A stretch of DNA of 64,000 nucleotides from a virus: the IMG/VR virus record IMGVR_UViG_3300031519_004559; one strand, written 5' to 3'. The notes below the pieces were generated by a model. That model was not told where the DNA came from. It saw nothing but the letters and a program-made list of their open reading frames with translations, and ran no database searches. Of this stretch, positions 1 through 64,000 are shown piece after piece. Numbering within the stretch: position 1 is the first letter of the stretch; the number at the start of each line of letters is the position of its first letter. Position numbers and translations under genes: made by a program.

Positions 1-339
1 TATTTCTAGTCCCATCTAATCTTAAAGTGCGCTTCATGTGAGTCTGCCACAGCCAAGACATTGGAAAGAGGTAATTTTTTATACACAAGTTCAATGGGCT
101 CTGACCTTTCCCATCCTCCGTCGACATCGCTTTTTACAGCTATCCCCCGCTTCGTTCCTAGTGCTAAAGGGTTTTTATGAACTATGTTGTGTTTTTCGAC
201 TGCCAACAAAACAATCTATATCAACCAGTGAGCCCAATTTGTTTGGTGGCTTCCTACCTCTGGGTAGTCGATCAATATGTACGTGTGCTTCTATACGAGA
301 GCTTTTTCCACAGCGGTAATTTAAACTGGCCCGCTAACC
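1..339 (-). ncRNA. Candidate structured non-coding RNA (truncated at window edge)
   Basis: No credible ORF. About 43% GC over 1-300 by hand count, in an AT-rich window. Nested complementary segments 312-316/331-335, 196-200/267-271, 202-214/239-250 (imperfect), 255-258/263-266, 95-101/230-236, 63-68/106-111. Strand inferred only from the upstream GIY-YIG gene. Confidence 0.5.
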
Positions 340-789
340 TTATGTGTTGGAATGTTTTGCCTGTATGTGATGTTCTAGCAATGCCTGTTTGAGCTTGTCT
401 GATCCGCCGACTCTAACATTAATGATTCCGTTGTAGTAATCATCTGTTTCAAGTACTCGCCTATCAAACTGTTCTCTTGCCTCTATGTAGGACATTTCGC
501 CCCTACCTTTACATAGATATAGAATTACTCGTGTAAACTTATCTGAGCCTAGTTTAGCAACATCTGCATTTAATCTGTCTGAACTACCATAATATGTCTT
601 CCAGTCTGATTCTTTAGTGCCGCGTCTTTTATTTTTTTTGCCTTTAAGTGGTGGCTTAGTAGTTTTAAATTTTGCTAGTTTTTTGCCTACGTATTTTTGG
701 CCTGTAGTGGTGTTGGTAATGAGGTAAACAAAGCCTTCATACTCGTCTGGTATTGTGTCTATTGTCTTCCCTTCGTAAGTCCACTGCAT
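340..789 (-). CDS. GIY-YIG family endonuclease (catalytic domain only)
   Basis: GFVYLITN...KYVGKK motif, YYGSS, conserved Glu (YIEAREQ) and YYN. Confidence 0.85.
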   Translation of the reverse strand: MQWTYEGKTIDTIPDEYEGFVYLITNTTTGQKYVGKKLAKFKTTKPPLKGKKNKRRGTKESDWKTYYGSSDRLNADVAKLGSDKFTRVILYLCKGRGEMSYIEAREQFDRRVLETDDYYNGIINVRVGGSDKLKQALLEHHIQAKHSNT

Positions 790-794
790 GAGTA

Positions 795-800
795 TACTTA
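795..800 (-). promoter_or_regulatory. Putative late promoter TAAGTA upstream of GIY-YIG gene
   Basis: GGTAAGTA 5 nt before the ATG at 789; same motif as upstream of structural genes. Confidence 0.45.
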
Positions 801-806
801 CCGTGC

Positions 807-1022
807 CTATTCAGTTTTATTGCCTTTTATGGTTTTTTTAGTTGTTACATGTTTTTCGTGTATTTCTTCCATGCGTAATTTTGCTAATCTTCGTATTTCA
901 CGTAACCATCTTCTTACAGAAGCGTGTGTACGCACAGAATTACGAGCTTCAAATTTGTCATTTTCTTTAAAATACTCCATATACGCTTTGGTTAATTGGT
1001 CGTGTATATCATCATTAATCAT
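807..1022 (-). CDS. Small basic helical protein, histone H1-like (Hc1-like) candidate
   Basis: 71 aa from MINDD (ATG overlapping hemC stop, ATGATTAA); K/R-rich helical pattern ...ENDKFE...VRRWLREIRRLAKLRMEEI. Confidence 0.5.
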   Translation of the reverse strand: MINDDIHDQLTKAYMEYFKENDKFEARNSVRTHASVRRWLREIRRLAKLRMEEIHEKHVTTKKTIKGNKTE

Positions 1023-1752
1023 AATACACTGCCCGTAGCGTAATAGGGTCACTTCCTGTTGCATGTGCTGCTAGTGCCGTATGACAATCGCCTCCCATGC
1101 CCTTTAAAAATGCACGTTCAACTTGCGCCTGAGCAAATGTTTTTGCATGATTAATTTTTTTAACAATGTTAATAACTTCAATATCGTCTTTTCTAGTTTG
1201 CAACGCAATTACTCCTTGCCCAACGGCAGGAATAGTAGGAATTCTCATCCATGTACGTCTAATATCTAACGCTTTTAATCCTGCTTCAGCTAGTATTATA
1301 GCATCATATTCCGCATTGTCAAGTTTTTTTAATCTAGTATCAATATTACCACGAATGGGTTTTATTTTAATATCTAAATTTTTATATAATTCTGTTAGCT
1401 GTGCAATTCTTCTTGGACTGCTAGTTCCTATGGTACACCCAAAACTAATTTTTCCTAAAAGTACATCATGTGGACTATTACGTTTAAGCATTGCAGCAAT
1501 AATTAAGTCAGGATGTTCTTCACCGGGCATGTCTTTTAAACTGTGTACTGCAACGTCAATTTCTTTATTATGTAGCGCAACTTCAATCGCGCTACAGAAC
1601 ACTCCCTTACCGCCTATTTCGTGAATAGGCACATCTGGATTTAAGTCACCAGCAGTTTTAATAACAACAATTTCAGTATCGCACGGAAGTTCATTGCACA
1701 CACGATTTGCGTATGCAAGTGCTAAATTACTTCCTCTAACACCAATTTTCAT
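1015..1752 (-). CDS. hemC: Porphobilinogen deaminase (hydroxymethylbilane synthase), C-terminally shortened
   Basis: IGVRGSNLAL, GGKGVF, DVAVHSLKDMP, GTSSPRR, IRGNIDTRL, YDAIILAEAGL, PAVGQG, ERAFL...GGDC (cofactor Cys). Confidence 0.95.
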   Translation of the reverse strand: MKIGVRGSNLALAYANRVCNELPCDTEIVVIKTAGDLNPDVPIHEIGGKGVFCSAIEVALHNKEIDVAVHSLKDMPGEEHPDLIIAAMLKRNSPHDVLLGKISFGCTIGTSSPRRIAQLTELYKNLDIKIKPIRGNIDTRLKKLDNAEYDAIILAEAGLKALDIRRTWMRIPTIPAVGQGVIALQTRKDDIEVINIVKKINHAKTFAQAQVERAFLKGMGGDCHTALAAHATGSDPITLRAVYYD

Positions 1753-2030
1753 TATTTTCTCTCAATATACATGTCTTGGATTTTTTTGAATAGTGGAATA
1801 AAAACAAGACCTATAATACAACCAAATGCTGTACCAAATGCTAATTCCCAACTTGCTGTAGTTGCACCACCCATAAAATCACTCACAGCATTGCCGATAC
1901 CTGCACCAATTACTGTTCCAATTCCCTTTTGAAATGCCTTAGGCAAATACTTTTCAATAGATAACCCTGTCATGGCTCCTAAGATCATTATTGCATTGTC
2001 GACTATTCCAAATATTATAAAATCAATCAT
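1752..2030 (-). CDS. Small multi-pass membrane protein, TMEM65-like
   Basis: Three hydrophobic segments; FGIVDNAIMI, GAGIGNAVSD and GCIIG.....P match remembered TMEM65 family motifs (FGFLDNAIMI, AALGNLVSD, GCLLG..P). Confidence 0.65.
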   Translation of the reverse strand: MIDFIIFGIVDNAIMILGAMTGLSIEKYLPKAFQKGIGTVIGAGIGNAVSDFMGGATTASWELAFGTAFGCIIGLVFIPLFKKIQDMYIERK

Positions 2031-2037
2031 AAAATTC

Positions 2038-3810
2038 CTATTCTATTATTTCAATATCGTTTGCGTAGCTTGTGAACCCATTTTCCTTTACTACTCGCAT
2101 CACATGATTAACTCGTCCGATAAGTTCATCTTTATGTGATATAAGATATACATTTTTTTCTCGTTCTCTGCCCATCTTCTTAAGAACACTTAGAGAACTT
2201 TCAACTCCGGCAGTATCCATGCCACTGTCAATTAACTCGTCGATAAACAATAAGTTAATGTTCTGATACAAACTTTCCCAAACATCACGGAATGCAAAGC
2301 TCATACCAAGTATAAGTCTATTGCGTTCACCACGTGATAAGTTGTCAAAGTCTAAGTCTTGACCCAATTGAGTAATTTCAACATTTAAGTCGTTTTGAAA
2401 TACTACTTGATGTGGCAAACCTAGTTTTACAATATAGTATGTAAGACGATTATTTAAGTACGCCAAGTTTTGTTCAATAATTTTTTTACGTATAAAGCTA
2501 TCTTTATTAGTTAATAGTTTATGTAAGAATTCTTGATGCTCTTTATAATCTGTAATTTCATTAACTGTAGACCAGTTAATGTCTTGCATAGCTGAGTTGT
2601 TAAGTTCGTTGATCTGTGTTTCGTACGGATCATTTTCAGTTTCTTTTGTACTTAGAGCTTGTTTTAAACTGTCAACATTTTGCCGATGATCAAATGCTTC
2701 TTTAGCAGTTTCATAGAACGTAGTAGGCTTGCCGTTAATGTCGCCTATGTCTTTAAGGCCCTTTACAACGTCAGTTACCTTAGTAGTAATCTCAGACTGG
2801 TATGCAATAGCATCAGCAAGTTCTTTAGTTTTACGATCTGCTATTTCTGCTTTTTTGTCTGCATGTAGTTCTTGACCACAAGTATAACAAGTAGCATCAT
2901 CTAAATCTGCGATATCTTTTTGTGCCTTTTCAACAGACCTGTCTGCACGTTGTAGTGCTGGTTCTAATGTGCTTAATTCTTTTTTAAGAGCCAAAATAGC
3001 ATTATTATGCGCTGTCCAGTTCTGCAATCTTTCATGAGAATTTAGTTCAACATCAATGTCTAAGTGTTCTAACTCGTCGATTGCTTTAGATAGCTTTGTA
3101 ACGTCTTGTTGTTTTTTTGATATCCAGGCTCGTTGTGTTTTTCTTAAACTCTCAATTGTACTTTCAATTTTACCATTGGCACTTTGTATTGCTTCGATTT
3201 TAAGTGTTTCTTGAGTAATTGCGTCCTTGCTCAATTTCATCTGTTCTTTTAAGCCTTCGGCTTTTTCAGACAATATTGTAATACCTAACAACTGTTCAAT
3301 AATAGCTCGTTGATCATTAGTGCGCATACTTAAAAACGGTTCTGTGTATGTATTCAGCGCAACAATATGTTTAAACATATCGTGTGACATGCCTAACAAT
3401 GTATTAATTTCTTCTTGTGTTTTGCGACTGTCACCTTGCGACTCGTCGGTCATTTGTTGCTCTTGATTATTAACAAAGAATTTAAGCACATTAGGCGAAC
3501 GTCCTCGTTCAATCCTATAATCCTGTCCGTCTTTTTCAAAGTGTAGCGTAACTAGCATACCTTTTGAATTAGTTTTGTTAATTAAGTTGTTTCTTTTAAT
3601 GTTTGTAAGAGCAACACCGTACAATGCATAGCTTAGTGCATTAATGATAGTAGTTTTACCTGTACCATTTCGGCTTCCACTATCGTCACCGCCTTGGTCT
3701 AAGTTTTCACCTAGCACAAGGGTCAGTTGTTCTTTATTAAAATCAACTGCTTGAGTCTGATTACCAACACTCATGAAGTTCTTTACGGTTAAATCTTTAA
3801 TACGTATCAT
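2038..3810 (-). CDS. gp46: gp46-like recombination endonuclease subunit (SbcC/Rad50 ATPase)
   Basis: VKNFMS, Walker A NGTGKTT, coiled coils, CYTC zinc hook, LSRGE signature, LFIDE Walker B, ISH. Confidence 0.95.
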   Translation of the reverse strand: MIRIKDLTVKNFMSVGNQTQAVDFNKEQLTLVLGENLDQGGDDSGSRNGTGKTTIINALSYALYGVALTNIKRNNLINKTNSKGMLVTLHFEKDGQDYRIERGRSPNVLKFFVNNQEQQMTDESQGDSRKTQEEINTLLGMSHDMFKHIVALNTYTEPFLSMRTNDQRAIIEQLLGITILSEKAEGLKEQMKLSKDAITQETLKIEAIQSANGKIESTIESLRKTQRAWISKKQQDVTKLSKAIDELEHLDIDVELNSHERLQNWTAHNNAILALKKELSTLEPALQRADRSVEKAQKDIADLDDATCYTCGQELHADKKAEIADRKTKELADAIAYQSEITTKVTDVVKGLKDIGDINGKPTTFYETAKEAFDHRQNVDSLKQALSTKETENDPYETQINELNNSAMQDINWSTVNEITDYKEHQEFLHKLLTNKDSFIRKKIIEQNLAYLNNRLTYYIVKLGLPHQVVFQNDLNVEITQLGQDLDFDNLSRGERNRLILGMSFAFRDVWESLYQNINLLFIDELIDSGMDTAGVESSLSVLKKMGREREKNVYLISHKDELIGRVNHVMRVVKENGFTSYANDIEIIE

Positions 3811-4817
3811 AGTTCGTTATAAATGTCCAATAGCATCTTTTTGTTAAAGTTTTCAGATTCAATAGCAGATATTTCACCACTTACAATCTGGTCTACACTT
3901 TCAAAATGTTGTATGTCGATATCTGTTGATATTTCTTCCATTTGTTTTTGAGGAATAAGTGCTATCTCTCTACACTTATATTGTGTAACGAATGTTTCTT
4001 TAATAAACGTTGCTTCTTCAAAAGAAATTGGAACATCTATAGTAACACGCAAATACATATTGGGTTTAATAATGTTATCAGTATCTTCTAATAACTTCTT
4101 CAGCCCAACAGTTCTATACTTAGGGCAGTCTGTCCAGTTAAGATACACAGGTTCTTTATCATTTTCTCTATCAAGTATCATCATGCCACGGTCGTCATCC
4201 CATGCATCAGCATAATTGTGCGGAAATGCATTACCTAAGTAATGTACTACACCTTGTTGCTGACGTTTGTGGAAGTGTCCACTAAACACATATGATTGAT
4301 TACTAAAGTCTTCTGCACGTAACTCGCCGTGATCGGGCATTTGTACCATAGCATTCATATAGAAGCTAGGTAACTCAAAATGCCCAAAAACATATTTGCT
4401 TTTTAACTTTCTAAGTTTCTTCCATTCGTCGCCTACTAACCAAGGAACAATAGTAACGTCCTCAATTGTAGTAATTTCGTCGATAAATGTAATACCCGGA
4501 ATATGTTTAGCAAATGCTGTACTGTTAACGTCACGTTTGTCTTTGTAATACAAATCGTGATTACCATCAAAGAAGAAGAACTGCTCAAAGGCGGCTCCTA
4601 GCTTTTCCATACTACGAATAGTAGCATCCATAGTAGTTAAGTTTAAACTATTTCTATTATGATGCCAGTCTCCGCAGAAGATGCCAGTCTCGCAACCGGC
4701 AGCTTGTGCTTCTTTGATATACCAGTCAATAAAGTCTTCACAGTCCTGATTGTGAACTTTGCTATTACCTTTTAATCCTAAGTGGATATCGGTAAAAACT
4801 GCCGCTTTTTTAAACAA
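3807..4817 (-). CDS. gp47: gp47-like recombination endonuclease subunit (SbcD/Mre11)
   Basis: TDIHLG, GDWHH, GNHD, GHFE, SGHFH metallophosphoesterase motifs; adjacent to gp46; TTG start. Confidence 0.95.
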   Translation of the reverse strand: MFKKAAVFTDIHLGLKGNSKVHNQDCEDFIDWYIKEAQAAGCETGIFCGDWHHNRNSLNLTTMDATIRSMEKLGAAFEQFFFFDGNHDLYYKDKRDVNSTAFAKHIPGITFIDEITTIEDVTIVPWLVGDEWKKLRKLKSKYVFGHFELPSFYMNAMVQMPDHGELRAEDFSNQSYVFSGHFHKRQQQGVVHYLGNAFPHNYADAWDDDRGMMILDRENDKEPVYLNWTDCPKYRTVGLKKLLEDTDNIIKPNMYLRVTIDVPISFEEATFIKETFVTQYKCREIALIPQKQMEEISTDIDIQHFESVDQIVSGEISAIESENFNKKMLLDIYNEL

Positions 4818-4847
4818 TGTATGTTATCCTTAGTTAGCTTATCTTTT

Positions 4848-4876
4848 ATTATACTTGATTGTGCTTCAGAAGTCAA
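4848..4876 (-). promoter_or_regulatory. sigma70-type promoter for the gp47-gp46 operon
   Basis: TTGACT (4876-4871) - 17 bp - TATAAT (4853-4848) in the intergenic gap. Confidence 0.8.
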
Positions 4877-5704
4877 CTATTTTTTAACTCTATTTGCTTC
4901 ACGTTTCATTTGATTTTCCCATTCTCCTTGGGATTGTCTAGTGTAGCTAGGATTTAAGTGATTCATTTCTAAAATGTCATCTCGTATATTTTGATTACGC
5001 TTTTCGATATTAATAACTCTTACAAAGGAATTTGTTACAGCCGCAGTGTAATAAGCAAAAGGATTAGCACTCTTAGATTCGTCAAACTGTAAGCCAATTT
5101 GTGCTAATTGTAATATAGCTTGACCTTTCATTTCGTCGTTGTAAGTATATCCACGTACATTGCCTCTTGTAGCATATCTTTCACATAGTTTTAGCCACAT
5201 GTTTGCAAGTTTGTTAGTTGCCTTGCCACCTTTCAATGTAAAATTGCCATTATCCATGCCGCCTTCCCAATGACTTTTACCTACTAGTATAAGTTCGTCG
5301 TGTTCGTTATACTTGTAATGGTTAAATGGTGGAAAGTTTAATTTTACCTTCGTGTCTGCTACTGTCTTTGGATTCTTTTTTCGTCCGGGCTCTTCCGGAA
5401 TGTGGTCGTAAGTCATAACTCGAAAGATAAGTTCTTCTTTGGTAATCTTTTTATAGTCTACTTCACACTCTGCTTGTTTTATTTTCTTACCAGCTAATTT
5501 TGACGCTTCAAATGCTTTTTGACTTAGTCTTTTAGCTTTGTTACGCTTTGCTTCCGCAATAGTTAGTCTGTTAATCTTATCTACACCAAGTAGAATCACA
5601 TCGTATTGATTGTACTCAGGATCCACATAACTACAAAAGGTAGCTTTGGATCTATGTATCTCTAACAGTATATCTTTGTTATTTAAATAATTGACTTTTT
5701 TCAT
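4877..5704 (-). CDS. gp55: gp55-like sigma factor for late transcription
   Basis: N-terminal NYLNNKDIL, RGYTYNDEM, FDESKSANPFAYYT...NSFVRVINIEKR; canonical position next to gp47/gp46. Confidence 0.9.
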   Translation of the reverse strand: MKKVNYLNNKDILLEIHRSKATFCSYVDPEYNQYDVILLGVDKINRLTIAEAKRNKAKRLSQKAFEASKLAGKKIKQAECEVDYKKITKEELIFRVMTYDHIPEEPGRKKNPKTVADTKVKLNFPPFNHYKYNEHDELILVGKSHWEGGMDNGNFTLKGGKATNKLANMWLKLCERYATRGNVRGYTYNDEMKGQAILQLAQIGLQFDESKSANPFAYYTAAVTNSFVRVINIEKRNQNIRDDILEMNHLNPSYTRQSQGEWENQMKREANRVKK

Positions 5705-5726
5705 TTTTTCTCCAGTTGTTATGTAT

Positions 5727-5755
5727 ATTATAAACTACTACGTTAATAAAGTCAA
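5727..5755 (-). promoter_or_regulatory. sigma70-type promoter for gp55
   Basis: TTGACT (5755-5750) - 17 bp - TATAAT (5732-5727); GGAG SD at 5713-5710. Confidence 0.8.
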
Positions 5756-5756
5756 C

Positions 5757-5762
5757 TAAATA
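5757..5762 (+). promoter_or_regulatory. Putative late promoter TAAATA for the baseplate operon
   Basis: ACTAAATA upstream of AGAGG SD and ATG 5785; resembles T4 late TATAAATA. Confidence 0.65.
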
Positions 5763-5784
5763 CTTTATATAAAAGAGGTTAATT

Positions 5785-6681
5785 ATGGCAGTAGTAGACG
5801 GTAATGGTAATCCAGTAAGGGATAGTAATGGTAACGCTGTTACACAAGGTGGCACAAGCGGGCCAGCGGGTAGAGCACAACGTAGATCTAACAGTCGTAG
5901 CAGTGTTGATCCTTCAGCATCGGTGGCTGAGTTTGCTGGTTCAGAAAATATTACAGGGCTAGTATCTGGCGCAAAACAGCGTGTAGAAGACTTTGTACAA
6001 GCAACGGGATTTGGTAAAGCACTAAGGTCATTTGGATTATTGCCAGATGCTGAACCGAGTGGGTTTGAATTTACTTCTGCAACAAGTGGTGATGCTAATC
6101 CGGATTGGCGAGTCAAATTGTCTTTACCTAAGAATTTTGGGGGTAGTATGCTTGCTCCTCTTGCAGAAACAGATGGCTTAGTTTGGCCTTATACTCCGCA
6201 AATATATATTACACACTCGGCTAACTATACGCCGATTCAACCCGTTCATAGTAATTATCCCTTTTTTGCCTATCAAAACTCAAGAGTGGATGCATTTAGT
6301 ATTGTTGGTGACTTTTATGTTGAAAACAATTACGAAGGTCAATATTGGTTAGCCGCAGTGCATTATCTAAGAAGTATTACAAAAATGGCGTATGGAAAAA
6401 CTAGTAATGTAGGTGCACCGCCTCCCGTAGTTAGACTCAACGGTTATGGAGATTACGTATTTAAAGACGTTCCTGTAATAATTCAAAGTTTTGCTATTGA
6501 ATTAGGACAAGACGTCGACTATATTAAAGTACCAGGATACGGACCTAACGGCGCTTGGGTTCCGACAAGAAGTAATATACAAGCAACAGTACAACCTATT
6601 TACAGTAGACGAGCTGTAGAACAATTTAGCTTAGATCAATTTGTTAAAGGTGGGTATGTTGGCAAAGGTGGATTTATTTAA
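5785..6681 (+). CDS. Baseplate/tail-tube initiator protein (gp48/gp54-like tube fold)
   Basis: WPYTPQI, PPPVVRLNGYG..VF.DVPVII pattern of contractile-tail tube initiators; precedes gp53-like gene. Confidence 0.6.
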   Translation: MAVVDGNGNPVRDSNGNAVTQGGTSGPAGRAQRRSNSRSSVDPSASVAEFAGSENITGLVSGAKQRVEDFVQATGFGKALRSFGLLPDAEPSGFEFTSATSGDANPDWRVKLSLPKNFGGSMLAPLAETDGLVWPYTPQIYITHSANYTPIQPVHSNYPFFAYQNSRVDAFSIVGDFYVENNYEGQYWLAAVHYLRSITKMAYGKTSNVGAPPPVVRLNGYGDYVFKDVPVIIQSFAIELGQDVDYIKVPGYGPNGAWVPTRSNIQATVQPIYSRRAVEQFSLDQFVKGGYVGKGGFI

Positions 6682-6983
6682 TGGCAAAGTATACTTCAAA
6701 CAGTCCTTGGAAGGACACAAAAACTAAAAATGGTCAATATCTTGATATTTTAAGAATACGTCCTATTCCAGCTGAAGCAGATGATATTCCGTATGTAATA
6801 CAAGTGCAATATACTCATAGGCCTGATTTGCTTGCTTATGACTTATATGGTGATCACAAACTATGGTGGGTTTTTGCACAACGTAATATTAACGAATTGA
6901 AAGACCCTGTTTTTGACTTTGAAGCAGGCGTTGAAATATATCTTCCTAAAGGCGGGAATTTGAAACGACTATTAGGAATATAA
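6681..6983 (+). CDS. gp53: Baseplate wedge protein gp53-like (LysM-like)
   Basis: RPDLLAYDLYGDHKLWWVFAQRN motif. Confidence 0.85.
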   Translation: MAKYTSNSPWKDTKTKNGQYLDILRIRPIPAEADDIPYVIQVQYTHRPDLLAYDLYGDHKLWWVFAQRNINELKDPVFDFEAGVEIYLPKGGNLKRLLGI

Positions 6984-9587
6984 ATGGCTGATTACTCCCC
7001 ACAGAACTTAATTGCACAAGCAACAAAAGCAGGTAAATCTGTACAAGACTTTGCTGAATCTAAAGCAAACAGTGTTGCTAAAGCATTTACAACATCAAGT
7101 AACATTAATGTAAATGCTATTGCTGACTCGATAGACGGCGCAATCACAGGAAAACTAGCAGCAGCAATTGATCCAGTTTTAAATATTCCATTGGATTATA
7201 GAACAGAATTACAGTACGAAAATGCTGAATTACAAAAGTTTGCAAAAATGCTAGGAGTTACAACAAAGGCTGGTCCTCCATTTCCAAATGAACTTAGAGA
7301 TTTTGCAAGTTACAATTATGTAATTGGACTAGGTGTGCTTAATACATACGAAGTAAACTTTCCTGATGCTACTTATAGAAAGCGTGATCCTGCTATTATG
7401 ATTACTCGTTCGGGCGGCGGGTTGTCCGGCAAAGCAACAACTATGTTTGAAACAAAAGGAAAGATAGAATACTATATAGATAATTTTGAAACAAATGCTA
7501 TTATAGGTAACAACACAAAAACAAAACAAACAAATGCAGTATCTATTGATTTCCAAGTAACTGAGCCGTATTCAATGGGAATGTTTTTACAAACATTACA
7601 AGTTGCCGCAGTACAAGCAGAATATAAAAATTATCTCGAAGCTCCATATGTAATAACTTTAGATTTTAAAGGATGGGACGATAACGGAAATTATGTATCT
7701 AAACCAAATTTGCGCAGAATTTTCCCAATTAAGTTGGTTAAAATAGACTTTAGTGTTACAGAAGGAGGCAGTGTTTATAGTGTACGAGCCATACCGTGGC
7801 ATGAGCAAGGGTTATCAGACCAAGTGCAAGCAACTAAAACTGACATTACTATAACAGGTACTACTGTAGCAGAACTTTTACAAAGTGGTGCAAAAAGTTT
7901 AATGTCTTCATTTAACGAATATGAACAGAAAAAATTAGAAAAAAAACAAGTAGTAGCTGTAGACGAATATATTATAACATTTCCTACTGAACGAGCTACA
8001 TCAAAAGAACAATTATTAGGTCAAGATACTGAAGAAGGCACAGCTACAACTAATCCTGAATTAAATTCGGGAGAAGGCGAAAAGCGTGAATTTACTGATG
8101 CAGAAAAATTAAAACTTTATCAAAGTATTTCAGGTAATGATGACAATAATGTGCCTGCTGACTTTGATACAGAGTTAAGTAAACTTCTTGGTATAGTTGT
8201 TAAGCGATCTGGAATTGGAGAAGCTGTTAGAGAAAATGCAGAAAATCCAGATAATATAAATGATATCGGAAAAGCGGAATTAATAGAGTCTTATTTAGAT
8301 GGTGGCAAACAGCCGTTTGGTCGACCTAAGTTTGTTGAAGAAACACAATCAACAGGTGGCCCGCCTAATAGAGATACTTCTATTAGTACAGGTGTTTTTA
8401 AAAGAGGTAATATTTCTATTAGTAATAAAGGACGGGACTTGACATTTAAGTCTGGTACAAAGATTCAAAACATTATTGAAGAAATAATTATCCTTAGTGA
8501 TTATGGTAGAAAAATTTCTGAAGCAGTACCTGATGGTAACGGTATGATTCCGTGGTTTAAAATTGAAACTGATGTGTATGAAATTACAAATTATGAACAG
8601 ATGGACATAACAGGACAGTTTCCTAAATTGTTTGTGTTTAGAGTAGTTCCATATAAAGCACATATTAATAGATACATGCCGCCAACAAAGGCAAGCCCGG
8701 GTATTAAGGAATTAGAAAGGCAAGTATGTAAACAATACGACTACATTTATACTGGACAAAATGACGATATTATAGAATTTAATTTAGAATTTGATAAAGC
8801 ATTTTTTACTAGTATTATGCCTTTTGGCGGTGCAAATAAAGCTGGTACAAAAACTGAAAAAGAAAATAGCCCTGGTGGACCACCTGGGCATACTGAATAC
8901 ACTCAACGAGCTGGCGATACTGACAACATGAGTTCTAGTGGTAATGCTACTTCAAAAGAAATAATAGCGCCGGGTAGTCGAAGTAACGGCGGCATGATGG
9001 AACGAACTAAAGAATCTATTGCACGTGATTTCAATGATGCTTTAGTAAACAGTAGTGTTGATTTAGTTATGGCCGACATGACTATTTGGGGCGACCCTTA
9101 TTATATTACAGACAGTGGTATGGGTAATTATAATGCTGCAGAAACTGACATTATTAACATGACTGAAGATGGAACAATGGATTATCAAAGTTCTGAAGTT
9201 GATATTCTTATAAATTTTAGAACGCCGTTAGATTATAACCAAGAAGGCGGCATGGATTTTCCTGGAGGCGGAACAAAACCTGTAGGTGCGTTTAGTGGAC
9301 TATACCAAGTTATATTTTGTATGTCAAGTATGACGGGCGGAGTATTTAATCAACAATTAAAATTAATTAGAAGACGTAACCAGACCGGACGTGATACACT
9401 AAGTGAATCTACAAATACAGACAATGCAATAATGAAAGAAAAAGTTGAAGAGTCAGCAGATGCAAAAACTAACCAAGGCGCAGGTACCGAACAGGCATCT
9501 AACAGCGCAGGTACCGAAGATGATTCATTTGAACAAGATCATGCTGCTTATCTAAAAAAAGCAAATAGAGCGTCAGGCAGAGGATAA
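6984..9587 (+). CDS. Baseplate hub protein (gp27-like, enlarged)
   Basis: Position between gp53 and gp5; C-terminal MTIWGDP...FSGLYQV...GVFNQQLKLIR hub-type motif. Confidence 0.6.
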   Translation: MADYSPQNLIAQATKAGKSVQDFAESKANSVAKAFTTSSNINVNAIADSIDGAITGKLAAAIDPVLNIPLDYRTELQYENAELQKFAKMLGVTTKAGPPFPNELRDFASYNYVIGLGVLNTYEVNFPDATYRKRDPAIMITRSGGGLSGKATTMFETKGKIEYYIDNFETNAIIGNNTKTKQTNAVSIDFQVTEPYSMGMFLQTLQVAAVQAEYKNYLEAPYVITLDFKGWDDNGNYVSKPNLRRIFPIKLVKIDFSVTEGGSVYSVRAIPWHEQGLSDQVQATKTDITITGTTVAELLQSGAKSLMSSFNEYEQKKLEKKQVVAVDEYIITFPTERATSKEQLLGQDTEEGTATTNPELNSGEGEKREFTDAEKLKLYQSISGNDDNNVPADFDTELSKLLGIVVKRSGIGEAVRENAENPDNINDIGKAELIESYLDGGKQPFGRPKFVEETQSTGGPPNRDTSISTGVFKRGNISISNKGRDLTFKSGTKIQNIIEEIIILSDYGRKISEAVPDGNGMIPWFKIETDVYEITNYEQMDITGQFPKLFVFRVVPYKAHINRYMPPTKASPGIKELERQVCKQYDYIYTGQNDDIIEFNLEFDKAFFTSIMPFGGANKAGTKTEKENSPGGPPGHTEYTQRAGDTDNMSSSGNATSKEIIAPGSRSNGGMMERTKESIARDFNDALVNSSVDLVMADMTIWGDPYYITDSGMGNYNAAETDIINMTEDGTMDYQSSEVDILINFRTPLDYNQEGGMDFPGGGTKPVGAFSGLYQVIFCMSSMTGGVFNQQLKLIRRRNQTGRDTLSESTNTDNAIMKEKVEESADAKTNQGAGTEQASNSAGTEDDSFEQDHAAYLKKANRASGRG
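9478..9518 (+). repeat. 14-bp direct repeat GCGCAGGTACCGAA (27-bp period) in the low-complexity tail of the hub gene
   Basis: Exact copies at 9478-9491 and 9505-9518. Confidence 0.8.
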
Positions 9588-9601
9588 TTTAGGATAATAT
9601 A

Positions 9602-10969
9602 ATGAGTAGTAGAAACCAAACTACAAGAACCAATCGCCCAGATTGGATGGAAACATCAGGACCTTATATAGGTAAGATTGTTAATCACTTAGACAGTGAA
9701 TATATGGGTGCTATCGAAGTAGAAATTTTAAAACTTAACGAATCAGGCAATCCTGAAGGAAGCAGCGGCTATCTAATGCCGTGTTACTATGTAAGTCCGT
9801 TTTACGGTGTTACTCCACGTGAGGGCGTAAAGGCTAATCCTGGATTTGATTCTACACAAAAAAGTTACGGCATGTGGGCAATTCCACCCGATGTAGGCAC
9901 TAAGGTAGTTGTGCTTGCAATGGAAGAAAGTTACGGTTTTGGATATTGGATAGGATGTGTGCAAGACAAGTATATGAATTTTATGCTGCCAGGCAGAGCT
10001 TCAACTACATATAATTCAGAAGATAAAACAAAAGCAAAACCAGTTGGCGAATATAATAAAGAATTAGAAACTGCAATAGGCAGAGATCCTACAAAATATA
10101 TTAAGCCTTGTGATATGGACACCTGTGATGTTTTAGATACACAGGGATTAGATGGAGACACAACAAGAGGTACAACTACAACTAGTGCAAGGCGTGAAGT
10201 TCCTAGTATGGTATTTGGTTGGAGTACTCCGGGACCTGCAGATAGGAGACAAGGAAAGCCTACAGCATCTTACGGTGAAAATTTTGGCAGGACTCAAGTT
10301 CCTTTTAGTAGATTAGGCGGAACTACTTTTGTAATGGACGACGGCGATCCTATGCTTCTAAGAAAAACACCACCAGGTGAAGGACCACCGGAATACGGTA
10401 GTGTAGAAAAAAACGAAGCTGGTGATGCTACATTGCCTCATAATGAATTAACAAGATGGCGCACTAGAACCGGTCATCAAATTCTTATGCATAATACAGA
10501 AGATTTAATTTATATAGGTAATGCTAAAGGATCAACTTGGATTGAAATGACCTCAGCAGGAAAAATAGATATTTTTGCAAACGATAGTGTTAGCGTACAT
10601 ACAAAAAATGATTTAAACATTACTGCTGATAGAGACATTATAATGACTGCTGGAAGAAACATAAGTTTGAAAGCAGGAAAAGACGGGTTAATTACTGCCG
10701 GCGAAGGCACCCATATTTCTGCAAAAACTCATACAGAAACTGCCCCAGATGGGATTCATATGAACGGACCTGCAGCAACACCTGCTTATACTCCTATGCG
10801 AACTCCGCAACATGAGCCTTGGATGGGACACGAAAATTTAAGTCCTGGAGATTTTACTTCAGCAAAAACAGCAGCTGATCCTACTTCGGGTAACACTGCT
10901 GATGCTACAGGCAATAATTTCACTGCTGCATACACTCCGGTTGCAGATACTTTTAGAAAAGGACAATAA
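9602..10969 (+). CDS. gp5: Baseplate central spike gp5/VgrG-like (no lysozyme domain evident)
   Basis: N-terminal OB-fold (SYGMWAIPPDVGTKVVV...YWIGC), RTRTGHQILM, beta-helix repeats (SVSVHTKNDLNITADRDIIMTAGRNISLKAG). Confidence 0.8.
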   Translation: MSSRNQTTRTNRPDWMETSGPYIGKIVNHLDSEYMGAIEVEILKLNESGNPEGSSGYLMPCYYVSPFYGVTPREGVKANPGFDSTQKSYGMWAIPPDVGTKVVVLAMEESYGFGYWIGCVQDKYMNFMLPGRASTTYNSEDKTKAKPVGEYNKELETAIGRDPTKYIKPCDMDTCDVLDTQGLDGDTTRGTTTTSARREVPSMVFGWSTPGPADRRQGKPTASYGENFGRTQVPFSRLGGTTFVMDDGDPMLLRKTPPGEGPPEYGSVEKNEAGDATLPHNELTRWRTRTGHQILMHNTEDLIYIGNAKGSTWIEMTSAGKIDIFANDSVSVHTKNDLNITADRDIIMTAGRNISLKAGKDGLITAGEGTHISAKTHTETAPDGIHMNGPAATPAYTPMRTPQHEPWMGHENLSPGDFTSAKTAADPTSGNTADATGNNFTAAYTPVADTFRKGQ

Positions 10970-10971
10970 CA

Positions 10972-11262
10972 ATGAATTACCTAGCAAAAATGTACAGCCG
11001 CAACAAGCCGGCAGTAGAGAGCTCATCTAAGGATAAGAATCCTAATCGTGTTAGTGGAGGCTTAAAGGCACAAGGCGGCGATCACTTTACTATGATTGCT
11101 GAGAATGGCTTAGAGCAGCAGATACCTACACAACGCTATGTACAGAGTTTAGAAGAGCAGTCGAGAAAACAGCGAACATCTATTACTGTATTAGAGCGTA
11201 AGATAACTCGCTGCGAAACAGCAATTGAACAGTTGAAGTCTGTAGTTAGAAACGGAGAGTAA
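10972..11262 (+). CDS. Hypothetical protein with C-terminal coiled coil
   Basis: 96-aa ORF exactly filling the gp5-gp25 gap, AAGGA SD. Confidence 0.65.
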   Translation: MNYLAKMYSRNKPAVESSSKDKNPNRVSGGLKAQGGDHFTMIAENGLEQQIPTQRYVQSLEEQSRKQRTSITVLERKITRCETAIEQLKSVVRNGE

Positions 11263-11264
11263 GG

Positions 11265-11270
11265 TAAATA
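11265..11270 (+). promoter_or_regulatory. Putative late promoter TAAATA (gp25)
   Basis: GGTAAATA 4 nt upstream of ATG 11275. Confidence 0.55.
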
Positions 11271-11274
11271 TAGT

Positions 11275-11727
11275 ATGAGCAATTTAGAAAAACAACTTTA
11301 CAAACAAATTAGGGTTCCTAGTAAAAAAACTACGAGCCAAGCTATTCCGGGGTCTCGTACATATAGAGGAATTAGCACAGTTAACGAAGGCAATTCTTCT
11401 AAAGTTTTATATGACCTTGCTCTAATAAAACAAGATATTTTAAATCACTTTCATATAAGACAGGGTGAAAAATTAAGCGATCCGGAATTTGGAACTATTA
11501 TTTGGGACGCACTTTTTGAACCGTTTACTGGCGATATGAAAAACGCAATAATTGAGAATGTTTCAACTATTATAAATTATGATCCAAGAATAAAAGTTAA
11601 TAACGTTGTAGTTGATCAGTACGAGAGTGGCCTGCAGATAGAAGTAAATCTTACCTATCTTCCTTATAATATTTCAGAAAATATGAAATTAACATTCGAT
11701 CAAAACAACGGATTTTTAAACACATAA
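11275..11727 (+). CDS. gp25: Baseplate wedge subunit gp25-like
   Basis: DLALIKQDILNHF..RQGEKLSDPEFGT.IWDALFEP, YDPRI motifs. Confidence 0.9.
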   Translation: MSNLEKQLYKQIRVPSKKTTSQAIPGSRTYRGISTVNEGNSSKVLYDLALIKQDILNHFHIRQGEKLSDPEFGTIIWDALFEPFTGDMKNAIIENVSTIINYDPRIKVNNVVVDQYESGLQIEVNLTYLPYNISENMKLTFDQNNGFLNT

Positions 11728-11753
11728 TAATATACGTACTTATCTCATTCAGC

Positions 11754-11759
11754 TAAATA
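11754..11759 (+). promoter_or_regulatory. Putative late promoter TAAATA (gp6)
   Basis: GCTAAATA in the intergenic gap, followed by AAGGAAG SD and ATG 11779. Confidence 0.65.
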
Positions 11760-11778
11760 TAGTATAGAAGGAAGAGCC

Positions 11779-14700
11779 ATGTCATCCACAGATAGACAAA
11801 ACAGATTATTAGTAGCAGAGGATTGGAAACGTATATATCAGACGTATAACAACGCTGATTTTAAATCATACGACTTTGATAATCTCCGCAGAACTATGAT
11901 CTCGTATTTGAGAGAGAATTATCCAGAGGACTTTAATGATTACATTGAAAGTTCAGAATACCTTGCAATAATTGATCTTATTGCATTTTTAGGACAAAAC
12001 CTTGCATTTAGAATTGACTTAAATGCTAGAGAAAATTATTTAGAATTAGCTGAACGTAGAGAGTCGGTATTACGTCTTGCACGTTTGCTTTCATACAATC
12101 CTAAACGAAATATTGCTGCTAACGGTTTACTTAAAATTGAAAGCGTAAGAACTACTGAAACGCTTTTAGATAGCAATAACTTTAATTTAGAACAACAAAC
12201 AATTTTGTGGAACGATCCGTCTAACCCAGACTGGAACGAGCAATTTACAAAAGTTTTAAACTCTGCATTACCAGTTAATGGAACTTTTGGCAGACCAGTC
12301 AAAAAAGAAGTTGTAAACGGAGTACCTACACAACAATACAGATTTAACAGTACAAATGCTGATGTTCCTGCATATAGCTTTTCAAAACCTGTAGACGGCT
12401 CAACAACAAGATTTGAAATTGTGTCAACAGATATTTCCGATGGTGCTATTTTAGAAGAATCGCCCTTTCCGGGAAACAACTTTGCATTTTTATATAGAGA
12501 CGACGGACGTGGCCCAGCAAGTTCAAACTCGGGGTTCTTTTGTCACTTTAGACAAGGTACGTTAGATCAAGGAACATTTAACGTATCTAATCCTAGTAGT
12601 AATCAAACTGTAGCAGTTGATGCAACAAATGTAAACAACACAGATGTTTGGCTCTACAAATTAGACAGTTTTGGAAATGAAGTCGAACAGTGGACTAAAG
12701 TAGAAGCTGTTGAAGGCAACAATGTAATTTACAATAGTTTGTCAAAAAATATTAGAAATATTTTTAGTATATTAACTAGAATTGACGACAGAGTAAGTTT
12801 AATATTTTCCGATGGCGTGTTTGGCAATTTACCTCAAGGCAACTTTAGAGTTTACTATAGAACTAGTAAAAATCAAAGACTTGTTGTAGATCCTAAAGAT
12901 ATGCGTGGCATAAGCATAGATATACCGTATGCGTCAAGAACAGGAAAAATTGAAACTATATCAATAACCTATAGTTTACAAACTACAGTTGATAATGCAA
13001 CAGTATCTGAAACTAATGCTAATATACGTCAACGTGCTCCAGCTACTTACTATACACAAAATAGATTAGTAACCGGCGAAGATTATCAAATTGGACCGTT
13101 GGGAGTAAGCCAAGAAATTATAAAAACTAAATCAGTTAATAGAACTGCAAGTGGCATTAGTAGATATTTTGATTTATTAGATGCTACTGGAAAATATAGC
13201 AAAACTAACCTGTTCGGTACAGATGGTGTGCTGTATAAAGAATTTACAACTAATAAAGAAAAATTTACATTTGTTACACAGACTGATGTTTCGGGAGTAA
13301 TACTTAATAATATAACTCCGATATTATCAAGTAAGCAAATGAGAAATTATTACTTTGTAAAATTTCCAAAAACTGACACAAGTGATTTGAATATTACTTG
13401 GGTACAATCTTCTTCGGATACAAATTTAAGTACAGGCTATTTACAAAACGTAAACAGCATTAAACAGTTATTGGGAACATTTACAACTAGCATTTTAAAA
13501 CTAATACGTCCCGGCACAAGTTTGAAATTTAATGCACCTGCAGGCAAACATTTTATGCCTGACGGTACTTTAATGGACGGCGAAGCAACTCATTTAAATT
13601 CAAGATCTTACAAATGGGTTAAAGTAATAAGTGTATCAGGAAACGGAACCGAAGTGAGTGCAACAGGAACAGGTCCTGTTACGTTTAATGATATTATTCC
13701 TAGCACTGCAAAACTAGTTGAAATTAAACCATTCTTAGCTAAAAATTTACAAACGGATGTGCAAGCACAACTTACTGATCAAATTTTTGCTTATAAGACA
13801 TTTGGTTTAAGATTTGATATTAATTTAGGTCAATGGCGTATAATTACAGAAACTAATTTAAACGTTACTGGAGCATTTAATACAGGTAAAACTGGTGACA
13901 ATACTAATCAACAATTAGATGCAAGTTGGTTGTTAAAGTTTACAAATGACGGCGAAACATATACTGTTGAATCAAAAGGCAGTAGATATGTGTTTGAAAG
14001 CGATCAAGAAATAAGATTCTATTTTGATAGTAGTGACAAAATATACAACAGCCTTACAGGAAAAATAGTTAAAGATAAAATTGGTGTATTAAACAATAAT
14101 AATAAACCTGATAGTGTTAATAGTTTCACAGTTGACATGGATTGGGAAATTACAAAAGAATATCGAGACGTTGAAGGATATGTAAACAGTAAAAAAGTTG
14201 AAGTTACATTCTTTGATGAAGACGACGATGGAGTAGTTGACGATCCTGAAATTTTTGATGTTATTGTTGATGAAGATATTAACCCATTAACCAAATACGT
14301 GTTTCAGAAAAAACTTGTTACAACTGACGGTGTCGAAGATTATAATTATGTAGACAATGCAGTTGAAGGCATTCTTATAAAACTAAACGAAGATACAGTA
14401 GGTGCGCTAAGTGCTTATAATAATAATCAAATTTTTTACTTAACTAACACAGAAGTTTTTAAGAAATACGATTCGTCTTTGGGAACACTAACATTAATAA
14501 CAGATTATAAAGCACATATAGGCAGAGATAAACTTAAATTTCAATATGTACATGCTGCTGACGATAACACTCGAATTGATCCTAGTTCAAGTAATATAAT
14601 TGATACGTATTTGCTTACTAGAACATATGATACAAGTTATAGAAAATATCTAGACGGTACAACAATAACAAAACCGTTAACGCCGTCTAGTGATAGTTTA

Positions 14701-15264
14701 TTCCAATCATATGGTGCTGAAATTAATAAAATAAAATCATTAAGTGACGAAGTTATATATCATCCTGTAAAATATAAAGTTTTATTTGGAGCCAATGCTA
14801 CTTTAGATTTACAATCATCTTTTAAAATTGTAAAGAATCCAGAGTTAGTATTAAATGATAACGATATTAAATCAAGAGTAATTAGTGCAATCAATGAATT
14901 TTTTGCATTAGAAAATTGGGAGTTTGGCGATATCTTCTATTTCTCAGAACTTTCGACATATGTAATGAATCAATTATCACCTGACGTAGTAACATTCTTA
15001 ATTGTTCCTGCGCAAGTATCACAATCTTTTGGTTCGTTATACGAAATTAAATCAGAATTAGATGAAATTTTTATAAGCGGAGCAACTGTTGATAATTTAG
15101 AAATAATAGATGCTATAACAGCAACTAAAATTAGTGCATCAGGAACTGTTGTAACAAGTTCTATAACAGCAAACACAGGCATTACAAGTTCAAGTAGTTC
15201 AAATACAGGGATTACAAGTTCAAGTAGTTCAAACAATAGCAGTAGCGGAGGTAGTAGTTACTAA
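11779..15264 (+). CDS. gp6: Baseplate wedge subunit gp6-like
   Basis: YDFDNLRRTMISYL, AERRESVLRLARLLSYNP, FSDGVFGNLP, IRQRAPATYYTQNRLVTGEDY. Confidence 0.9.
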   Translation: MSSTDRQNRLLVAEDWKRIYQTYNNADFKSYDFDNLRRTMISYLRENYPEDFNDYIESSEYLAIIDLIAFLGQNLAFRIDLNARENYLELAERRESVLRLARLLSYNPKRNIAANGLLKIESVRTTETLLDSNNFNLEQQTILWNDPSNPDWNEQFTKVLNSALPVNGTFGRPVKKEVVNGVPTQQYRFNSTNADVPAYSFSKPVDGSTTRFEIVSTDISDGAILEESPFPGNNFAFLYRDDGRGPASSNSGFFCHFRQGTLDQGTFNVSNPSSNQTVAVDATNVNNTDVWLYKLDSFGNEVEQWTKVEAVEGNNVIYNSLSKNIRNIFSILTRIDDRVSLIFSDGVFGNLPQGNFRVYYRTSKNQRLVVDPKDMRGISIDIPYASRTGKIETISITYSLQTTVDNATVSETNANIRQRAPATYYTQNRLVTGEDYQIGPLGVSQEIIKTKSVNRTASGISRYFDLLDATGKYSKTNLFGTDGVLYKEFTTNKEKFTFVTQTDVSGVILNNITPILSSKQMRNYYFVKFPKTDTSDLNITWVQSSSDTNLSTGYLQNVNSIKQLLGTFTTSILKLIRPGTSLKFNAPAGKHFMPDGTLMDGEATHLNSRSYKWVKVISVSGNGTEVSATGTGPVTFNDIIPSTAKLVEIKPFLAKNLQTDVQAQLTDQIFAYKTFGLRFDINLGQWRIITETNLNVTGAFNTGKTGDNTNQQLDASWLLKFTNDGETYTVESKGSRYVFESDQEIRFYFDSSDKIYNSLTGKIVKDKIGVLNNNNKPDSVNSFTVDMDWEITKEYRDVEGYVNSKKVEVTFFDEDDDGVVDDPEIFDVIVDEDINPLTKYVFQKKLVTTDGVEDYNYVDNAVEGILIKLNEDTVGALSAYNNNQIFYLTNTEVFKKYDSSLGTLTLITDYKAHIGRDKLKFQYVHAADDNTRIDPSSSNIIDTYLLTRTYDTSYRKYLDGTTITKPLTPSSDSLFQSYGAEINKIKSLSDEVIYHPVKYKVLFGANATLDLQSSFKIVKNPELVLNDNDIKSRVISAINEFFALENWEFGDIFYFSELSTYVMNQLSPDVVTFLIVPAQVSQSFGSLYEIKSELDEIFISGATVDNLEIIDAITATKISASGTVVTSSITANTGITSSSSSNTGITSSSSSNNSSSGGSSY
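15171..15230 (+). repeat. 30-bp tandem duplication encoding NTGITSSSSS x2 in the Ser-rich gp6 tail
   Basis: 15171-15200 and 15201-15230 are identical at 28/30 positions. Confidence 0.9.
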
Positions 15265-18200
15265 TGGCATACGACAAAGATCAAATGGAGCCAGCACTTC
15301 CAGGTGGCGATGATAGCATTAGAAGAAAAAGCGAAAATCACTTACCTAGATATTTCAGAACTTCACACAACTCTAAATTTTTATCTAGCACACTTGACCA
15401 GTTAATACAACCGGGAGTAGCAGAAAAGTTAAACGGCTATCTTGGACGTAAAGTTAGTAAAGCATTTAAGCCTACAGATAATTATATTGGAGCAGTTACT
15501 AGCAGTAGAGAACAATATCAACTTGAGCCTGCGGCAGTTATTAAAGATAACTTAGGTAATGTTACCTATTATAAAGACTATAATGATTATATAAACACTG
15601 TAAGTAATCTTGGCGGAAGTGTAACAGATCATAGTAGACTAAACACTCAAGAAACATATGCTTGGAACCCGCATATTGATTGGGACAAGTTTACAAATTA
15701 TAGAGAATACTATTGGCTACCTAATGGCCCTGACCTAGTGACAGTTATAGGACAAACAAAAGATGTTATTAGTACATACACTGTTGCCTTAGGACAAAAT
15801 GTTGATAATGTAACATATGTATTTTCACCCGACGGTCTAACAAATAATCCAACGTTGAAACTATATAGAGGCCAGACTTATAGATTTGAAATTGACACAC
15901 CAAATCATCCTATGGCGTTTGCAACAAAGAAAAGTTTCACACCTGGCGAAGCAGTAGTTATTGAAACTACAGATGGTGTTCGTAGTTCAGGCGTATTTGA
16001 TGTTGTCTTGTATGATCAAGACGGTACAGCATATGATGCTGGCGGGTTTATTATAGATCCTGTAACTCAAGCACAGGCAGTTGGAAGTGTAAGTTTTGGA
16101 GATGCAACTAATACTAGTTTAATATATGATACTGGTATTTCTAAGGTTGACGCTGACGGTAACGCACTTGCTACAGTCTATATTGAAAAAGGTATCATAG
16201 AATTTACAATACCGGATACTGCTCCAGATGCATTATATTACATTTCAAAAAATGATCCTAATGTAGCAGGATATATGCAGATCTTTGACATTGAAGATAA
16301 TACTGCTATTAATGTCGAAGCAGACATTTTAGGTAAAAAAACTTATACTACTAGTAACGGGTTTGCCTTGTCAAATGGCATGAAAGTAGAGTTTGCTGGA
16401 GAAGTTACGCCTGTAAAATATGCCTCTAATGAATGGTATGTTGAAGGTGTTGGCGACAAAATAAAATTAGTGCGCCAATCAGATCTAACAGTTAGTGGAT
16501 CATTTACTGACGATATTTCTGTACCCTTTGACGCCCAAGGATTTGACTTTTATCCATTTAGTGATGCAATAGGATATCCTACTAAAAAAGATTATATAGT
16601 TATTAACCGTGCAAGTTTAGATGGAAATCTATGGAGTAGATACAATAGATGGTTCCATAAATCTGTTGTCGAAACAAGTAATACGTTAAGCAATAATCCG
16701 TCAACAATACTAGAAGACTCTAGAGCAAAAAGACCAATTATTGAATTTAATCAGGGTTTAAAATTATTTAATTTTGGAACAAAGTCTAAAACAGATGTTG
16801 ATTTAGTAGATACCTTTACAACAGATATATTTTCTACTATTGAAGGTAGTGCAGGATACAATGTTGACGGAGTGAATCTTACTAACGGAATGCGTGTATT
16901 ATTCACAGCAGATACAGATGACTTAGTAAGTGGAAAGATTTACAAAGTAAGTTTTATTACTTTTAGGAACAACATCCAAATATCATTAGTTGAAGAAACA
17001 GACACTCCTCCAGTTACTAATGAAAACGTTTTTGTAAAATTTGGCACAGTTAATGGCGGAAAGTTTTTTAGTTATAACGGAACTACGTGGACAGTAAGTC
17101 AACAAAAAACTTCAATTAATCAACAACCGTTATTTGACATGTACGATGCTAAAGGAAATGCGTTTAGTAATACAACTAACTATAATTCAACAACGTTTGC
17201 TGGTAATAAGATATTTGCATATAAAGTTGGTACAGGAACTAATGATGCAGAATTAGGATTTCCGCTTTCGTATAGAAATATAACAAATACTGGTGATATA
17301 ACATTTGACTTTGCATTAACTGGTAATACATTTACATACCAAGTTGGCACTGTACTTTATACATCTAAAACAGAAACAGGGTTCTTAAGAAAGTATTCTA
17401 CAATTGATACTTTTGAATATACGAATGGATGGCTCAAAACAGCTAAACTAAGTAACCAGCCTGTAATCAGACAATACATATACGATAATACAACTGATAA
17501 CTTCTATATAGACGTTTATAATAATGTTGATTACATTACTAACTTGTGGTTAACAGTTTACTTAAACAACAAACTGCAATTCAAAGATGTTGACTACACT
17601 GTTGCGCAAGACGTAAACGGAGTTTCATATATTACATTTGCAAATAGTCTTACTACAGATGATGTAATTGTTTTAAAAACAAAAAGTAAATATCCTAAGA
17701 ACGATAATGGATATTATGAAATAGCTAAAAACTTAGAGCGCAATCCGCTTAACGATGATATTACGGAATTTACTCTAGGTGAAGTTAATGATCACGTATC
17801 TACAATAGTTGAAGAAATTAATAATTTTTCAGGAGTATTTCCTGGACCAAGTAACTTGCGTGATATAGGAAATTTATCAGCTAACGGCAAAAAGTTTTTA
17901 AAACATAGTGGTCCTATAAATTTAGCAATGTATCATTTAGTTGACCCTCAAGCAAACATTGTAAAATCAATGCGTTATGCTAGAAGAGAATACGGCAAGT
18001 TTAAAAGACAATTTTTAGAAACTGCAAACACCTTAGGCTTTGAAGGTCCAGTTAAAGAACACGTAGATAATATATTAAAAGAAATGAACAAAGATAAAAC
18101 GTCTAGTATGCCGTTTTACTTTAGTGACATGATTCCACAAGGCGGTTCTGTAAAAACTACCCATGCTGTATTAGATTCAGATGAAAGATATTTTCCATTA

Positions 18201-21200
18201 AGTGCAACATTTTCAATGTCGGTGCTTAGTAGAAAAGCAGTACAGATATACTTAAATGGAACACAATTAACTCACGGTAAAGATTATACATTTAACTCAG
18301 AAGGATTTGCTGATGTAACTGCAACAAAGGCAGTCGGCGATGCAATTGATGTATACGAGTATGATAGTACTAATGCAAGTTTTGCTCCACCTACTCCTAC
18401 AAAGCTAGGATTATATCCAGCATATCATCCTCAAATTTATACAGATAATACTCCGGTAGTTCCTGTAACAGTAATTGAAGGTCACGACGGTAGTAAATTT
18501 GTTGGGTATGACGACTTTAGAGACAATTTATTATTAGAATTAGAATTAAGAATTTATAATAATATTAAGATTTCTTATGATACTAATATTTTTGACATAC
18601 ATAATCTTTTACCAGGCAAAGATAGAGACACTGGATTTACACGACAAGAAATAAATTCTTCAATGACAGCTGATTTCTTACAATGGAATCAATTAGTTGA
18701 CGGAGATTATGTTTCAAATTCTGGCTTTGATAGAAATAACGCATTTACGTTTAATTATTCTAGCACACGGTATAAAAATGGTACACAGAATTTACCAGGT
18801 CATTGGCGCCAGACTTATATGTATGCGTTTGATACTGATCGCCCACACACCCATCCTTGGGAAATGCTAGGCTTTACAATTAAACCAACTTGGTGGGAAA
18901 CAACATACGGACCTGCGCCATACACCCGCAATAATAAAGTGTTGTGGCAAGATTTAGAGCAAGGCATAGTTAGAGAACCTAAAAAGTCAATTGTAGTGCG
19001 CTCTAAGTATATACGTCCTGGTTTACAAACTACTATTCCTACAGATGACGGCGGAAACCTTTTAAGTCCAAACGCATCGGGCATTTTAGATAATTTTAAT
19101 TCTGAATATGTTACAGATAACTGGGTAGTCGGAGACGGTGGCCCAGTTGAGTCGGGTTGGAGACGTAGCAGCGAATATCCGTTTAGTTTAATAACAGCTT
19201 ATATACAAAATCAACCAAATGCAATTTTTGCTGCAGGATTTGATAGGTCTAGACAAAAAAGAAACTTAGCAAATCAAATTGTGTACGGTGATTCAGGCGT
19301 TTCAATTAAACTTAGTAATATTGTATTTCCAAATACGATCGACGATACTTCACAGATTTTTACTAGTGGACTTATAAATTATATTTCAAATTATTTAAGT
19401 AGTAACACTGCTGCTTCGTATACAAAATATAAACAGAATTTGGTTGCAATTAAAAATCAAATAGGTAGTAAAATTGCAGGATACACTGATAAAGAAAAAT
19501 TTAGATTAATACTTGACTCTCGCACACCTACTAATGAAGGCAATGTCTTTATACCCAAAGAAAATTACAATTTAATTCTAAACACTAGTAGCCCTATACA
19601 AACTGTTAGTTATAGTGGTGTAATGATCGAAAAACAAGCCGAAGGGTATGTTATAAGAGGTTATGATAACTTTGTACCTAATTTTAAATATTATAAAAGA
19701 ATAGTACGAACAAATGATCCTATAATAAATGTTGGCGGCATATCAGAATCGTTTGTTAATTTTGATAGTGACAAAACATACTCTGTAGGACAAATAATAA
19801 AAACTGGCGAGTCGTTCCTGAGAGTAACAACAACTCATATTAGTAGTACAAATATAGATGCTAGTAAATTTGCAACTATTCCTGAACTTCCGTTAATTGG
19901 CGGAGCAGTTGCTTCAATGCCACGAGTGTTTGAAGATACATTAAGTACTTTAAATTATGGCGACAAATTATCTACGTTACAAGATGTTGTTGACTTTTTA
20001 TACGGCTACGGAAAATATCTAACAGACCAAGGATTTGCTTTTGAAGAACGCATCGAAGGGTCAAACGAAGTAGCGAACTGGCCAACAAGTGCAAAACAGT
20101 TTATGTTCTGGACTACACAAAATTGGGCAGCAGGAACTTTAATAACTATATCTCCTGGTGCAAAAAAATTAAAACTACAGTCTAGTTATAGTGTTGTTGA
20201 TAACATATATGATACTTTTTACGGATATAGTATTTTAAAAGGTGACGGGAAAAAATTAAACAGCGAGTATATACGTATTGCAAAAGGTGTAGAAAACGAA
20301 TGTACTGTAACTGTTGTTAATTCAGCAGACGGCATTTTTGCTGCAAGATTTCCATTAGTTCAAAAAGAACATGTATTACTTTTAGATAATAAAACAGTGT
20401 TTAATGATGTAATTTATGATCCAGCTCCTGGTTATAGACAAGAACGAATTAAAGTATTAGGTTATCGTACTGATAACTGGAACGGCAGTTTAAATATTCC
20501 TGGCTTTATATATGATAATGCAAATGCTGTTGAGTGGGAAGCCTGGTCAGATTATACTATTGGCGATCTAGTTAAGTACAAAGAGTTTTATTATAGTGCA
20601 GATAAGAAAGTTACAGGCACGCAATTATTTAATGCAGATGATTGGAATAGATTAGATAAAAAGCCAGAAGCTGGCTTACTAACAAACTTTGATTACAAAA
20701 TTAATCAGTTTGCAGACTTTTATGATTTAGATAGTGACAATTTTGATACAGAGCAACAACGATTAGCACAGCATTTAATTGGATATCAGAAACGAACTTA
20801 CTTAGAAAATATTATTAATGACGATGTAAGTCAATATAAATTTTATCAAGGGTTTATTTTAGATAAAGGTTCTAAAAACTCTCTTACTAAATTATTTGAT
20901 GCTCTTGCTAGTGCTGATCAAGAAAGTTTAGAATTCTTTGAAGAGTGGGCAATTAAAGACGGTCAGTATGGAGCAAGTGAAGGCTTTGAAGAAGTTGAAT
21001 ACTTGCTTGACGAAACGCAGTTTAGATTAGATCCACAACCAATTCTATTAACTGATACTGGCACTGGACAGGAAACTGATTTAGTTTATAGAATAAAAGA
21101 CCACGAAACTTATTTAAAAAGCAATAACTACGATCATTCACCATTCCCTACAAAGTATATTCAAAAAGGATATACAAAGGACTCAGGATATGTAAATCCT

Positions 21201-24200
21201 AAAGATGTTGATCTAGTTGTTTCTACATATAATGACATTGCTAATAAAAACTTTGACGATATTAATAGTCAAGATTATGTATGGGTCGGCAATGTTAATC
21301 AATCATGGTCTGTTTATCAACATGTTATTACAGACTACATAATCGAAGCAGTAGAAACATCAGCAGGTGAATTTACAATTACTGTTAATGCAACTCCGCT
21401 AGATATAAGCACTGGTGATGTGTTAGGTTTATTTAATTTACTTATAAAAACATATGCACCGGGTCAGTTTGACAGCGCACTAGACTTAACACAAACAGTA
21501 AGTCCGATTAAAGGTTTTTACAAAGTTAAATCTGTAGCACTAAACAAAATTACATTTGAAACTACTGAAACTATTGTAGCAGTAGAGGAATGTGAAGGTA
21601 AATTAAGTAAATTTATTAGTGTTAGAGTTGGCAATTTATCCGAAGCTAATACACTAGCTGAACAAGAAATAGATGCAGAAGAAAAATTGTGGATAGACAA
21701 TGCAGGAAATGACAAATGGTTAGTTTTACAAAATAAAAACAAGTTCAATGTCCAGCAAGAATTGTCAAATAGCGAAACAGGCACAGACCACAACTATGGA
21801 ACATCGATTGCAGTTGATGACAGAAATGTTAGATTAGCTGTAGGTGCTCCTGACTTAGGTGACAATGGTAAAGTGTTTGTATACAATAGATCAAGCAATG
21901 CTTTAAATTATACATTGTCGCAAGTATTAGATCCAGAAGCAAACATTACTGCTACAGGTCAAAAATACGGGTATGATGTGTCAATGAGTGGCGATGGAGA
22001 ATATATCATTGTTGGCGCCCCGTATGCATCTAATGTAAAAACAAACTTTAAAAATGCATTTAGCACTACTGCTAATTACGCTGCTGGTGACATAGTTAGT
22101 TTAAATAACGGCTTATGGCAAGCAGACGATGCAATTTTAGGTGCAGTATCAAATATTACGTTTAATAGCTTTGATAGTGTAGCACAGATAAATTATGATA
22201 TTAATAATTATACCCAAGATGCAGTAGATATTCCAGTAATATTAACTGGCGACTATCCTTTTAAAAATATAACTACTGATCATTTCTTATTACGTGCTCC
22301 TAAAGCAATGTATGACGGTTCAGGACAGGGTGATCAAATATATTTAAGATGGAACAGCCTTGCTAATGCTAATCAAACACAGATTAACTTAACTACACGG
22401 GCGCCGTTTGATGGTAGTATTCCGTACTTGTCAAAAGAATACTTAGAATCAGAACATACCATTAGTTATAAAATTGATGCAATATTATATATTGACGCAT
22501 CTAACAATATACCAGCTGTTGGTGATATAGTTACTACACAAGGAGCAACAGCAACAGTTGTTTATGTACATAATGAATCAGCTCAGTTAACAATTTATGT
22601 TAATAATATAAACGGTGAATTTCCATTAGAAAACAGTTTGTTTATAAATGGAAACGATTTTATAGGCGAATATCAGCGCATAGGACCAAACGAATCCATA
22701 ACTACAACTGGTTCATGGGGCGGCTATTGGTTCATTCAATCAAGTAATCCTTATGCTGTAGGAAGCACTAATGCAGATGCTGGTAGATCTTTAGTGTTTA
22801 AAGACTTTGTATCAATATCCGATGTAGCTACAGATAGTACGTTAGACGGATATTACTATAACAGTTTAGATTATGCAACTAGTATACAAAATAGCGAAAG
22901 CGTAATTAATAGTTTTATTCAAACGTTAAGTTTTACCGGCACTCCGGGACCATTAGGAAGTTCAACTCCTGTAGTAAGTAGAAAATTTGTTGTACGGGCT
23001 CCTAAACTATTATCAGATGCTTCTTCAGCAGGTGAAAAGTTTACACTCTATTTAAATAATTTACCAGATACTGTAACAACAGTAAAATTTGATTCATTGT
23101 TATCAATCGGCGCTGGAGAAATTATTACACAGGCTGTTACAGGTGCAACGGCAGTAGTGTTAGAAAATACAACTAGCAGTTATACAGCAAAAGTTAATAG
23201 CATTACTGGATCGTTTGATTTAATTAACTTATTATCATTTAGTTCCAGCGGTAATCTTGGTATTAAACTAACAGAATTGCCAGTGCAATCATTTATATCA
23301 GATCCTAGTGCTATAGGATTAAATTTTAGTGCTACTAATAAAGAGCACACTATTGACGATATATGGGACGGATATATTTCATTTGTTAATACAAAGTTTT
23401 TAAATGGCGAACCTTTTGAGCCTATTGTAGGCCAAACAGTTAGAGATAAATCAACTCAGGCTACTGCTGAAGTAGCGTATTATCAAAGAAGTTTAAATAA
23501 TGTAACAATATTTGTTAAAAATGTTTCAGGTAACTGGAGTTTAGGTAATCAATTCGGTAACAACGCTGAAATAGAAATGATGCCATATGCTCCAGGACCA
23601 AACCCAGACGTCTATGGCCGTAGCGGAATTTACACTATTCCAAGAGTAATGGGTCAAATACAGCGTGTTAACTTAGGCACTGATTCAGCAGGTATTGGTA
23701 AGTTGTTTGTTGTAGATACAAACGCAAATATTACTGCACCAGCCGGCGATTTTAGAACTGCTTCACAGCTTGGTGCAAAAATTGTTAACAATTCATTAAC
23801 TGGAGACTTTGCATACTTAGAACCAGATACTAATTTTGAATACTGGATGTATAAGCAAACTGTAATTAATGGCATTCCGCGTTCTGCAAATACTCCGACG
23901 AGTGATAACCTAGATTGGACTGAAGTCTATAAAGTTCCTACAGCGTCAACCGGCAGTATTGGTGATACTCCATTTACAAACGAGGGAATTTACTACATAT
24001 ACCAAAAAAATAATGGCGGCATTTATATCAGCCTAGGTAGTTTTGTTGGACCAGAAAGACAGTCTAATAATTACTTAGGTTCTATAGTAGAAGTTACTAA
24101 AAGTGCAACCGGAATTTACAGAGGATTTGTTAGTGCGCCAGCAGACACAACAGTATCTAATCCTGGAAAGATTTATTTCTTAAAGAATGGAACAGAAAAC

Positions 24201-27200
24201 GGCATTTTGTATAATTGGGAATATGCTAAAAATAAAAATTACAAAGGCGAATTTAATGCTTCGTCTAGTTATTTTACAGGAAATATTGTTTCATTAGATG
24301 ATAAATTGTACAATGCTGTTACAAATATTACAGCAGGTACGTTTAATGCATTACAGTGGAATAGCACAGATGATTTAATTGACTATGTAGGGTATGTTCC
24401 AAATGACACCGGCGTTAGTATTATAAACGACAGTAGTTATGATCTTAGTACAGTATTAGATCAAGGGCTATTGTACGATTTCGCAAATAGCTTTGATGTT
24501 ACGCCTGATGGTGAAGTGTTAATTGTAAATGCTAAGTATGGCAACGGAAAACCTAACTTAGTTGTTGTTTATAGAATCTTAAACGGACAATATCAGCGCT
24601 CACAGCAACTTACTTCGCCTAGCAATACAGAAGCATTCGGCGAAAGTATTGCTATTAGTACTGATGGTAAATTAATTGCAGTATCGGCTCCGTTAGACGA
24701 TACTAATAAAAATAATCAAGGCAAGGTTTATATTTACAAAAAGGTAAATGAGATATTTGTATTCTCTCAAACACTAATGAGTCCTAACAATAAGACTTCT
24801 CAGTTTTTTGGAGACAAGATTGATTTTGACGGCAACAGATTAGTTGTAAATTCTAAAAACGGCAACAACTGGGTTGATACAACTTTTGATGTTTATTCAT
24901 CACCTACTGGCGTTGGATATACATTAGATAAAACTAGTACAAAAAATCTTTCTAGTACAGTGTTTGATAACGATTTTACAACATACAAAAAACAATATGA
25001 ACAACAAGGTTCTATATATGTGTATGAAGTTATAAATGACACACTAATGTATGCACAGCAACTACAATATCAAAATACAACTAGTGCTGTTACTGAATTC
25101 GGTAAAGACTTTAAACTTAAAAACAACCATGTTTATGTTGGATTGCCTAAAGTAAGTGTAAATGCTGTGTACACCGGTAGTGTTATTGACTTTAGAATAC
25201 CTGACAATAAAATGATTTGGGAAACTTTAAGACAGCCAAAAGACGCTGTAGATATTTCAAAAATTAAACGTGCAATTTTATATAATGTAAAAACAAATAA
25301 GTTACTTACATATTTAGATTATATTGACCCAGTACAAGGAAAAGTTGCAGGACCAGCTGAACAAAATCTTACATATAAAACATATTACGATCCTGCATAT
25401 TATACTGTAGGGGATAATAACGTAACTGTTATGCCCTCAGCAAGTTGGGGAGCAGAACAAGTTGGCGAACTGTGGTGGAATCTTACAAATGCAAAATACT
25501 TAAATGCGTATCAGTCAGATGTTATATTCTCAGCAAATAACTGGAGTCAGTTATTTGATAGTAACACAGTTGATGTCTACGAATGGGTAGAGTCTGATGT
25601 ATTGCCTAGTGTGTGGAATAGCCAAACTAACCAAACTGCCGCAGTTGTAGATGGTATAGATGGTACCAGTTTATATGCTGATACAGTTTATTCATCTAGA
25701 CAAACATATGATAAAATAAGTGGCACGTTAGGTATTAAGTATTACTTTTGGGTTAAAAACAAGCGAACAATGCCCGATGTAGATTTTAGAACAATAAGCT
25801 CGTTTGATGTTGCAAAATTAATTGAAGACCCTAAGGGACAAGGATATAAATTTGCGGCACTTATTTCAGAAAATAGTTTCACATTATATAACTGTGAAAG
25901 TTTGTTAGAAAATAAAGATGTTGCATTTAGTTTACAGTATTGGACTATTGATAACCAAGATATAAACATTCATAATCAGTATCAAATTGTAACTGACGGA
26001 CTTTCAACAAGTAAACCTAATAGAGATATTGAACGTAAGTGGTTTGATAGTCTAGTAGGTTATGATGAGCAAAGTAAACAGGTACCTTCACCAAATTTAT
26101 CACCTAAACAAAAATACGGAATTTTAAATAGCCCAAGACAGAGTTGGTTTGTAAATAGCGCCGAAGCTCTTAAACAAGTGATGGAAAGAGTAAATGCCGT
26201 ATTACTAGAAAATTTAATAATTGATAATAAAGATCTTACAAAGATCAAAGCATCAGCCCTGCAACCTAGTGTAGTAAGTAGGGAGTTTGACACAACTGTT
26301 GATACTGTTGCAGATTTAGAGTTTATTGGTGTTGCAAAGGCACAGCAAGCAACTATGCAGTTAACAGTTAACGACGGTGTAATTACAAATGTTGTTGTAT
26401 TAAATGCAGGCCGCGGTTACCTTGTTGCTCCTACGTATAAAATTGTAGGAACAGGAACAGGTGCTGAATTAGAGTTTACAATAAACAATTTAGGTGTTAT
26501 AACAAATGTAAGTGTAGTCAACGGCGGAACAAACTATAGTTCAACTGCCGTAATTACAATTAGAAGATACACAGCACTAGTAAAAACTGACGAAACTATA
26601 TTAGGTAAGTGGGCTTTATATGAAAGAGATAGTACAGCAAGAATTTGGCAACGAACAGCAAGCCAATCATACGATGTAACATTATTTTGGGATTATATTG
26701 ATTGGTATGCAACCGGTTACACTCAATTTACAGAGACAAATTTTGTAATTGAGGGAGCATATCAACTACCAAGTATTAATGATACAATTGGGGACGTTGT
26801 TAAGATAAACAATGTTGGCTCAGGCGGTTGGCTATTACTTAGAAAAATAACTAACCAGGCTAATGTAGATTATACAATTAACTATGAAACTATTGGTAGA
26901 CAGAATGGTACTATTAAATTTAAGAATACACTCTACGACACAACTGCAAGTGCAACTGGATTTGATATTATTAGTTTTGATTCTCAATTCTTTGACAGTG
27001 TACCTAGCACAGAAATTAGAGCTGTTTTAAATTGTATTAAACATGATCTGTTTACTGAAGAATTGGCACTTGAATATAATAAACTGTTTTTTGCAAGTTT
27101 ACGTTATGTATTCTCAGAACAACAAAATGTTGACTGGGCGTTTAAGACAAGTTTTGTAAAAGCAAAACACAATGTAGGACAGCTTCGTGAAGACATTACG

Positions 27201-30200
27201 TTTAACAATGATAGTCTACCTAGTTATGAAAAATATCTAGAAGAAGTAAAGCCATTTAAAACAAAGTTACGTGAATACCTAAGTGCTTACGAAAAACTTG
27301 ACAACAGTCAAAGTAGAGTTACAGACTTTGATTTACAGCCGATATATAATGACACTACAAAACTAATAGAACCGCAAAATGTAAAAGTAGTTGGCGATAC
27401 ATTAATTGGTATAAATGATTCTTTAGAAACATATCCGTTTAAAAATTGGACAGATAATGTTGGATTTAAAGTAACAGAAATACAAATAGCTAATGGCGGA
27501 TCAGGGTATACACAGGCACCTACTATTAAATTAACAGGCGGTGGCGGCACTGGTGCTACAGCTATTGCTAAATTAGGAGTAAACGGAACTGTAACAAGTG
27601 TAGAAGTTACAAATAAAGGAAGTAGTTATATTACTGCTCCTACATTAATGTTAACTGGCAGTGTATCTGAAACAGGTAAAAATGCAAAACTTAGTGTTAT
27701 CCTAGGAGACGGATTAACAAGAGGAATGCTAAACGTAGTAAAATTTGATAGAGTAAGCGGTGATTATTCTATTACTAGTATTAATGAAACAGAAACATTT
27801 ACAGGCACTGGCTCCAAGTACATTTACGAACTAAAATGGCCAATGGATCTTAAAACTACAAACGTTACTGTAACTGTAAATAACATTGAACTTTTAAGAA
27901 GTGAATATAGCTTTATTAATATAAAAGATAGTACCACAACAAGTTATACTAGGTATCATGGAAAAATTACACTTGCAGAACCAACACCTGTTAACACTTC
28001 TATTGTTATTACTTACAAAAAAGCAATTAGCTTATTAACAGCACAGGATAGAATAAACATTGCGTACAATCCTGTAACAGGTCAATTTGCAAAAGACCTT
28101 GGACAGTTAATGGACGGGGTTGACTATGGCGGAGTAGAAGTTAAAAGTTTCGACTTTGGCGGCCCTACAGGCTGGGATACAGCCCCTTGGTTCACTAGCG
28201 AGTATGATACTTACGACCAAACTTTTGAAGATGAAACGTTTACTTTAGATGGTAGTACAATTAGTGTTACATTAGCTACGCCTTTAGAAAGCGGAGTTGT
28301 ATATAACTTATACAAAAATGGTGTAAGATTAGATGACCCAGACTGGGTAAATGACAGTTCGCAGTTTACAAATCCAAATGCCGTAATGAGAAGTATAACA
28401 GGTGATGGAGTACAAACATTAATTGAGTTAGATGAATTAGGTATATCTAATGGAGCAAATGATGTTATAGTTATACGTAAGAGTACTAGCGATGGAAGTT
28501 TCCTTCCTGTTCCAGGAACGTATGACACACTTATTGAAGGCGGCGCCTTAGAATACAATACTGCTAAAGGCATACTTGCAGAAGAAATTAATATTGACGG
28601 TGACGGGTTTGCAACAACTGCTAACAGCGGCGGCCCAGACGAGAATCTGCCAGGCAGAGTATTTGACACAGTTGATATAAAGGTTTATGAAAGGCCTACG
28701 GGCGGATCTAGTAAAATACATTCAAGAAATTACGTAGGCGACGGTACAACTACAGATTATGATATTGGAACAACCCCTATATTAGACGAGCTAGTATTTG
28801 TAAAAGTTAATAATGTTATACAAACAGCATACACTATTGATTATGAAACTAACAAAGTTAAATTTACTACTGCACCAACATTAGCATCTAAAATTAATCT
28901 TGTAACTCTAGACTATAGTGGTACAAACATATTAGACTTAGATGAATTTATATCGGATGGTAGTACAGCTGATTTCTTAACAAACATTACACATACTCCT
29001 AATTTAAGTAGTTTAGTTACTATTGACGGTAAAAAAGTTGAGCATGTTCTTACAAAAAGTAACAACACATATGCTGCAGAAAATAGAATTGTTATCCGAT
29101 TTGCAGAACCTCCTAAGATTGATGCTGTAGTAAAATATGCAATTTTTGAAGGACCTATACAAAACTTTAGTGCAGTGACTATAGACGAGTTTATTGCTGA
29201 TGGTAGCACGATATTGTTTGATCTTACACAAACACCGTTTACACAAAAGCCACATGAATGGTTTACTATTGTACAAGTAAACAACACAATATTAAATGCA
29301 GGATATTCTCAAAAATATGTTATGACAGAGTCAAGAGAATATCAGTTAAAGCTATGGCAAGTACCTACAGGTTCTGTAAGGTCAGGACAGTTAAGAATTT
29401 ACTTAAACGGTCAAAAAATTAACTATATTGACGATTGGTCATTTACAAGTGCAGGTCAGTATAATTCTGCATTAGACGCTGACGATCAACTAGGTAGTGC
29501 GGTATTGTTAAATGCCAGTGTTGGAGCACCTGGTGACATCTTAAGAATATATATTGTAGGACAAGAAGACAGTACTGCCGCAGGCGGAGATTATAGATAT
29601 GGTTACTTTGACAACGACAATAACTTTGTAGAAGATGACGGAAAATTATCTATCTATTCTACTTTGTCAAACGGTGACAAGGTTAAAGTTTACCAGTTTA
29701 GTAACCACGACACTCAAGGTATTGAACGACAGAGTTTAGATGTTGTTGAGCGTACACTACTATCCCCAGGTGTTGCAGCTAACAGACAGGTATTTGAAAT
29801 TGACGGAAGCACAGCAAATTTAAATTTATTACCGCCACTGGCAGCTAGAAAGCAATATGCAGTATATTTAAATAATACAAGAATTGACGATCCAAATTAC
29901 AATACTGCACAGCAAACAAACGACAACGCAGTACTATTAACAATTACTGGAGCAGAGCAAACTATTTTTGATGCGCAAGCAACAGGACTTGTTCTTATTA
30001 CAGGTGATATTTTAGAAATTGTAGAACTTGGTGCTAGTGTTACTCCTGACAGCGGTACAGCTGACTGGTATGAACTAAGACAACTAAGAGCTGGGTATAT
30101 AAATTTACAAAGTCCAGCAGTTGACGATCAGTACGTTTGGGTTGTTAAAAACGGAACCTTATTAGATCCATCAGTTGACTATGTTGTTACTCCTAATAAA

Positions 30201-31016
30201 ATGCGTATTAAGTTAAAAGAAAACTTAGATGAGAACGACACTGTTGAAACTTTCCATTTTGCAAAAGAAACTTTGAAAAATAAGTTTGGATGGCGACAAT
30301 TTAAAGATATATTAAACAGAGATATCTATAAGAGATTAGATGGTAGACAAAATTACAGATTATCTGAACCATTAGCATTTAATGATAAGGTAATTACAGT
30401 AGATAATAGTACTAATTTACCTGACCCAGTTCCAGGATCAAAGTATCCGGGTGTAATATTTGTTGACAATGAACGTATAGAATACTTTAGAAAGACTGGT
30501 AATACTCTTGGACAGCTAAGAAGAGGAACATTGGGTACTGGAATTAAATCAATTTATTCTGTAGGCACAGAGCTGTATGATCAAAGTCAAACAGCAACTA
30601 TGCCATATAAGGACGAAGTATTAACAAGTACATTTACAGCTGATGGTACATCAGCAGCTTATGATCTTGACTTTACTCCTGCTAGTGTAAACGAGTTTGA
30701 AGTATTTGTTGCAGGTCGTAGACTAAGAAAAACAGCATTAGAGTCGTATCAGTTAGATACAACGTTGCGTACAACATATGCAACATCGACAGAACAAATT
30801 AGTCAAGATTCTCCATTAGGAGATGTAACTTTACCAGCAGAGTTTAGCATACAGAACAGCAACGAATTAGTGTTGCTAGAAACACCAGGAGTAAATCAAA
30901 AGGTAATAGTAATAAGAAAACAAGGTAGAATATGGAATGTTCCAGGCACAGCGTTAAGTAATGCAGAATCCGACATTAGTAGATTCTTAAGATCAGCAAC
31001 GGTTGACTTACCCTGA
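15264..31016 (+). CDS. Giant (5250 aa) baseplate wedge/adhesin protein, gp7 position
   Basis: Follows gp6 with TAATG coupling; N-terminal LPRYFRT...FLSSTLDQL; FG-GAP-like repeats, GxGY..AP repeats, F.xDGST..F repeats, C-terminal LRRGTLGT. Confidence 0.75.
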   Translation: MAYDKDQMEPALPGGDDSIRRKSENHLPRYFRTSHNSKFLSSTLDQLIQPGVAEKLNGYLGRKVSKAFKPTDNYIGAVTSSREQYQLEPAAVIKDNLGNVTYYKDYNDYINTVSNLGGSVTDHSRLNTQETYAWNPHIDWDKFTNYREYYWLPNGPDLVTVIGQTKDVISTYTVALGQNVDNVTYVFSPDGLTNNPTLKLYRGQTYRFEIDTPNHPMAFATKKSFTPGEAVVIETTDGVRSSGVFDVVLYDQDGTAYDAGGFIIDPVTQAQAVGSVSFGDATNTSLIYDTGISKVDADGNALATVYIEKGIIEFTIPDTAPDALYYISKNDPNVAGYMQIFDIEDNTAINVEADILGKKTYTTSNGFALSNGMKVEFAGEVTPVKYASNEWYVEGVGDKIKLVRQSDLTVSGSFTDDISVPFDAQGFDFYPFSDAIGYPTKKDYIVINRASLDGNLWSRYNRWFHKSVVETSNTLSNNPSTILEDSRAKRPIIEFNQGLKLFNFGTKSKTDVDLVDTFTTDIFSTIEGSAGYNVDGVNLTNGMRVLFTADTDDLVSGKIYKVSFITFRNNIQISLVEETDTPPVTNENVFVKFGTVNGGKFFSYNGTTWTVSQQKTSINQQPLFDMYDAKGNAFSNTTNYNSTTFAGNKIFAYKVGTGTNDAELGFPLSYRNITNTGDITFDFALTGNTFTYQVGTVLYTSKTETGFLRKYSTIDTFEYTNGWLKTAKLSNQPVIRQYIYDNTTDNFYIDVYNNVDYITNLWLTVYLNNKLQFKDVDYTVAQDVNGVSYITFANSLTTDDVIVLKTKSKYPKNDNGYYEIAKNLERNPLNDDITEFTLGEVNDHVSTIVEEINNFSGVFPGPSNLRDIGNLSANGKKFLKHSGPINLAMYHLVDPQANIVKSMRYARREYGKFKRQFLETANTLGFEGPVKEHVDNILKEMNKDKTSSMPFYFSDMIPQGGSVKTTHAVLDSDERYFPLSATFSMSVLSRKAVQIYLNGTQLTHGKDYTFNSEGFADVTATKAVGDAIDVYEYDSTNASFAPPTPTKLGLYPAYHPQIYTDNTPVVPVTVIEGHDGSKFVGYDDFRDNLLLELELRIYNNIKISYDTNIFDIHNLLPGKDRDTGFTRQEINSSMTADFLQWNQLVDGDYVSNSGFDRNNAFTFNYSSTRYKNGTQNLPGHWRQTYMYAFDTDRPHTHPWEMLGFTIKPTWWETTYGPAPYTRNNKVLWQDLEQGIVREPKKSIVVRSKYIRPGLQTTIPTDDGGNLLSPNASGILDNFNSEYVTDNWVVGDGGPVESGWRRSSEYPFSLITAYIQNQPNAIFAAGFDRSRQKRNLANQIVYGDSGVSIKLSNIVFPNTIDDTSQIFTSGLINYISNYLSSNTAASYTKYKQNLVAIKNQIGSKIAGYTDKEKFRLILDSRTPTNEGNVFIPKENYNLILNTSSPIQTVSYSGVMIEKQAEGYVIRGYDNFVPNFKYYKRIVRTNDPIINVGGISESFVNFDSDKTYSVGQIIKTGESFLRVTTTHISSTNIDASKFATIPELPLIGGAVASMPRVFEDTLSTLNYGDKLSTLQDVVDFLYGYGKYLTDQGFAFEERIEGSNEVANWPTSAKQFMFWTTQNWAAGTLITISPGAKKLKLQSSYSVVDNIYDTFYGYSILKGDGKKLNSEYIRIAKGVENECTVTVVNSADGIFAARFPLVQKEHVLLLDNKTVFNDVIYDPAPGYRQERIKVLGYRTDNWNGSLNIPGFIYDNANAVEWEAWSDYTIGDLVKYKEFYYSADKKVTGTQLFNADDWNRLDKKPEAGLLTNFDYKINQFADFYDLDSDNFDTEQQRLAQHLIGYQKRTYLENIINDDVSQYKFYQGFILDKGSKNSLTKLFDALASADQESLEFFEEWAIKDGQYGASEGFEEVEYLLDETQFRLDPQPILLTDTGTGQETDLVYRIKDHETYLKSNNYDHSPFPTKYIQKGYTKDSGYVNPKDVDLVVSTYNDIANKNFDDINSQDYVWVGNVNQSWSVYQHVITDYIIEAVETSAGEFTITVNATPLDISTGDVLGLFNLLIKTYAPGQFDSALDLTQTVSPIKGFYKVKSVALNKITFETTETIVAVEECEGKLSKFISVRVGNLSEANTLAEQEIDAEEKLWIDNAGNDKWLVLQNKNKFNVQQELSNSETGTDHNYGTSIAVDDRNVRLAVGAPDLGDNGKVFVYNRSSNALNYTLSQVLDPEANITATGQKYGYDVSMSGDGEYIIVGAPYASNVKTNFKNAFSTTANYAAGDIVSLNNGLWQADDAILGAVSNITFNSFDSVAQINYDINNYTQDAVDIPVILTGDYPFKNITTDHFLLRAPKAMYDGSGQGDQIYLRWNSLANANQTQINLTTRAPFDGSIPYLSKEYLESEHTISYKIDAILYIDASNNIPAVGDIVTTQGATATVVYVHNESAQLTIYVNNINGEFPLENSLFINGNDFIGEYQRIGPNESITTTGSWGGYWFIQSSNPYAVGSTNADAGRSLVFKDFVSISDVATDSTLDGYYYNSLDYATSIQNSESVINSFIQTLSFTGTPGPLGSSTPVVSRKFVVRAPKLLSDASSAGEKFTLYLNNLPDTVTTVKFDSLLSIGAGEIITQAVTGATAVVLENTTSSYTAKVNSITGSFDLINLLSFSSSGNLGIKLTELPVQSFISDPSAIGLNFSATNKEHTIDDIWDGYISFVNTKFLNGEPFEPIVGQTVRDKSTQATAEVAYYQRSLNNVTIFVKNVSGNWSLGNQFGNNAEIEMMPYAPGPNPDVYGRSGIYTIPRVMGQIQRVNLGTDSAGIGKLFVVDTNANITAPAGDFRTASQLGAKIVNNSLTGDFAYLEPDTNFEYWMYKQTVINGIPRSANTPTSDNLDWTEVYKVPTASTGSIGDTPFTNEGIYYIYQKNNGGIYISLGSFVGPERQSNNYLGSIVEVTKSATGIYRGFVSAPADTTVSNPGKIYFLKNGTENGILYNWEYAKNKNYKGEFNASSSYFTGNIVSLDDKLYNAVTNITAGTFNALQWNSTDDLIDYVGYVPNDTGVSIINDSSYDLSTVLDQGLLYDFANSFDVTPDGEVLIVNAKYGNGKPNLVVVYRILNGQYQRSQQLTSPSNTEAFGESIAISTDGKLIAVSAPLDDTNKNNQGKVYIYKKVNEIFVFSQTLMSPNNKTSQFFGDKIDFDGNRLVVNSKNGNNWVDTTFDVYSSPTGVGYTLDKTSTKNLSSTVFDNDFTTYKKQYEQQGSIYVYEVINDTLMYAQQLQYQNTTSAVTEFGKDFKLKNNHVYVGLPKVSVNAVYTGSVIDFRIPDNKMIWETLRQPKDAVDISKIKRAILYNVKTNKLLTYLDYIDPVQGKVAGPAEQNLTYKTYYDPAYYTVGDNNVTVMPSASWGAEQVGELWWNLTNAKYLNAYQSDVIFSANNWSQLFDSNTVDVYEWVESDVLPSVWNSQTNQTAAVVDGIDGTSLYADTVYSSRQTYDKISGTLGIKYYFWVKNKRTMPDVDFRTISSFDVAKLIEDPKGQGYKFAALISENSFTLYNCESLLENKDVAFSLQYWTIDNQDINIHNQYQIVTDGLSTSKPNRDIERKWFDSLVGYDEQSKQVPSPNLSPKQKYGILNSPRQSWFVNSAEALKQVMERVNAVLLENLIIDNKDLTKIKASALQPSVVSREFDTTVDTVADLEFIGVAKAQQATMQLTVNDGVITNVVVLNAGRGYLVAPTYKIVGTGTGAELEFTINNLGVITNVSVVNGGTNYSSTAVITIRRYTALVKTDETILGKWALYERDSTARIWQRTASQSYDVTLFWDYIDWYATGYTQFTETNFVIEGAYQLPSINDTIGDVVKINNVGSGGWLLLRKITNQANVDYTINYETIGRQNGTIKFKNTLYDTTASATGFDIISFDSQFFDSVPSTEIRAVLNCIKHDLFTEELALEYNKLFFASLRYVFSEQQNVDWAFKTSFVKAKHNVGQLREDITFNNDSLPSYEKYLEEVKPFKTKLREYLSAYEKLDNSQSRVTDFDLQPIYNDTTKLIEPQNVKVVGDTLIGINDSLETYPFKNWTDNVGFKVTEIQIANGGSGYTQAPTIKLTGGGGTGATAIAKLGVNGTVTSVEVTNKGSSYITAPTLMLTGSVSETGKNAKLSVILGDGLTRGMLNVVKFDRVSGDYSITSINETETFTGTGSKYIYELKWPMDLKTTNVTVTVNNIELLRSEYSFINIKDSTTTSYTRYHGKITLAEPTPVNTSIVITYKKAISLLTAQDRINIAYNPVTGQFAKDLGQLMDGVDYGGVEVKSFDFGGPTGWDTAPWFTSEYDTYDQTFEDETFTLDGSTISVTLATPLESGVVYNLYKNGVRLDDPDWVNDSSQFTNPNAVMRSITGDGVQTLIELDELGISNGANDVIVIRKSTSDGSFLPVPGTYDTLIEGGALEYNTAKGILAEEINIDGDGFATTANSGGPDENLPGRVFDTVDIKVYERPTGGSSKIHSRNYVGDGTTTDYDIGTTPILDELVFVKVNNVIQTAYTIDYETNKVKFTTAPTLASKINLVTLDYSGTNILDLDEFISDGSTADFLTNITHTPNLSSLVTIDGKKVEHVLTKSNNTYAAENRIVIRFAEPPKIDAVVKYAIFEGPIQNFSAVTIDEFIADGSTILFDLTQTPFTQKPHEWFTIVQVNNTILNAGYSQKYVMTESREYQLKLWQVPTGSVRSGQLRIYLNGQKINYIDDWSFTSAGQYNSALDADDQLGSAVLLNASVGAPGDILRIYIVGQEDSTAAGGDYRYGYFDNDNNFVEDDGKLSIYSTLSNGDKVKVYQFSNHDTQGIERQSLDVVERTLLSPGVAANRQVFEIDGSTANLNLLPPLAARKQYAVYLNNTRIDDPNYNTAQQTNDNAVLLTITGAEQTIFDAQATGLVLITGDILEIVELGASVTPDSGTADWYELRQLRAGYINLQSPAVDDQYVWVVKNGTLLDPSVDYVVTPNKMRIKLKENLDENDTVETFHFAKETLKNKFGWRQFKDILNRDIYKRLDGRQNYRLSEPLAFNDKVITVDNSTNLPDPVPGSKYPGVIFVDNERIEYFRKTGNTLGQLRRGTLGTGIKSIYSVGTELYDQSQTATMPYKDEVLTSTFTADGTSAAYDLDFTPASVNEFEVFVAGRRLRKTALESYQLDTTLRTTYATSTEQISQDSPLGDVTLPAEFSIQNSNELVLLETPGVNQKVIVIRKQGRIWNVPGTALSNAESDISRFLRSATVDLP

Positions 31017-31022
31017 TAAATA
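31017..31022 (+). promoter_or_regulatory. Putative late promoter TAAATA
   Basis: GATAAATA immediately after the giant gene stop; AGGA SD and ATG 31041 follow. Confidence 0.6.
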
Positions 31023-31040
31023 ACACAGTAGGATATAAAA

Positions 31041-31655
31041 ATGAACGATAACTTTAAAGAAAAAAACGGTATACTGATCAAAGGTCATATCAAAATACAT
31101 AACCCGGAAACGGGGGAAATTTTCATTGATAAAAATAATGCTATTCATTATGAAAATATGAGTATTGCATTAGCAGACAGCGTTGGCAATAGAGGCAACG
31201 GCTGGATATATGAAATGAGCTTTGGCAACGGCGGTACTAGCGTTGATCCTACAGGCATTATTACATACTTGACGCCAAACTCTACAGGAACAAATGCAAG
31301 TTTGTATAATCAGACGTATACAAAAATTGTAGATGATAACAGTGTAAACAACACTGATCCGGTTAGAAATAAGATCGAAACAAGACACGTTAGTGGTACA
31401 AACTATACAGATGTATTAATAACATGTTTACTAGATTACGGCGAACCTAGTGGCCAGGATGCGTTTGATACGGCAACAGATCAAAACAGTTTATATGTAT
31501 TTGACGAGCTGGGATTAAAAGGGTATTCAGCGTCAGGTACTGGAAATTTACTAACACATGTTGTTTTCCACCCTGTCCAAAAGTCTTTGAACAGGTTAAT
31601 TCAAATTGATTATACTGTAAGGATACAAAGTCTTGCAGGGACGGTTGGGGAATAA
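31041..31655 (+). CDS. Baseplate/tail-fibre attachment structural protein
   Basis: GHIKI...NAIH, MSFGNGG, FDELGL...LLTHVVFHPVQKS..R.IQIDYTV pattern typical of baseplate peripheral proteins. Confidence 0.6.
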   Translation: MNDNFKEKNGILIKGHIKIHNPETGEIFIDKNNAIHYENMSIALADSVGNRGNGWIYEMSFGNGGTSVDPTGIITYLTPNSTGTNASLYNQTYTKIVDDNSVNNTDPVRNKIETRHVSGTNYTDVLITCLLDYGEPSGQDAFDTATDQNSLYVFDELGLKGYSASGTGNLLTHVVFHPVQKSLNRLIQIDYTVRIQSLAGTVGE

Positions 31656-31658
31656 TAA

Positions 31659-33674
31659 ATGGCATATACAATAGCATATACTGATCAAGCTAACAAAGGT
31701 ACAATTACTGTAGAAGATAATACTATCAATACAGAGACTGGGCTAGGCTTACCAGGCAGAAACGCAACAGCATATGGTACAACGATCGCTTCAAACTTTT
31801 TACATATATTAGAAAACTTTGCTAGTGCTACACAACCGTCAACACCAGTTGAAGGACAGTTATGGTACGATACAGCTCCAGGAACAGAACAATTAAAAGT
31901 TTATGACGGAACAAATTGGGTAGCTAGTGGAGGCCTTAAGAAAGCAAGTACTGCTCCTCAAGCAGGACAAAGTTTAATTGGAGACCTTTGGGTTGACACT
32001 GATAACCAGCAGTTGTATCTGTTTAGTGGATCGGGTTGGGTATTAGTAGGACCTAACTTTAGTGATGGGCTTGTAACGGGAGCATTACCAATTACAGTTA
32101 TTGGTACTGACGACTTAACTTACAACGTATTACAAATTGAAGTTGATGCTAAGCCAGTAGCACTTATTACAACTAAATCGTTTACGCCTAAAGTTGTAAT
32201 TCCAGGATTTAGTACACTAAGCCCCGGTATCAATCTTTCTGCAAATAATATCGAAGGCGCCGGAGTACCTAAGTTTTACGGTACTGCTGAAAAAGCAGAA
32301 GGATTAATTGTAAGTGGTAATACTATTGCTGCAGGAAACTTCCTTAGAGGCGATGTTACAAGTACAACGGCTTTTCCTATTAATGTTCAAAACAATACAG
32401 GAATAAATTACGGTATTAATGCAGAAATGAATATCGGTGTTGAAGGCAACGCTGGTGTATTCCAACATAATATTGCTGGGTCCTCAATGGACTTTAAAGT
32501 TAAGAACGATGGCATCTTAAAAAATGTTCTTCGATTAGATAGTAATTTAAAAGTTGGCGTTAATAATGTTGCACCTGACCAAGAATTAGACGTTACTGGT
32601 AACATACAAGCTAGTGGGTTAATTAATACTACTTCAACTGTAAACAGTACAACGTTTAGTAACGGTAGTATTAGAACAGCAGGCGGATTAGGAGTTTCTC
32701 AAGATGTTAATATTGGCGGAGCACTAACTGTCACAGGCGTAACAACAACTAGAAATGTTCTACCTAATGAAAATAATACTAAAAGTATTGGTAGTACAAG
32801 TGCAAAATATGCAAATATATATGCAACTACTTTTGTGGGCAACTTAACAGGTAATGTAAGCGGCACAGTTTCTGGTAGAGCTGGAAGTGCAGACAGAATA
32901 ACAAGTGCAACAACATTTAGATTTTCAGGAGATATCACAGCCGCAGATGTAGTATTTGACGGACAAACTGGTGGTACACTAAAAGTTTTTAATACTTCTA
33001 TTAGTAATGACATCGTTGCAGGAAAAACAAACGTATTAACATCACAAGCTGATGATGAATTTTTAATTAACAGAACTTCTGGTGATACTGGATTAAAGAA
33101 AATTAATAGAATTAATTTGTTTTCAGCTATCCAAGGACTTACTCCTGTAGGTACTGTTGTATCATTTGCAGGTGGATCAGCGCCAATAGGATGGTTAATT
33201 TGTGATGGTACAGAGTATTTAATAAGTCAATACGGGTCATTGTATGGTGTTGTTGGTACAACATATAAGGCGTCACCAACGTCGGGGTTTTTTGCATTAC
33301 CTGACTTGCGTGGAAGATTCTTACTTGGACCAGACAACATGGGAGGCACAAGTGCTAATGTTGTAACATCAGGATCTGCAGATGTTGTTGGTGCTAAAGA
33401 CGGTGCTGAAACTATTACAATTGCAACTGAAAACTTGCCAGAACATGAACATGATCTTAGAGGCGAAAGCGGTGACCAGTACTATGCTACAAGAGATGTT
33501 TCTGGAACACCAAACGATAACGATGCAATTATTTATGATTCACCAACTGGCACAGGAGCTGGCCAAGCCTATCCTGCAAGTGGTGGTGTTTTAACAGATA
33601 ATAGCTTAGGACAAGCAATAAGTGTTATGAATCCATATATGACAATGAATTTCATAATTTATACTGGAGGGTAA
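31659..33674 (+). CDS. Tail fibre with phage tail-collar domain
   Basis: PVGTVVSFAGGSAPIGWLICDG...LPDLRGRF, LPEHEH, MNPYMTMNFIIYTG; shared N-terminal LENFA...GQLWYD module. Confidence 0.85.
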   Translation: MAYTIAYTDQANKGTITVEDNTINTETGLGLPGRNATAYGTTIASNFLHILENFASATQPSTPVEGQLWYDTAPGTEQLKVYDGTNWVASGGLKKASTAPQAGQSLIGDLWVDTDNQQLYLFSGSGWVLVGPNFSDGLVTGALPITVIGTDDLTYNVLQIEVDAKPVALITTKSFTPKVVIPGFSTLSPGINLSANNIEGAGVPKFYGTAEKAEGLIVSGNTIAAGNFLRGDVTSTTAFPINVQNNTGINYGINAEMNIGVEGNAGVFQHNIAGSSMDFKVKNDGILKNVLRLDSNLKVGVNNVAPDQELDVTGNIQASGLINTTSTVNSTTFSNGSIRTAGGLGVSQDVNIGGALTVTGVTTTRNVLPNENNTKSIGSTSAKYANIYATTFVGNLTGNVSGTVSGRAGSADRITSATTFRFSGDITAADVVFDGQTGGTLKVFNTSISNDIVAGKTNVLTSQADDEFLINRTSGDTGLKKINRINLFSAIQGLTPVGTVVSFAGGSAPIGWLICDGTEYLISQYGSLYGVVGTTYKASPTSGFFALPDLRGRFLLGPDNMGGTSANVVTSGSADVVGAKDGAETITIATENLPEHEHDLRGESGDQYYATRDVSGTPNDNDAIIYDSPTGTGAGQAYPASGGVLTDNSLGQAISVMNPYMTMNFIIYTGG

Positions 33675-33679
33675 AGTTA

Positions 33680-35611
33680 GTGAGTTATAGACTAAACAGA
33701 ACAGATGGTGCATTACTGGTAGACTTAACTGACGGTATACTCGATACAGCTACCACTGATTTAACATTAATAGGAAAGAATTACAAAGGCTTTGGAGAGT
33801 TTTTAAACGAAAACTTTATTGCATTATTAGAAAATTTTGCATCTACGTCACAACCAACTAATCCTATGGTAGGACAACTTTGGTATGATAAACAAGATAA
33901 TAGATTAAAAATTTATGACGGTGCTACTTTTAGATCTGCAACAGGCAGTGTTGTTAGTAGCACACGACCGTCAAACCTTACTACTGGCGACCTTTGGATA
34001 GACAATGAAAATAATAAATTGTATATTTGGGACGGTACTGATCTTACATTAGTAGGACCGGAATATAGTGCAGGCCAAGGAAAAAGCGGATTTGAAGTAT
34101 CAAGTCAATTAGACTCTACTGATGTTCAGCGTACTATTCTTAAACTTTTCTTAGGCGGCACATTGGTTGGAATCTACTCTCCAGAAACGTTTTACATATT
34201 GCCAGAATATGCAATAGCTGGTTATCCTCTAATTGTAGGCGATGCGCTGAACAGACAACTTCTTGAAAAAGGATTTAATGTTGTTAGTGCAGACTTTTTA
34301 TACAGAGGCACAGCTACAAGTGCAAAAGGCCTTATTGATGATGCAGGTGTTATAAGAAGTGCAAATAATTTTATTCCTACTGATGCTAACGGTGCCACAA
34401 CAGGTAGTTTAAAAATTAAAAACAGTGCCGGCCTAAGTGTAGGAGTTGGCGAAACTGAATATTCAATTTTAAAGGTTGCTGGCACTACAGTAACATTAGA
34501 AACGCAACAAAGTAATTCAGACTTTGCAATTAAAGTTAGGTCAGGCAGTAGCTTTTTACCTGCGATGTATGTAGATACTAGTGAAAGCCGTGTAGGTATA
34601 TGGAACTCTAATCCTTCATATAGTTTAGATGTAACTGGTACTGGTAGATTTTCAAGTAACCTAACAGTAGGTGGAAATTTACTTGTTGAAGGAACAACAA
34701 CGCATCTTAATACTTCAACTTTAAGAGTTGAAGATAAAAATATAGAATTAGGAATACTAGACGATAGTACAGAAGCTAACGACTCGCAAATCGACGGTGG
34801 TGGTATAATTGTTAGAAGTAGTGAAGGATCTAAAGACTGGACTTGGATAGCTGCAACAGGTAGCTGGACGTCGAATCAAGATATTAACATTATATCAGGA
34901 CCTGACAATCCTGTTCCGCAACTTAAAGTTGATGGAACTAATATTCTAAGCAGTACTGCACTAGGATCAACAGTAACTTCAGCACTAGGTTTAACACGAG
35001 TAGGTACATTAAGTGAACTAACAGTTGATAATATTAAATTAGATGCTGCTACAATTACAAGAATAAGTGGTACAGGATTAAGTATTGTTGCTGGTGGCGA
35101 CATAACAGTTGATAGTCAAAACATTACAGGTCTTGCAGAACCATCAGCCGCAACAGATGCAGCAACTAAAAATTACGTTGACGTACAGTTATATAGTAAA
35201 GATGTTATTATATCGCTTGACGTTACAGGTTTAACAAATCCTGCAGCAATTGGCGCAAGCGACGGTCCAAAAAATAGTATTGCTACACTATTACAAAATT
35301 TACAATCTGCAGCAACGTTTCAGACAGGAACTACAGCATATGTAATGGCAACGTCATATACGGGATCAACAGTTTCAGGAATCAATGTTAATATTACTAC
35401 AAGTCCTGATACATCTGGTGTATTAACAAAATCAAGTATTGCAGTGGATAAAAACAATGTAAGTAGTGCTGAAACAGTAATACAAGATATTAGTCAAAGT
35501 AATACTGCAAGTGGTGTCGTTGCACTAACGCCAATTAGGTATCTATACGAATATGTAGTGTCAGGCAGTGCTTGGACATTTGTAAGTAGATCACTACAGA
35601 CAGTAACATAA
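33680..35611 (+). CDS. Tail fibre/baseplate protein, paralog 2
   Basis: Same N-terminal module (LIGKNY...LLENFA...GQLWYD); VGI....PSYSLDVTG and DAATKNYVD fibre motifs. Confidence 0.8.
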   Translation: MSYRLNRTDGALLVDLTDGILDTATTDLTLIGKNYKGFGEFLNENFIALLENFASTSQPTNPMVGQLWYDKQDNRLKIYDGATFRSATGSVVSSTRPSNLTTGDLWIDNENNKLYIWDGTDLTLVGPEYSAGQGKSGFEVSSQLDSTDVQRTILKLFLGGTLVGIYSPETFYILPEYAIAGYPLIVGDALNRQLLEKGFNVVSADFLYRGTATSAKGLIDDAGVIRSANNFIPTDANGATTGSLKIKNSAGLSVGVGETEYSILKVAGTTVTLETQQSNSDFAIKVRSGSSFLPAMYVDTSESRVGIWNSNPSYSLDVTGTGRFSSNLTVGGNLLVEGTTTHLNTSTLRVEDKNIELGILDDSTEANDSQIDGGGIIVRSSEGSKDWTWIAATGSWTSNQDINIISGPDNPVPQLKVDGTNILSSTALGSTVTSALGLTRVGTLSELTVDNIKLDAATITRISGTGLSIVAGGDITVDSQNITGLAEPSAATDAATKNYVDVQLYSKDVIISLDVTGLTNPAAIGASDGPKNSIATLLQNLQSAATFQTGTTAYVMATSYTGSTVSGINVNITTSPDTSGVLTKSSIAVDKNNVSSAETVIQDISQSNTASGVVALTPIRYLYEYVVSGSAWTFVSRSLQTVT

Positions 35612-35623
35612 TGATAAAAGCGA

Positions 35624-35629
35624 TAAATA
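35624..35629 (+). promoter_or_regulatory. Putative late promoter TAAATA
   Basis: CGATAAATA in the intergenic gap; AGGGG SD and ATG 35651 follow. Confidence 0.65.
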
Positions 35630-35650
35630 AAGTTATAACAGGGGTAACAG

Positions 35651-37150
35651 ATGTCATATACAATTAACAAATATAACAATGTTCAGCTAACCGTTGTCGA
35701 AGACGGTACTATTGACCAAACTACAGATTTAAAATTGGTTGGTAAAAACTATGCTGGATACGGAGAAATACAAAACGAAAATTTTGTGTTTCTGTTAGAA
35801 AACTTTGCAGGAGCAAATCAACCACCAAAAGCGATCAGCGGTCAACTTTGGTTTGATACTAGTAACAGTAAACTTAAATTTTACGATGGTTCTAAATGGA
35901 GAACTACTGGAGGAGCAGAAGTTGGAGCAACCACCCCTGCTGGACTTGCTCAAGGCGATTTTTGGTGGGATACTGGAAATGAACAGTTGTATGCATACAA
36001 CGGAACGTCATTTGTATTAGTTGGCCCACAAGGCGTTGGCGACACTGTAACACAATTCCAAAGTGCAAATATTAGAGATAATGTTGGCACATCAAGACCT
36101 GTTATTAAATCTGTTATTAATGATGAAGTAATTCATATTATTAGTGCCCAACAATTTACAATTGGCACAGAAGATGCATCTGCTTATCCTGGATTTGATG
36201 TTATACGACAAGGTATAACACTTAAAAATACAATTAATTCAACAAACGGTGTTACATCAACAGGACATAGGTTCTGGGGAACATCATCAAATGCTTTAAA
36301 ACTTAATGGTATAGATGCAGCTGACTATGTTGTTTCGGTATCAGGACAATCTACTTCGTTTACAACACTTACTGAATTTTCAGACTTAGGTGTTGCAATC
36401 GGCGATGCAAATGATTTAGCAATTAAGATTGTAAATGATAACAAGGCATTACTAGCTAACGAGCAAGGTGATGCAATGTACTTTCAAGTTAATAATTCAA
36501 GTTCAGCACAAAAGATGCCATTGCGTCTAACAGCAAGTGCTATACTTCCAGGATTCAGTAATGTTACAACTTGGGCAGGCACAGAAACAGTTGACATTGG
36601 ATCTTCTGCAAATAAGTTTTCAACAATGTATGCAACGACCTTTAGTGGTACAGCAACAAACGCACAAGCATTAGAAGTTGGAGGAGTTTCACGAACTGCT
36701 TCTACTAGTGCAACAGCAAATACAGTAGCAGGCAGAGATGCATCAGGTAATTTAACAGCAAATATATTTAACGGTACATCAACAGCCGCACAGTTTGCGG
36801 ATTTAGCGGAAAAGTACACAACAGCAGAAGAACTTCCAGCAGGAACAGCAGTTGCAGTATGTGCGCTTCCAGACCACGAAGTAGCACCAGCAGATGCAAG
36901 CAATCATTGTATCGGTGTTGTTTCAACTGATCCAGCACTTATGATGAATAGTGCAGCAGAAGGACAGTACATTGGTCTTAAAGGACGCCTTCCAGTAAGA
37001 GTTAAAGGCCCTGTTAATAAAGGCCAGGCAATTTATGCTTGGAAAGATGGAGTTTGTTCAACAATCGCAACAACTGCACTAGTAGGGATTGCGCTTGAAA
37101 GCAGCGACGACGAATCAGAAAAATTAATCGAGACCGTACTTAAAGTATAA
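35651..37150 (+). CDS. Tail fibre paralog 3 with C-terminal intramolecular chaperone/autocleavage (peptidase G2-like) domain
   Basis: Shared N-terminal module; ADLAEKY...IGVVSTDPALMMN...GLKGRLPVRVKGPVNKG...VGIALE. Confidence 0.8.
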   Translation: MSYTINKYNNVQLTVVEDGTIDQTTDLKLVGKNYAGYGEIQNENFVFLLENFAGANQPPKAISGQLWFDTSNSKLKFYDGSKWRTTGGAEVGATTPAGLAQGDFWWDTGNEQLYAYNGTSFVLVGPQGVGDTVTQFQSANIRDNVGTSRPVIKSVINDEVIHIISAQQFTIGTEDASAYPGFDVIRQGITLKNTINSTNGVTSTGHRFWGTSSNALKLNGIDAADYVVSVSGQSTSFTTLTEFSDLGVAIGDANDLAIKIVNDNKALLANEQGDAMYFQVNNSSSAQKMPLRLTASAILPGFSNVTTWAGTETVDIGSSANKFSTMYATTFSGTATNAQALEVGGVSRTASTSATANTVAGRDASGNLTANIFNGTSTAAQFADLAEKYTTAEELPAGTAVAVCALPDHEVAPADASNHCIGVVSTDPALMMNSAAEGQYIGLKGRLPVRVKGPVNKGQAIYAWKDGVCSTIATTALVGIALESSDDESEKLIETVLKV

Positions 37151-37153
37151 GTA
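37146..37153 (+). promoter_or_regulatory. Putative late promoter TATAAGTA
   Basis: One mismatch from T4 TATAAATA; AAGGA SD and ATG 37172 follow. Confidence 0.5.
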
Positions 37154-37171
37154 TAAAAAAGGAAATGAAAA

Positions 37172-38116
37172 ATGGCAGTTAGCGTAACTGATACAATCAC
37201 AGCAGCACAGTATAACGGTGTGCAAAGTAGAATTAACACTATATTAGGTGCAGGTTCTGGTGCTAATGGGTATGGCCAGGCAATGGCTAGTGGTCAAGTG
37301 GTCGTCGGTAATACAATTACTGCCGCACAATTTGATGCTTTAAGAACAGATTTAAATAAAGCAAATAATCACCAAAGTGGTGCAAATGCAGGTGTGGGAA
37401 ATATTGCCGCAGGACAAGTTATCGGTGCAGACACTAGTGGTGCTGCAACGACCGAAGGGTTCAATGACTATGACACAGCAACTAGTACTATTGAAACAAA
37501 CAGATATAATATTGACGGCGGCAATGCTACAGTAGAAGCAGGAATTACAGCCGCAAGAACTACAACGTGGAATGGTACAATTTCGCACATATTTACTGTA
37601 GGCTTTACTGATGCAAATGCAAGACGTTATTTCTTTAATTCCGGCGGTGAAATTCGGTTTAGTGCAGCTTTGTCAGGTCAATCTGGAGCAAAATCAAACG
37701 ATTGGGCAACCATGTTATCTAACATGGGCACAATTACTATGAATTATACTTCAACATCAGCAAGTGGTACTGGAACCGACACTACAATAGGTAATGATGA
37801 CCTAACAGGAACATATCAAACTATCTTTACAAGAACAGGTAGTGGTGTTTATGCTGAGAACGACTACAATATTGCTGCAAGATACGAAGGCACTGGCGGC
37901 AAAACGCTAAGATTTAGAATACAGTTTAGAGATGATGACGCTGGCGATCAGCGGCCCGCCAACGCCGGCGGCAGTGATGGTGTAGGTACTGCTGGCCCAG
38001 CTGTTGACGAATCTGTAAACGGAAATCTTTCAAGTACTATACAGCAACTACGAGCTACTGGTACCAACGTACAAGTTGTAACACCTGCTTATACTAACGC
38101 AACTACATTAGCATAA
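37172..38116 (+). CDS. Virion structural protein (tail/fibre associated)
   Basis: G/T/A/N-rich; duplicated TITAAQ(Y/F) motif; ARRYFFNSGGEIRF; last gene of the tail module. Confidence 0.6.
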   Translation: MAVSVTDTITAAQYNGVQSRINTILGAGSGANGYGQAMASGQVVVGNTITAAQFDALRTDLNKANNHQSGANAGVGNIAAGQVIGADTSGAATTEGFNDYDTATSTIETNRYNIDGGNATVEAGITAARTTTWNGTISHIFTVGFTDANARRYFFNSGGEIRFSAALSGQSGAKSNDWATMLSNMGTITMNYTSTSASGTGTDTTIGNDDLTGTYQTIFTRTGSGVYAENDYNIAARYEGTGGKTLRFRIQFRDDDAGDQRPANAGGSDGVGTAGPAVDESVNGNLSSTIQQLRATGTNVQVVTPAYTNATTLA

Positions 38117-38123
38117 AAAACAC

Positions 38124-38152
38124 TTGACATTCTCCTTTAACTAGTGTATAAT
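38124..38152 (+). promoter_or_regulatory. Consensus sigma70 promoter opening the biosynthetic island
   Basis: TTGACA (38124-38129) - 17 bp - TATAAT (38147-38152). Confidence 0.9.
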
Positions 38153-38168
38153 AACACTTAAAGGAGAA
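38130..38168 (+). promoter_or_regulatory. RBS-occluding hairpin
   Basis: TTCTCCTTTAA (38130-38140) is the perfect reverse complement of TTAAAGGAGAA (38158-38168), which contains the SD of ORF 38173; inner GTGT/ACAC pair. Confidence 0.75.
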
Positions 38169-38172
38169 CCTT

Positions 38173-38514
38173 ATGGACAGTCAGTTGTCAAGTGCATTAG
38201 AGTTTGCTAATTATACGCAAACTTTATACAATCAAAAAAAACTAGCCGAACAAACATTTTTAGATGCGTGTGTAATATATCGGAATGCCGGTAAGTTTAC
38301 AATTACAATACAACTAATTGTATTATGCCAAGGATATCGAAATCAGTCGAGCGTTATATTGTTAGACGACAATAATATTCCTATTAAATTAGACGATATA
38401 GGAGTTTTTGCACAAGAAATTCAAAAGAGCTACACAGCAGCAATTAGCACGTACTATGATGAGCATCAGCGTATTATATCTAACAAAGATGTTAAAGGCG
38501 TAATAGATGAATAA
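38173..38514 (+). CDS. Hypothetical protein, possibly DUF4376-like tail-fibre-associated
   Basis: Strong SD; ILLDDNNIPIKL followed by a C-terminal helix resembles DUF4376-type proteins (weak). Confidence 0.5.
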   Translation: MDSQLSSALEFANYTQTLYNQKKLAEQTFLDACVIYRNAGKFTITIQLIVLCQGYRNQSSVILLDDNNIPIKLDDIGVFAQEIQKSYTAAISTYYDEHQRIISNKDVKGVIDE

Positions 38515-39295
38515 AGGCATTTTACTGTTTGCTTTTAACAATGAAAAAATTGATTATGTAAAGCAAGCAAAATTTGTTGCTACCCGTGCAAAACAATACC
38601 TTAATCTTCCAACAACATTAGTAACTGATAGTCCTGTTGAAGACGAAGTATTTGATAACGTACGGATTGCAGTAGATAATCATCCAACAAATAATAAAAC
38701 ATATCGAGATAGAACCACTTCGACTGTGCTTAATTTTAAAAATAGAGCAAGAATGTATGCGTACGATCTTTCACCGTATGATAATACTATTCTTTTAGAT
38801 ACAGATATTGTTATTTGTAATGACCAATATAATAAAGTGTTTCAACAAACTGACGATTTGTTAATGTATAGCAATGCATACGATATTACAGGAAATAGAA
38901 ATAAGAACGAATTTACTTATGTAAGTGACATAGGTTGCAAATTTTACTGGGCAACGTGTGTGTATTTTGAAAAAACAAAAAGAACAAACATATTTTTTGA
39001 TTTGCTTAAACATATAAGCCAAAATTATTCATACTATAAAGTATTATATGAATTGCCTACAAAGGTATATCGCAACGATTATGCTTTTAGTATTGCTGTA
39101 CACATTATGAATAATTTTTCTACAAAGGCAATAGGAGAGTTTCCTGGAACCTTATATTATTCAACAGACAAAGACAGTATTATAAATTTTAATAATAATG
39201 ATATTTTGTTTTTATCTGAAAACAACAAGCCAATAAAAACAAAAGGCATGAATGTTCATTGTATGAATAAATTTAATTTGGAGAGCATTCTGTGA
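38507..39295 (+). CDS. GT-A fold glycosyltransferase (GT8-like)
   Basis: YDLSPYDNTILLDTD (DxD), RND..FSIA, C-terminal HCMNK. Confidence 0.75.
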   Translation: MNKGILLFAFNNEKIDYVKQAKFVATRAKQYLNLPTTLVTDSPVEDEVFDNVRIAVDNHPTNNKTYRDRTTSTVLNFKNRARMYAYDLSPYDNTILLDTDIVICNDQYNKVFQQTDDLLMYSNAYDITGNRNKNEFTYVSDIGCKFYWATCVYFEKTKRTNIFFDLLKHISQNYSYYKVLYELPTKVYRNDYAFSIAVHIMNNFSTKAIGEFPGTLYYSTDKDSIINFNNNDILFLSENNKPIKTKGMNVHCMNKFNLESIL

Positions 39296-40044
39296 AAGGA
39301 TACCTTTTATACGCCCAAGGCGATACTCATATAAATTATGCAATTCAGTGTGCATATAGCTTGCGTGAGATAGGTGATACAAAACCTATAAGTCTTGTTA
39401 CAGATAAGCCGTGTAATGATACTGTATTTGATAAAATTATTATCGTAAAAGAAAACACAGATAAGTTCCATGTTGTAAACAGATCTAATTTATGGAAGCA
39501 TAGTCCGTATGACGAAACTACTGTAATTGAAAGTGACTGTCTAGTAACGCAAAGTTTGGATACATGGTGGCAAGCAAATGCTGATAGAGATTTATCGTTT
39601 ATTAGTCAAGCATACACTTATAGACAGGAACCGTTAGATATTAGATTTGACAGAAGGACTTGGATACAAAACGATCTTCCTAGTTTGTATGTTGCATTTC
39701 ATTATTTTAAAAAGACATCGTTTGTTAAAGAATTTTTTGAGTTAGTTACTACAATTAACTCGCATGAAGAAATTACAAAAACGTTTCTTCCTAAAAGAAG
39801 TCCTAAAGTTCCGAGTATGGATGTAGCAATATGTTTAGCAACAAAATTTTTAGATTGTTATTATAAAGTTGCATACACAGCTAGTGATCCTATGTTTATA
39901 CATATGAAACCAAACGCCCAAAAGTTTGTAACGCCATCTACTAATTGGTCCGACAAAGTAGGATTTTATAAAAACGGTAGCGAAGTCTTTATTGGTAATT
40001 TTAAACAAACCGGAATACTTCATTATATTGAGGAGGTTGTGTAA
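39292..40044 (+). CDS. GT-A fold glycosyltransferase-like paralog
   Basis: SPYDETTVIESDC aligns with the neighbour's DxD region; FIHMK, ILHY; GTG start overlapping the previous stop. Confidence 0.7.
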   Translation: MKGYLLYAQGDTHINYAIQCAYSLREIGDTKPISLVTDKPCNDTVFDKIIIVKENTDKFHVVNRSNLWKHSPYDETTVIESDCLVTQSLDTWWQANADRDLSFISQAYTYRQEPLDIRFDRRTWIQNDLPSLYVAFHYFKKTSFVKEFFELVTTINSHEEITKTFLPKRSPKVPSMDVAICLATKFLDCYYKVAYTASDPMFIHMKPNAQKFVTPSTNWSDKVGFYKNGSEVFIGNFKQTGILHYIEEVV

Positions 40045-40526
40045 TGTATGTGTATTTTGAGAAAGAAACTAGAAATATACTGTCAATAACAAATGCCCTA
40101 AATGAGAATTTAGAAAACTTTGTAGTAAAGGACAAAGAAGAAGTTAAAGATTTTATTTCAGGCGCAAAGAACTTTGCACACTATGTTATAGATAAAGATT
40201 TTAACATAACAGAAATTAACACTAACACTACATCTTTTAACATAAATGAAGTATTGCATCATATTGTATCACAAGAAGATCCTGACCTAACAGTTATTCA
40301 TGATAGCAAATGGGCGTTCTCTATGCAAAAACCTGTTAGCGGAAATTTATTTTTTGCAGTTACAGAAAAACATAATCCGAACAAATTAATTAGAACAATA
40401 GCAATTCCAGCATCAAGTTTAGATTGCGAAATAGAGTTTAAATATGCAAGTGAACACAACATTAATAATATAAGCATTTGGATACTACATAAAACGTTTC
40501 CGGTATGTTCGTTGGAGGTAAAATGA
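40044..40526 (+). CDS. Hypothetical protein
   Basis: 160-aa ORF coupled to both neighbours; GAGGAGG SD. Confidence 0.7.
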   Translation: MYVYFEKETRNILSITNALNENLENFVVKDKEEVKDFISGAKNFAHYVIDKDFNITEINTNTTSFNINEVLHHIVSQEDPDLTVIHDSKWAFSMQKPVSGNLFFAVTEKHNPNKLIRTIAIPASSLDCEIEFKYASEHNINNISIWILHKTFPVCSLEVK

Positions 40527-43111
40527 GCCAAGAATTTAAAGTATACGATTATGATATAATTTATTTAAGTTACGACGAACCAAACGCAGAAGAAAACTAT
40601 TATCATCTAAAGCAAAACATCCCTTGGGCAAAACGTGTGCATGGTGTAGAAGGCAGCGATGCTGCTCACAAAGCATGTGCTAATATTGCAGAAACTGAAA
40701 GATTTATAACTATTGACGGCGACAATAAAGTTGATCCTAAGTTTGTAAATGAAGTTTTGCAGTTTGCAGATGACGTAGATTTAAGTAAGTGCGTGGTTAG
40801 TTGGAGTGGTTATAATATGATCAACGGACTAACCTACGGAAATGGCGGAATTAAATGCTGGCCGACTGATCTTGTAAAAACAATGCGCACACACGAAAAT
40901 GCTGATCCTAACAATCCACATGCACAAGTTGACTTTTGTTGGGACTTAGAATACTTACAAGTTGACAAAACTTACAGCTATGTTTACAATAATGCAACTC
41001 CGCATCAGGCTTGGAGGGCAGGTTTCCGCGAAGGTGTTAAGATGAGTTTGCTTGAAGGCATACCTGCTAGTAAAGATAAGTTTTGCGAGCAGGTGCCTAA
41101 GAAAAACTTTGATAGGTTAAAAATTTGGTGTACAGCAGGTGCTGATGTTAAAAACGGTCTATGGGCAATTTATGGAGCTCGCGAAGGCCTTTATAAAACA
41201 ATGTGTACAGACTGGGATCACGTTAATGTAAGAGACTTTGAGCATTTAAACGACCTATGGAATGATAAAGTACAAGACGAAAGCGACCTATTAGAAGCAA
41301 TTGAAGATTACGGTGAGCGACTATCAGTAGAACTAGATATGCCAATTCCTATAGACCCACTTAGCAAAGAACAAAGCAAGTTTTTTAAAGGTGTTTACTT
41401 GCCGCCGCAACGTACTCCGCAAACATTTCTTACAAACAAAGATACAGCAGAATATGACATTGTGATGATAAGTTACAAAGAACCTAATGCAGAAGAAAAC
41501 TTTGATAAACTTAAAAGACGGTTTCCGCGGGCCAAACGTGTACATGGAGTTAAAGGAATTCATCAAGCACATATTGAAGCAGCAAAATTATGCACTACTG
41601 ATCTAATTTGGATTGTAGATGCCGATGCCGATGTGCTTGATAGTTTTAACTTTGATTACAAGTCGCCCGATAAAGAAAAAAATTATGTAAAAGTATGGCG
41701 TAGTATAAATCCTATTAACAATTTAGAATATGGGTATGGCGGCGTTAAGCTATTCCCTCGTGAAGCAACATTAAATATGGATACTACTAGGGCTGATATG
41801 ACTACAAGTATTAGTAGACATTTTAAACCTATAAAGGTAGTAAGTAATATTACAGCATTTAACACAGATGCGTATAACGCATGGAAGGGTGCATTTAGAG
41901 AATGTGCAAAATTAAGTAGTAAGGTAATTGACAGACAAAAGGAGGATGAAACAAATGAAAGACTTAAAATTTGGACAACAGTGGGAAAAGACAAACCGTT
42001 CGGCGAATACTGTATTAACGGTGCTCGTGCTGGCATGGAGTTTGGTTTATCTGATGGCGCTGATCTTAAATTAATAAACGACTTTAATTGGTTAGAACAA
42101 CAGTTTAATAATCAAACTGTAGACGAAGATACTCTTACGGCAAGTCCTGAAGTATCGAATAATGATATTAAAGACTTATTAGATAGATTTGAACTCTTAT
42201 ATGGCGGTGACATAGAAAATGTTAGACGTTTTTATAATGATAAAGATTTGTCTAGCATATTTAAATTAACAGAAAATGAAGAATTAAGAAAAGCAGTAGT
42301 TGAAAAAAATCTACACAGTATTTTTAGATTAGTAGGCGGAGAAGAAGATCTGCGCAAGGCCGTATTAGATAATAACTTATACAGCCTTGCAAGGATTATG
42401 CCAGAAGTATCAGATGAATTTAAAATTGTAAATAATAATGATTTTTATGCCCTGTGGAAAGTGTTAGAAAAGTATACAAATAGTTCTTATATAAAACCGT
42501 TAAAGGCACTATACAATGATACAACCTTTGACACTGATAGTTTTAGTAGAGGACAACTAGAAAGCAAAAAGTGGTTAGTTGACACTGTTAAAGATCTTAA
42601 TTTAATATTAGGTAATATATTCTTGTGTGCAGGATGGTATGCAACTGTAATACCTATGTTACAAGATAATGAAATATCATTTAATAATGTTCGAAGTTTT
42701 GATTTAGATCCTAATGTTTGGAAAACAGCAGAGATTTTTAATAAAGCACTTACGTCTGATGGTTGGAAATTTAAAGCACAAACTCTCGACATTCAACTTT
42801 TAAAATATGACGGATTTGAATTTGAAACTATTAAAAGTAATGGTGACATAGAAGTTATAAAAGATAGTGCAAATACAATTATTAATACAAGTTGTGAACA
42901 CATAGAAAATTTTACAGACTGGTATGCAAAAATACCAAATGGTAAATTAGTTATACTACAAAGCAACAACTTTTTTGAAGTTGACGAACATGTAAACTGT
43001 GTGAATGATATTGACGAATTTAAAGAGATGGCACCTATGACTGAGTTACATTATATGGGCTCTAAAGATATGACTAAGTACACAAGATTTATGTTGATTG
43101 GAATAAAATGA
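40523..43111 (+). CDS. Tandem glycosyltransferase (two GT-A domains) fused to a class I SAM-dependent methyltransferase
   Basis: Two homologous domains (YDI..SY.EPNAEEN...AKRVHGV.G...AH...IDGD / VDAD); C-terminal CAGWY, SFDLDP, INTSCEH; start moved to the ATG at 40523 (GGAGG SD, ATGA overlap). Confidence 0.8.
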   Translation: MSQEFKVYDYDIIYLSYDEPNAEENYYHLKQNIPWAKRVHGVEGSDAAHKACANIAETERFITIDGDNKVDPKFVNEVLQFADDVDLSKCVVSWSGYNMINGLTYGNGGIKCWPTDLVKTMRTHENADPNNPHAQVDFCWDLEYLQVDKTYSYVYNNATPHQAWRAGFREGVKMSLLEGIPASKDKFCEQVPKKNFDRLKIWCTAGADVKNGLWAIYGAREGLYKTMCTDWDHVNVRDFEHLNDLWNDKVQDESDLLEAIEDYGERLSVELDMPIPIDPLSKEQSKFFKGVYLPPQRTPQTFLTNKDTAEYDIVMISYKEPNAEENFDKLKRRFPRAKRVHGVKGIHQAHIEAAKLCTTDLIWIVDADADVLDSFNFDYKSPDKEKNYVKVWRSINPINNLEYGYGGVKLFPREATLNMDTTRADMTTSISRHFKPIKVVSNITAFNTDAYNAWKGAFRECAKLSSKVIDRQKEDETNERLKIWTTVGKDKPFGEYCINGARAGMEFGLSDGADLKLINDFNWLEQQFNNQTVDEDTLTASPEVSNNDIKDLLDRFELLYGGDIENVRRFYNDKDLSSIFKLTENEELRKAVVEKNLHSIFRLVGGEEDLRKAVLDNNLYSLARIMPEVSDEFKIVNNNDFYALWKVLEKYTNSSYIKPLKALYNDTTFDTDSFSRGQLESKKWLVDTVKDLNLILGNIFLCAGWYATVIPMLQDNEISFNNVRSFDLDPNVWKTAEIFNKALTSDGWKFKAQTLDIQLLKYDGFEFETIKSNGDIEVIKDSANTIINTSCEHIENFTDWYAKIPNGKLVILQSNNFFEVDEHVNCVNDIDEFKEMAPMTELHYMGSKDMTKYTRFMLIGIK

Positions 43112-44208
43112 AAATAGGGTTTATTGGTCTAGGTAAGTTAGGATTACCGTGTGCTGAAGTAATTGCTAAAAATGGCCATGTAGTATTAGGATACGATATA
43201 ACACCGGTTAAGAGCAACTACGTCATAGTTGAAGATTCTATCAAAGAAACTGTTACACCAGCAGACATAGTTTTTGTTGCTGTTCCTACTCCGCACGATC
43301 CTGCATATGACGGCAAGGCACCTACTTCACATTTACAGCCTAAAGACTTTGATTATAGTATTGTAAAAGATGTACTTGTGGAAGCAAACAAACATATGAC
43401 AAATAATCAAATGATTGTATTAATTAGTACAGTATTACCAGGTACAGTACGTAGAGAATTTGCACCACTAGTAACTAATACTAGATTTGTTTACAATCCA
43501 TATTTAATTGCTATGGGTACAGTTGCATGGGATATGGTCAATCCTGAAATGATTATGATTGGCACAGACGATGGTAGCGAAACAGGTGATGCAAAACAAC
43601 TTGTAGATTTTTATAAATCAATAATGGAAAACAATCCTCGCTACGTAATTGGCACCTGGGACGAATGCGAGTGTATTAAAGTTTTCTATAATACATTTAT
43701 AAGCACTAAAATTGCCCTTGTAAACATGATACAAGACGTAGCAGTGCAACAGGGTAACATTAACGTAGACGTTGTTACAGACGCTTTGTCGCAAGCTACA
43801 CAGCGTATTATAAGTCCAGCGTATATGACAGCAGGGATGGGAGATGGCGGCGCATGTCATCCTAGAGATAATATTGCTCTGCGTTTTCTAGCAGAGAAGC
43901 TAGATTTAGGATACGACATGTTTGACGCAATAATGATAGCAAGAGAACAACAAGCACGGAACATGGCTATTGAAATTTTAAAACACGGCAATCGGACACA
44001 GTTTAGTAGCGACAGTTATAAACCGGGTGTTGAATATACTGACGGTAGTTACAGTCTATTAGTGCAACATTATGTAAAAGAACTTGGCGGACAGATTGTT
44101 GATAGCAACCCGTTGGTGTATGTTTTAGTTCATCCAACTTGCAGGCCAATAAATAATGTATATAACTTCGATCCATGGAACAACTACGGAGTAAAGTATG
44201 AAACTTAG
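43108..44208 (+). CDS. ugd: UDP-glucose/GDP-mannose family nucleotide-sugar dehydrogenase
   Basis: IGLGKLG, VPTP, STVLPGT, KVFYNT, GMGDGGACHPRD (catalytic Cys), YKPG. Confidence 0.9.
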   Translation: MKIGFIGLGKLGLPCAEVIAKNGHVVLGYDITPVKSNYVIVEDSIKETVTPADIVFVAVPTPHDPAYDGKAPTSHLQPKDFDYSIVKDVLVEANKHMTNNQMIVLISTVLPGTVRREFAPLVTNTRFVYNPYLIAMGTVAWDMVNPEMIMIGTDDGSETGDAKQLVDFYKSIMENNPRYVIGTWDECECIKVFYNTFISTKIALVNMIQDVAVQQGNINVDVVTDALSQATQRIISPAYMTAGMGDGGACHPRDNIALRFLAEKLDLGYDMFDAIMIAREQQARNMAIEILKHGNRTQFSSDSYKPGVEYTDGSYSLLVQHYVKELGGQIVDSNPLVYVLVHPTCRPINNVYNFDPWNNYGVKYET

Positions 44209-44413
44209 TTTGAGAGAAATGCAAAAAGAAAGTGCTAGGGCATTAAGCTCAATGCAAGCAACAAACAACAACATCTACCAATTTAATAAACAAGCACATC
44301 ACAACAGTCAAAATTGGTATGCAGCAGTAATAGATTGGTATGTTAATGAGCACGGAGACTTGCCTAGTAAAGTTGGCCCAGGCAAAGATATTAAATTGGT
44401 GCTAGATGATTAA
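44198..44413 (+). CDS. Hypothetical protein
   Basis: 71 aa, GGAG SD, coupled to neighbours. Confidence 0.65.
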   Translation: MKLSLREMQKESARALSSMQATNNNIYQFNKQAHHNSQNWYAAVIDWYVNEHGDLPSKVGPGKDIKLVLDD

Positions 44414-45447
44414 TGAAATATGCATTTATAGATGACATTCAATCGTGGGCAAAAACAGATATTAGTATGCTGCCAGAGATTGAAACACCCGATGATGTAC
44501 AAATATATCCTATTGAATATTCTCCGGGGATAGACGAACCGATTGATCAATGGATACAATTAGTAATAGACGGAACAAATAAACAGTTTATTAAACACAA
44601 TAATGTTAGAGTAGTACTTTTTGATTTATTTGAAGCAAGTAAATTTGTTTACAACGCTGCGAAATTATTAAACACCCATTTACAAAAGAAAATTTATGTA
44701 ATAACTTGTGATCAATTATTACCTAACCGATCTACTAAAGATTTACATTTTATTTTTCATAACTTTTGGAGCGGTCGTATGCTTCCGTCTAAACGTGTAT
44801 TATTTTCTAGCAAAAAATTATATATAAATTGTACTAGAGTAGTACGCCCTCATAGAGCACAATTAATAGAAGAATTAATTAACAACAATCTTTTTGACTT
44901 AGGATATAACACAATAAGTGATAAAGGTGGCGAGTTAACAAATTATCTTAATAAGACTACAACGTCAAGGATTCCTGATCAAAAATTTGATGTATTAGAT
45001 GTTAATAATTTAATTAATATAAATCCTAATAACTTTGTACCTATAAAACAATGTGAGAAATCTTTTGTGTATATTGCAACAGAAACATTGGTTGACAATA
45101 ATCGACTGTTCTTTTCAGAAAAAGTTTACAAACCAATTGCAATTGGAATGCCGTTCATGGTATTAGGTAATCCTGGAACATTAAAATCTTTAAAACAAAT
45201 GGGGTACAAGACTTTTGATAAATGGTTTAACGAAGACTACGACAACGATATTAATTTAGCAGATCGAATAAAAATCATTACAGATAATTTAAACTATTAT
45301 AGAAATTTTACAAAGCGTGAATTAGACGTTATAAGATTTGAAATGAAAGCAGTGACTACGCATAATCACAAAGTTTATAAGAAACGATGCGCAATCACTA
45401 ATTTAGAAAAACTAAAGACTGCTATACAAGGAATTATAAATGAATAA
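44413..45447 (+). CDS. Glycosyltransferase-like protein (GT10/GT-B-like C-terminus)
   Basis: IATET...FFSEKVYKPI...PFMVLG...GYKTF...EDYD resembles the fucosyltransferase-type E...(T/S)EK motif. Confidence 0.5.
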   Translation: MKYAFIDDIQSWAKTDISMLPEIETPDDVQIYPIEYSPGIDEPIDQWIQLVIDGTNKQFIKHNNVRVVLFDLFEASKFVYNAAKLLNTHLQKKIYVITCDQLLPNRSTKDLHFIFHNFWSGRMLPSKRVLFSSKKLYINCTRVVRPHRAQLIEELINNNLFDLGYNTISDKGGELTNYLNKTTTSRIPDQKFDVLDVNNLININPNNFVPIKQCEKSFVYIATETLVDNNRLFFSEKVYKPIAIGMPFMVLGNPGTLKSLKQMGYKTFDKWFNEDYDNDINLADRIKIITDNLNYYRNFTKRELDVIRFEMKAVTTHNHKVYKKRCAITNLEKLKTAIQGIINE

Positions 45448-45874
45448 AGGAACTATTATAGTAGTTGATGCCTGGAAGCATTGTGAAAGACCTGATATAA
45501 GACGCTTTCCGTACATTGAACAGGAAGCAAAATTATTTGGTAGCTTTTTAAATCTACGTTTAAAAAATTTAAGATCAAGCTATACGATTGTGCATTGTGC
45601 AGACGGTAGAGAGACAATGGACGAAATTAATACTTGGGAAGATATAGTAATCAATAAGATACACGAGACTCCGGATACCGGCGGCCCATACTACTTTTGT
45701 GGGTTTCATCTCGGACGCTGCATAGATAGAAAATATAACGAACTAGGCAGAACTTCACATATTATTGTAAATTTAAGTTTACTTTATCCCGGAGATGATT
45801 ATTATAAGATTGACAAAACTAAAAATTTGTGTTACAATACATATAGAGGGATGGAAAAATGCATTATGATTTAA
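45440..45874 (+). CDS. Small isochorismatase/cysteine-hydrolase-like protein
   Basis: IIVVDAW N-terminus and FCGFHLGRCI. Confidence 0.45.
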   Translation: MNKGTIIVVDAWKHCERPDIRRFPYIEQEAKLFGSFLNLRLKNLRSSYTIVHCADGRETMDEINTWEDIVINKIHETPDTGGPYYFCGFHLGRCIDRKYNELGRTSHIIVNLSLLYPGDDYYKIDKTKNLCYNTYRGMEKCIMI

Positions 45875-46614
45875 TTAATTTAGGCGGTGGAAACGGTTCA
45901 GGCGGAAATGCCTCCGGCACAACAATTAACTTTCCAAGTTCGTCTGACCAAAAGATGTGGCAAAAACTAAAACGTCGACAGGGTAAGCATTGGAAATATG
46001 CTAATCTTAGAAACGATCCTATAAAATTTACACATAATACTATGGGATACAGAACGCATGAATTTGACTTTGACAACGATGACGAATACATTATCCACAT
46101 TGGGTGTAGTAATACATACGGATTATACTTACATGAACACGAACGTGCTTCAAATCTTATAGAAAAGAATTTAGATATAAAAACCTACAATTTAGGACTA
46201 TGCGGCGGCAGTCCAAATTATATTATGATGAATATAGCTAACCTATTGTATAATGCATCAAAACGACCAAAGGCAGTAGTTATACAATGGCCAAGATCTA
46301 TGAGACTAAATCTTCCGTACACACATCCTAGAAGTGCTGTGATGCGTATAAGGCCTACTGAAAATCAAAAGGGATTTGAATCCTTTATACGAGACGAAAT
46401 TAACCCTATAGAAACACATTCTAAATGGAGCAGCCGTCACACTTTAAATTTATTAAATAGTTTTGATGTTACTACTATTCAATATTGCGTAGATCACGAA
46501 GCTAATTTGTACGGCATAACTGAAATTAACCGATTAGATACAGCATATGATAATAAACATATAGGCACATTAACTAATGAAAGTATTTTTAATTATGTTA
46601 AGGAACAGTTATAG
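45859..46614 (+). CDS. SGNH/GDSL hydrolase-like protein
   Basis: IGCSNTYG, NLGLCGGS, VVIQWP, DNKH. Confidence 0.65.
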   Translation: MHYDLINLGGGNGSGGNASGTTINFPSSSDQKMWQKLKRRQGKHWKYANLRNDPIKFTHNTMGYRTHEFDFDNDDEYIIHIGCSNTYGLYLHEHERASNLIEKNLDIKTYNLGLCGGSPNYIMMNIANLLYNASKRPKAVVIQWPRSMRLNLPYTHPRSAVMRIRPTENQKGFESFIRDEINPIETHSKWSSRHTLNLLNSFDVTTIQYCVDHEANLYGITEINRLDTAYDNKHIGTLTNESIFNYVKEQL

Positions 46615-47678
46615 TGTATAACTATGCCGATATAAGATCAATTCATCTTGAAGTAACACAAAACTGTCAAGCTAGTTGTCCTATGTGTGATCGTAACATG
46701 AACGGCAAGGGCATTAATCCTCACATTAATTTAGATGAACTTAGTTTAGAAGATTGTAAAACGATATTCCTCCCAGAGTTTATTGCACAGCTAAACACAA
46801 TGTATATGTGCGGCAACCTAGGTGATCCTATTGTAGCACGAGATACATTAGAAATATTCAAATACTTTAGAGAGCATAACCCTACAATGTGGTTAAGCAT
46901 GAATACCAATGCCGGTGCAAAGAGTGTTGAGTGGTGGGCAGAGCTTGCCGAAGTTATTAATAAGAAAGGCGCAGTTATATTCAGCGTAGACGGATTGCGT
47001 GATACTAATCATCTTTACCGTCAAGGAGTAAACTGGGACAACATAGAGCGCAATATGCAAGCGTTTATTAATGCTGGAGGCAGAGCACGTTGGGACTTTT
47101 TAATATTTGAACACAATCAACATCAAGTAGATGAAGCAGAAGCACTTGCAATGTCTTGGGGTTGTGAAAAGTTTATGAAAAAGAAAACAGGCAGATTTAT
47201 CACACAAGATTCAAAGAAGAAAGAATCTCATCAATCTCAGGACCGCAAAGGTAACAACTCTGCTGAACTTAAAAAACCAGATGCAAAGTATGTTAACAAA
47301 GCACTTAGTAAGCAAGAAGTAATTATCAACAAGTACGGTACTATGGATGCTTACTACGATGCGGCCCCTATCATTTGTAAAGTAAAGAAAGATAACAGTT
47401 TGTTTATTACAGCAGAGGGTCTAGCAATGCCGTGTTGTTGGACTGCTGGACGTATGTACAAATGGTGGCATAAGGATCCTAAAGTAGAACAGATATGGGA
47501 CTTTATTGATAAAGATGCACTAGATGCACGTAACGGCTTAGAGCAAGTATTTGCTACAGGTGCATTTGACAGAATACAAGACAGCTGGAATAAACCTAGT
47601 TGCAGTGACGGAAAACTTAAAGTGTGTGCTATGAAATGTGGCGCCGAGTTCGATCCTTATGCAGAACAATTCAAATAA
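46614..47678 (+). CDS. Radical SAM protein with C-terminal Twitch/SPASM-like domain (class A1)
   Basis: LEVTQNCQASCPMC, CGNLGDP, SVDG, C...PCCW...CAMKC; GTG start. Confidence 0.9.
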   Translation: MYNYADIRSIHLEVTQNCQASCPMCDRNMNGKGINPHINLDELSLEDCKTIFLPEFIAQLNTMYMCGNLGDPIVARDTLEIFKYFREHNPTMWLSMNTNAGAKSVEWWAELAEVINKKGAVIFSVDGLRDTNHLYRQGVNWDNIERNMQAFINAGGRARWDFLIFEHNQHQVDEAEALAMSWGCEKFMKKKTGRFITQDSKKKESHQSQDRKGNNSAELKKPDAKYVNKALSKQEVIINKYGTMDAYYDAAPIICKVKKDNSLFITAEGLAMPCCWTAGRMYKWWHKDPKVEQIWDFIDKDALDARNGLEQVFATGAFDRIQDSWNKPSCSDGKLKVCAMKCGAEFDPYAEQFK

Positions 47679-47681
47679 GTA
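47676..47681 (+). promoter_or_regulatory. Possible late promoter TAAGTA
   Basis: 8 nt upstream of ATG 47690, no SD. Confidence 0.35.
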
Positions 47682-47689
47682 GATATGCA

Positions 47690-48721
47690 ATGAATATAGA
47701 TAACATTAAAAAAATAGAACTTGAAATAACAAGTAATTGTAATGCAGCCTGTCCAGGGTGTGCAAGAACACAAAATATAGACTTATTTGATGTTGAAAGT
47801 TTTTATTTAGAAGATATAAAACGATTATTCCCTACAGAAAGATATATTGCTAATAAGCAATTTAAATTTTGTGGAGTTCTTGGCGATCCGGCGCTGAACA
47901 AAGACGCCGTGCTTATGACAGAATATCTTACCAATTCTAGAGGATATTGTCAATGGAGTACAAATGGTGCATACCAAACTGCAGACTGGTGGAGCAAATT
48001 AGGACAAATTAGCAAAGATACTAATCTAGTTGACGTTAGTTTTTGCGTAGATGGACACAAAGAAACCAATCATATCTATAGAGTTGGTACTAAGTGGAAT
48101 GTACTTGAACGAAATATGCAAGCATATAGTGATGCAGGAGGCAAGGCAACTTGGATCTTTATTGTATTTGACCACAACGAATATGAACTAGAGGCTGCAA
48201 GAGAACATGCAAAACGTTTAGGATTTACTTTTGCAACACGCACAGGAATGCGTAATAGCTATCATGATTGGGTAGCATTGATTGGTAAAAAGAATCAGCA
48301 AGAAAAGAAAGTTATAACAACTACTGGTAAAAAAGAACACAGTAAAAAAGCACAAGTTGAACAGTTAGATAAAATTATTTTAGAAAATAAAGTTGACGAA
48401 AAAATTATCAACACCATCAAATGTAAACTAATACACGAGGGTGAAATATTCATTAGTGCAAAACAAGAACTTTGGCCTTGTTGTTTTCTATGGGATAGCG
48501 CATTTAAAAATAAGGAAAACATACTTGATAAACTCAGTGAATATCAAACAGGTTGGAATAGTTTAAAGACAAACAGTATCGAAGACGTGTTAGTACATCC
48601 TTGGTTTGATAAAGTGTTAAGTGACAGCTGGGATCCTACACACAGCAAGCATATTACACGTTGTATCAGAACTTGTGCGTACAACAAGGCATATCAAAAT
48701 GAAATAAAGGTAGAAGCATAA
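47690..48721 (+). CDS. Radical SAM/Twitch protein (class A2)
   Basis: LEITSNCNAACPGC, CGVLGDP, VDG, C...WPCC...CIRTC; start moved to MNIDN. Confidence 0.9.
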   Translation: MNIDNIKKIELEITSNCNAACPGCARTQNIDLFDVESFYLEDIKRLFPTERYIANKQFKFCGVLGDPALNKDAVLMTEYLTNSRGYCQWSTNGAYQTADWWSKLGQISKDTNLVDVSFCVDGHKETNHIYRVGTKWNVLERNMQAYSDAGGKATWIFIVFDHNEYELEAAREHAKRLGFTFATRTGMRNSYHDWVALIGKKNQQEKKVITTTGKKEHSKKAQVEQLDKIILENKVDEKIINTIKCKLIHEGEIFISAKQELWPCCFLWDSAFKNKENILDKLSEYQTGWNSLKTNSIEDVLVHPWFDKVLSDSWDPTHSKHITRCIRTCAYNKAYQNEIKVEA

Positions 48722-49678
48722 ATGAGCTGGTCTAGTGAAACATTAGAATGGATTGATATTGAATTAACTAGTTTTTGCAACATTAAATGCAAAGGCTGCT
48801 TTCGAGTTATATCTAAAGAAGCAGATAAAATATTAAACAAATCCTATATAGACATTGATGTAATACGTAAACGTTTTCAAAAAGAAATGTTTCCTAGCAT
48901 AAAGATTATTAATTTTTGTGGCAGTGTTGACGAGCCATGTAGTCATCCGCAATTTTTTGAAATTATAAAACATTTTGCTGATTGGGATTGTCACATTAAT
49001 ATTGCCACTAATGGTAGTTTGCGCACAGTAAAATGGTGGACAGAACTAGCTAGTGTACTTCCTAGAAGTCATAAAGTAGTTTGGGGCATTGATGGTAGCG
49101 ACGAGTTGTCAGAAGAGTATAGAGAAGGTAGTAGTTTTAAGAAAGTACAACAGAACTACAGAGCATTTATAGCAGCAGGCGGCAGAGCTAATTGGCAATT
49201 TATTAGTTTTGAACATAATGAACATCAGTTAGAAACAGCAAGACAGATAGCAAAAGACGAAGGCTTTATAGAGTTTAAAACTATTATAAGCCACAGAAAA
49301 GATTCAGGAGGCGTAAAACATAAAAAAGTCGAAGCCCAAGAGTCGCCGTGTATTAGTTGTAAGTATTCTAACCAAAAACGTATTTTTGTAAATCATATGG
49401 GCAATGTTATACCATGTTGTCATTTGAATAGTAAGATGTTAGAATTTGCAGTAAATCCTAAACCAAAAGACCGTTTCGAAGAAATATTAGTTGAAGAAGA
49501 TTATATGAATGATATTAATCTTGCAAATGTTTCTTTAGATGAAGCAATGAATGGAAAAGTTTGGACAGAGATACAAAACAGTTGGACAGGTGATGATCGG
49601 ATCGGCAAGTGTGTAAGCACATGTAAGGAAAATAATCGAGATATTTTTATTAAAGAACAGTTGGGAGTTAAAAGATGA
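48722..49678 (+). CDS. Radical SAM/Twitch protein (class A3)
   Basis: IELTSFCNIKCKGC, CGSVDEP, GIDG, PCCH, CVSTC. Confidence 0.9.
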   Translation: MSWSSETLEWIDIELTSFCNIKCKGCFRVISKEADKILNKSYIDIDVIRKRFQKEMFPSIKIINFCGSVDEPCSHPQFFEIIKHFADWDCHINIATNGSLRTVKWWTELASVLPRSHKVVWGIDGSDELSEEYREGSSFKKVQQNYRAFIAAGGRANWQFISFEHNEHQLETARQIAKDEGFIEFKTIISHRKDSGGVKHKKVEAQESPCISCKYSNQKRIFVNHMGNVIPCCHLNSKMLEFAVNPKPKDRFEEILVEEDYMNDINLANVSLDEAMNGKVWTEIQNSWTGDDRIGKCVSTCKENNRDIFIKEQLGVKR

Positions 49679-50223
49679 AATTTAGTGCTAGTTGTGGTGG
49701 TATACATTCTGTAGTAGGCAATGACTATACTTTTAAGGACGCAAGGGGCAAGTGCCCAGGAGATAGCGATCCTTTCTACGACCGTGATACAGGAAAACAA
49801 CGTTGGGCTTATAAAGAACGCAACGAAGCAAAAAGCCCACTACTACATCCTGGCAAGTATGAATTCCAGGCAGATGTTAGTATACACGCTGACAACGTTC
49901 GTCATGCAGAATGGTACAGCATATTTCAAATACACAACGGTGTCCGCGACGGAATACCGCCTAGTATGTTTACGGTATGTCAGTATGGAAGATGGCATAT
50001 TGATGGTCGAGATACTCATGTAACTCCAAAACTAGAATTTGCTCTTAAAGTAAATTTAGAAATTAAGGAAAATTTTATTACTGTTGATTATTACGTTGAT
50101 GAAGAATACCTGGGGTCGTCTAGAACGTACGAATTAGCACAACCTTTTATAAAATTTGGATTATACAGAATGAACGAATATTGTTCAGCAACACAAATAT
50201 ATAAAAATGTAAGAGTTAATTAA
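49675..50223 (+). CDS. Polysaccharide lyase-like beta-jelly-roll protein
   Basis: ERNE, FQIH and FIKFGLYR correspond to the RxEL, QIH and YFKxGxY motifs of PL7-type/heparin-lyase-like folds. Confidence 0.65.
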   Translation: MKFSASCGGIHSVVGNDYTFKDARGKCPGDSDPFYDRDTGKQRWAYKERNEAKSPLLHPGKYEFQADVSIHADNVRHAEWYSIFQIHNGVRDGIPPSMFTVCQYGRWHIDGRDTHVTPKLEFALKVNLEIKENFITVDYYVDEEYLGSSRTYELAQPFIKFGLYRMNEYCSATQIYKNVRVN

Positions 50224-51273
50224 ATGAGTTGGCCGATAAAACCTAATAAAGTAAGAAAAGTACAAATGGAAATTACAAATTATTGTAATGCAAGATGTTC
50301 TGCTTGTGCAAGAGAGAAAATTGTTTTAGGAAAATTAGAACCTAATATACTAGGCATAAATGACAACTATATAACATATGAACAATTTGTCAGTTGGTTT
50401 ACTAAAGATGATTGGTCAGAATTAAGACTGCTTGACTTCTGTGGTAACATAGACGAACCTACAACTAATCCTGATTTAGAAAAAATTATAAAGTGGATAC
50501 TAACATATGAAGGGTTTGATCCTAGGTTACAAATTAATATTGCTACTAATGGCGGAACACGTAATAAAGCATTTTGGAAAAACTTAGGACACCTATCTGC
50601 CAAATATACATCTCCCATAACGCGACAAAATGGAGGCATTAAACGCTTGCACGTTATTTGGGGTATAGACGGATTAGAGGATACTAATCATTTGTACAGA
50701 CGAAATGTAAAATGGGAGAAATTACAAGAAAATTTTAGAACCTATATTAAATATGGCGGAAGAGCAACTTGGCAATTTATATATTTTGCATGGAATGAAC
50801 ATCAAGACGAAGAAGTTAAACAGCGCAGTATTGACGAAGGATTTGAAAAACTAAAATGGCGTAATACAAAACGCGGTGATAGAGGCGAAACTAAACCTGC
50901 AAAAAAAGAACAATTTATAAAAGATAACAATAAACCAAAAGGAAAAATTGTTTGTAAAGCATGTTTTAGGCCAAACTACTTTGGTTTAGAAACAGGGTTG
51001 TTTGTTACTAATAAAGGACACGTTATGCCCTGTTGCTGGCTAGGCACAGAAGCAAAAATGAATGACGTATATAAAGACCATGGATACAAATACGACAAAA
51101 ATGATAATGTTCTAGATGGTAAAAAAAGTTTTGCAGATATTTTAAGTAGTGAATGGTATAGTAATATAATGAAAACTATTATGGCAGAAACTTGGGATGC
51201 CTGTGTATCACATTGCAAAGAAAATGCAGTAGAAGCAATCACTGACGACTGGAATATAAAACAAGATGATTAA
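50224..51273 (+). CDS. Radical SAM/Twitch protein (class A4)
   Basis: MEITNYCNARCSAC, CGNIDEP, GIDG, PCCW, CVSHC. Confidence 0.9.
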   Translation: MSWPIKPNKVRKVQMEITNYCNARCSACAREKIVLGKLEPNILGINDNYITYEQFVSWFTKDDWSELRLLDFCGNIDEPTTNPDLEKIIKWILTYEGFDPRLQINIATNGGTRNKAFWKNLGHLSAKYTSPITRQNGGIKRLHVIWGIDGLEDTNHLYRRNVKWEKLQENFRTYIKYGGRATWQFIYFAWNEHQDEEVKQRSIDEGFEKLKWRNTKRGDRGETKPAKKEQFIKDNNKPKGKIVCKACFRPNYFGLETGLFVTNKGHVMPCCWLGTEAKMNDVYKDHGYKYDKNDNVLDGKKSFADILSSEWYSNIMKTIMAETWDACVSHCKENAVEAITDDWNIKQDD

Positions 51274-51304
51274 ATCAGTAATTAAATTAATAAAACGGAT
51301 ACAC

Positions 51305-51312
51305 GATAAGTA
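51305..51312 (+). promoter_or_regulatory. Putative late promoter GATAAGTA
   Basis: In the largest intergenic gap of the island, 8 nt upstream of ATG 51321, no SD. Confidence 0.5.
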
Positions 51313-51320
51313 CGTATATA

Positions 51321-52736
51321 ATGACAGATAAAACAAATAAATATCCATCAGACACATTTTGTTTATTACCGTGGGTGCATCTAAGCACTAGACCCGACGG
51401 TAGTATGCGAGTATGCTGTACTGCAAATGCTAGTAGTGTTGGAGCTACTAATGACAAAGAACACGGAGGCCAAGTCGGCATTCTTAAAACCGATGACGGT
51501 AAGCCTAACAATTTAAATGTTAGTGACTTTGAGTCAGCTTGGAATAGTACATATATGAAAAATGTACGTATGCAGATGCTCGCCGGAGAAAAGCCACCTA
51601 GCTGTTTAAAATGTTATAAAGAAGAAGCAGCCGGGCACCGAAGTAAACGTATGTGGGAAACAGATTATTGGGGCAAGCGAGTTGATCTTGATAAAATACT
51701 TTCTGATACACAACCTGACGGCGAAGTGCCGCCTAACTTAGCATACATTGATCTACGTTTTGGTACCAAATGTCAATTAGCGTGTGTTATGTGTAGCCCA
51801 CATGATAGCAGTGGCTGGATCAAAGATTATAAAAAGATCTTTCCTGAAGTAAAAAACGAATCCCTAAAAGAGATTATGCAATGGAAAGACAAAGGCAGCA
51901 CCAATGGTAGTAGCTACAACTGGCATAAACAAAACCCTACGTTTTGGAAACAGTTTTACGAGCAAATGCCTAGTATGCAACAGATATATTTTGCTGGCGG
52001 CGAAAGTCTTATCATTGAAGAACACTATGAAATACTTGAACATGCAATTAAAATGGGTTATGCAAAAGACTTAGAACTACGTTACAACTCAAACGGAGTT
52101 GAATGGAGAGAAGACTTATTTGAATTGTGGAAAGAATTCAAACTAGTACGTTTCCACTACAGTATAGACAGCATTAAAGAAATGAATGACTACATTCGTT
52201 ATCCTAGTACATGGAGTCGCCAAGAAGAAGTATTCCATCTGCTAGATACACAAACAAGTGATAACGTTGAAGTTACTATTGCGTGTGCAGTACAGGCATT
52301 AAATGTATATTACTTGCCAGATTTCATTCAATGGAAGCTAGAGCAAAAGTTTAAGAAAGTTAACATGTGGCCATTTGGTGCCGGCGGTATTAGTCAGCAC
52401 TTTGTATATTGGCCTGCACATTTAAATGTTAAAAGTTTGCCTGCAGATTTTAAAGCTAAGTGTAGAGCAAAATATGAAGCATGGTATCCTTGGTGGGAAG
52501 CAAACTGGGAGTTAGGTATTCCAGAATGGCACAAAGGTAAAGTAGAGTATGATACTTGGCGCAGTGCAGAGTACGGTATTAAACGGCTTAACGGCATTCT
52601 TAGCTTTATGGAAAGTGAAGACTGGAGCCAACGCTTGCCTGAGATGAAAGAGTTTTTAGGGTTGTGTGACAAGCAACGTGGAAATACTTTCGAAGAAACG
52701 TTTCCAGAAATGATTGAGATTTTTAAAGATGTCTAA
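51321..52736 (+). CDS. Radical SAM protein with N-terminal Twitch/SPASM-like domain (class B1)
   Basis: CLLPW...DGSMRVCC...CLKC precedes DLRFGTKCQLACVMC and FAGGE. Confidence 0.9.
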   Translation: MTDKTNKYPSDTFCLLPWVHLSTRPDGSMRVCCTANASSVGATNDKEHGGQVGILKTDDGKPNNLNVSDFESAWNSTYMKNVRMQMLAGEKPPSCLKCYKEEAAGHRSKRMWETDYWGKRVDLDKILSDTQPDGEVPPNLAYIDLRFGTKCQLACVMCSPHDSSGWIKDYKKIFPEVKNESLKEIMQWKDKGSTNGSSYNWHKQNPTFWKQFYEQMPSMQQIYFAGGESLIIEEHYEILEHAIKMGYAKDLELRYNSNGVEWREDLFELWKEFKLVRFHYSIDSIKEMNDYIRYPSTWSRQEEVFHLLDTQTSDNVEVTIACAVQALNVYYLPDFIQWKLEQKFKKVNMWPFGAGGISQHFVYWPAHLNVKSLPADFKAKCRAKYEAWYPWWEANWELGIPEWHKGKVEYDTWRSAEYGIKRLNGILSFMESEDWSQRLPEMKEFLGLCDKQRGNTFEETFPEMIEIFKDV

Positions 52737-54030
52737 GTTGCCATGTTACTATGCACACGGGGGACTAAATTATAAGAATGGTTTTGCAACCACGTGTCCT
52801 ATTAGCGGTGCCAGATTAAAAATGTTAGACGGCCAACTGCCTAGCGAATTTTGGAATAATGATAAATTTAAAGAATATCGAAAAAGTTTAGATAGGGGAG
52901 AATGGCCGAGTGATTGCAATCTATGTCAAATAGCTGAAGAAGTTGATAATACAAGAAGTATGCGCAATGATTATAAAGCTGATCTAAGTCACTACAATCC
53001 TGCAACAGGTGCTATAAAATTTACCGGGCTAAAGCATGTAGAACTTAGATTTAGTAATGCATGTAATATGGCATGCCTGCATTGTAGCGAAGTGTATAGT
53101 AGTCAATGGGGTAGCAGGCTTAAGAATTATGTTCCAGACGATATTGATGTCAAGTATAACTTAGAACAGTTAACACAGACTCAACACCGTAATGGCGACA
53201 ACGACACAACAAAAATAGATTTAAAAACAGCTGAAGCTATTAGGATAGCAACAGATTTAGTTGAAAATTTTCCTAATATTGAAAAAATAGATTTTGCTGG
53301 CGGCGAAGTTTTATATCAAAAACAGTTTTTCCCTACATTAGAAAAACTAGCAGAACATCCTAATGCAAAAAATATATTATTATTTTTTCATACTAATTTT
53401 AATGCAGATTTTGATGTTAATAGATTAAGCGAACTATTAGGAATGTTTGGTGAAAGCCAAATGAAAATAAGTGTTGATGCAGGGAAGAATATTTACAGTT
53501 ACTTTAGAGATGGTAAATGGTCTGTTTTGAATGAGAATTTAAAAAAGTTTAAACAGGTAAACAACTTTACTGTTGTTGACACAGTGGTTACAACAAGTAT
53601 ATACCAAATAATGGATATTGAAAATATAATGATGAGTTTATTAGAATTAGGAGTTGATTACATAACTTCAAGTATAGTGTTTGGTCCAAGCTATATTAAT
53701 CCTGCACTTATAATGCGTAAGTTCTCTGCAGAAGTACATGCAGATATTCATGAAACACGTATTCGGATTAATAAAGAACGTAGACGTAGACTATCGATTG
53801 CTGAATCTTATAGAACTTGGCATTCTGGTAGAAAGAATTTTTCTGATATCGAAAGCGCATTAAAGAGTCTTGATCTTATAGAAGCATATATCACTAGTCA
53901 TAAAACTACAGAGCATGACTGGGAAGGATTTTTACATTATTCAACCAGAATTGATAAACTATGGAACCAGAGATTTAATGACTCATTTGTTAAGTACAAA
54001 TTTAATAACAATGATCTTGTAAGGATATAA
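52729..54030 (+). CDS. Radical SAM protein with N-terminal Twitch-like domain (class B2)
   Basis: PCYY...TCP...CNLC, then ELRFSNACNMACLHC, FAGGE; start moved to MSKLPC. Confidence 0.88.
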   Translation: MSKLPCYYAHGGLNYKNGFATTCPISGARLKMLDGQLPSEFWNNDKFKEYRKSLDRGEWPSDCNLCQIAEEVDNTRSMRNDYKADLSHYNPATGAIKFTGLKHVELRFSNACNMACLHCSEVYSSQWGSRLKNYVPDDIDVKYNLEQLTQTQHRNGDNDTTKIDLKTAEAIRIATDLVENFPNIEKIDFAGGEVLYQKQFFPTLEKLAEHPNAKNILLFFHTNFNADFDVNRLSELLGMFGESQMKISVDAGKNIYSYFRDGKWSVLNENLKKFKQVNNFTVVDTVVTTSIYQIMDIENIMMSLLELGVDYITSSIVFGPSYINPALIMRKFSAEVHADIHETRIRINKERRRRLSIAESYRTWHSGRKNFSDIESALKSLDLIEAYITSHKTTEHDWEGFLHYSTRIDKLWNQRFNDSFVKYKFNNNDLVRI

Positions 54031-54032
54031 CA

Positions 54033-55046
54033 GTGACAACGTATAAAGACCTCAGATATAACCCAACGTTTACTCCGTCAACTAAACTAGCACACGCTAA
54101 AGAAATTAAACTATGGCAAGATAGAATAACGGAGTTAGAGGACAACTGTAGTGAAACTGTGTTTGCTATCAATCTTTCATTATGCGATAAATCAACCAAA
54201 CGTAAAATTCAAGATAAAATGTCCAATGACACAATTCAACTAGTAATATCTCATCACGAAGAACAAATTAAAAAATTATTAAACAAAAATTCTAATATTG
54301 GAGATAGAGATCTATGTAATAAAGGATTGCATCTATACAAAGTTGACGGAGTAAAAATTCCATTAAACCCTGATTGGAAAAATATTGTTGTAATGTTAAG
54401 TGGTGGTGCTGATAGTGCATGTTTAACTTACACTCTGTGTAAACTTATAAAAAAACATAAGCTAAAGATCAGAGTACATGTTATGTCTGGTATTAGAGTT
54501 TGGAAAAATAGACCTTGGGCGTCTGATGTAAGTCAAAATGTTTATAACTATCTTAAGACTGCCTGGCCAAAAATAATAGGAGCCCGTCATTCATATTTTA
54601 TCCCGCAATATTTTGAACATGGCAATTTAGGAAATGCGTTCGATGGGCAATCGGGCGAAGCTATAATATTAACTCAATACATAGAATATCTATGCATTAC
54701 AGAAAAGTATGACGCAGTGTTTGACGCTACTACTGAAAATCCTCCTAACTATTCTGACAAAAGAATGGAAGCAAGAGATCCTGGATCATCACAAATATTA
54801 TTATCCGCACAAGAAACGTATTGGAAATTGGGTCCGCTGCAAACAACTAAAAAAGATTGGGTAATAAAACAATACAAAGATAATAACATACTTGATTTAT
54901 TAAAACTTACAAGAAGCTGCGAAGGCGAATTTGTAGGATTAGATCATACAACATATATACCAAGACAGCATGTTCCAGAATGTGGAGATTGTTTTTGGTG
55001 TAAAGAAAGAAGCTGGGCTTTGAAGGAGAATAACATTGAGCTTTGA
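54033..55046 (+). CDS. PP-loop (N-type) ATP pyrophosphatase, QueC-like
   Basis: MLSGGADS; TRSC...CGDCFWCKER zinc motif; roughly 100-aa N-terminal extension. Confidence 0.8.
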   Translation: MTTYKDLRYNPTFTPSTKLAHAKEIKLWQDRITELEDNCSETVFAINLSLCDKSTKRKIQDKMSNDTIQLVISHHEEQIKKLLNKNSNIGDRDLCNKGLHLYKVDGVKIPLNPDWKNIVVMLSGGADSACLTYTLCKLIKKHKLKIRVHVMSGIRVWKNRPWASDVSQNVYNYLKTAWPKIIGARHSYFIPQYFEHGNLGNAFDGQSGEAIILTQYIEYLCITEKYDAVFDATTENPPNYSDKRMEARDPGSSQILLSAQETYWKLGPLQTTKKDWVIKQYKDNNILDLLKLTRSCEGEFVGLDHTTYIPRQHVPECGDCFWCKERSWALKENNIEL

Positions 55047-56208
55047 TACCGTCGATTTAATTACCGGTAAAGTTTTTCAAGTAACATGGGATACTGGTAG
55101 ACGTTGCAATTATGATTGTAGTTATTGTCCAATTACTAGACATGACAATTTTAGTAAACATGCTACGTTAGATGAACTTAAAGCAAACACGAATTTTCTG
55201 TTTGAATATATTGATCTACATATGCAATATAGAGATTTTAAATTTACAAGTATAAGTTTTACAGGCGGTGAACCAACTGTTAATCCTAACTTCATTCCAT
55301 TTATTCAGTATTTAAAAAGTGAATATGAATCTAAGTATGCCGATCGTTGGAAGGCAAACTTTGCTCTTACAAGTAACGGTGCCATGGGCGAAAAGATGGC
55401 ACAAAAAGTTATGGAAAATATGCGACACATTACTGTAAGCTACCATGCTGAGAGTAACGAAAAACTTAAAAAACAAGTGCGTGATAGAATTCTACAGTTC
55501 CATACCGAAGGTCGAAAGCATGGATTAACATTAAGTGTTAATGTAATGTTTCATGCAGAACACTTTGACGAGTGTAAAGACTTGTGTAGCTTTTTAGATA
55601 CACATGGTGTAAAGTATGTTCCTAGAGTTATAGGCGAAGAAAAAGATAGCAGGGCTACCTTTGCCCACAAGTACAATGCCGATCAACTTCAGTACATGAA
55701 AGACCATTGGAACAAAAAGAATGCCAAATTAAATAATGAAAAAGAAGCCGCGGCAGTGTTAAGTGCTGTAGGACAAAAAACAACTGAAAAGAAAAAACTT
55801 GGTATGGCTGCTGGACGTCCTTGTTGTGGTAGTAGAGAAATGTGTTTGTCAAATAAAGGTGTTAGTCGTAATGCTACATTTGTTGACCTACGTGAATTTA
55901 AAGGTTGGAAGTGTAGTGTAAATTGGTTCTTCTTGCATTTAGAGCAGCAAACTGATAGCGTGTTCCATCATCAAACATGTCAGGCAAAATTTGACGGTAC
56001 TAGAGGACCAATAGGTAAAATAAGTGAAGGCAAAGCAATAATTGCAGACCTAAAGAAAATGTTAGAATCAAACTCTATGCCAACTATAACATGCCCACGA
56101 CAAACTTGCGGCTGTGGGTTATGTGCGCCTAAGAGTAAGTTTTCTAAAAATTATTTAGATGTAGTAAAAAATCACATAGATACATCAGTATTAAAAGAGA
56201 TAGAATGA
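55036..56208 (+). CDS. Radical SAM protein (class C1) with Cys-rich C-terminus
   Basis: VTWDTGRRCNYDCSYC, FTGGEPT, CCG...C, C...CGCGLC; TTG start with AAGGAG SD. Confidence 0.9.
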   Translation: MSFDTVDLITGKVFQVTWDTGRRCNYDCSYCPITRHDNFSKHATLDELKANTNFLFEYIDLHMQYRDFKFTSISFTGGEPTVNPNFIPFIQYLKSEYESKYADRWKANFALTSNGAMGEKMAQKVMENMRHITVSYHAESNEKLKKQVRDRILQFHTEGRKHGLTLSVNVMFHAEHFDECKDLCSFLDTHGVKYVPRVIGEEKDSRATFAHKYNADQLQYMKDHWNKKNAKLNNEKEAAAVLSAVGQKTTEKKKLGMAAGRPCCGSREMCLSNKGVSRNATFVDLREFKGWKCSVNWFFLHLEQQTDSVFHHQTCQAKFDGTRGPIGKISEGKAIIADLKKMLESNSMPTITCPRQTCGCGLCAPKSKFSKNYLDVVKNHIDTSVLKEIE

Positions 56209-56970
56209 ATGAAAGAACGTATTCTAATTTTAGGTGACAGTTTTGCAGTAGCATACGGTCGACTAGAACAATATGCCTGGGTATCTCAATTAGCAGAAAA
56301 GTTTGATGTAGACAACTATGCAGTAAGTGGATCAGGAGTTTACTGGAGTTATCTTAAATTTCTAGAACATTACCAAGATAATTATAGTCATATAATTTGG
56401 GTAGTATCAGATCCGATGCGAGGATATATTCCTGAGATTGCACATAAAGTTAATCAACCTCATGAGGAACACTTTAGCGCAAGTCATGGTCAAAGAGGCT
56501 GGAAACGTTTTAACCAATACCCTATTGAAGAACTAAGATATACTTATAAGCATGTTGACTCTTATTATGCATTGATAGACAAACAAAAAGAAAATATATC
56601 GTCTTATTTAATGGTAGCCGACGCAAAACAAAAACGTCCAGAGATGTTAGTTCTTTCCTGCTTTCCTGCTTTACTTGAACACGAGTTAGATAATGCAAGT
56701 AATGATGTTAGTATTTTTGCAAATACTGATTCGCTTTTTGATTTTCAATACAACGATGAATCCCATTGGATAACCTCTAACCAAATTAAGAGAAAACGAC
56801 TAGATAAAGCATTAGGGTTTAACGACGATAGAGTATGTCATTTTACAATAGAAAACAATAAGATGCTGTATACAAAAATGTTAACGTGGATCGATAATAA
56901 AAACTTTGAATTATCATTAGATGACTGGCAACAGCCAAAAGACGCATGTAATTTTTATTTAAACTATTAA
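56209..56970 (+). CDS. SGNH/GDSL hydrolase-like protein
   Basis: ILGDSFA, NYAVSGSG, DDRVCHF. Confidence 0.65.
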   Translation: MKERILILGDSFAVAYGRLEQYAWVSQLAEKFDVDNYAVSGSGVYWSYLKFLEHYQDNYSHIIWVVSDPMRGYIPEIAHKVNQPHEEHFSASHGQRGWKRFNQYPIEELRYTYKHVDSYYALIDKQKENISSYLMVADAKQKRPEMLVLSCFPALLEHELDNASNDVSIFANTDSLFDFQYNDESHWITSNQIKRKRLDKALGFNDDRVCHFTIENNKMLYTKMLTWIDNKNFELSLDDWQQPKDACNFYLNY

Positions 56971-56988
56971 CAGCAATTGGGGAGTAAT

Positions 56989-58086
56989 ATGACAAAAAAG
57001 AAATACGCATGTCCTTTGCCGTTTAACCATATGGCAATTCGGCCTGATGGTCGTGTATTGCCTTGTTGTATATATAGATGGGCCGATGTACCAAGTGATT
57101 TAAATATCTTTCATAATGATCCATTAAATCATCCGTATATGAAAGACCTAAGAGAACAAATGCGCAATGATACTCCGGTAAGTGGATGTTCGTATTGCTA
57201 TAAAGACGAAGCACTAAACGGTCAAAGTATGCGTACTGAGATGTGGGACGACAGTGAAAAGTATGGGTTATCGAGTTTAGAAAATAATACTCCGCCTGAA
57301 TTGACTTATCTAGATTTAAGTATTAGTAACACTTGTAATAATAAATGTAGAATGTGTATGCCTGAACTTAGTACTTCTTGGTATGCTGATGCAAAGCAAC
57401 TAGGTTTAGAAATTCCTAAAGGTATTATTACTAACCCGTTAATTGAAAACGGTGATTTTAGTAAACTAAAGTATTTAAAATTACTAGGTGGTGAGCCGCT
57501 GTTAGAACAAGATAAACTTATCAAAATATTAAAACAATGCGATCTTCCTAATTTAAGAATAAATCTAATTACAAATACTACAGTTATACCTACTGAAGAA
57601 TTGCATAATCTGTTCACACAGTGTAAAAAAGTATCAGTTAGTTTAAGTATGGATGCAACTGGCGCATTAAATGAATTTTTAAGAAAAGGGTCTGAATGGG
57701 CTAAAACTGTTGAAACTGTAGATTGGTTTATATCTAATAACTATGATCTAAATGTACATAGTGTTGCTAGTATTTACAATGTAAACGTATTACATCAATT
57801 AAACAAGTTCTGTCAAAGTAAGAAGTTAATACAAAAATGTGTGTTAGTTGATGGCCCTGAGTATATGATGCCTAGGAATTTACCTGTTCAAGTTAAAGAA
57901 AAATTAAAAAAACGCTTGGAAAAAGATAAGAATGATGCTATAATAAACACAGTAATCAAAGAACTATCTACACCAGGAAATTTTGATGTGTTTGTAGAAA
58001 ACGATAATAAAATGAACGAATTAAGAAATGAACATTGGAAACATGCAAACCCTGAATTGTACAAACTACTAAGGGGTTATCTATGA
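56989..58086 (+). CDS. Radical SAM protein with N-terminal Twitch-like domain (class B3)
   Basis: CPLPF...DGRVLPCC...CSYC, then SNTCNNKCRMC, LGGEP; start moved to the ATG at 56989 (GGAG SD). Confidence 0.9.
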   Translation: MTKKKYACPLPFNHMAIRPDGRVLPCCIYRWADVPSDLNIFHNDPLNHPYMKDLREQMRNDTPVSGCSYCYKDEALNGQSMRTEMWDDSEKYGLSSLENNTPPELTYLDLSISNTCNNKCRMCMPELSTSWYADAKQLGLEIPKGIITNPLIENGDFSKLKYLKLLGGEPLLEQDKLIKILKQCDLPNLRINLITNTTVIPTEELHNLFTQCKKVSVSLSMDATGALNEFLRKGSEWAKTVETVDWFISNNYDLNVHSVASIYNVNVLHQLNKFCQSKKLIQKCVLVDGPEYMMPRNLPVQVKEKLKKRLEKDKNDAIINTVIKELSTPGNFDVFVENDNKMNELRNEHWKHANPELYKLLRGYL

Positions 58087-59195
58087 CTGAAGATTTAAAA
58101 TGGAGTAATTATGATTTTTCAAAGATACCCTTTGACGACATCGTTAGTGTTGGTCAGCGTACTTTGTTGTACCGTGATTTATTTACTGTCAGCTGGCTAC
58201 TTGGCCGCTTCTGTAACTACAAATGTAGCTACTGTTGGCCTTACGCCCGCAGTGATCGTAAAGACCACCGACCTACCGAGCTCTGTCTCAAAACAATAGA
58301 TGAAATAAAAAGGCAAGCTAGGGAAAATAACTTTAACAGTTTTCACTTTAGTCTTAGCGGGGGAGAACCTACATTCCACCCAGGATATTTAGATATACTA
58401 AAACACCTAGCAGACGATGTAGAGAACACTAATTATACCAGTGTACACATGACAACAAACATGTCACGTAATATGAAGTGGCACAAAGAGTATGTAGAAG
58501 CAGTTAAGCCCTTTCATCGTGCTAGTATTACAGCAAGTTTGCACACAGAACATGTAAACAGCATTGAGAAGATGCAAGACTTTGCAGACAAATTAATCTT
58601 CTGTCAAGAGCATGACGTACAAGTTACAATTAATATGGTAATGGTACCAGACTGGTTTGAACGTGATTGGGAAAATGCATTGTTCTTTCACAAGCAAGGC
58701 ATAAACGTTACGCTAAAGCCCCAAAGCGACCCTACAGCAAGCCGAGTAGTAGACGGGTATACAAAGGACAACCTAAAGCGTTTGTACAACGGTATGCCGC
58801 AACGTGCGTACACAGAGAGCAAGCGTAAGTGGACAGGTAGGCCAAAGCCTACTTTTGGAATGCCTACAGATGTTGCAGGTAAGAATGATGCTAGTGTTCC
58901 ATGGCATATGCAAATTGAACTCGAAGACTCGAAGGGCGATAAGTACTATATGGACCAAGCAGAACGTTTTAATGCCTTTAATTTCAACAATTTTGAAGGA
59001 TGGCGGTGTAACGCCGGTTACAGTGGACTTATAATACGCGAGCCAGACGGTTCGGTAAAACGCAGTTATTCTTGTCACGATGCACCCCTTGGTAATATAG
59101 AAACAGGCTTTACTATATTTAAGACACCTAAGACGTGCATAACTAAGAGTTGTGTAAGCAGTGCTGACTCAAAGATACCAAAAAGGAAAGTGTAG
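58083..59195 (+). CDS. Radical SAM protein (class C2)
   Basis: VSWLLGRFCNYKCSYC, LSGGEPT, FEGWRC...SC...LGNI...C...C. Confidence 0.9.
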   Translation: MTEDLKWSNYDFSKIPFDDIVSVGQRTLLYRDLFTVSWLLGRFCNYKCSYCWPYARSDRKDHRPTELCLKTIDEIKRQARENNFNSFHFSLSGGEPTFHPGYLDILKHLADDVENTNYTSVHMTTNMSRNMKWHKEYVEAVKPFHRASITASLHTEHVNSIEKMQDFADKLIFCQEHDVQVTINMVMVPDWFERDWENALFFHKQGINVTLKPQSDPTASRVVDGYTKDNLKRLYNGMPQRAYTESKRKWTGRPKPTFGMPTDVAGKNDASVPWHMQIELEDSKGDKYYMDQAERFNAFNFNNFEGWRCNAGYSGLIIREPDGSVKRSYSCHDAPLGNIETGFTIFKTPKTCITKSCVSSADSKIPKRKV

Positions 59196-59201
59196 GGAAA
59201 T

Positions 59202-60023
59202 ATGAAATTATTATGTGACAACTGGTGCGCCGAATACGATATTAAATTAAAAGGCATGCCCGAAGATGAACTTATTGATATATTTCAAGATATTTACAAA
59301 CACCTTGTATTAAACTTCCGTGATCAAGATCTAGATGAAGCAGAGTTGTTGCGCATTAGCGAAGTAATAGGCAGTGTGCAAAAACAAGATCCTAAAGATG
59401 CTCAACGTGCTTACGGAGGCAGCGGTGATGTATGGGCAGGCGAAGGTATACTTAGAGTAGGCGGAGATGAGTTAACAGGCAAGCCTAGTTTGTTTAGTCA
59501 CAAACACGACTTAGACTGGCATGCTAATCAACCTAGTAATCCTATTCGTAAAAAATTAATTTGGTTATACGCACTTACAGGTACAGCAGGCAGTAGAACA
59601 AGTTGGTTAAACAATGCATGGGCATATCAAGACTTGCCAAAAGATGTTAAATTGCAACTTGAAGATCTAAATGTTATCTGCGGATACAAAGCAGGACGTT
59701 ACAGTGACACGCCGCTGTTTAAGGATCATTTAGATATAGACAATCCTGTAAAACTTATACAAAGTTTTGGTAACCATAAGGGTATCTTTTTTCCGTTCTA
59801 TCAAATATTTGAAGTAGTAGGATATTCAGAAAAAGAAAGCCAAGACCTTATTGAATATTTACAAAATCATATTCTTAACGAAAAATATATGTATCATCAT
59901 GATTGGAAAGACGGTGATTTAAACGTAGCAGAACAAGTAGTGACTATACATAAACGCTGGCACTTCGAGCATATGGGAACACGTATATTATGGAGGGTAG
60001 CAAGTGGCCACGAGCATCTGTAA
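59202..60023 (+). CDS. TauD/TfdA family Fe(II)/2-oxoglutarate dioxygenase
   Basis: LNFRDQDL, LDWHAN, HDWKDGD, IHKR, RILWR. Confidence 0.85.
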   Translation: MKLLCDNWCAEYDIKLKGMPEDELIDIFQDIYKHLVLNFRDQDLDEAELLRISEVIGSVQKQDPKDAQRAYGGSGDVWAGEGILRVGGDELTGKPSLFSHKHDLDWHANQPSNPIRKKLIWLYALTGTAGSRTSWLNNAWAYQDLPKDVKLQLEDLNVICGYKAGRYSDTPLFKDHLDIDNPVKLIQSFGNHKGIFFPFYQIFEVVGYSEKESQDLIEYLQNHILNEKYMYHHDWKDGDLNVAEQVVTIHKRWHFEHMGTRILWRVASGHEHL

Positions 60024-60771
60024 TGCTATATTAGAGCAGAGTACCGCAGTGCGTACTTATGCACTTCCTGAAGTAAACACCGCTGTACGGGCTTTAAAAT
60101 GCGACTTAGACGCCATTAATCCGTACACTACTAACATAAAACAATGGTTAAAACCTGTAATTGATCTCGAAGACTTCTATGTGTATCCTACAAATGGAAT
60201 CACTGAAGGTTTAAATTGGTGGATGGCTAACGAGACTCGTAGCATATATATGGATGACGGTGACTATCAATGGGTAGTGCAACGTGGCAGTCAGTATGAT
60301 AACTGCATAAAGTATATGAGTTCTCCTGCATGTAAAGACGGCAACTTTAAAGAAGTTCCAACACATACGCCCATAGCATTAGATTTAGCATATGTAGGAA
60401 GTACTATTGCACAGCCAATTGAAATAAGTGACAACGTAGAATATGTATTCTATAGTCTAAGTAAAGCATTCGGGTTACGTAATGTTCGCACAGGCTGGAT
60501 CTTTACACGACGCCCTGATCAAAGGTTGGAAGCTATAACGCACAGTGCCAAATATTATAATTACTTTGCTCACAATGTTGCTGAAACAGTTATAAATAAA
60601 TTTGATATAGAATACATTTGGCGCAATAGAGAATTTAGACAACATCATATTTGTAGAGAATATGAATTTACACCCAGTGATAGTGTGTGGCTAGCAACTA
60701 CTAACAATCCTGCTTATGATAAATTTAAAAGAGACGGGGTAAATAGGGTATGCCTAGTACCATCCTTTTAG
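60004..60771 (+). CDS. PLP-dependent aminotransferase-like enzyme (fold type I, compact)
   Basis: TNGITEGL, DLAY, SLSKAFGL...RTG (PLP Lys). Confidence 0.8.
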   Translation: MATSICNAILEQSTAVRTYALPEVNTAVRALKCDLDAINPYTTNIKQWLKPVIDLEDFYVYPTNGITEGLNWWMANETRSIYMDDGDYQWVVQRGSQYDNCIKYMSSPACKDGNFKEVPTHTPIALDLAYVGSTIAQPIEISDNVEYVFYSLSKAFGLRNVRTGWIFTRRPDQRLEAITHSAKYYNYFAHNVAETVINKFDIEYIWRNREFRQHHICREYEFTPSDSVWLATTNNPAYDKFKRDGVNRVCLVPSF

Positions 60772-62279
60772 GAACAATCAGTAGTACGTATAATGACTGG
60801 GTGCCTTATCCTGTAGGGTGTCTTATTTCTCATTGTATGAAAAATCCTAACATTGCAAGAGACTACACATTTTTTGAACCGTTGTATAAAAACAAATGGG
60901 ACACTCCTGAACTACACGAAACGTTAAAAAAGACAGATATACTAGGACTAACTTGTTACGTATGGAATCAGCATGCCAACGATACAATAGCACAAAAGTT
61001 TAAAGAGTACAATCCAAGCGGTATAGTTATATACGGTGGCCCAAATGTTCCTGAACAAAACTTAGAAGAATTTAAACGTCCTTACGTAGATCATTATATG
61101 ACAGGCCCCGGCGAACTACAGTGGGAAAAGTTTTTAGATCCTACTAGTGATAGTGAATATGCAATACCAACACCTTATACTGATGGAATTTTTGATGACT
61201 TGTTAACTCGCGAAAATGATATAGCAGTTGCATTTGAAACTAATAGAGGGTGTCCGTATCATTGTGCATTTTGTGATTGGGGCGGAGTAAGTCGTAGTAA
61301 GATTACACAACTAAAAGATACCGCAGTTAAAGAAACAATCGAACATGTATTAAGTTTTGATAATGTAAAGCGTTTAGAAATACTAGATGCCAACTACGGA
61401 ATACTGCCAAGAGATGTGGAGTTTGTACAACATATTGTTGACAACAAAACCCGTGACGACATGATGTTAACATTCGCAGGCTTTGCTAAAAACGGATCTC
61501 CCCACCTAGCAAAAATTATGAATCTTACAATGGATAACTTTAATGATAAATTACGCAATGTAAAGATCAGTTTGCAAACTCTAACACCTGCGGTGCTTGA
61601 TACAATCCAGCGTAAAAATATTTCAACAGACAAGCTACTGAGTATTATAGACGAACTTAGAGATGTAAAAGTTAATAGTGAACTTATAATCGGGTTGCCG
61701 GGAGAAACAGCAGACAGTTGGGCTGATACATTATTTAAACACCCTGAACTAGGCATTGACTTTGCTAGAAGTTATCCTTTGTATGTGTTGCCAAATACAC
61801 CTATGGCAACTAATGAATATAAAGAAGAACATAGAATTCAAACTAAAAAAATTATATTACCAAACAACGAACAGTTTGAAATGATATACGAATGTAGTAG
61901 TTATGACTTAAATGAAATTACACAAATATATTTAAATTGGTGGTACTTTAATACCTTCTACAATTTTGGCATTGACAAAACTATCACTAAAGATACAATG
62001 AAAGATTTCTTTGAGAACTTGAGCGATATGCCGTTTATAAGTTGTTGTGTTGAAGAAGTAAAACTTTCGCTTGCTAGGATATTTACTCCAGCACCACAAT
62101 TGAATTTAGAAGGATATGATTTACGATACTTGCATAAAAATTTAGGCAGGGGGAGAGAATTAATTTATTTTAAAGATAACATAGACACAGTGCGCAGTGA
62201 ACTAGGTATGCCTAAGTTAAATATTAAAAATGATTACATGGAATTATCTAGTCCGTTTGCACACATAAAGGAAAAATAA
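60750..62279 (+). CDS. Cobalamin-binding radical SAM protein (class B methyltransferase-like)
   Basis: LGLTCYVWN, GGPNV, GPGE B12-binding domain; ETNRGCPYHCAFCDWG; DANYG; ELIIGLPGET. Confidence 0.9.
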   Translation: MPSTILLGTISSTYNDWVPYPVGCLISHCMKNPNIARDYTFFEPLYKNKWDTPELHETLKKTDILGLTCYVWNQHANDTIAQKFKEYNPSGIVIYGGPNVPEQNLEEFKRPYVDHYMTGPGELQWEKFLDPTSDSEYAIPTPYTDGIFDDLLTRENDIAVAFETNRGCPYHCAFCDWGGVSRSKITQLKDTAVKETIEHVLSFDNVKRLEILDANYGILPRDVEFVQHIVDNKTRDDMMLTFAGFAKNGSPHLAKIMNLTMDNFNDKLRNVKISLQTLTPAVLDTIQRKNISTDKLLSIIDELRDVKVNSELIIGLPGETADSWADTLFKHPELGIDFARSYPLYVLPNTPMATNEYKEEHRIQTKKIILPNNEQFEMIYECSSYDLNEITQIYLNWWYFNTFYNFGIDKTITKDTMKDFFENLSDMPFISCCVEEVKLSLARIFTPAPQLNLEGYDLRYLHKNLGRGRELIYFKDNIDTVRSELGMPKLNIKNDYMELSSPFAHIKEK

Positions 62280-62945
62280 ATGAAGGACATTATCTTTACA
62301 CCATTGGCAATACCGCCAATACCTAACAAGCAAAAAATACTTGATAGATTTAATGCTCCTGAATTCTATATTTGGTGGGACGAAGAAACTTTATTGGGAG
62401 AAAAAGAAAACAACAATCCTTTAGGAAAGCCACAACAGTGGACAGATGTTGCTAAAGAAAATTATTCCGAACTAATAGAATGGGTCGAAACATACATGCC
62501 AATGGACGAATATTATTATATTCGTATAGCAAGAGCTAAACACGAGATACCTCCACACATTGATGGCAATGCTGTTACACCAACACACGAACACCACCTT
62601 GCTATTATGCCTGAAGTACTTGAGTACAACATGGCACACGAACCTATTGGATATCGATTCGTTGTAAAAGGTAGCAAAGATAAAATGTATATGTGTAAAG
62701 AATATGATTATACAAGAGACATGTCTTGGCAAGAAAAGCATCGCTGTATTGTGCCAGAAGAAACAGATGCGTTTTTAATACGCAATCAAGACCAAGCACA
62801 TGGTGTAGAAGCAGATGCAGAAGATCGACTAATAGGATTTATATTAGGAAAGGTTAATGCCAAAAAGCACTGGGACCTAATAGAAAAAAGCGTAAGTATA
62901 TATAGTAAAAATGTTATAAGGAAACAAGATGTATTCAATGCATGA
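62280..62945 (+). CDS. Putative Fe(II)/2OG or cupin-type oxygenase
   Basis: IPPHID (HxD)...AHGV...R. Confidence 0.55.
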   Translation: MKDIIFTPLAIPPIPNKQKILDRFNAPEFYIWWDEETLLGEKENNNPLGKPQQWTDVAKENYSELIEWVETYMPMDEYYYIRIARAKHEIPPHIDGNAVTPTHEHHLAIMPEVLEYNMAHEPIGYRFVVKGSKDKMYMCKEYDYTRDMSWQEKHRCIVPEETDAFLIRNQDQAHGVEADAEDRLIGFILGKVNAKKHWDLIEKSVSIYSKNVIRKQDVFNA

Positions 62946-63546
62946 TGGCGCAAATATTAGTGTACACCAAGAAATAGCTGAACGTCTACAGCCGAAAAGC
63001 TGTATTGAAATTGGTACATATTACGGTGGAATTACATATAAGTTAAGTAAACTATTACCTAATAGTCATTTCTTTGCTGTACAAAGTTACCACGATCATA
63101 AACTTAATCATATGCCAAATACTGATAGAGGCGAATATAGTATTGGTAAAGCTGAATTAAGTAAGAGTAAAGGACTAGACGAAGACCTTAAAGACCAAGA
63201 TTGGAAGCGGAGTGTTAAAAGACATTTTCCAGAAGAGTATCACAATTACTTTGATTTTAATTTACTTGTAAAAACCTTTCAAGATTGTGATAATGTTACA
63301 CTAATACTTGACACTAGTCCTTTTAAGTATGATTGGAATAATGGGTTTGATCTAGTGATTTTTGATGTAAGTCCTTTGTATGCTGAAAATAAAATACAGT
63401 TTGATTATTGGGCAAAGTATGGCAATCCTAATAGTTACATACTAATGGGGGCGTATAATCATCAACAAGAATTTTATGAGTATGTGACATCTAAAAAATA
63501 TACTGCAGAAAAAATAAGGGATGATTATGTTCTCGTGCGCTTATGA
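62938..63546 (+). CDS. Class I SAM-dependent methyltransferase
   Basis: IEIGTYYGG motif I, FDLVIFD; start 62938 (ATGCATGA overlap) or 62929. Confidence 0.8.
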   Translation: MHDGANISVHQEIAERLQPKSCIEIGTYYGGITYKLSKLLPNSHFFAVQSYHDHKLNHMPNTDRGEYSIGKAELSKSKGLDEDLKDQDWKRSVKRHFPEEYHNYFDFNLLVKTFQDCDNVTLILDTSPFKYDWNNGFDLVIFDVSPLYAENKIQFDYWAKYGNPNSYILMGAYNHQQEFYEYVTSKKYTAEKIRDDYVLVRL

Positions 63547-64000
63547 GCTAGATATAGATGTCACACAACTACGTGAAGAATTACAACATTTAAACAATCC
63601 TATATACAAGTATGCAGGGTATGATGATATGTGCTTTTACGTATCGGACGAGACTGTGCGTCAACAAGGCTGTGATGCTGTTGTTAATTTTAAAAAAATA
63701 TTTAATAACGGATTTGTAGACAGCATACGTTTCCTAAATATGTATCCTGGACAAAAATATTTGCCACATGTTGATAGTAACGAACAAAATTTTCACAAAG
63801 ATATTCCTATGGATATACAACATCCTGGTAATGTAAACATACTTCTTAGCAAGCCTGTTGGAGATACTACTGTGTGGTATATTGATCCTGAACTTAGAAA
63901 GTTATGGCCTTGGGCATTTTCAAACAACGGAGATCTATTTCCTGATAGTGTCAACAAATACATTTCCGCGGATACAATGGGACAAGATATGACTACAATT
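63527..64000 (+). CDS. Partial ORF, putative Fe(II)/2OG oxygenase (runs off the window; not in ORF track)
   Basis: Hand-translated open frame from 63521/63527: MFSCAYELDID...FLNMYPGQKYLPHVD...NVNILL; AAGGG SD. Confidence 0.6.
   Translation, partial: MFSCAYELDIDVTQLREELQHLNNPIYKYAGYDDMCFYVSDETVRQQGCDAVVNFKKIFNNGFVDSIRFLNMYPGQKYLPHVDSNEQNFHKDIPMDIQHPGNVNILLSKPVGDTTVWYIDPELRKLWPWAFSNNGDLFPDSVNKYISADTMGQDMTTI

What the first reader, a model, noticed from the sequence alone, without database searches (positions are those of the whole stretch)
1..789. Stand-alone GIY-YIG nuclease followed directly by a large structured non-coding element
Seen: downstream of the nuclease stop lie at least 339 nt without a credible ORF, unusual in this dense genome. 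The region is about 43% GC and has nested stems: 196-200/267-271 closes a junction holding 202-214/239-250 and 255-258/263-266. The loop segment GAGCCCA (230-236) is complementary to TGGGCTC (95-101), a possible pseudoknot or kissing pair. Further pairs are 312-316/331-335 and 63-68/106-111. The 149-aa nuclease has a very basic insertion (KFKTTKPPLKGKKNKRRGTK). Known: homing GIY-YIG enzymes such as I-TevI use a separate C-terminal DNA-binding domain, which is absent here. Inference: nuclease and RNA may be co-transcribed from the TAAGTA site at 800-795 and form a ribonucleoprotein, or the element may be a ribozyme or replication origin.
Basis: partly seen in the sequence, partly recalled or inferred. 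Interest (0 to 1): 0.8.

Follow-up and report, generated by a model that had tools for sequence, protein, structure and literature searches.

The report
Twin-box phage RNA behind a small nuclease
The gene-free stretch after a small DNA-cutting-enzyme gene of this uncultured giant marine T4-like phage is the first two-thirds of a real, knotted, roughly 500-base non-coding RNA that is in no RNA catalogue; it can exist without the enzyme, and its job is still unknown.

Summary
Window 340-789 (-) encodes a 149-aa SegE-type GIY-YIG nuclease. Downstream lies conserved, ORF-free sequence of 43% GC. It is the 5' two-thirds of a ~490-nt structured RNA that the window edge cuts off.

On 83 relatives, my consensus of 86 pairs is 95% paired, against 33-39% when partners are slid. 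49 pairs change on both sides, and one pseudoknot covaries.

The RNA unit starts about 23 nt inside the nuclease ORF. The same leader precedes the RNA where there is no nuclease.

A 7-nt word (ACATGAA) occurs twice, 51-72 nt apart. It changes identically in both copies in at least 9 variants. No complementary partner was found nearby.

139 of 143 RNA copies follow the nuclease. The RNA is also kept in small phages without it, and the nuclease family sits in 784 cultured phage records without the RNA. A dedicated nuclease-RNA particle is therefore unlikely.

Rfam gives no match (group I, GOLLD, ROOL, HEARO, RF01718). The GC-skew minimum lies 4-6 kb from the RNA.

This scan has already found the same family in other genomes. 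Verdict: a real, uncatalogued RNA family of unknown function, next to an ordinary nuclease.

The parts
340..789 (-). Short SegE-type GIY-YIG nuclease gene (149 aa)
   Evidence: Pfam PF19835 E 6e-36 and PHROG 447 E 7.5e-40 over nearly the whole 148-position profile. 171 of 181 complete copies pass the intactness test, and the 113 distinct intact copies are 140-152 aa long. Median pairwise dN/dS is 0.12.
340..362 (-). Conserved A/C-rich leader of the RNA unit (AGGCAAAACAnnCnAACACATAA), which overlaps the last 7 codons and the stop codon of the nuclease
   Evidence: The same leader precedes the RNA in every context examined. These are insertion variants (L029, L062, L080), lineages where the nuclease stops earlier (L276), and nuclease-free small phages (L106, L114, L248, L250). 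Third-codon-position entropy falls from 0.86 to 0.50 in the last 10 codons.
1..339 (-). First 339 nt of the ~490-nt structured RNA body, cut off by the window edge
   Evidence: nhmmer profile positions 1-351 match window 339..5 at E 2.8e-94. It is the only copy in 64 kb. Conservation continues to about nt 489 in relatives and then stops abruptly.
283..335 (-). 5' helices a (335-331/316-312), c (311-309/285-283) and hairpin b (302-297/291-287)
   Evidence: Helices a, c and the two outer pairs of b are 98-99% paired; the inner pairs of b are 76% paired. Every stretch has compensatory changes, e.g. GC 66 / CG 12 / UA 3 and CG 65 / UA 18 in hairpin b.
198..278 (-). Helix e (278-270/226-218) enclosing variable hairpin d (267-263/258-254) with an optional extension, then hairpin f (216-212/202-198) with the conserved loop TGTTGGC
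   Evidence: Helix e is 98.5% paired and 5 of its 8 pairs change on both sides (UA 56 / CG 27; AU 51 / GC 30). Helix f is 97% paired and all 5 of its pairs change on both sides.
83..192 (-). Long-range pseudoknot helix g (192-178 with 93-83), which spans helix h (171-163/150-144) and a short variable hairpin
   Evidence: The inner 5 pairs of g are 100% paired in 83 sequences, and 4 of them change on both sides (GC 63 / AU 19; UA 64 / CG 18; AU 53 / UA 27). Helix h is 99% paired with UA 42 / CG 36 and CG 58 / GC 22.
67..127 (-). Near-invariant core (ATGTCGAC 127-120; GGGAAAGGTCAGAGCCCATTG 112-92) and helix j (119-114/72-67), which crosses helix g
   Evidence: Helix j is 98.6% paired with UA 73 / GC 7 / CG 2. 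This window itself carries a compensated variant. The 21-mer is unique in the window, with 0 expected by chance.
32..43 (-). Twin box 1 (ACTCACATGAAG; 7-nt core ACATGAA at 39-33). Box 2 lies beyond the window edge.
   Evidence: In 81 of 84 relatives the 7-nt core is identical in both boxes. At least 9 different variants change identically in both copies. No complementary partner was found in the RNA or in the held flanks.
8..16 (-). 5' strand of the conserved 9-12-bp hairpin k that sits between the boxes; its 3' strand is outside the window
   Evidence: 98.9% paired in relatives, with CG 74 / UA 9 at the closing pair.
807..1064 (-). Small 85-aa ORF that precedes the nuclease (17-nt gap) in the same operon as gp46/gp47
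   Evidence: Homologous 65-67-aa ORFs sit between gp46 and the nuclease in relatives. No Pfam or PHROG match.
1295..1322 (-). Perfect sigma-70-type promoter consensus, the best candidate to drive small ORF, nuclease and RNA
   Evidence: TTGACA-16-TATAAT, 12 of 12 with TG extension. This is a consensus match only, not evidence of function.

Best explanation
Window 362..1 (minus strand) is the 5' part of an autonomous gene for a large, pseudoknotted non-coding RNA. Earlier notes of this scan call the family the 'twin-box RNA'. It is not an accessory of the nuclease.

In this lineage of giant T4-like marine phages the RNA gene sits at the end of the short gp47-gp46 operon. A short Seg-type GIY-YIG nuclease gene has become fixed directly in front of it. 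The nuclease's last 7 codons and its stop codon are written in the RNA's conserved leader, so the two are most likely transcribed together.

Shown: the RNA folds and is selected as RNA. It is single-copy, and it persists without the nuclease in other phages.

Inferred:
- The RNA works as a rigid scaffold that displays two identical, unpaired 7-nt words. Both words must match one trans-acting nucleic-acid partner, which is why they change in step.
- The nuclease is a selected neighbour of homing-endonuclease type. Its cuts in co-infecting genomes would carry the adjacent RNA gene along by gene conversion. It is not a protein that needs the RNA to act.
For: RNA-level selection:
- 86 pairs are 95.1% paired, against 33-39% for slid partners. 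49 pairs change on both sides, and 0 of 500 shuffles reach the observed values.
- A covarying pseudoknot (helix g crossing helix j) is present.
- The terminal hairpin carries a GNNA/GNRA-type loop (GUUA, GAUA, GUAA, GCAA, GCUA) on a pair that switches C-G to U-A.
- No frame is open in 28 relatives.

Autonomy:
- The same leader plus RNA occurs without any nuclease in small phages (L106, L114, L248-L250). The two divergent versions there each keep helix compensation and their own matched box pair.
- Insertions of 22-965 nt separate gene and RNA in 38 of 139 copies. One insertion brings a TTGACA-N17-TATACT promoter.
- Nuclease homologues of 75% identity or less (8 loci, including cultured phage Melnitz) lack the RNA. 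So did the cultured-phage collection, which holds the nuclease family in 784 records: a distant-mode blastn with window 1-1100 matched only four Melnitz records, and those only within the nuclease gene.

Twin boxes:
- The cores are identical in 81 of 84 sequences, with at least 9 variant pairs.
- No cis complement exists in the RNA or in flanks of up to several kb.

Nuclease under selection: dN/dS is 0.12 and 171 of 181 copies are intact.

Single copy per record, up to 236 kb.
Against: - The linkage is very tight in this lineage: 139 of 143 RNA copies have the nuclease, and all 118 nuclease loci above about 75% identity have the RNA. No 'empty' allele was seen. That is not what a purely selfish homing gene predicts, and it leaves room for a functional tie.
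- The ORF overlaps the RNA leader, as ORF and guide RNA do in TnpB systems.
- The trans partner of the boxes is hypothetical. Nothing complementary was found.
- No transcript data were available, so co-transcription, RNA ends and processing are all inferred.
- Single-sequence folding energy is barely better than shuffles (z -1.69).
Confidence: 0.5

Rival explanations
1. Nuclease and RNA form one functional module. The RNA binds the short GIY-YIG enzyme, which lacks its own DNA-binding domain, and supplies target recognition or a scaffold, for example through the two 7-nt boxes.
For: Co-occurrence is near-strict in this lineage (139 of 143). The ORF end overlaps the RNA leader. The nuclease is only 137-152 aa, with no C-terminal DNA-binding domain, yet it is under purifying selection (dN/dS 0.12). 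It carries an invariant, very basic loop.
Against: The RNA is kept, with matched boxes, in small phages without the nuclease. The same nuclease family is common in cultured cyanophages, coliphages and others, while a distant-mode blastn of that collection with window 1-1100 found the RNA nowhere. The sequence just 3' of the conserved RNA falls into a few recurrent types, so it is not guide-like. No GIY-YIG enzyme is known to be RNA-guided (my own knowledge).
Confidence: 0.12
2. The element is an RNA-primed replication origin. The folded transcript stays hybridised to its template, as at ColE1 or at T4 oriF/oriG, and primes DNA synthesis. The twin boxes would allow pairing in two registers.
For: Earlier notes of this scan proposed this reading for the same family. 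An A/T-rich variable spacer follows the folded core, about 83% A+T by my own count of L010 positions 427-468 as printed. The element is single-copy. It lies next to the recombination genes gp46/gp47.
Against: The cumulative GC-skew minimum and the strand switch lie 4-6 kb from the RNA in three genomes: window about 5.7 kb against RNA at 0.3 kb; G003 44 kb against 49.9 kb; G002 92 kb against 95.6 kb. Long invariant single-stranded blocks and a pseudoknot are not needed for a primer. Skew in phages mostly follows transcription, so this test is weak in both directions.
Confidence: 0.1
3. The RNA is a self-processing or protein-processed RNA. It is cut at both boxes and releases the ~60-nt hairpin between them, or it acts as a ribozyme of a new class.
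For: The two identical words flank a strongly conserved hairpin at a fairly constant distance of 51-72 nt. Many invariant unpaired nucleotides and a pseudoknotted core resemble ribozyme architecture.
Against: No known ribozyme or intron model matches. No internal guide sequence complementary to the boxes exists. Cleavage-site words would be expected to stay constant between relatives rather than vary.
Confidence: 0.1
4. The element is a cis-acting 3' untranslated region of the gp47-gp46-nuclease operon. It would act as a stabiliser, terminator or insulator at the border of a hypervariable genome island, with no function in trans.
For: It lies at the 3' end of a short operon. Homology between genomes stops abruptly right after it. 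Many metagenome contigs break inside it.
Against: About 490 nt with a pseudoknot and twin boxes is far more than a terminator needs. No intrinsic terminator was found on its strand. It is carried into an unrelated gene context in small phages, preceded there by promoter-like hexamers that I read by eye.
Confidence: 0.08

Closest known systems
Free-standing Seg-type GIY-YIG homing endonuclease genes of T4-like phages (SegA-G; Pfam PF19835), e.g. SegB, which by my recollection sits among the T4 tRNA genes
   Same: It has the same catalytic domain family. It is free-standing between genes of a T4-like phage and lies next to a conserved structured-RNA gene. The family is patchy across phages.
   Different: It is only about 149 aa, with no C-terminal DNA-binding domain. 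It is fixed in this lineage rather than polymorphic. Its ORF ends inside the neighbouring RNA unit. No cleavage or homing has been shown.
GOLLD, ROOL, OLE and HEARO: large ornate bacterial or phage-borne non-coding RNAs (Rfam; cryo-EM in PMC12286853)
   Same: It is several hundred nucleotides long, has many helices with pseudoknots and long invariant junctions, is carried by phages, and has no known function.
   Different: There is no sequence or structure match to any Rfam model. Two identical words that change in step are not, to my knowledge, described for those RNAs. I did not search the literature for this point.
TnpB/IscB OMEGA systems (a nuclease gene with an adjacent or overlapping guide RNA)
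   Same: A nuclease ORF whose 3' end overlaps the start of a long structured RNA, followed by an abrupt loss of homology.
   Different: The nuclease is GIY-YIG, not RuvC/HNH. No transposon ends were noticed in reading the loci, but none were searched for. RNA and nuclease each occur without the other. The 3' flank is not guide-like.
ColE1 RNA II and T4 oriF/oriG R-loop origins
   Same: A folded transcript followed by an A/T-rich stretch, single-copy, in a phage that relies on recombination and replication genes located next door.
   Different: The skew minimum and strand switch are 4-6 kb away. The RNA is far more constrained in unpaired positions than a primer needs to be. No hybrid has been shown.
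Polynucleobacter-1 RNA motif (Rfam RF01718), named as closest by earlier notes of this scan
   Same: Both are uncharacterised RNA motifs known mainly from aquatic metagenome sequences (PMC2864571).
   Different: cmscan with permissive thresholds lists no RF01718 match in any of the ten sources searched: the window and nine loci, which cover the myophage type, the small-phage type and divergent types. I could not reproduce the link.

Membership tests
Seg-type free-standing GIY-YIG homing endonuclease | GIY-YIG catalytic domain of the SegE type | tested here: met
   PF19835 E 6e-36 over residues 3-123. The candidate GIY (VY at 21-22) and YIG (KY at 32-33, G at 35) motif positions never vary among the 64 distinct 149-aa copies.
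Seg-type free-standing GIY-YIG homing endonuclease | Separate C-terminal DNA-binding domain (proteins of about 200-220 aa) | tested here: not met
   149 aa here and 137-152 aa in relatives. Only a 26-aa tail follows the catalytic domain.
Seg-type free-standing GIY-YIG homing endonuclease | Presence/absence polymorphism between close relatives (a sign of mobility) | tested here: not met
   No nuclease-free allele among 139 myophage-type RNA loci. The family is patchy only at long range.
Seg-type free-standing GIY-YIG homing endonuclease | Site-specific DNA cleavage and homing | not testable with these tools
   Needs biochemistry or phage crosses.
RNA-guided nuclease module (OMEGA-like) | Obligate co-occurrence of nuclease and RNA | tested here: not met
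   4 RNA copies have no nuclease. 8 nuclease loci have no RNA, and no RNA match was found among cultured phages, of which 784 records carry the nuclease family.
RNA-guided nuclease module (OMEGA-like) | RNA overlaps or abuts the nuclease ORF | tested here: met
   The leader overlaps the last 23 nt of the ORF.
RNA-guided nuclease module (OMEGA-like) | Variable guide segment next to a constant scaffold | tested here: inconclusive
   Homology ends sharply at about nt 489, but the next bases fall into a few recurrent types. The twin boxes vary but have no identified target.
Group I intron | Interrupts a gene, with conserved exons on both sides | tested here: not met
   The upstream ORF ends with its own stop codon. 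Downstream sequence is not homologous between relatives.
Group I intron | Match to the Rfam covariance model or core | tested here: not met
   No group I hit at E up to 10 on the full-length element. I did not run a positive control on a T4 intron.
GOLLD / ROOL / OLE / HEARO / raiA and other catalogued large RNAs | Match to the family covariance model | tested here: not met
   No match at E up to 1-10 in the window or in nine related loci.
Polynucleobacter-1 motif (RF01718) | Match to the family covariance model | tested here: not met
   Not listed in any permissive cmscan.
RNA-primed replication origin (ColE1 / T4 oriF type) | Coincides with the replication start (skew minimum or strand switch) | tested here: inconclusive
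   The minimum lies 4-6 kb from the RNA in three genomes. Skew follows gene strand, so the test is weak.
RNA-primed replication origin (ColE1 / T4 oriF type) | Persistent RNA-DNA hybrid processed into a primer | not testable with these tools
   Needs experiments.

The most novel reading that the evidence does not exclude
The short GIY-YIG enzyme and the twin-box RNA act together as an RNA-dependent DNA-targeting or homing module. The RNA's two identical, fast-changing 7-nt words would specify what is cut or copied. This would be the first RNA-programmed GIY-YIG system. The nuclease-free copies in small phages would then use a nuclease supplied in trans by co-infecting giant phages.
Probability: 0.07. 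Interest if true: 0.95.

Novelty: new member of a known kind. Interest (0 to 1): 0.68.

Why it matters
Large structured RNAs with unknown jobs are rare, and each one found so far (GOLLD, ROOL, OLE, HEARO) has led to new biology. This one is abundant. It sits in giant T4-like phages of the ocean and also in unrelated small phages.

It has an unusual, easily testable signature: two copies of a 7-nt word that must stay identical while the word itself drifts. That pattern points to recognition by base pairing with something not yet found. It gives an experimenter a precise handle: change one box, both boxes, or the partner.

The work also corrects a tempting over-reading, that any nuclease followed by a folded RNA is an RNA-guided system. 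It further shows that a nuclease family widely labelled 'NAD synthetase' in phage records is a GIY-YIG nuclease.

Tried and rejected
- Protein-coding readings. No frame is open in 28 relatives, and lengths are not multiples of three. The ORF that starts at the invariant ATGTCGAC in this window is closed by TAG in most relatives.
- Decayed C-terminal domain of the nuclease. The short length is conserved family-wide.
- tRNA or tmRNA. ARAGORN finds none in the window.
- Any Rfam family. Four permissive scans found nothing.
- A repeat inside the window. The element is single-copy.
- Presence in bacterial or archaeal genomes. All 52 exact 17-mer hits in 185,579 species genomes fail the profile. By my own estimate, more hits than that are expected by chance alone.
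- A cis partner for the twin boxes. No reverse complement lies within +/-1200 nt or anywhere in the held loci. No column block in the RNA stays complementary to the boxes, and there is no third copy.
- A template for rolling-circle copying into a repeat protein, as in DRT2. The inter-box unit is 51-72 nt, shows no mod-3 preference, and only 32 of 84 units have any stop-free circular frame.
- Translational bypass of the T4 gene 60 type. No conserved ORF enters box 1.
- A nuclease remnant upstream of the RNA in small phages. BLASTP gives E = 12. Only the ~23-nt leader is shared.
The sigma-70 consensus scan does not list it.
- The nearest held virus record (G001). It does not cover this region.
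Full report
**What is in the window.**
The window comes from an uncultured T4-like marine myophage with 35% GC. On the minus strand a short operon runs from a strand switch at about 5.7 kb down to position 1. In order it holds:
- a 275-aa ORF;
- gp47 (3807-4817) and gp46 (2038-3810);
- a TMEM65-like membrane protein and a HemC-like protein;
- an 85-aa ORF (807-1064);
- a 149-aa ORF (340-789).

After that, 339 nt have no credible ORF. The 149-aa protein matches Pfam PF19835 (SegE_GIY-YIG) over residues 3-123 at E 6e-36. It also matches PHROG 447 over nearly the whole 148-position profile. The window's own assembly is not held. Related contigs of 167-236 kb are rated 46-66% complete by CheckV, so these are phages of roughly 360 kb.

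**The downstream stretch is conserved and non-coding.**
In the 80 best loci the DNA after the stop codon aligns at about 70-90% identity for about 490 nt. Homology then stops abruptly. The window therefore holds only the first 339 nt; about 150 nt lie beyond position 1. In 28 full-length copies every reading frame on both strands carries 2-21 stops, and lengths range from 439 to 514 nt.

**It is selected as a folded RNA.**
Alignments show length-variable hairpins with compensated stems between blocks that never change. I derived a consensus from RNAalifold and from my own all-against-all covariation scan. I then counted it on 83 non-redundant sequences that include the window:
- 86 pairs are 95.1% paired, against 33-39% when every 3' partner is slid by 1-3 columns.
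- 49 pairs change on both sides, against 23-26 for slid partners.
- The covariation score is 0.25, against about 0.04-0.06 for slid partners.
- 0 of 500 shuffles reach the observed values.

In window coordinates (RNA on the minus strand) the helices are:
- a: 335-331/316-312
- c: 311-309/285-283
- b: 302-297/291-287
- e: 278-270/226-218
- d: 267-263/258-254
- f: 216-212/202-198
- h: 171-163/150-144
- j: 119-114/72-67
- g: 192-178/93-83, a long-range helix that crosses j, so the core is a pseudoknot.

The inner five pairs of g are paired in all 83 sequences, and four of them switch on both sides. Beyond the window lie hairpin k, hairpin l and a terminal hairpin m. The loop of m is GNNA/GNRA-type, and its closing pair switches C-G to U-A. 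Two further long-range pairings (GGUCA/UGACU and AGCC/GGCU) are possible, but they hardly vary and are therefore untested. A single sequence folds only slightly better than shuffles (z -1.69). The case rests on comparison.

- 312-316/331-335 (helix a) and 255-258/263-266 (inside hairpin d) are confirmed.
- 196-200/267-271 is not. It is 69-82% paired with no supporting compensatory pattern, and it competes with the covarying helices e and f.
- 202-214/239-250 and the 'kissing' pair 95-101/230-236 involve an optional extension of hairpin d that about half the family lacks. Where the extension is present they show at most isolated double changes, so they remain possible lineage-specific contacts only.
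- 63-68/106-111 keeps four invariant pairs and loses the other two in most sequences. It cannot coexist with the covarying helix j.

**The RNA unit starts inside the nuclease gene.**
I aligned the 130 nt upstream of the RNA in every context. A leader of the form AGGCAAAACAnnCnAACACATAA, followed directly by GG(T/C)T, is present in all of the following:
- loci where it encodes the last 7 codons and the stop codon of the nuclease;
- loci where 96-965 nt have been inserted between gene and RNA;
- loci where the nuclease stops earlier;
- loci with no nuclease at all.

Third-codon-position entropy drops from 0.86 (codons 1-120) to 0.50 in the last ten codons, as expected for a second constraint. 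In the window the leader is 362-340.

**Twin boxes.**
The word ACATGAA occurs twice in the RNA, 51-72 nt apart, on either side of hairpin k. Box 1 is at window 39-33. Box 2 lies beyond the window edge. In 81 of 84 sequences the two 7-mers are identical. The word itself differs between lineages: ACATAAT, ACATGAT, ACGTGAA, ACAGGAA, ACAGAAA, GTATGAA, ACATGAG and ACATAAA. One small phage appears to carry a TCATCAA-like pair, which I read from the alignment.

I found no complementary partner. None lies within +/-1200 nt, and none in any held flank. No column block of the RNA is complementary, and there is no third copy. The unit between the boxes shows no reading-frame constraint. I noticed the repeat before reading the scan's earlier notes. 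Those notes describe the same in-step change on other genomes, and I confirmed it here.

**Are nuclease and RNA partners?**
For a link:
- 139 of 143 distinct RNA copies with enough upstream sequence have the nuclease upstream on the same strand. In 101 of them the RNA starts directly at the stop codon.
- All 118 nuclease loci above about 75% identity have the RNA.
- The nuclease is under purifying selection. Median dN/dS is 0.12, and 171 of 181 complete copies are intact.

Against a link:
- The RNA occurs in small phages with no nuclease (L106, L114, L248-L250). It lies there between unrelated genes and is preceded by promoter-like hexamers that I read by eye. The two divergent versions each keep compensated helices and their own matched boxes.
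- Eight nuclease loci of 75% identity or less, including cultured Methylophilales phage Melnitz, have no RNA.
- The nuclease family is present in 784 cultured phage records, among them 339 Synechococcus phages, Escherichia phages and Salmonella phages, and is often mislabelled 'NAD synthetase'. A distant-mode blastn of that collection with window 1-1100 found no RNA match, only the Melnitz nuclease gene.

Each component can therefore live without the other. I read the nuclease as a selected neighbour of homing-endonuclease type, not as a protein that needs the RNA. The absence of any empty allele in this lineage keeps a functional tie alive at about one chance in eight.

**What the RNA is not.**
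- ARAGORN finds no tRNA or tmRNA in the window.
- Four permissive Rfam scans, covering the window and nine related loci, list no match on the RNA element. That covers group I/II introns, RNase P, GOLLD, ROOL, HEARO and the Polynucleobacter-1 motif that earlier notes named as closest. The listed matches either fall outside the element or are far-sub-threshold snoRNA and sRNA hits, at most 18 bits against gathering scores of 36-100.
- It interrupts no gene.
- It is single-copy in the window and in records of up to 236 kb.
- The 52 exact hits of its most conserved 17-mer in 185,579 prokaryote genomes all fail the profile. By my own estimate, more hits than that are expected by chance.
- A literature search found no description of it.

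**The origin idea.**
Earlier notes favour an RNA-primed replication origin. I assembled two related contigs of 167 and 169 kb and compared them with the window.

| Genome | Cumulative GC-skew minimum and switch of gene strand | RNA position |
|---|---|---|
| G003 | about 44 kb | 49.9 kb |
| G002 | about 92 kb | 95.6 kb |
| Window | about 5.7 kb | 0.3 kb |

In each genome the minimum is at the divergent promoter region of the gp47 operon, 4-6 kb from the RNA. Because skew tracks gene strand, this neither proves nor excludes an origin at the RNA. It gives the idea no support.

**Best reading.**
This is an autonomous, horizontally shared gene for a large pseudoknotted RNA, co-transcribed here behind a fixed short Seg-type nuclease gene that ends inside the RNA's leader. 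How the RNA works is inferred. The two unpaired, always-identical 7-nt words are most simply explained if both must pair with the same trans-acting nucleic acid. The large invariant core would be the scaffold, or active part, that presents them. Confidence is about 0.5 for the architecture and the independence of the two components. Confidence in the mode of action is much lower.

**Status.**
The same RNA family has already been reported several times by this scan on other genomes. This window adds five things:
- the leader/ORF overlap;
- the negative RF01718 test;
- the skew-offset measurement;
- selection statistics for the nuclease.

Noticed in passing
window 1015-2030 (-): A HemC-like porphobilinogen deaminase (245 aa, PF01379 E 7e-62) and a TMEM65-like 92-aa membrane protein lie between gp46 and the small ORF. 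Relatives L009 and L023 go from gp46 straight to the small ORF, so this looks like a lineage-specific metabolic-gene insertion.
   Followed up: partly
window 1295-1322 (-): A perfect sigma-70 consensus promoter (TTGACA, 16 nt, TATAAT, with TG extension) lies inside the HemC-like ORF. It points towards the small ORF, the nuclease and the RNA.
   Followed up: no
window 5705-5784: An 81-nt divergent intergenic region where gene strand switches. The cumulative GC skew of the window has its minimum there. The same arrangement occurs in G002 and G003.
   Followed up: partly
window 1; loci L008, L012, L019, L039, L083, L099 and others: Many metagenome contigs end or begin inside the RNA: 18 of 80 end within 330 nt of the nuclease stop, and about 15 of 115 begin inside the element. 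This window does so too. The likely cause is assembly breaks where an invariant core meets strain-variable hairpins and a hypervariable island. A physical genome end was not excluded.
   Followed up: partly
L029:4451-4546: A 96-nt insertion between the nuclease and the RNA leader carries a near-perfect TTGACA-N17-TATACT promoter. This lineage seems to have given the RNA its own promoter.
   Followed up: no
L080 (= L272) 945-2789: The intact nuclease gene is followed by about 760 nt of inserted DNA. Then comes a second copy of nuclease residues 109-140, directly upstream of the RNA. The junction has been rearranged with duplication of the gene's 3' end.
   Followed up: no
GenBank phage records (e.g. 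NC_026923.1, KJ019100.1); PHROG 447: Homologues of this GIY-YIG nuclease are annotated 'NAD synthetase' in many cyanophage and enterobacterial phage records. The Pfam match says they are SegE-type GIY-YIG nucleases.
   Followed up: no
L069:4436-4787 and L270: In some lineages only the 3' two-thirds of the RNA (profile positions about 155-475) is present behind the nuclease. The 5' domain (helices a-f) therefore seems dispensable or replaceable.
   Followed up: no

Follow-up and report, generated by a model that had tools for sequence, protein, structure and literature searches.

A membrane protein of 92 residues, encoded in a 64,000-nucleotide stretch of viral DNA (the window; IMG/VR record IMGVR_UViG_3300031519_004559), is, judged by its profile match and its conserved residues, a member of the TMEM65 family. 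It represents a phage-borne member new to a known family. The best explanation of the observations, to which we give a probability of roughly 55%, is that the protein is a stand-alone TMEM65 core that would work as an autonomous, small oligomeric cation exchanger in early or middle infection, and that is spread as a mobile single-gene cassette.

TMEM65 has been reported to drive Na+-dependent Ca2+ efflux from mitochondria and to show exchanger activity in vitro. Published accounts of its role are in dispute, several groups describing the exchanger itself and one a regulator of NCLX. The bare 90-residue core found here keeps the residues that are essential in human TMEM65, and so provides a small and easily expressed test object for this dispute. 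If the exchanger reading is true, the role of mitochondrial TMEM65 could be settled on the phage protein as a minimal and tractable model. The auxiliary genes of marine phages gain a candidate for ion homeostasis as well; in these phages the TMEM65 core is abundant, and it is also present in a bacterial clade mostly devoid of an NCX-type protein. The value of the finding rests on the minimal core as a test object and on its spread in marine phages, not on a link to heme or iron. The literature searched makes no mention of a phage or bacterial TMEM65.

The gene and its neighbors

The TMEM65-like gene occupies 1752..2030 on the minus strand, with an ATG at 2030..2028 and a TAA stop at 1754..1752. 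It belongs to a minus-strand string that consists, in order, of a gp47-like SbcD subunit (3807..4817), a gp46-like SbcC/Rad50 recombination nuclease subunit (2038..3810; phrog_77, E 1e-100; Pfam SMC_N and AAA_23), the TMEM65-like gene, hemC (1015..1752), a small conserved ORF (807..1064) and a SegE-type GIY-YIG homing endonuclease (340..789; Pfam SegE_GIY-YIG, E 6e-36). The gp47-like ORF adjoins gp46 in all related loci. The small ORF, taken from the ORF listing and supported by homologues, is the downstream anchor of a variable slot that the endonuclease flanks. The hemC gene specifies a short form of hydroxymethylbilane synthase of 245 aa (Pfam Porphobil_deam, 209 bits). Of the C-terminal domain this short phage form keeps just the first part (Porphobil_deamC is below cut-off), yet it scores 259 bits on TIGR00212.

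Direct reading of the junction between gp46 and the TMEM65-like gene (2031..2040, minus strand) shows the gp46 TAG stop (2040..2038) overlapped by a Shine-Dalgarno-like AGGA (2039..2036), which is separated by a 5-base gap from the TMEM65-like ATG. At the other end one base is common to the TAA stop and the hemC ATG (1752..1750), forming TAATG. The sequence confirms what had been predicted for this ORF, namely a 92-aa frame at 1752-2030 with a stop that overlaps the hemC start and with the motifs DNAIM (residues 11-15) and GNAVSD (residues 46-51). For the small ORF the listed length of 85 aa is probably over-extended; translation is more plausibly begun at an internal Met at 1022, giving 71 aa and an 8-nt overlap with the end of hemC. 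The ORF is called at 57-71 aa in identical contigs, and homologues of 65-72 aa begin at MSDI.DDIHDQ.

The DNA has a G+C content of 35%. The best cultured relatives of its gp46 are only about 47% identical, which points to an uncultured marine T4-like myophage as the source. Megablast of window positions 1-5000 against phage records gave no match. No terminator-like sites were found on the minus strand between 200 and 6000, and promoter-like sites were not enriched over shuffled sequences.

Membership in the TMEM65 family

The protein matches the Pfam family PF10507 with 31.1 bits (gathering cut-off 25, E 2.5e-7), residues 2-58 aligning with profile positions 4-55 of 109. Nearly half of the relatives (29 of 61) also match PF10507, the only family to recur among them. 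Four residues (G8, D11, D51 and G70) are invariant in the 61 relatives, four more (N12, N47, S50 and C71) are conserved in at least 90% of them, and G54 is invariant in the close set.

Several of these positions can be compared with human residues of established importance. D132, D167, G170 and E178 of human TMEM65 are needed for its effect on mitochondrial Ca2+, and the D132N, D167N, G170L and E178 mutants are inactive (Vetralla et al., PMC12830682). The human motifs used for comparison are translations of the mutagenesis primers given in that paper. In the first transmembrane helix the human PFIGFGFL-D132-NAIMIVA is matched by the phage FIIFGIV-D11-NAIMILG, and in the second the human AALGNLVS-D167-LA-G170-LGLAGY by the phage GAGIGNAVS-D51-FM-G54-G. 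On this alignment D11, D51 and G54 correspond to D132, D167 and G170. The case of E178 is different. E62 falls in line with it only in the ungapped register (G170+8 = G54+8), the primer-derived human sequence lacks the stretch Y176-E178, and position 62 is Pro in the copies of OM43 bacteria. The putative equivalent of E178 is not conserved across the prokaryotic and viral group. The likeness to TMEM65, originally proposed from the motifs, is nevertheless borne out by the match to PF10507 above cut-off together with the matching essential residues.

The resemblance to the eukaryotic proteins of the mitochondrial inner membrane lies in the three transmembrane helices, the FG..DNAIM of TM1 and the GN..SD..G of a glycine-zipper TM2. 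The phage protein is confined to this core of 92 aa and has neither the presequence, the N-terminal matrix region of about 110 residues nor the poly-acidic tail of eukaryotic TMEM65. A further difference is orientation. The N-terminus of human TMEM65 is reported to be in the matrix, whereas the phage protein is predicted to have its N-terminus out, which would be the reverse.

Other database matches were of little consequence. A Pfam match to FUSC_2 (21.3 bits, below cut-off) was dismissed as similarity between Gly-rich helices, and the best match in a PDB profile search was a non-significant Nramp-type chain (E 0.059). No TMEM65 structure was found in the PDB by profile search, and searches of PADLOC and NCBIfam with the TMEM65-like protein returned no meaningful match.

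Selection and predicted structure

The ORF at 1752..2030 is a real gene. A search of 5.8 billion proteins yielded 229 homologues of about 90 aa, and the identical TMEM65-like protein is present in 246 contigs. Purifying selection on the gene is strong. The dN/dS ratio is 0.04-0.15, with saturated dS, in 12 of 14 orthologue pairs; in the other two dS was too saturated for a value to be computed. The N-terminus is conserved, also in a copy started by GTG (locus L164). Copies in L043-L053 that seemed to be truncated to 78 aa are instead full length with a GTG start.

An AlphaFold2 model built from the 61-sequence alignment (pLDDT 91.9) has helices at residues 2-21, 37-57 and 61-91 and a short loop helix at 25-28. 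Hydropathy is consistent with three helices, the Gly/Ala-rich TM2 being weakly hydrophobic, and on both grounds the three transmembrane segments of the original prediction stand. TM2 has the spacing of a glycine zipper (G38/G42/G44/G46). Lys and Arg residues are found in loop 1 and in the C-terminal tail, acidic residues in the N-terminus and in loop 2; by the positive-inside rule an N-out/C-in topology is predicted.

Comparison of the model with known structures brought up only distant likenesses. Foldseek searches of the PDB and BFVD gave no match at E≤0.001, and an all-against-all structural search with VIA-align gave, among the best 50 matches listed, only generic three-helix subunits with Z of about 7. 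The best of these neighbors, with Z 6-7 across some 80 residues, are NuoK/ND4L and MrpC-like subunits of complex I and Mrp antiporters, which likewise have three helices and carry buried carboxylates inside cation- or proton-translocating complexes. Their rmsd is 5-6 Å, their identity 6-10% and their Z below the level that VIA-align considers meaningful for helical proteins. They have no sequence relationship to the phage protein and act only inside large complexes.

A search for longer or fused family forms gave one protein of 170 aa only. Rare fused three-helix cores were seen separately in P0165 (287 aa) and P0130 (220 aa), one with C-terminal ankyrin repeats and the other extended at the C-terminus by a soluble stretch of about 130 aa.

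Occurrence in other phages

The TMEM65-like gene is not restricted to the position after gp46. A second site was detected in T4-like marine myophages, where the gene stands between an unannotated gene of 387-452 aa in the gp14 position and gp15; it is represented by 13 IMG/VR loci on contigs of up to 285 kb. Podophages have the gene as well. In the cultured, T7-like Pelagibacter podophage HTVC109P it is gp04 (68.5% identical), located in the early region, before the genes for the integrase and RNA polymerase, and two uncultured Autographiviridae also carry it. In a tree of 76 copies with known context (92 columns, midpoint rooting, which gives no direction of transfer), the copies of the gp46 slot and of the gp15 slot are mixed in one cluster, with deeper viral clades outside. 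This mixing indicates repeated movement of the cassette from one site or lineage to another. The TMEM65-like gene is an independently mobile single-gene cassette.

Copies in OM43 bacteria

The distribution of the family is dominated by phages. The nearest ESM-Atlas clusters are 63-100% viral, and a scan that took one genome from each prokaryotic species turned up 15 loci, all in OM43-type Methylophilaceae. Genome contigs were scanned with the narrower of two alignments (A2), the other (A1) being too diverse. Strong matches were limited to four genomes, all small (1.3-1.4 Mb), in a sample of 101 Methylophilaceae, and to the center genome in a sample of 401 genomes of the phylum.

The OM43 homologue (for example in HTCC2181) has 90 aa and is 58-70% identical to the phage protein, with the same length and motifs. 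Position 62 sets the two apart, being Pro in OM43 copies and Glu or Asp in phage copies. The bacterial gene is chromosomal and its synteny is fixed: an Amidase_2 (AmpD-like) gene runs divergently from it, RDD and LptFG genes adjoin it, and it stands among the core genes AmpD, LptFG, PepA and HolC. In public records the family is mis-named 'N-acetyl-anhydromuranmyl-L-alanine amidase' or 'L-aminopeptidase/D-esterase-like' (OM43 L004-L008 and L201; KT997847.1; AP013540.1). The wrong amidase name seems to stem from the AmpD-type gene that runs divergently beside the homologue in OM43, and this propagated mis-annotation can now be corrected.

OM43 bacteria live in seawater with 10 mM Ca2+. A gene of the Na_Ca_ex family (PF01699) was not found in four of five OM43 carrier genomes (G002, G029, G061 and G078), which are drafts in which absence is not proof; a control search for PF01699 was positive in 11 of 14 reference genomes. 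The TMEM65 core considered here is thus carried by phages and by one bacterial clade, most of whose genomes lack an NCLX-type partner.

Independence from hemC

The original prediction also joined the small protein to hemC in a two-gene iron/tetrapyrrole module and likened it to the VIT1/CCC1 transporters. Co-occurrence of the two genes, named beforehand as the test that could refute the module, was therefore surveyed, and the linkage is not recurrent. In a gp46-anchored census of 79 related phage loci that have the downstream anchor, 62 have neither gene, 13 have hemC only, 4 have the TMEM65-like gene only, and none has both. Of the 62 IMG/VR loci in which a TMEM65-like protein was found, just three also hold hemC, all of them full loci with 100% identity to the window; one more locus of 100% identity (L034) breaks off within the TMEM65-like gene. 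Some 20 loci from the window's phage group, in which gp46 is 78-87% identical, have the order gp46, TMEM65-like gene, small ORF and segE, without hemC. Conversely, a hemC search provided 38 further viral loci with gp46, hemC (78-83% identical, 244-247 aa), small ORF and segE, without the TMEM65-like gene. The two genes are independent cassettes that share one variable slot, and their adjacency in the window is a coincidence of one lineage.

The idea of a VIT1/CCC1-like iron/manganese transporter forming a functional iron/tetrapyrrole module with hemC does have some points in its favor. The TAATG overlap is real, and the iron-related cargo of the same slot in relatives (hemE, hemF, hemC, SufE and a 2OG-Fe(II) oxygenase) is a weak thematic hint. 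Against it, beyond the census and the two sets of loci that hold one gene without the other, heme genes move together without the TMEM65-like gene (L167, L191), which elsewhere is found among neck/tail or early genes. The overlap itself has a simpler explanation. The TMEM65-like gene forms tight or overlapping junctions with whatever gene comes next; orf85, for example, overlaps it in L018, and gp15 starts at or one base past its last base in L077-L084. TAATG thus reflects phage gene packing and not functional coupling. Nor was the resemblance to VIT1/CCC1 supported by searches of profiles and structures. VIT1 has five transmembrane helices and a cytoplasmic metal-binding domain, and the only likeness to it is the presence of acidic residues within membrane helices. 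Pfam gave no match to PF01988 (VIT1/CCC1) at E≤1, the PDB profile search no VIT1 chain at E≤10, and the fold searches no VIT1-like fold, either with Foldseek at E≤0.001 or among the best 50 VIA-align matches listed. The module, which we regard as very improbable, is essentially excluded by the linkage data, and a tempting story of hemC and iron is thereby removed.

Proposed mode of action

If the phage protein is a TMEM65 core acting as an exchanger, it would be inserted in the host inner membrane as a 92-residue protein with its N-terminus out and its C-terminus in. Embedded in the membrane would be two invariant aspartates, one in each of the first two helices: D11 belongs to the FG..DN motif of TM1 and D51 to the GN..SD motif of the glycine-zipper TM2. 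Several copies could pack via TM2 into a small homo-oligomer, in which a ring of carboxylate, Asn and Ser groups (D11/N12/N47/S50/D51) would bind cations, and the oligomer would exchange Na+ (or H+) against Ca2+ or a different divalent cation across the inner membrane of the host. Transcription would occur with the early or middle gp47-gp46 string, and the protein may serve to stabilize the cation balance of the host in seawater during infection. The mobile cassette has landed in the hypervariable slot after gp46, where hemC is a second, unrelated cassette.

Most OM43 carriers have no NCX-type gene, and this favors a core that functions without a partner of that type. The position in the early region of podophages, and the gp47-gp46 string in the window, suggest early or middle expression, which fits ion homeostasis or host takeover and speaks against a holin. 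There are also caveats to an exchanger, as the match to PF10507 is limited to residues 2-58, E62 is replaced by Pro in the OM43 copies, the predicted topology is reversed, solved structures resemble the model only at the level of generic three-helix subunits and the role of human TMEM65 is disputed. A bolder version is offered tentatively and is less probable than the general proposal. The 90-aa core alone might suffice for Na+(or H+)/Ca2+ exchange. It would then be the smallest known secondary cation exchanger, spread by marine phages as an early gene that lowers Ca2+ in the host cytoplasm after injection, and adopted by the streamlined OM43 bacteria in place of a ten-helix NCX/ChaA-type exchanger.

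Apart from the iron module, two other roles have to be weighed against an exchanger. The protein might not transport at all and might share the TMEM65 fold by chance, acting as a holin or antiholin, in superinfection exclusion, or as a takeover factor that depolarizes the membrane. Its size, three transmembrane helices, predicted N-out/C-in topology and charged C-terminal tail (FKKIQDMYIERK) are typical of class I holins, the gene is overwhelmingly phage-borne, and in podophages it occupies the early region, as exclusion and takeover genes do. That same early position argues against a holin, however, and neither PHROGs nor Pfam gave a match to a holin or lysis family, the sole PHROG match (E 0.0026) being to a family of unknown function. 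None of the phage loci inspected has an endolysin neighbor; the neighbors are gp46 and hemC, the gp14-position gene and gp15, or early genes. The conserved chromosomal copy among core genes of OM43 is also hard to reconcile with such roles, and the invariant residues are exactly those needed for ion efflux by TMEM65. Context and the existence of a chromosomal orthologue in OM43 led us to reject a holin specifically, and non-transport roles as a whole seem unlikely. Slightly less likely again is that the protein modulates a transporter of the host as its regulatory or accessory subunit, in the way TMEM65 has been proposed to act on NCLX. One study does report that TMEM65 binds to NCLX and depends on it, and three helices are very small for a transporter. 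But other studies report TMEM65 activity that is independent of NCLX, a member of the CaCA/NCX family is absent from the same four of five OM43 carriers, and invariant buried aspartates suit ion binding better than docking. The stand-alone cation exchanger is preferred over both.

Other cargo of the gp46 slot

The junction between gp46 and the small ORF is a hypervariable cassette site. In relatives its cargo includes an 88-aa soluble ORF (L152:5270-5536), the Fe-S assembly protein SufE (L140:4270-4674), a NUMOD3 homing endonuclease (L195:3643-4404) and a 2OG-Fe(II) oxygenase (L164:3676-4308), the last placed after a TMEM65-like gene. The SegE homing endonuclease that adjoins the slot may be the driver of this turnover of cargo. 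Tetrapyrrole cassettes also follow gp46 (L167:5270-7775 and L191:5270-6990). Some consist of hemE (URO-D), hemF (coproporphyrinogen III oxidase) and a short hemC, others of hemE and hemC, so that in this phage group the phage-encoded genes of the heme pathway move together.

Within the hemC coding sequence of the window, at 1295-1322 on the minus strand, there is a perfect sigma-70 consensus (TTGACA, a 16-nt spacer, TG and TATAAT; 12/12). The small ORF and segE follow some 230-270 nt downstream of it and may be transcribed from it as an internal promoter.

Follow-up and report, generated by a model that had tools for sequence, protein, structure and literature searches.

What might an uncultured marine jumbo phage make with a 27-kb cluster of glycosyltransferases and radical SAM enzymes that lies within its structural gene block, directly after and adjoining the tail-fibre genes? 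The window analysed comprises 64,000 nucleotides of IMG/VR record IMGVR_UViG_3300031519_004559. An initial annotation, made from the sequence alone, proposed a pathway building a heavily modified glycan for virion proteins. Our analysis supports a glycan-type pathway but removes the late-promoter argument for a virion target.

Gene content of the island

The ORF listing fills positions 38173–64000 with 27 co-directional plus-strand ORFs, each of at least 113 aa, bearing out the earlier count of at least 25 co-directional, mostly overlapping genes. These ORFs overlap or abut except at two gaps (44209–44412 and 51274–51320). The first gap contains a conserved 64-aa ORF (44219–44410), overlooked when the island was described as having no obvious precursor peptide. 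Synteny moves the functional left edge from 38173 to 37172. The features are as follows.

37172..38116, +, 314-aa protein, first gene of the conserved 5' block (AF2, fold search, synteny)
38124..38152, +, sigma-70 promoter with a perfect consensus (TTGACA-17-TATAAT), upstream of 38173 in the intergenic gap
38173..38514, +, 113-aa conserved protein without Pfam match
38507..39295, +, GT8-like (glycogenin-like) glycosyltransferase (family profile)
39292..40044, +, second GT8-like glycosyltransferase, paralogue of 38507 (aligned in the same family profile)
40044..40526, +, 160-aa protein in a conserved slot
40505..43111, +, core fusion protein: GT-A, GT-A', helical repeats, methyltransferase-like domain (BLAST, AF2 and Foldseek)
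43108..44208, +, nucleotide-sugar (UDP-glucose type) dehydrogenase, short form (two Pfam domains)
44219..44410, +, 64-aa core protein, specific to phage islands (homologues in 63 phage loci)
44413..45447, +, 344-aa protein, putative glycosyltransferase (motif read in sequence)
45440..46614, +, two accessory proteins of 144 aa and 251 aa, the latter weakly DUF6473-like
46614..47678, +, core radical SAM/SPASM-type enzyme, anchor 1 (Pfam)
47624..51273, +, three paralogous radical SAM/SPASM enzymes (47624, 48722, 50224) and a 182-aa unknown (49675–50223) (Pfam, NCBIfam)
51321..52736, +, core radical SAM enzyme with N-terminal twitch domain, anchor 2 (NF033640)
52714..58086, +, cassettes: twitch radical SAM 52714, QueC-like PP-loop ATPase 54033, radical SAM/SPASM 55036, GDS-motif protein 56209, twitch radical SAM 56977
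58083..59195, +, core radical SAM enzyme, anchor 3 (Pfam, 59 bits)
59202..64000, +, TauD-type oxygenase 59202, HisC/CobD-like PLP enzyme 60004, class-B-like radical SAM 60750 and small proteins 62280, 62929 and 63521, the last running past the window end

The ten proteins initially read as radical SAM enzymes (starts 46614, 47624, 48722, 50224, 51321, 52714, 55036, 56977, 58083 and 60750) all carry the CxxxCxxC motif and all match Pfam Radical_SAM (E 1e-15 to 8e-5; six at gathering score). NF033640 is the only curated family whose cut-off is reached by any of them, with 51321 scoring 419 bits against a cut-off of 170; none reaches those of MoaA, PqqE or NirJ/Ahb. The 60750 enzyme gives a partial KedN5-family match (159 bits).

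The family profile of the GT8-like pair matches glycogenin-1 (E 5e-6), with D98 and D100 of 38507 invariant. BLAST divides the 40505 protein into a GT-A domain (11–308), a paralogous GT-A' domain (317–540) and a C-terminal methyltransferase-like domain (~650–868), together with helical repeats of about 22–23 aa. Fold matches of the GT-A domains are led by the chondroitin polymerase K4CP (E 3e-6), followed by LH3, SunS and LARGE1, and include PBCV-1 A64R and Mimivirus R699. The C-terminal domain has no PDB sequence match, and its methyltransferase fold is only a lead, as is that of 62929 (Pfam E 0.004). The 44413 protein, which has no Pfam or NCBIfam match, is possibly a further glycosyltransferase on the basis of its motif. 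Of the roughly five GT-like domains first counted, support was obtained for the two GT8-like enzymes and the two GT-A domains of 40505. The nucleotide-sugar dehydrogenase assignment of 43108 holds, with PF03721 (71 bits) and PF00984 (60 bits) both above cut-off; TIGR03026 scores 138 bits, under its 190 cut-off.

Among the tailoring genes, the PP-loop ATPase 54033 retains its assignment through an invariant SGGxDS motif and a Cys cluster, albeit with weak database scores, and the PLP-fold enzyme 60004 is supported as HisC/CobD-like (E 2e-4, SxSK motif). Of the three Fe/2OG-type oxygenases proposed, the TauD-type 59202 (94 bits) is supported, with 62280 and 63521 as putative further members; the SGNH, lyase-like and isochorismatase-like assignments are likewise tentative. 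The 251-aa accessory protein (45859–46614) matches DUF6473 at E 1e-4. No transmembrane segment was found in the island proteins apart from one marginal hydrophobic stretch in 40505, in agreement with the earlier remark that no transporter is encoded.

At the 5' edge, the 37172 protein is predicted (AF2 mean pLDDT 91) to combine a three-helix N-terminus with a galectin-like beta-sandwich. Matches to the beta-sandwich fold are weak (Z up to 7.2), and three uncharacterised phage proteins match at TM 0.73–0.80. A gene of this type, duplicated in some cases, always precedes 38173–40505 in phage loci. The block 37172-38173-GT8-GT8-x-GT-A is syntenic in all 7 phage loci reaching that far, and is also present in a bacterial chromosome, where it adjoins pheST and rplS. 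The slot of 40044 holds an ORF of 163–201 aa in relatives, and 38173 homologues occur in 11 phage loci and, with 26% identity, in one bacterial locus (L115). The 37172 protein is a candidate acceptor or adhesin.

The promoter at 38124–38152 is the only 12/12 sigma-70 match within 36000–55999, and across all 64,000 nucleotides the T4 late box TATAAATA appears a single time, where 12.8 occurrences would be expected by chance. A perfect sigma-70 promoter before the island and the near absence of T4-type late boxes therefore do away with the timing argument for a virion target, which had invoked internal late-type promoters.

A conserved core with exchangeable cassettes in phages and Bdellovibrionota

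The island belongs to a large and hypervariable family, with a conserved core common to well over a hundred related phage contigs and to Bdellovibrionota. Co-occurrence of the core genes across relatives, together with the sub-cut-off MoaA, PqqE and NirJ/Ahb scores, speaks for the glycan reading of the initial annotation. The phage core runs from the fused GT-A pair through a 23-aa repeat spacer (0–12 copies) and the methyltransferase-like domain to the 64-aa protein and 46614, 51321 and 58083. The 51321 enzyme has 2282 homologues and is 82–97% identical on the best 80 of 152 IMG/VR contigs; 58083 is ~84% identical among phage loci. Of the 43 phage loci with complete flanks, 41 encode a 46614 orthologue and 39 have a GT-A homologue no more than 10 kb from the anchor. 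The 64-aa family comprises 34 representative clusters, mostly of 46–98 aa, with the ORF following the 40505-type gene in 61 of 63 loci. In the phage-collection records searched, no 58083 homologue was found, and the best 51321 matches are only 23–26% identical.

Cassettes between the anchors turn over freely. In relatives, 51321 and 58083 lie anywhere between 19 bp and more than 9 kb apart, and related 21-kb loci carry 5–12 radical SAM genes each. The genes at 47624..51273 are variable cassettes, patchy among relatives, and 55036 is semi-conserved. The pan-island consists of 445 protein clusters in 86 loci, with radical SAM enzymes making up 50 of 150 cluster representatives. A UDP-glucose-type dehydrogenase recurs in about 8–9 related phage loci, and other members encode a MobA-like nucleotidyltransferase, carbamoyltransferase, Trp-halogenase, AMP-binding enzyme, fatty-acid desaturase and AspH/LpxO-type hydroxylases. 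The arrangement of conserved anchors with variable content between them is reminiscent of O-antigen or capsule loci. The classical NDP-sugar enzymes (4,6-dehydratases, DegT aminotransferases, epimerases) are missing from the 25 most frequent pan-island Pfam families, an observation that speaks against a glycan.

Predatory Bdellovibrionota carry the GT-A pair and the radical SAM triad as well, on their chromosomes. A single-copy 58083 orthologue (57–69% identity) was found in 24 of 401 genomes, and a tree of 58083 places the phage copies in a single clade within the bacterial ones. Orthologues of 46614 (41–49% identity) occur in 15 of 16 bacterial loci and those of 51321 are ~60% identical, with a GT-A homologue within 10 kb of the anchor in 12 of 16. 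The bacterial core adjoins the housekeeping genes pheST, rplS and trmD. Some clusters add a UDP-glucose dehydrogenase (in one case 49% identical to 43108) and GT2 genes, the latter near the core in 6 of 16 loci, and a UDPGP-type enzyme and APS kinase also occur. Two clusters (G152 and G164) end in a GT2 paired with an ArnT/PMT-like GT-C. Such a pair is the standard route by which a modified sugar is passed to a lipid carrier and on to a surface acceptor.

Comparison with known systems

Radical SAM cassettes in marine T4-like phages have been noted by two papers, including one environmental genome with 12 radical SAM genes (PMC7029224; PMC5332604). These describe neither a conserved core nor a bacterial counterpart, and give the mechanism only as 'O-chain modification' or 'Fe-S metabolism'. 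The pelagimyophage host recognition cluster combines glycosyltransferases, UDP-glucose dehydrogenase and radical SAM cassettes (PMC7029224). As in that cluster and the T4-like marine genomes, the present island is large, hypervariable and located in the structural region beside a giant gene and tail fibres. Unlike pelagimyophages, the window backbone has as its nearest cultured relatives the jumbo phages Phosso, PA5oct, Atu_ph07 and Rak2-like phages (36–47% protein identity).

Like K4CP, LARGE1 and heparosan synthase, 40505 combines a pair of GT-A domains on a single chain, each with a DxD-type motif, and the adjoining dehydrogenase 43108 could supply glucuronic acid. The similarity to K4CP-type polymerases is at fold level only (about 10% identity), with a TM of 0.18 that is low because the domain orientations differ. 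The variable helical spacer and methyltransferase-like domain recall WbdD of the E. coli O9a WbdA/WbdD chain-length system, in which WbdD is a coiled-coil ruler with a capping methyltransferase. In contrast to both systems, the island GT-A is constantly associated with three radical SAM enzymes.

The twitch/SPASM auxiliary-cluster domains and the class-B-like 60750 resemble BtrN, BlsE and GenK-type class B methyltransferases, although in the island the twitch domain occupies the N-terminal instead of the C-terminal end. Characterised sugar pathways contain far fewer radical SAM enzymes than the ten paralogues of each island or the 50 or more distinct clusters of the pan-island. Soluble GT-A enzymes next to structural genes are shared with PBCV-1 (A64R), Mimivirus (fibril genes) and mycobacteriophages, in which virus-encoded enzymes glycosylate the virion. 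To our knowledge, these chlorovirus, Mimivirus and mycobacteriophage systems lack radical SAM enzymes.

Candidate products and acceptors

We favour, with about even confidence, a mobile gene cluster whose enzymes assemble a modified saccharide, and vary it, in the infected cell's cytoplasm. From the genes we infer a sugar product: glycosyltransferases consistently accompany the radical SAM enzymes in both phages and bacteria, the nucleotide-sugar dehydrogenase recurs, and two bacterial versions end in GT2 and GT-C. The UDPGP-type enzyme and APS kinase of bacterial islands and the MobA-like nucleotidyltransferase and carbamoyltransferase of the phage pan-island likewise fit sugar-nucleotide chemistry. 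The fixed core, namely the GT-A pair (in phages with its adjacent or fused spacer and methyltransferase-like domain) plus 46614, 51321 and 58083, would make a common scaffold from nucleotide sugars, with UDP-glucuronic acid one likely input here. As no convincing transmembrane segment is encoded in the window and no phage locus contains GT2 or GT-C, the acceptor must be reachable from the cytoplasm. Either the host envelope or a fibre/adhesin protein would qualify. The position and the conserved 37172 block make a virion or adhesin target plausible, and the most likely phage acceptor would be a protein at the 5' edge of the island (the 37172 family or tail fibres).

GT8 enzymes are typical of LPS core synthesis, which makes the host envelope an equally accessible target. 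It is possible, if rather unlikely, that the island remodels the envelope, changing the LPS/LOS core, O-chain or capsule so that, for example, superinfection is blocked or progeny are not trapped. Soluble glycosyltransferases would then act at the inner membrane face and use the host's own export machinery. The consensus sigma-70 promoter would allow early expression, the GT2 and GT-C enzymes of two bacterial versions deliver sugars to the envelope, and related islands encode the desaturase and AspH/LpxO-type hydroxylases. This reading has been proposed for the pelagimyophage cluster, with its similar gene content (PMC7029224). It is countered by a window containing no initiating transferase, flippase, polymerase, ligase or convincing membrane protein, by the lack of GT2 or GT-C homologues in all 80 phage loci and by the location of the island inside the structural block.

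RiPP-like or glycocin-like maturation is unlikely. Here radical SAM enzymes would cross-link, epimerise or methylate a protein, to which the GT-A domains add sugars. The substrate could be the 64-aa protein itself or a 37172-family protein. The 64-aa ORF is 76–86% identical across 63 loci, occupies a constant position and adjoins or overlaps the gene after it; such high conservation in a possible substrate stands against a glycan product. However, in no bacterial version of the core was the protein found; it lacks an invariant Cys and is conserved end to end, unlike a leader-core precursor. Peptides are the more common substrates of SPASM/twitch enzymes, and the twitch family has its best PDB match in SkfB (E 1.6e-9), again at odds with a glycan; the nearest solved structures include both SkfB and anSME. 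Fold matches of the GT-A domains include the peptide S-glycosyltransferases SunS and ThuS, and the combination of a B12-type radical SAM enzyme with Fe/2OG oxygenase and methyltransferase presumably resembles proteusin tailoring. The island Pfam search, the pan-island families and the transmembrane check revealed neither a PqqD/RRE domain nor a leader peptidase or exporter.

A diffusible aminoglycoside-, nucleoside- or pseudo-oligosaccharide-like molecule, made during infection against competitors or host metabolism, is improbable. The class-B-like radical SAM, TauD and PLP enzymes resemble natural-product tailoring, relatives add Trp-halogenase, carbamoyltransferase and AMP-binding enzyme, and radical SAM profiles weakly match the cytosylglucuronate decarboxylase BlsE (E 2e-5 and 2e-3), but the island has neither exporter nor self-resistance gene, its position among structural genes fits poorly, and the GT-A pair with variable spacer speaks for a polymer or a macromolecule as acceptor. 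A small-molecule or lipid pathway would also accommodate the halogenase, AMP-binding enzyme and fatty-acid desaturase of relatives.

DNA glycosylation by phages is known, and the QueC-like ATPase with radical SAM enzymes recalls 7-deazaguanine pathways, but it is very improbable that the island hypermodifies phage DNA by attaching a complex sugar or 7-deazapurine-type group, because the same core sits in Bdellovibrionota chromosomes beside housekeeping genes, sometimes with envelope-directed GT2 and GT-C; furthermore, no DpdA/TGT, nucleotide kinase or hydroxymethylase was seen in the island, and the QueD, QueE and FolE models stay under cut-off.

Under the preferred modified-saccharide pathway, interchangeable cassettes would decorate the common scaffold: radical SAM paralogues, QueC-like ATPase, PLP, TauD and class-B-like radical SAM enzymes here, and also carbamoyltransferase and halogenase in relatives. 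As these cassettes are interchangeable, each phage lineage would therefore make a different product.

Island layout and phage backbone

The source of the window is a T4-like or jumbo myovirus, whose genes here include those for baseplate proteins, gp46/gp47-like nucleases and a gp55-like late sigma factor. Its closest cultured relatives belong to the jumbo phages (Sinorhizobium phage Phosso, Agrobacterium phage Atu_ph07, Pseudomonas phage PA5oct and Rak2-like phages), and their baseplate wedge protein and gp46-like nuclease are only 36-47% identical. At the DNA level the island matched none of the 50,697 phage records searched. The nearest virus record (G001), a fragment of only 26 kb, does not contain the island and is identical to the window as far as position 33783. 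The relevant features are arranged as follows:

15264-31016 (+), a single 5250-aa ORF between a baseplate wedge gene and the tail-fibre genes
31015 and 35622, GATAAATA boxes that immediately precede genes 31041 and 35651 of the tail-fibre region
38124-38152, a perfect TTGACA-17-TATAAT sigma-70 promoter in the 56-bp gap before ORF 38173 (ORFs are named by start position)
38173-64000 (+), the island
44219-44410, an ORF of 64 aa

The dense co-directional arrangement described in the initial annotation was recovered as 27 overlapping or abutting ORFs from 38173 to the window end, and its count of ten radical SAM proteins agrees with the matches to Pfam Radical_SAM (10/27 ORFs). The interval 44209-44412, taken there for a 204-bp gap, is not empty and holds the missed 64-aa ORF. 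No transmembrane segments were found in the island proteins, except for one marginal hydrophobic stretch in 40505. The 5250-aa ORF may be a candidate VrlC-type giant structural protein, as in pelagimyophages.

The order of the 5250-aa ORF, three tail-fibre-like genes and then the island resembles the pelagimyophage host recognition cluster, in which a giant gene is followed by tail fibres and a hypervariable island; the gp14-side boundary lies outside the window. This cluster contains glycosyltransferases, a UDP-glucose dehydrogenase and radical SAM cassettes, and has been read as host O-chain modification with no mechanism given (PMC7029224). One T4-like environmental genome has been described with 12 radical SAM genes, again with no mechanism given (PMC5332604). 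The window backbone, however, does not belong to the pelagimyophage group, as its best cultured matches are the jumbo phages Phosso, Atu_ph07 and PA5oct.

The T4 late consensus TATAAATA is depleted, occurring once in the whole window compared to 12.8 expected, and this phage may use a late promoter unlike that of T4. The argument from late-type promoters, by which expression timing had been used to favour a virion target, hence fails.

Predicted enzymes of the island

Three of the radical SAM proteins are members of NF033640, an NCBIfam family of radical SAM proteins with an N-terminal twitch domain (cut-off 170 bits): 51321 (419 bits), 56977 (242 bits) and 52714 (197 bits), all three matching almost the full length of the model. 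The remaining seven score 28-49 bits and are non-members. In the twitch family an N-terminal Cys motif (invariant C14, C95 and C98, near-invariant C33) precedes the CxxxCxxC radical SAM motif (C151, C155 and C158). None of the ten proteins reached the cut-offs for MoaA, PqqE, NirJ or Ahb, the families that the initial annotation had weighed against its own interpretation, nor those of viperin or any peptide-maturase model in NCBIfam. ORF 60750 scores 159 bits on NF033712 (the KedN5 family, cut-off 700) and 34 bits on TIGR04013 (residues 60-354), with no Pfam B12-binding domain at E 0.01 or better. By these scores it is predicted not to be a KedN5-family class B member, and is class-B-like by partial similarity only.

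PDB profile searches with the three core radical SAM families (46614, 51321 and 58083) returned SkfB, anSME, viperin, MoaA, BlsE, NifB and GDGT-MAS. As these matches mix peptide-, nucleotide- and sugar-acting enzymes, the profiles do not discriminate substrate class. Searching the PDB sequences with one protein at a time yielded no useful match, and an Atlas search with 58083 found viral radical SAM clusters only. A literature search found no functional study of NF033640.

The 868-aa protein 40505 carries paralogous GT-A domains at residues 11-308 and 317-540, which are ~33% identical to each other. An AF2 model of residues 1-560 (mean pLDDT 72) matches in Foldseek the two-domain chondroitin polymerase K4CP (2z86, E 3e-6), with further fold matches to LH3, Mimivirus R699, SunS, LARGE1 and PBCV-1 A64R. 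Judged from this model, 40505 would resemble the K4CP-type dual GT-A glycan polymerases in having two GT-A folds per chain. The GT-A domains are followed by a helical repeat of ~22-23 residues, present in 2 copies in the window and 0-12 in homologues. The C-terminal domain, which had no match among PDB sequences, may be methyltransferase-like, a lead that comes only from language-model comparison. By analogy with WbdD, the helical stretch of variable length that separates the GT-A pair from this putative methyltransferase-like domain may be a chain-length ruler. A collagen-like modification, an idea taken from the LH3/ColGalT matches, was rejected, as no upstream structural protein contains G-X-Y runs.

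Additional sugar-related functions can be assigned from sequence. ORF 43108 matches PF03721 (71 bits, cut-off 27) and PF00984 (60 bits, cut-off 25.4) and has a GGACHPRD motif with a candidate catalytic Cys. At 366 aa it is short, reaching 138 bits on TIGR03026 against a cut-off of 190, with no Pfam match to a C-terminal UDP-binding domain; it is thus a predicted short nucleotide-sugar dehydrogenase of the UDP-glucose/GDP-mannose dehydrogenase family. The family profile of 38507 and 39292 aligns with glycogenin-1 (E 5e-6, positions 13-106) through its N-terminal half alone, and the DxD region has a near-invariant D98 and an invariant D100; both are predicted to be GT8-like proteins. Tailoring candidates include a TauD oxygenase (59202), a HisC/CobD-like PLP-fold protein with an SxSK motif, and a QueC-like PP-loop ATPase with an invariant SGGxDS and a C-x20-CxxCxxC cluster, for which database scores are weak. 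The gene 37172 always heads the conserved 5' block and is duplicated in some loci; its model (pLDDT 91) consists of three helices and a galectin-like beta-sandwich, and no clear structural relative was found.

A conserved core in phages and Bdellovibrionota

Homologues of 51321 form 2282 protein clusters, of which many come from marine datasets including Tara. Relatives occur on 152 IMG/VR contigs of up to 382 kb, and the best 80 of the 152 are 82-97% identical. This conservation is striking, because flanking proteins at the same loci are merely 33-50% identical. Synteny bears out the co-occurrence of the core in relatives: among 43 fully flanked phage loci, a 46614 orthologue is found in 41, a GT-A homologue in 39, and a 58083 orthologue within 10 kb in 32. 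Gene turnover between these anchors is extensive: the proteins of 86 loci fall into 445 clusters at 40% identity, and the distance from 51321 to 58083 ranges from 19 bp to >9 kb. Related 21-kb loci contain 5-12 radical SAM-motif genes (median 9), and radical SAM proteins account for 50/150 cluster representatives of the pan-island, the pooled gene content of these loci. Other pan-island families are class-B radical SAM, QueC-like, AspH-like, AMP-binding, Trp-halogenase, carbamoyltransferase, nucleotidyltransferase, methyltransferase and fatty-acid desaturase. Some related islands encode enzymes unusual in phages, including a flavin-dependent Trp-halogenase (E 1e-68), a carbamoyltransferase, an AMP-binding enzyme and membrane fatty-acid desaturases/hydroxylases.

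Two contigs from bacterial MAGs, L082 (Crocinitomicaceae) and L083 (Arcticimaribacter), have an anchor gene of the phage type (91-94% identity), L082 with the remaining phage-type core as well; both are probably phage contigs binned into bacterial MAGs. A 38-kb Dojkabacteria MAG contig (L086) encodes a 51321 homologue (57% identical) and a 1188-aa protein with a phage tail-sheath domain, with no other core genes near the homologue.

A single-protein query scan of species-representative genomes revealed a bacterial version of the core. It is present in a Bdellovibrionia MAG, flanked by the ordinary cellular genes MoxR, DUF58 and SppA. NF033640 occurs in 31/151 sampled Bdellovibrionota genomes, and a single-copy 58083 orthologue (57-69% identity) in 24/401 genomes. 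The triad 58083/46614/51321 is co-located in 15-16 of 16 fetched bacterial loci, with GT-A homologues in 12/16 and extra GT2 genes in 6/16. One locus adjoins pheST, rplS, trmD and rimM, and has the whole 5' block (37172, the 113-aa conserved protein 38173, both GT8 genes and GT-A homologues). Larger clusters, as in genome G152, contain orthologues of 55036, 47624, 48722 and the dehydrogenase (49%), and also of the class-B-like radical SAM protein, TauD and the PP-loop protein; in G152 and a further genome, G164, GT2 is paired with an ArnT/PMT-like GT-C. Bacterial islands also encode a carbamoyltransferase, APS kinase, a PAPS-reductase-family protein and a UDPGP-type enzyme. The Bdellovibrionia MAG named above (G002) has 19 NF033640 members above the cut-off, 13 of them within ~30 kb (C1:745000-775000, loci L093 and L094). 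Alongside these twitch paralogues are genes for carbamoyltransferase, AspH-like and B12-type radical SAM proteins and for sulfate activation.

A maximum-likelihood tree built from the 58083 orthologues groups every phage sequence into a single clade (100/100), which is nested among bacterial sequences when the tree is rooted with the outgroup. Transfer from bacteria to phage is only a lead, because the outgroup branch is long.

Nature of the product

The best supported candidate product of the island is a glycan, a reading to which we give about an even chance. Radical SAM enzymes are constantly paired with glycosyltransferases, which points to a saccharide, as do the nucleotide-sugar enzymes and the lipid-carrier and GT-C steps of the bacterial versions. 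A layout of conserved anchors and variable cassettes is typical of surface-glycan loci, and its presence here points the same way. The saccharide part of the initial annotation, which had proposed a modified glycan most plausibly for virion proteins, is thus supported by the glycosyltransferase pairing, while the late-promoter timing invoked for the virion target is not. No membrane step is encoded in the phage versions, so the acceptor must be accessible from the cytoplasm; candidates are the 37172-family protein, tail fibres and the inner-leaflet LPS core.

Several points weaken the glycan reading. Classical NDP-sugar tailoring families are not prominent in the pan-island, and the nearest solved radical SAM enzymes (SkfB, anSME, viperin, MoaA and BlsE) are mixed. 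The perfect sigma-70 promoter before the island and the scarcity of T4 late boxes weaken the case further. In addition, the substrate might be the conserved 64-aa protein, in which case the product would be a RiPP-like modified protein. This protein is 76-86% identical across 63 related phage loci; its ORF comes after the 40505-type gene in 61 of them at a fixed 17-nt spacing, and overlaps or abuts the following gene. Only 34 relatives, mostly of 46-98 aa, were found among 1.8 billion representative proteins. Two longer proteins (P0371 and P0387) include it, one of 307 aa at its C-terminal end and one of 440 aa as six repeated stretches. Against its being the substrate, tblastn and HMM searches found it in none of the bacterial cores, Pfam matches of the island and pan-island include no PqqD, peptidase or transporter families, and no convincing membrane protein is encoded. 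DNA modification, which the initial annotation had offered as another outcome of the pathway, is unlikely.

Extending the glycan reading, marine jumbo phages and predatory Bdellovibrionota might share an unrecognised radical-SAM-driven system for glycan or glycoprotein diversification, a joint model we regard as speculative and rather improbable as a whole. In this model the fixed core, with its GT-A pair and radical SAM triad, would build a scaffold on a fibre or adhesin that recognises prey or host. The chemistry of this scaffold would be rewritten by dozens of exchangeable radical SAM cassettes, giving each lineage a different surface, and the repeat-length ruler in the phage enzyme would set chain length.

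Phage-encoded glycan pathways are already known, and the island is a well delimited variant among phage glycan and host-recognition islands, unusually rich in radical SAM chemistry. Radical SAM cassettes of marine T4-like phages have been noted in passing and, to our knowledge, nobody has defined their conserved part and origin. The Bdellovibrionota counterpart was previously unreported, and a literature search found no functional study of radical SAM and glycosyltransferase clusters in Bdellovibrio. What emerges is a small testable core in which a pair of GT-A domains and three radical SAM enzymes are joined, in phages, by the 64-aa protein. This core is widespread in ocean viromes and has chromosomal counterparts in Bdellovibrionota, where a culturable carrier strain would permit genetics. 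Should the product be a modified protein, the islands would represent a new phage-carried RiPP-like class. If it is a glycan, they would hold a very large uncharacterised pool of radical SAM enzymes acting on sugars (at least 50 distinct enzyme clusters), and would provide viruses, and perhaps predatory bacteria, with a new route to vary recognition or surface structure.
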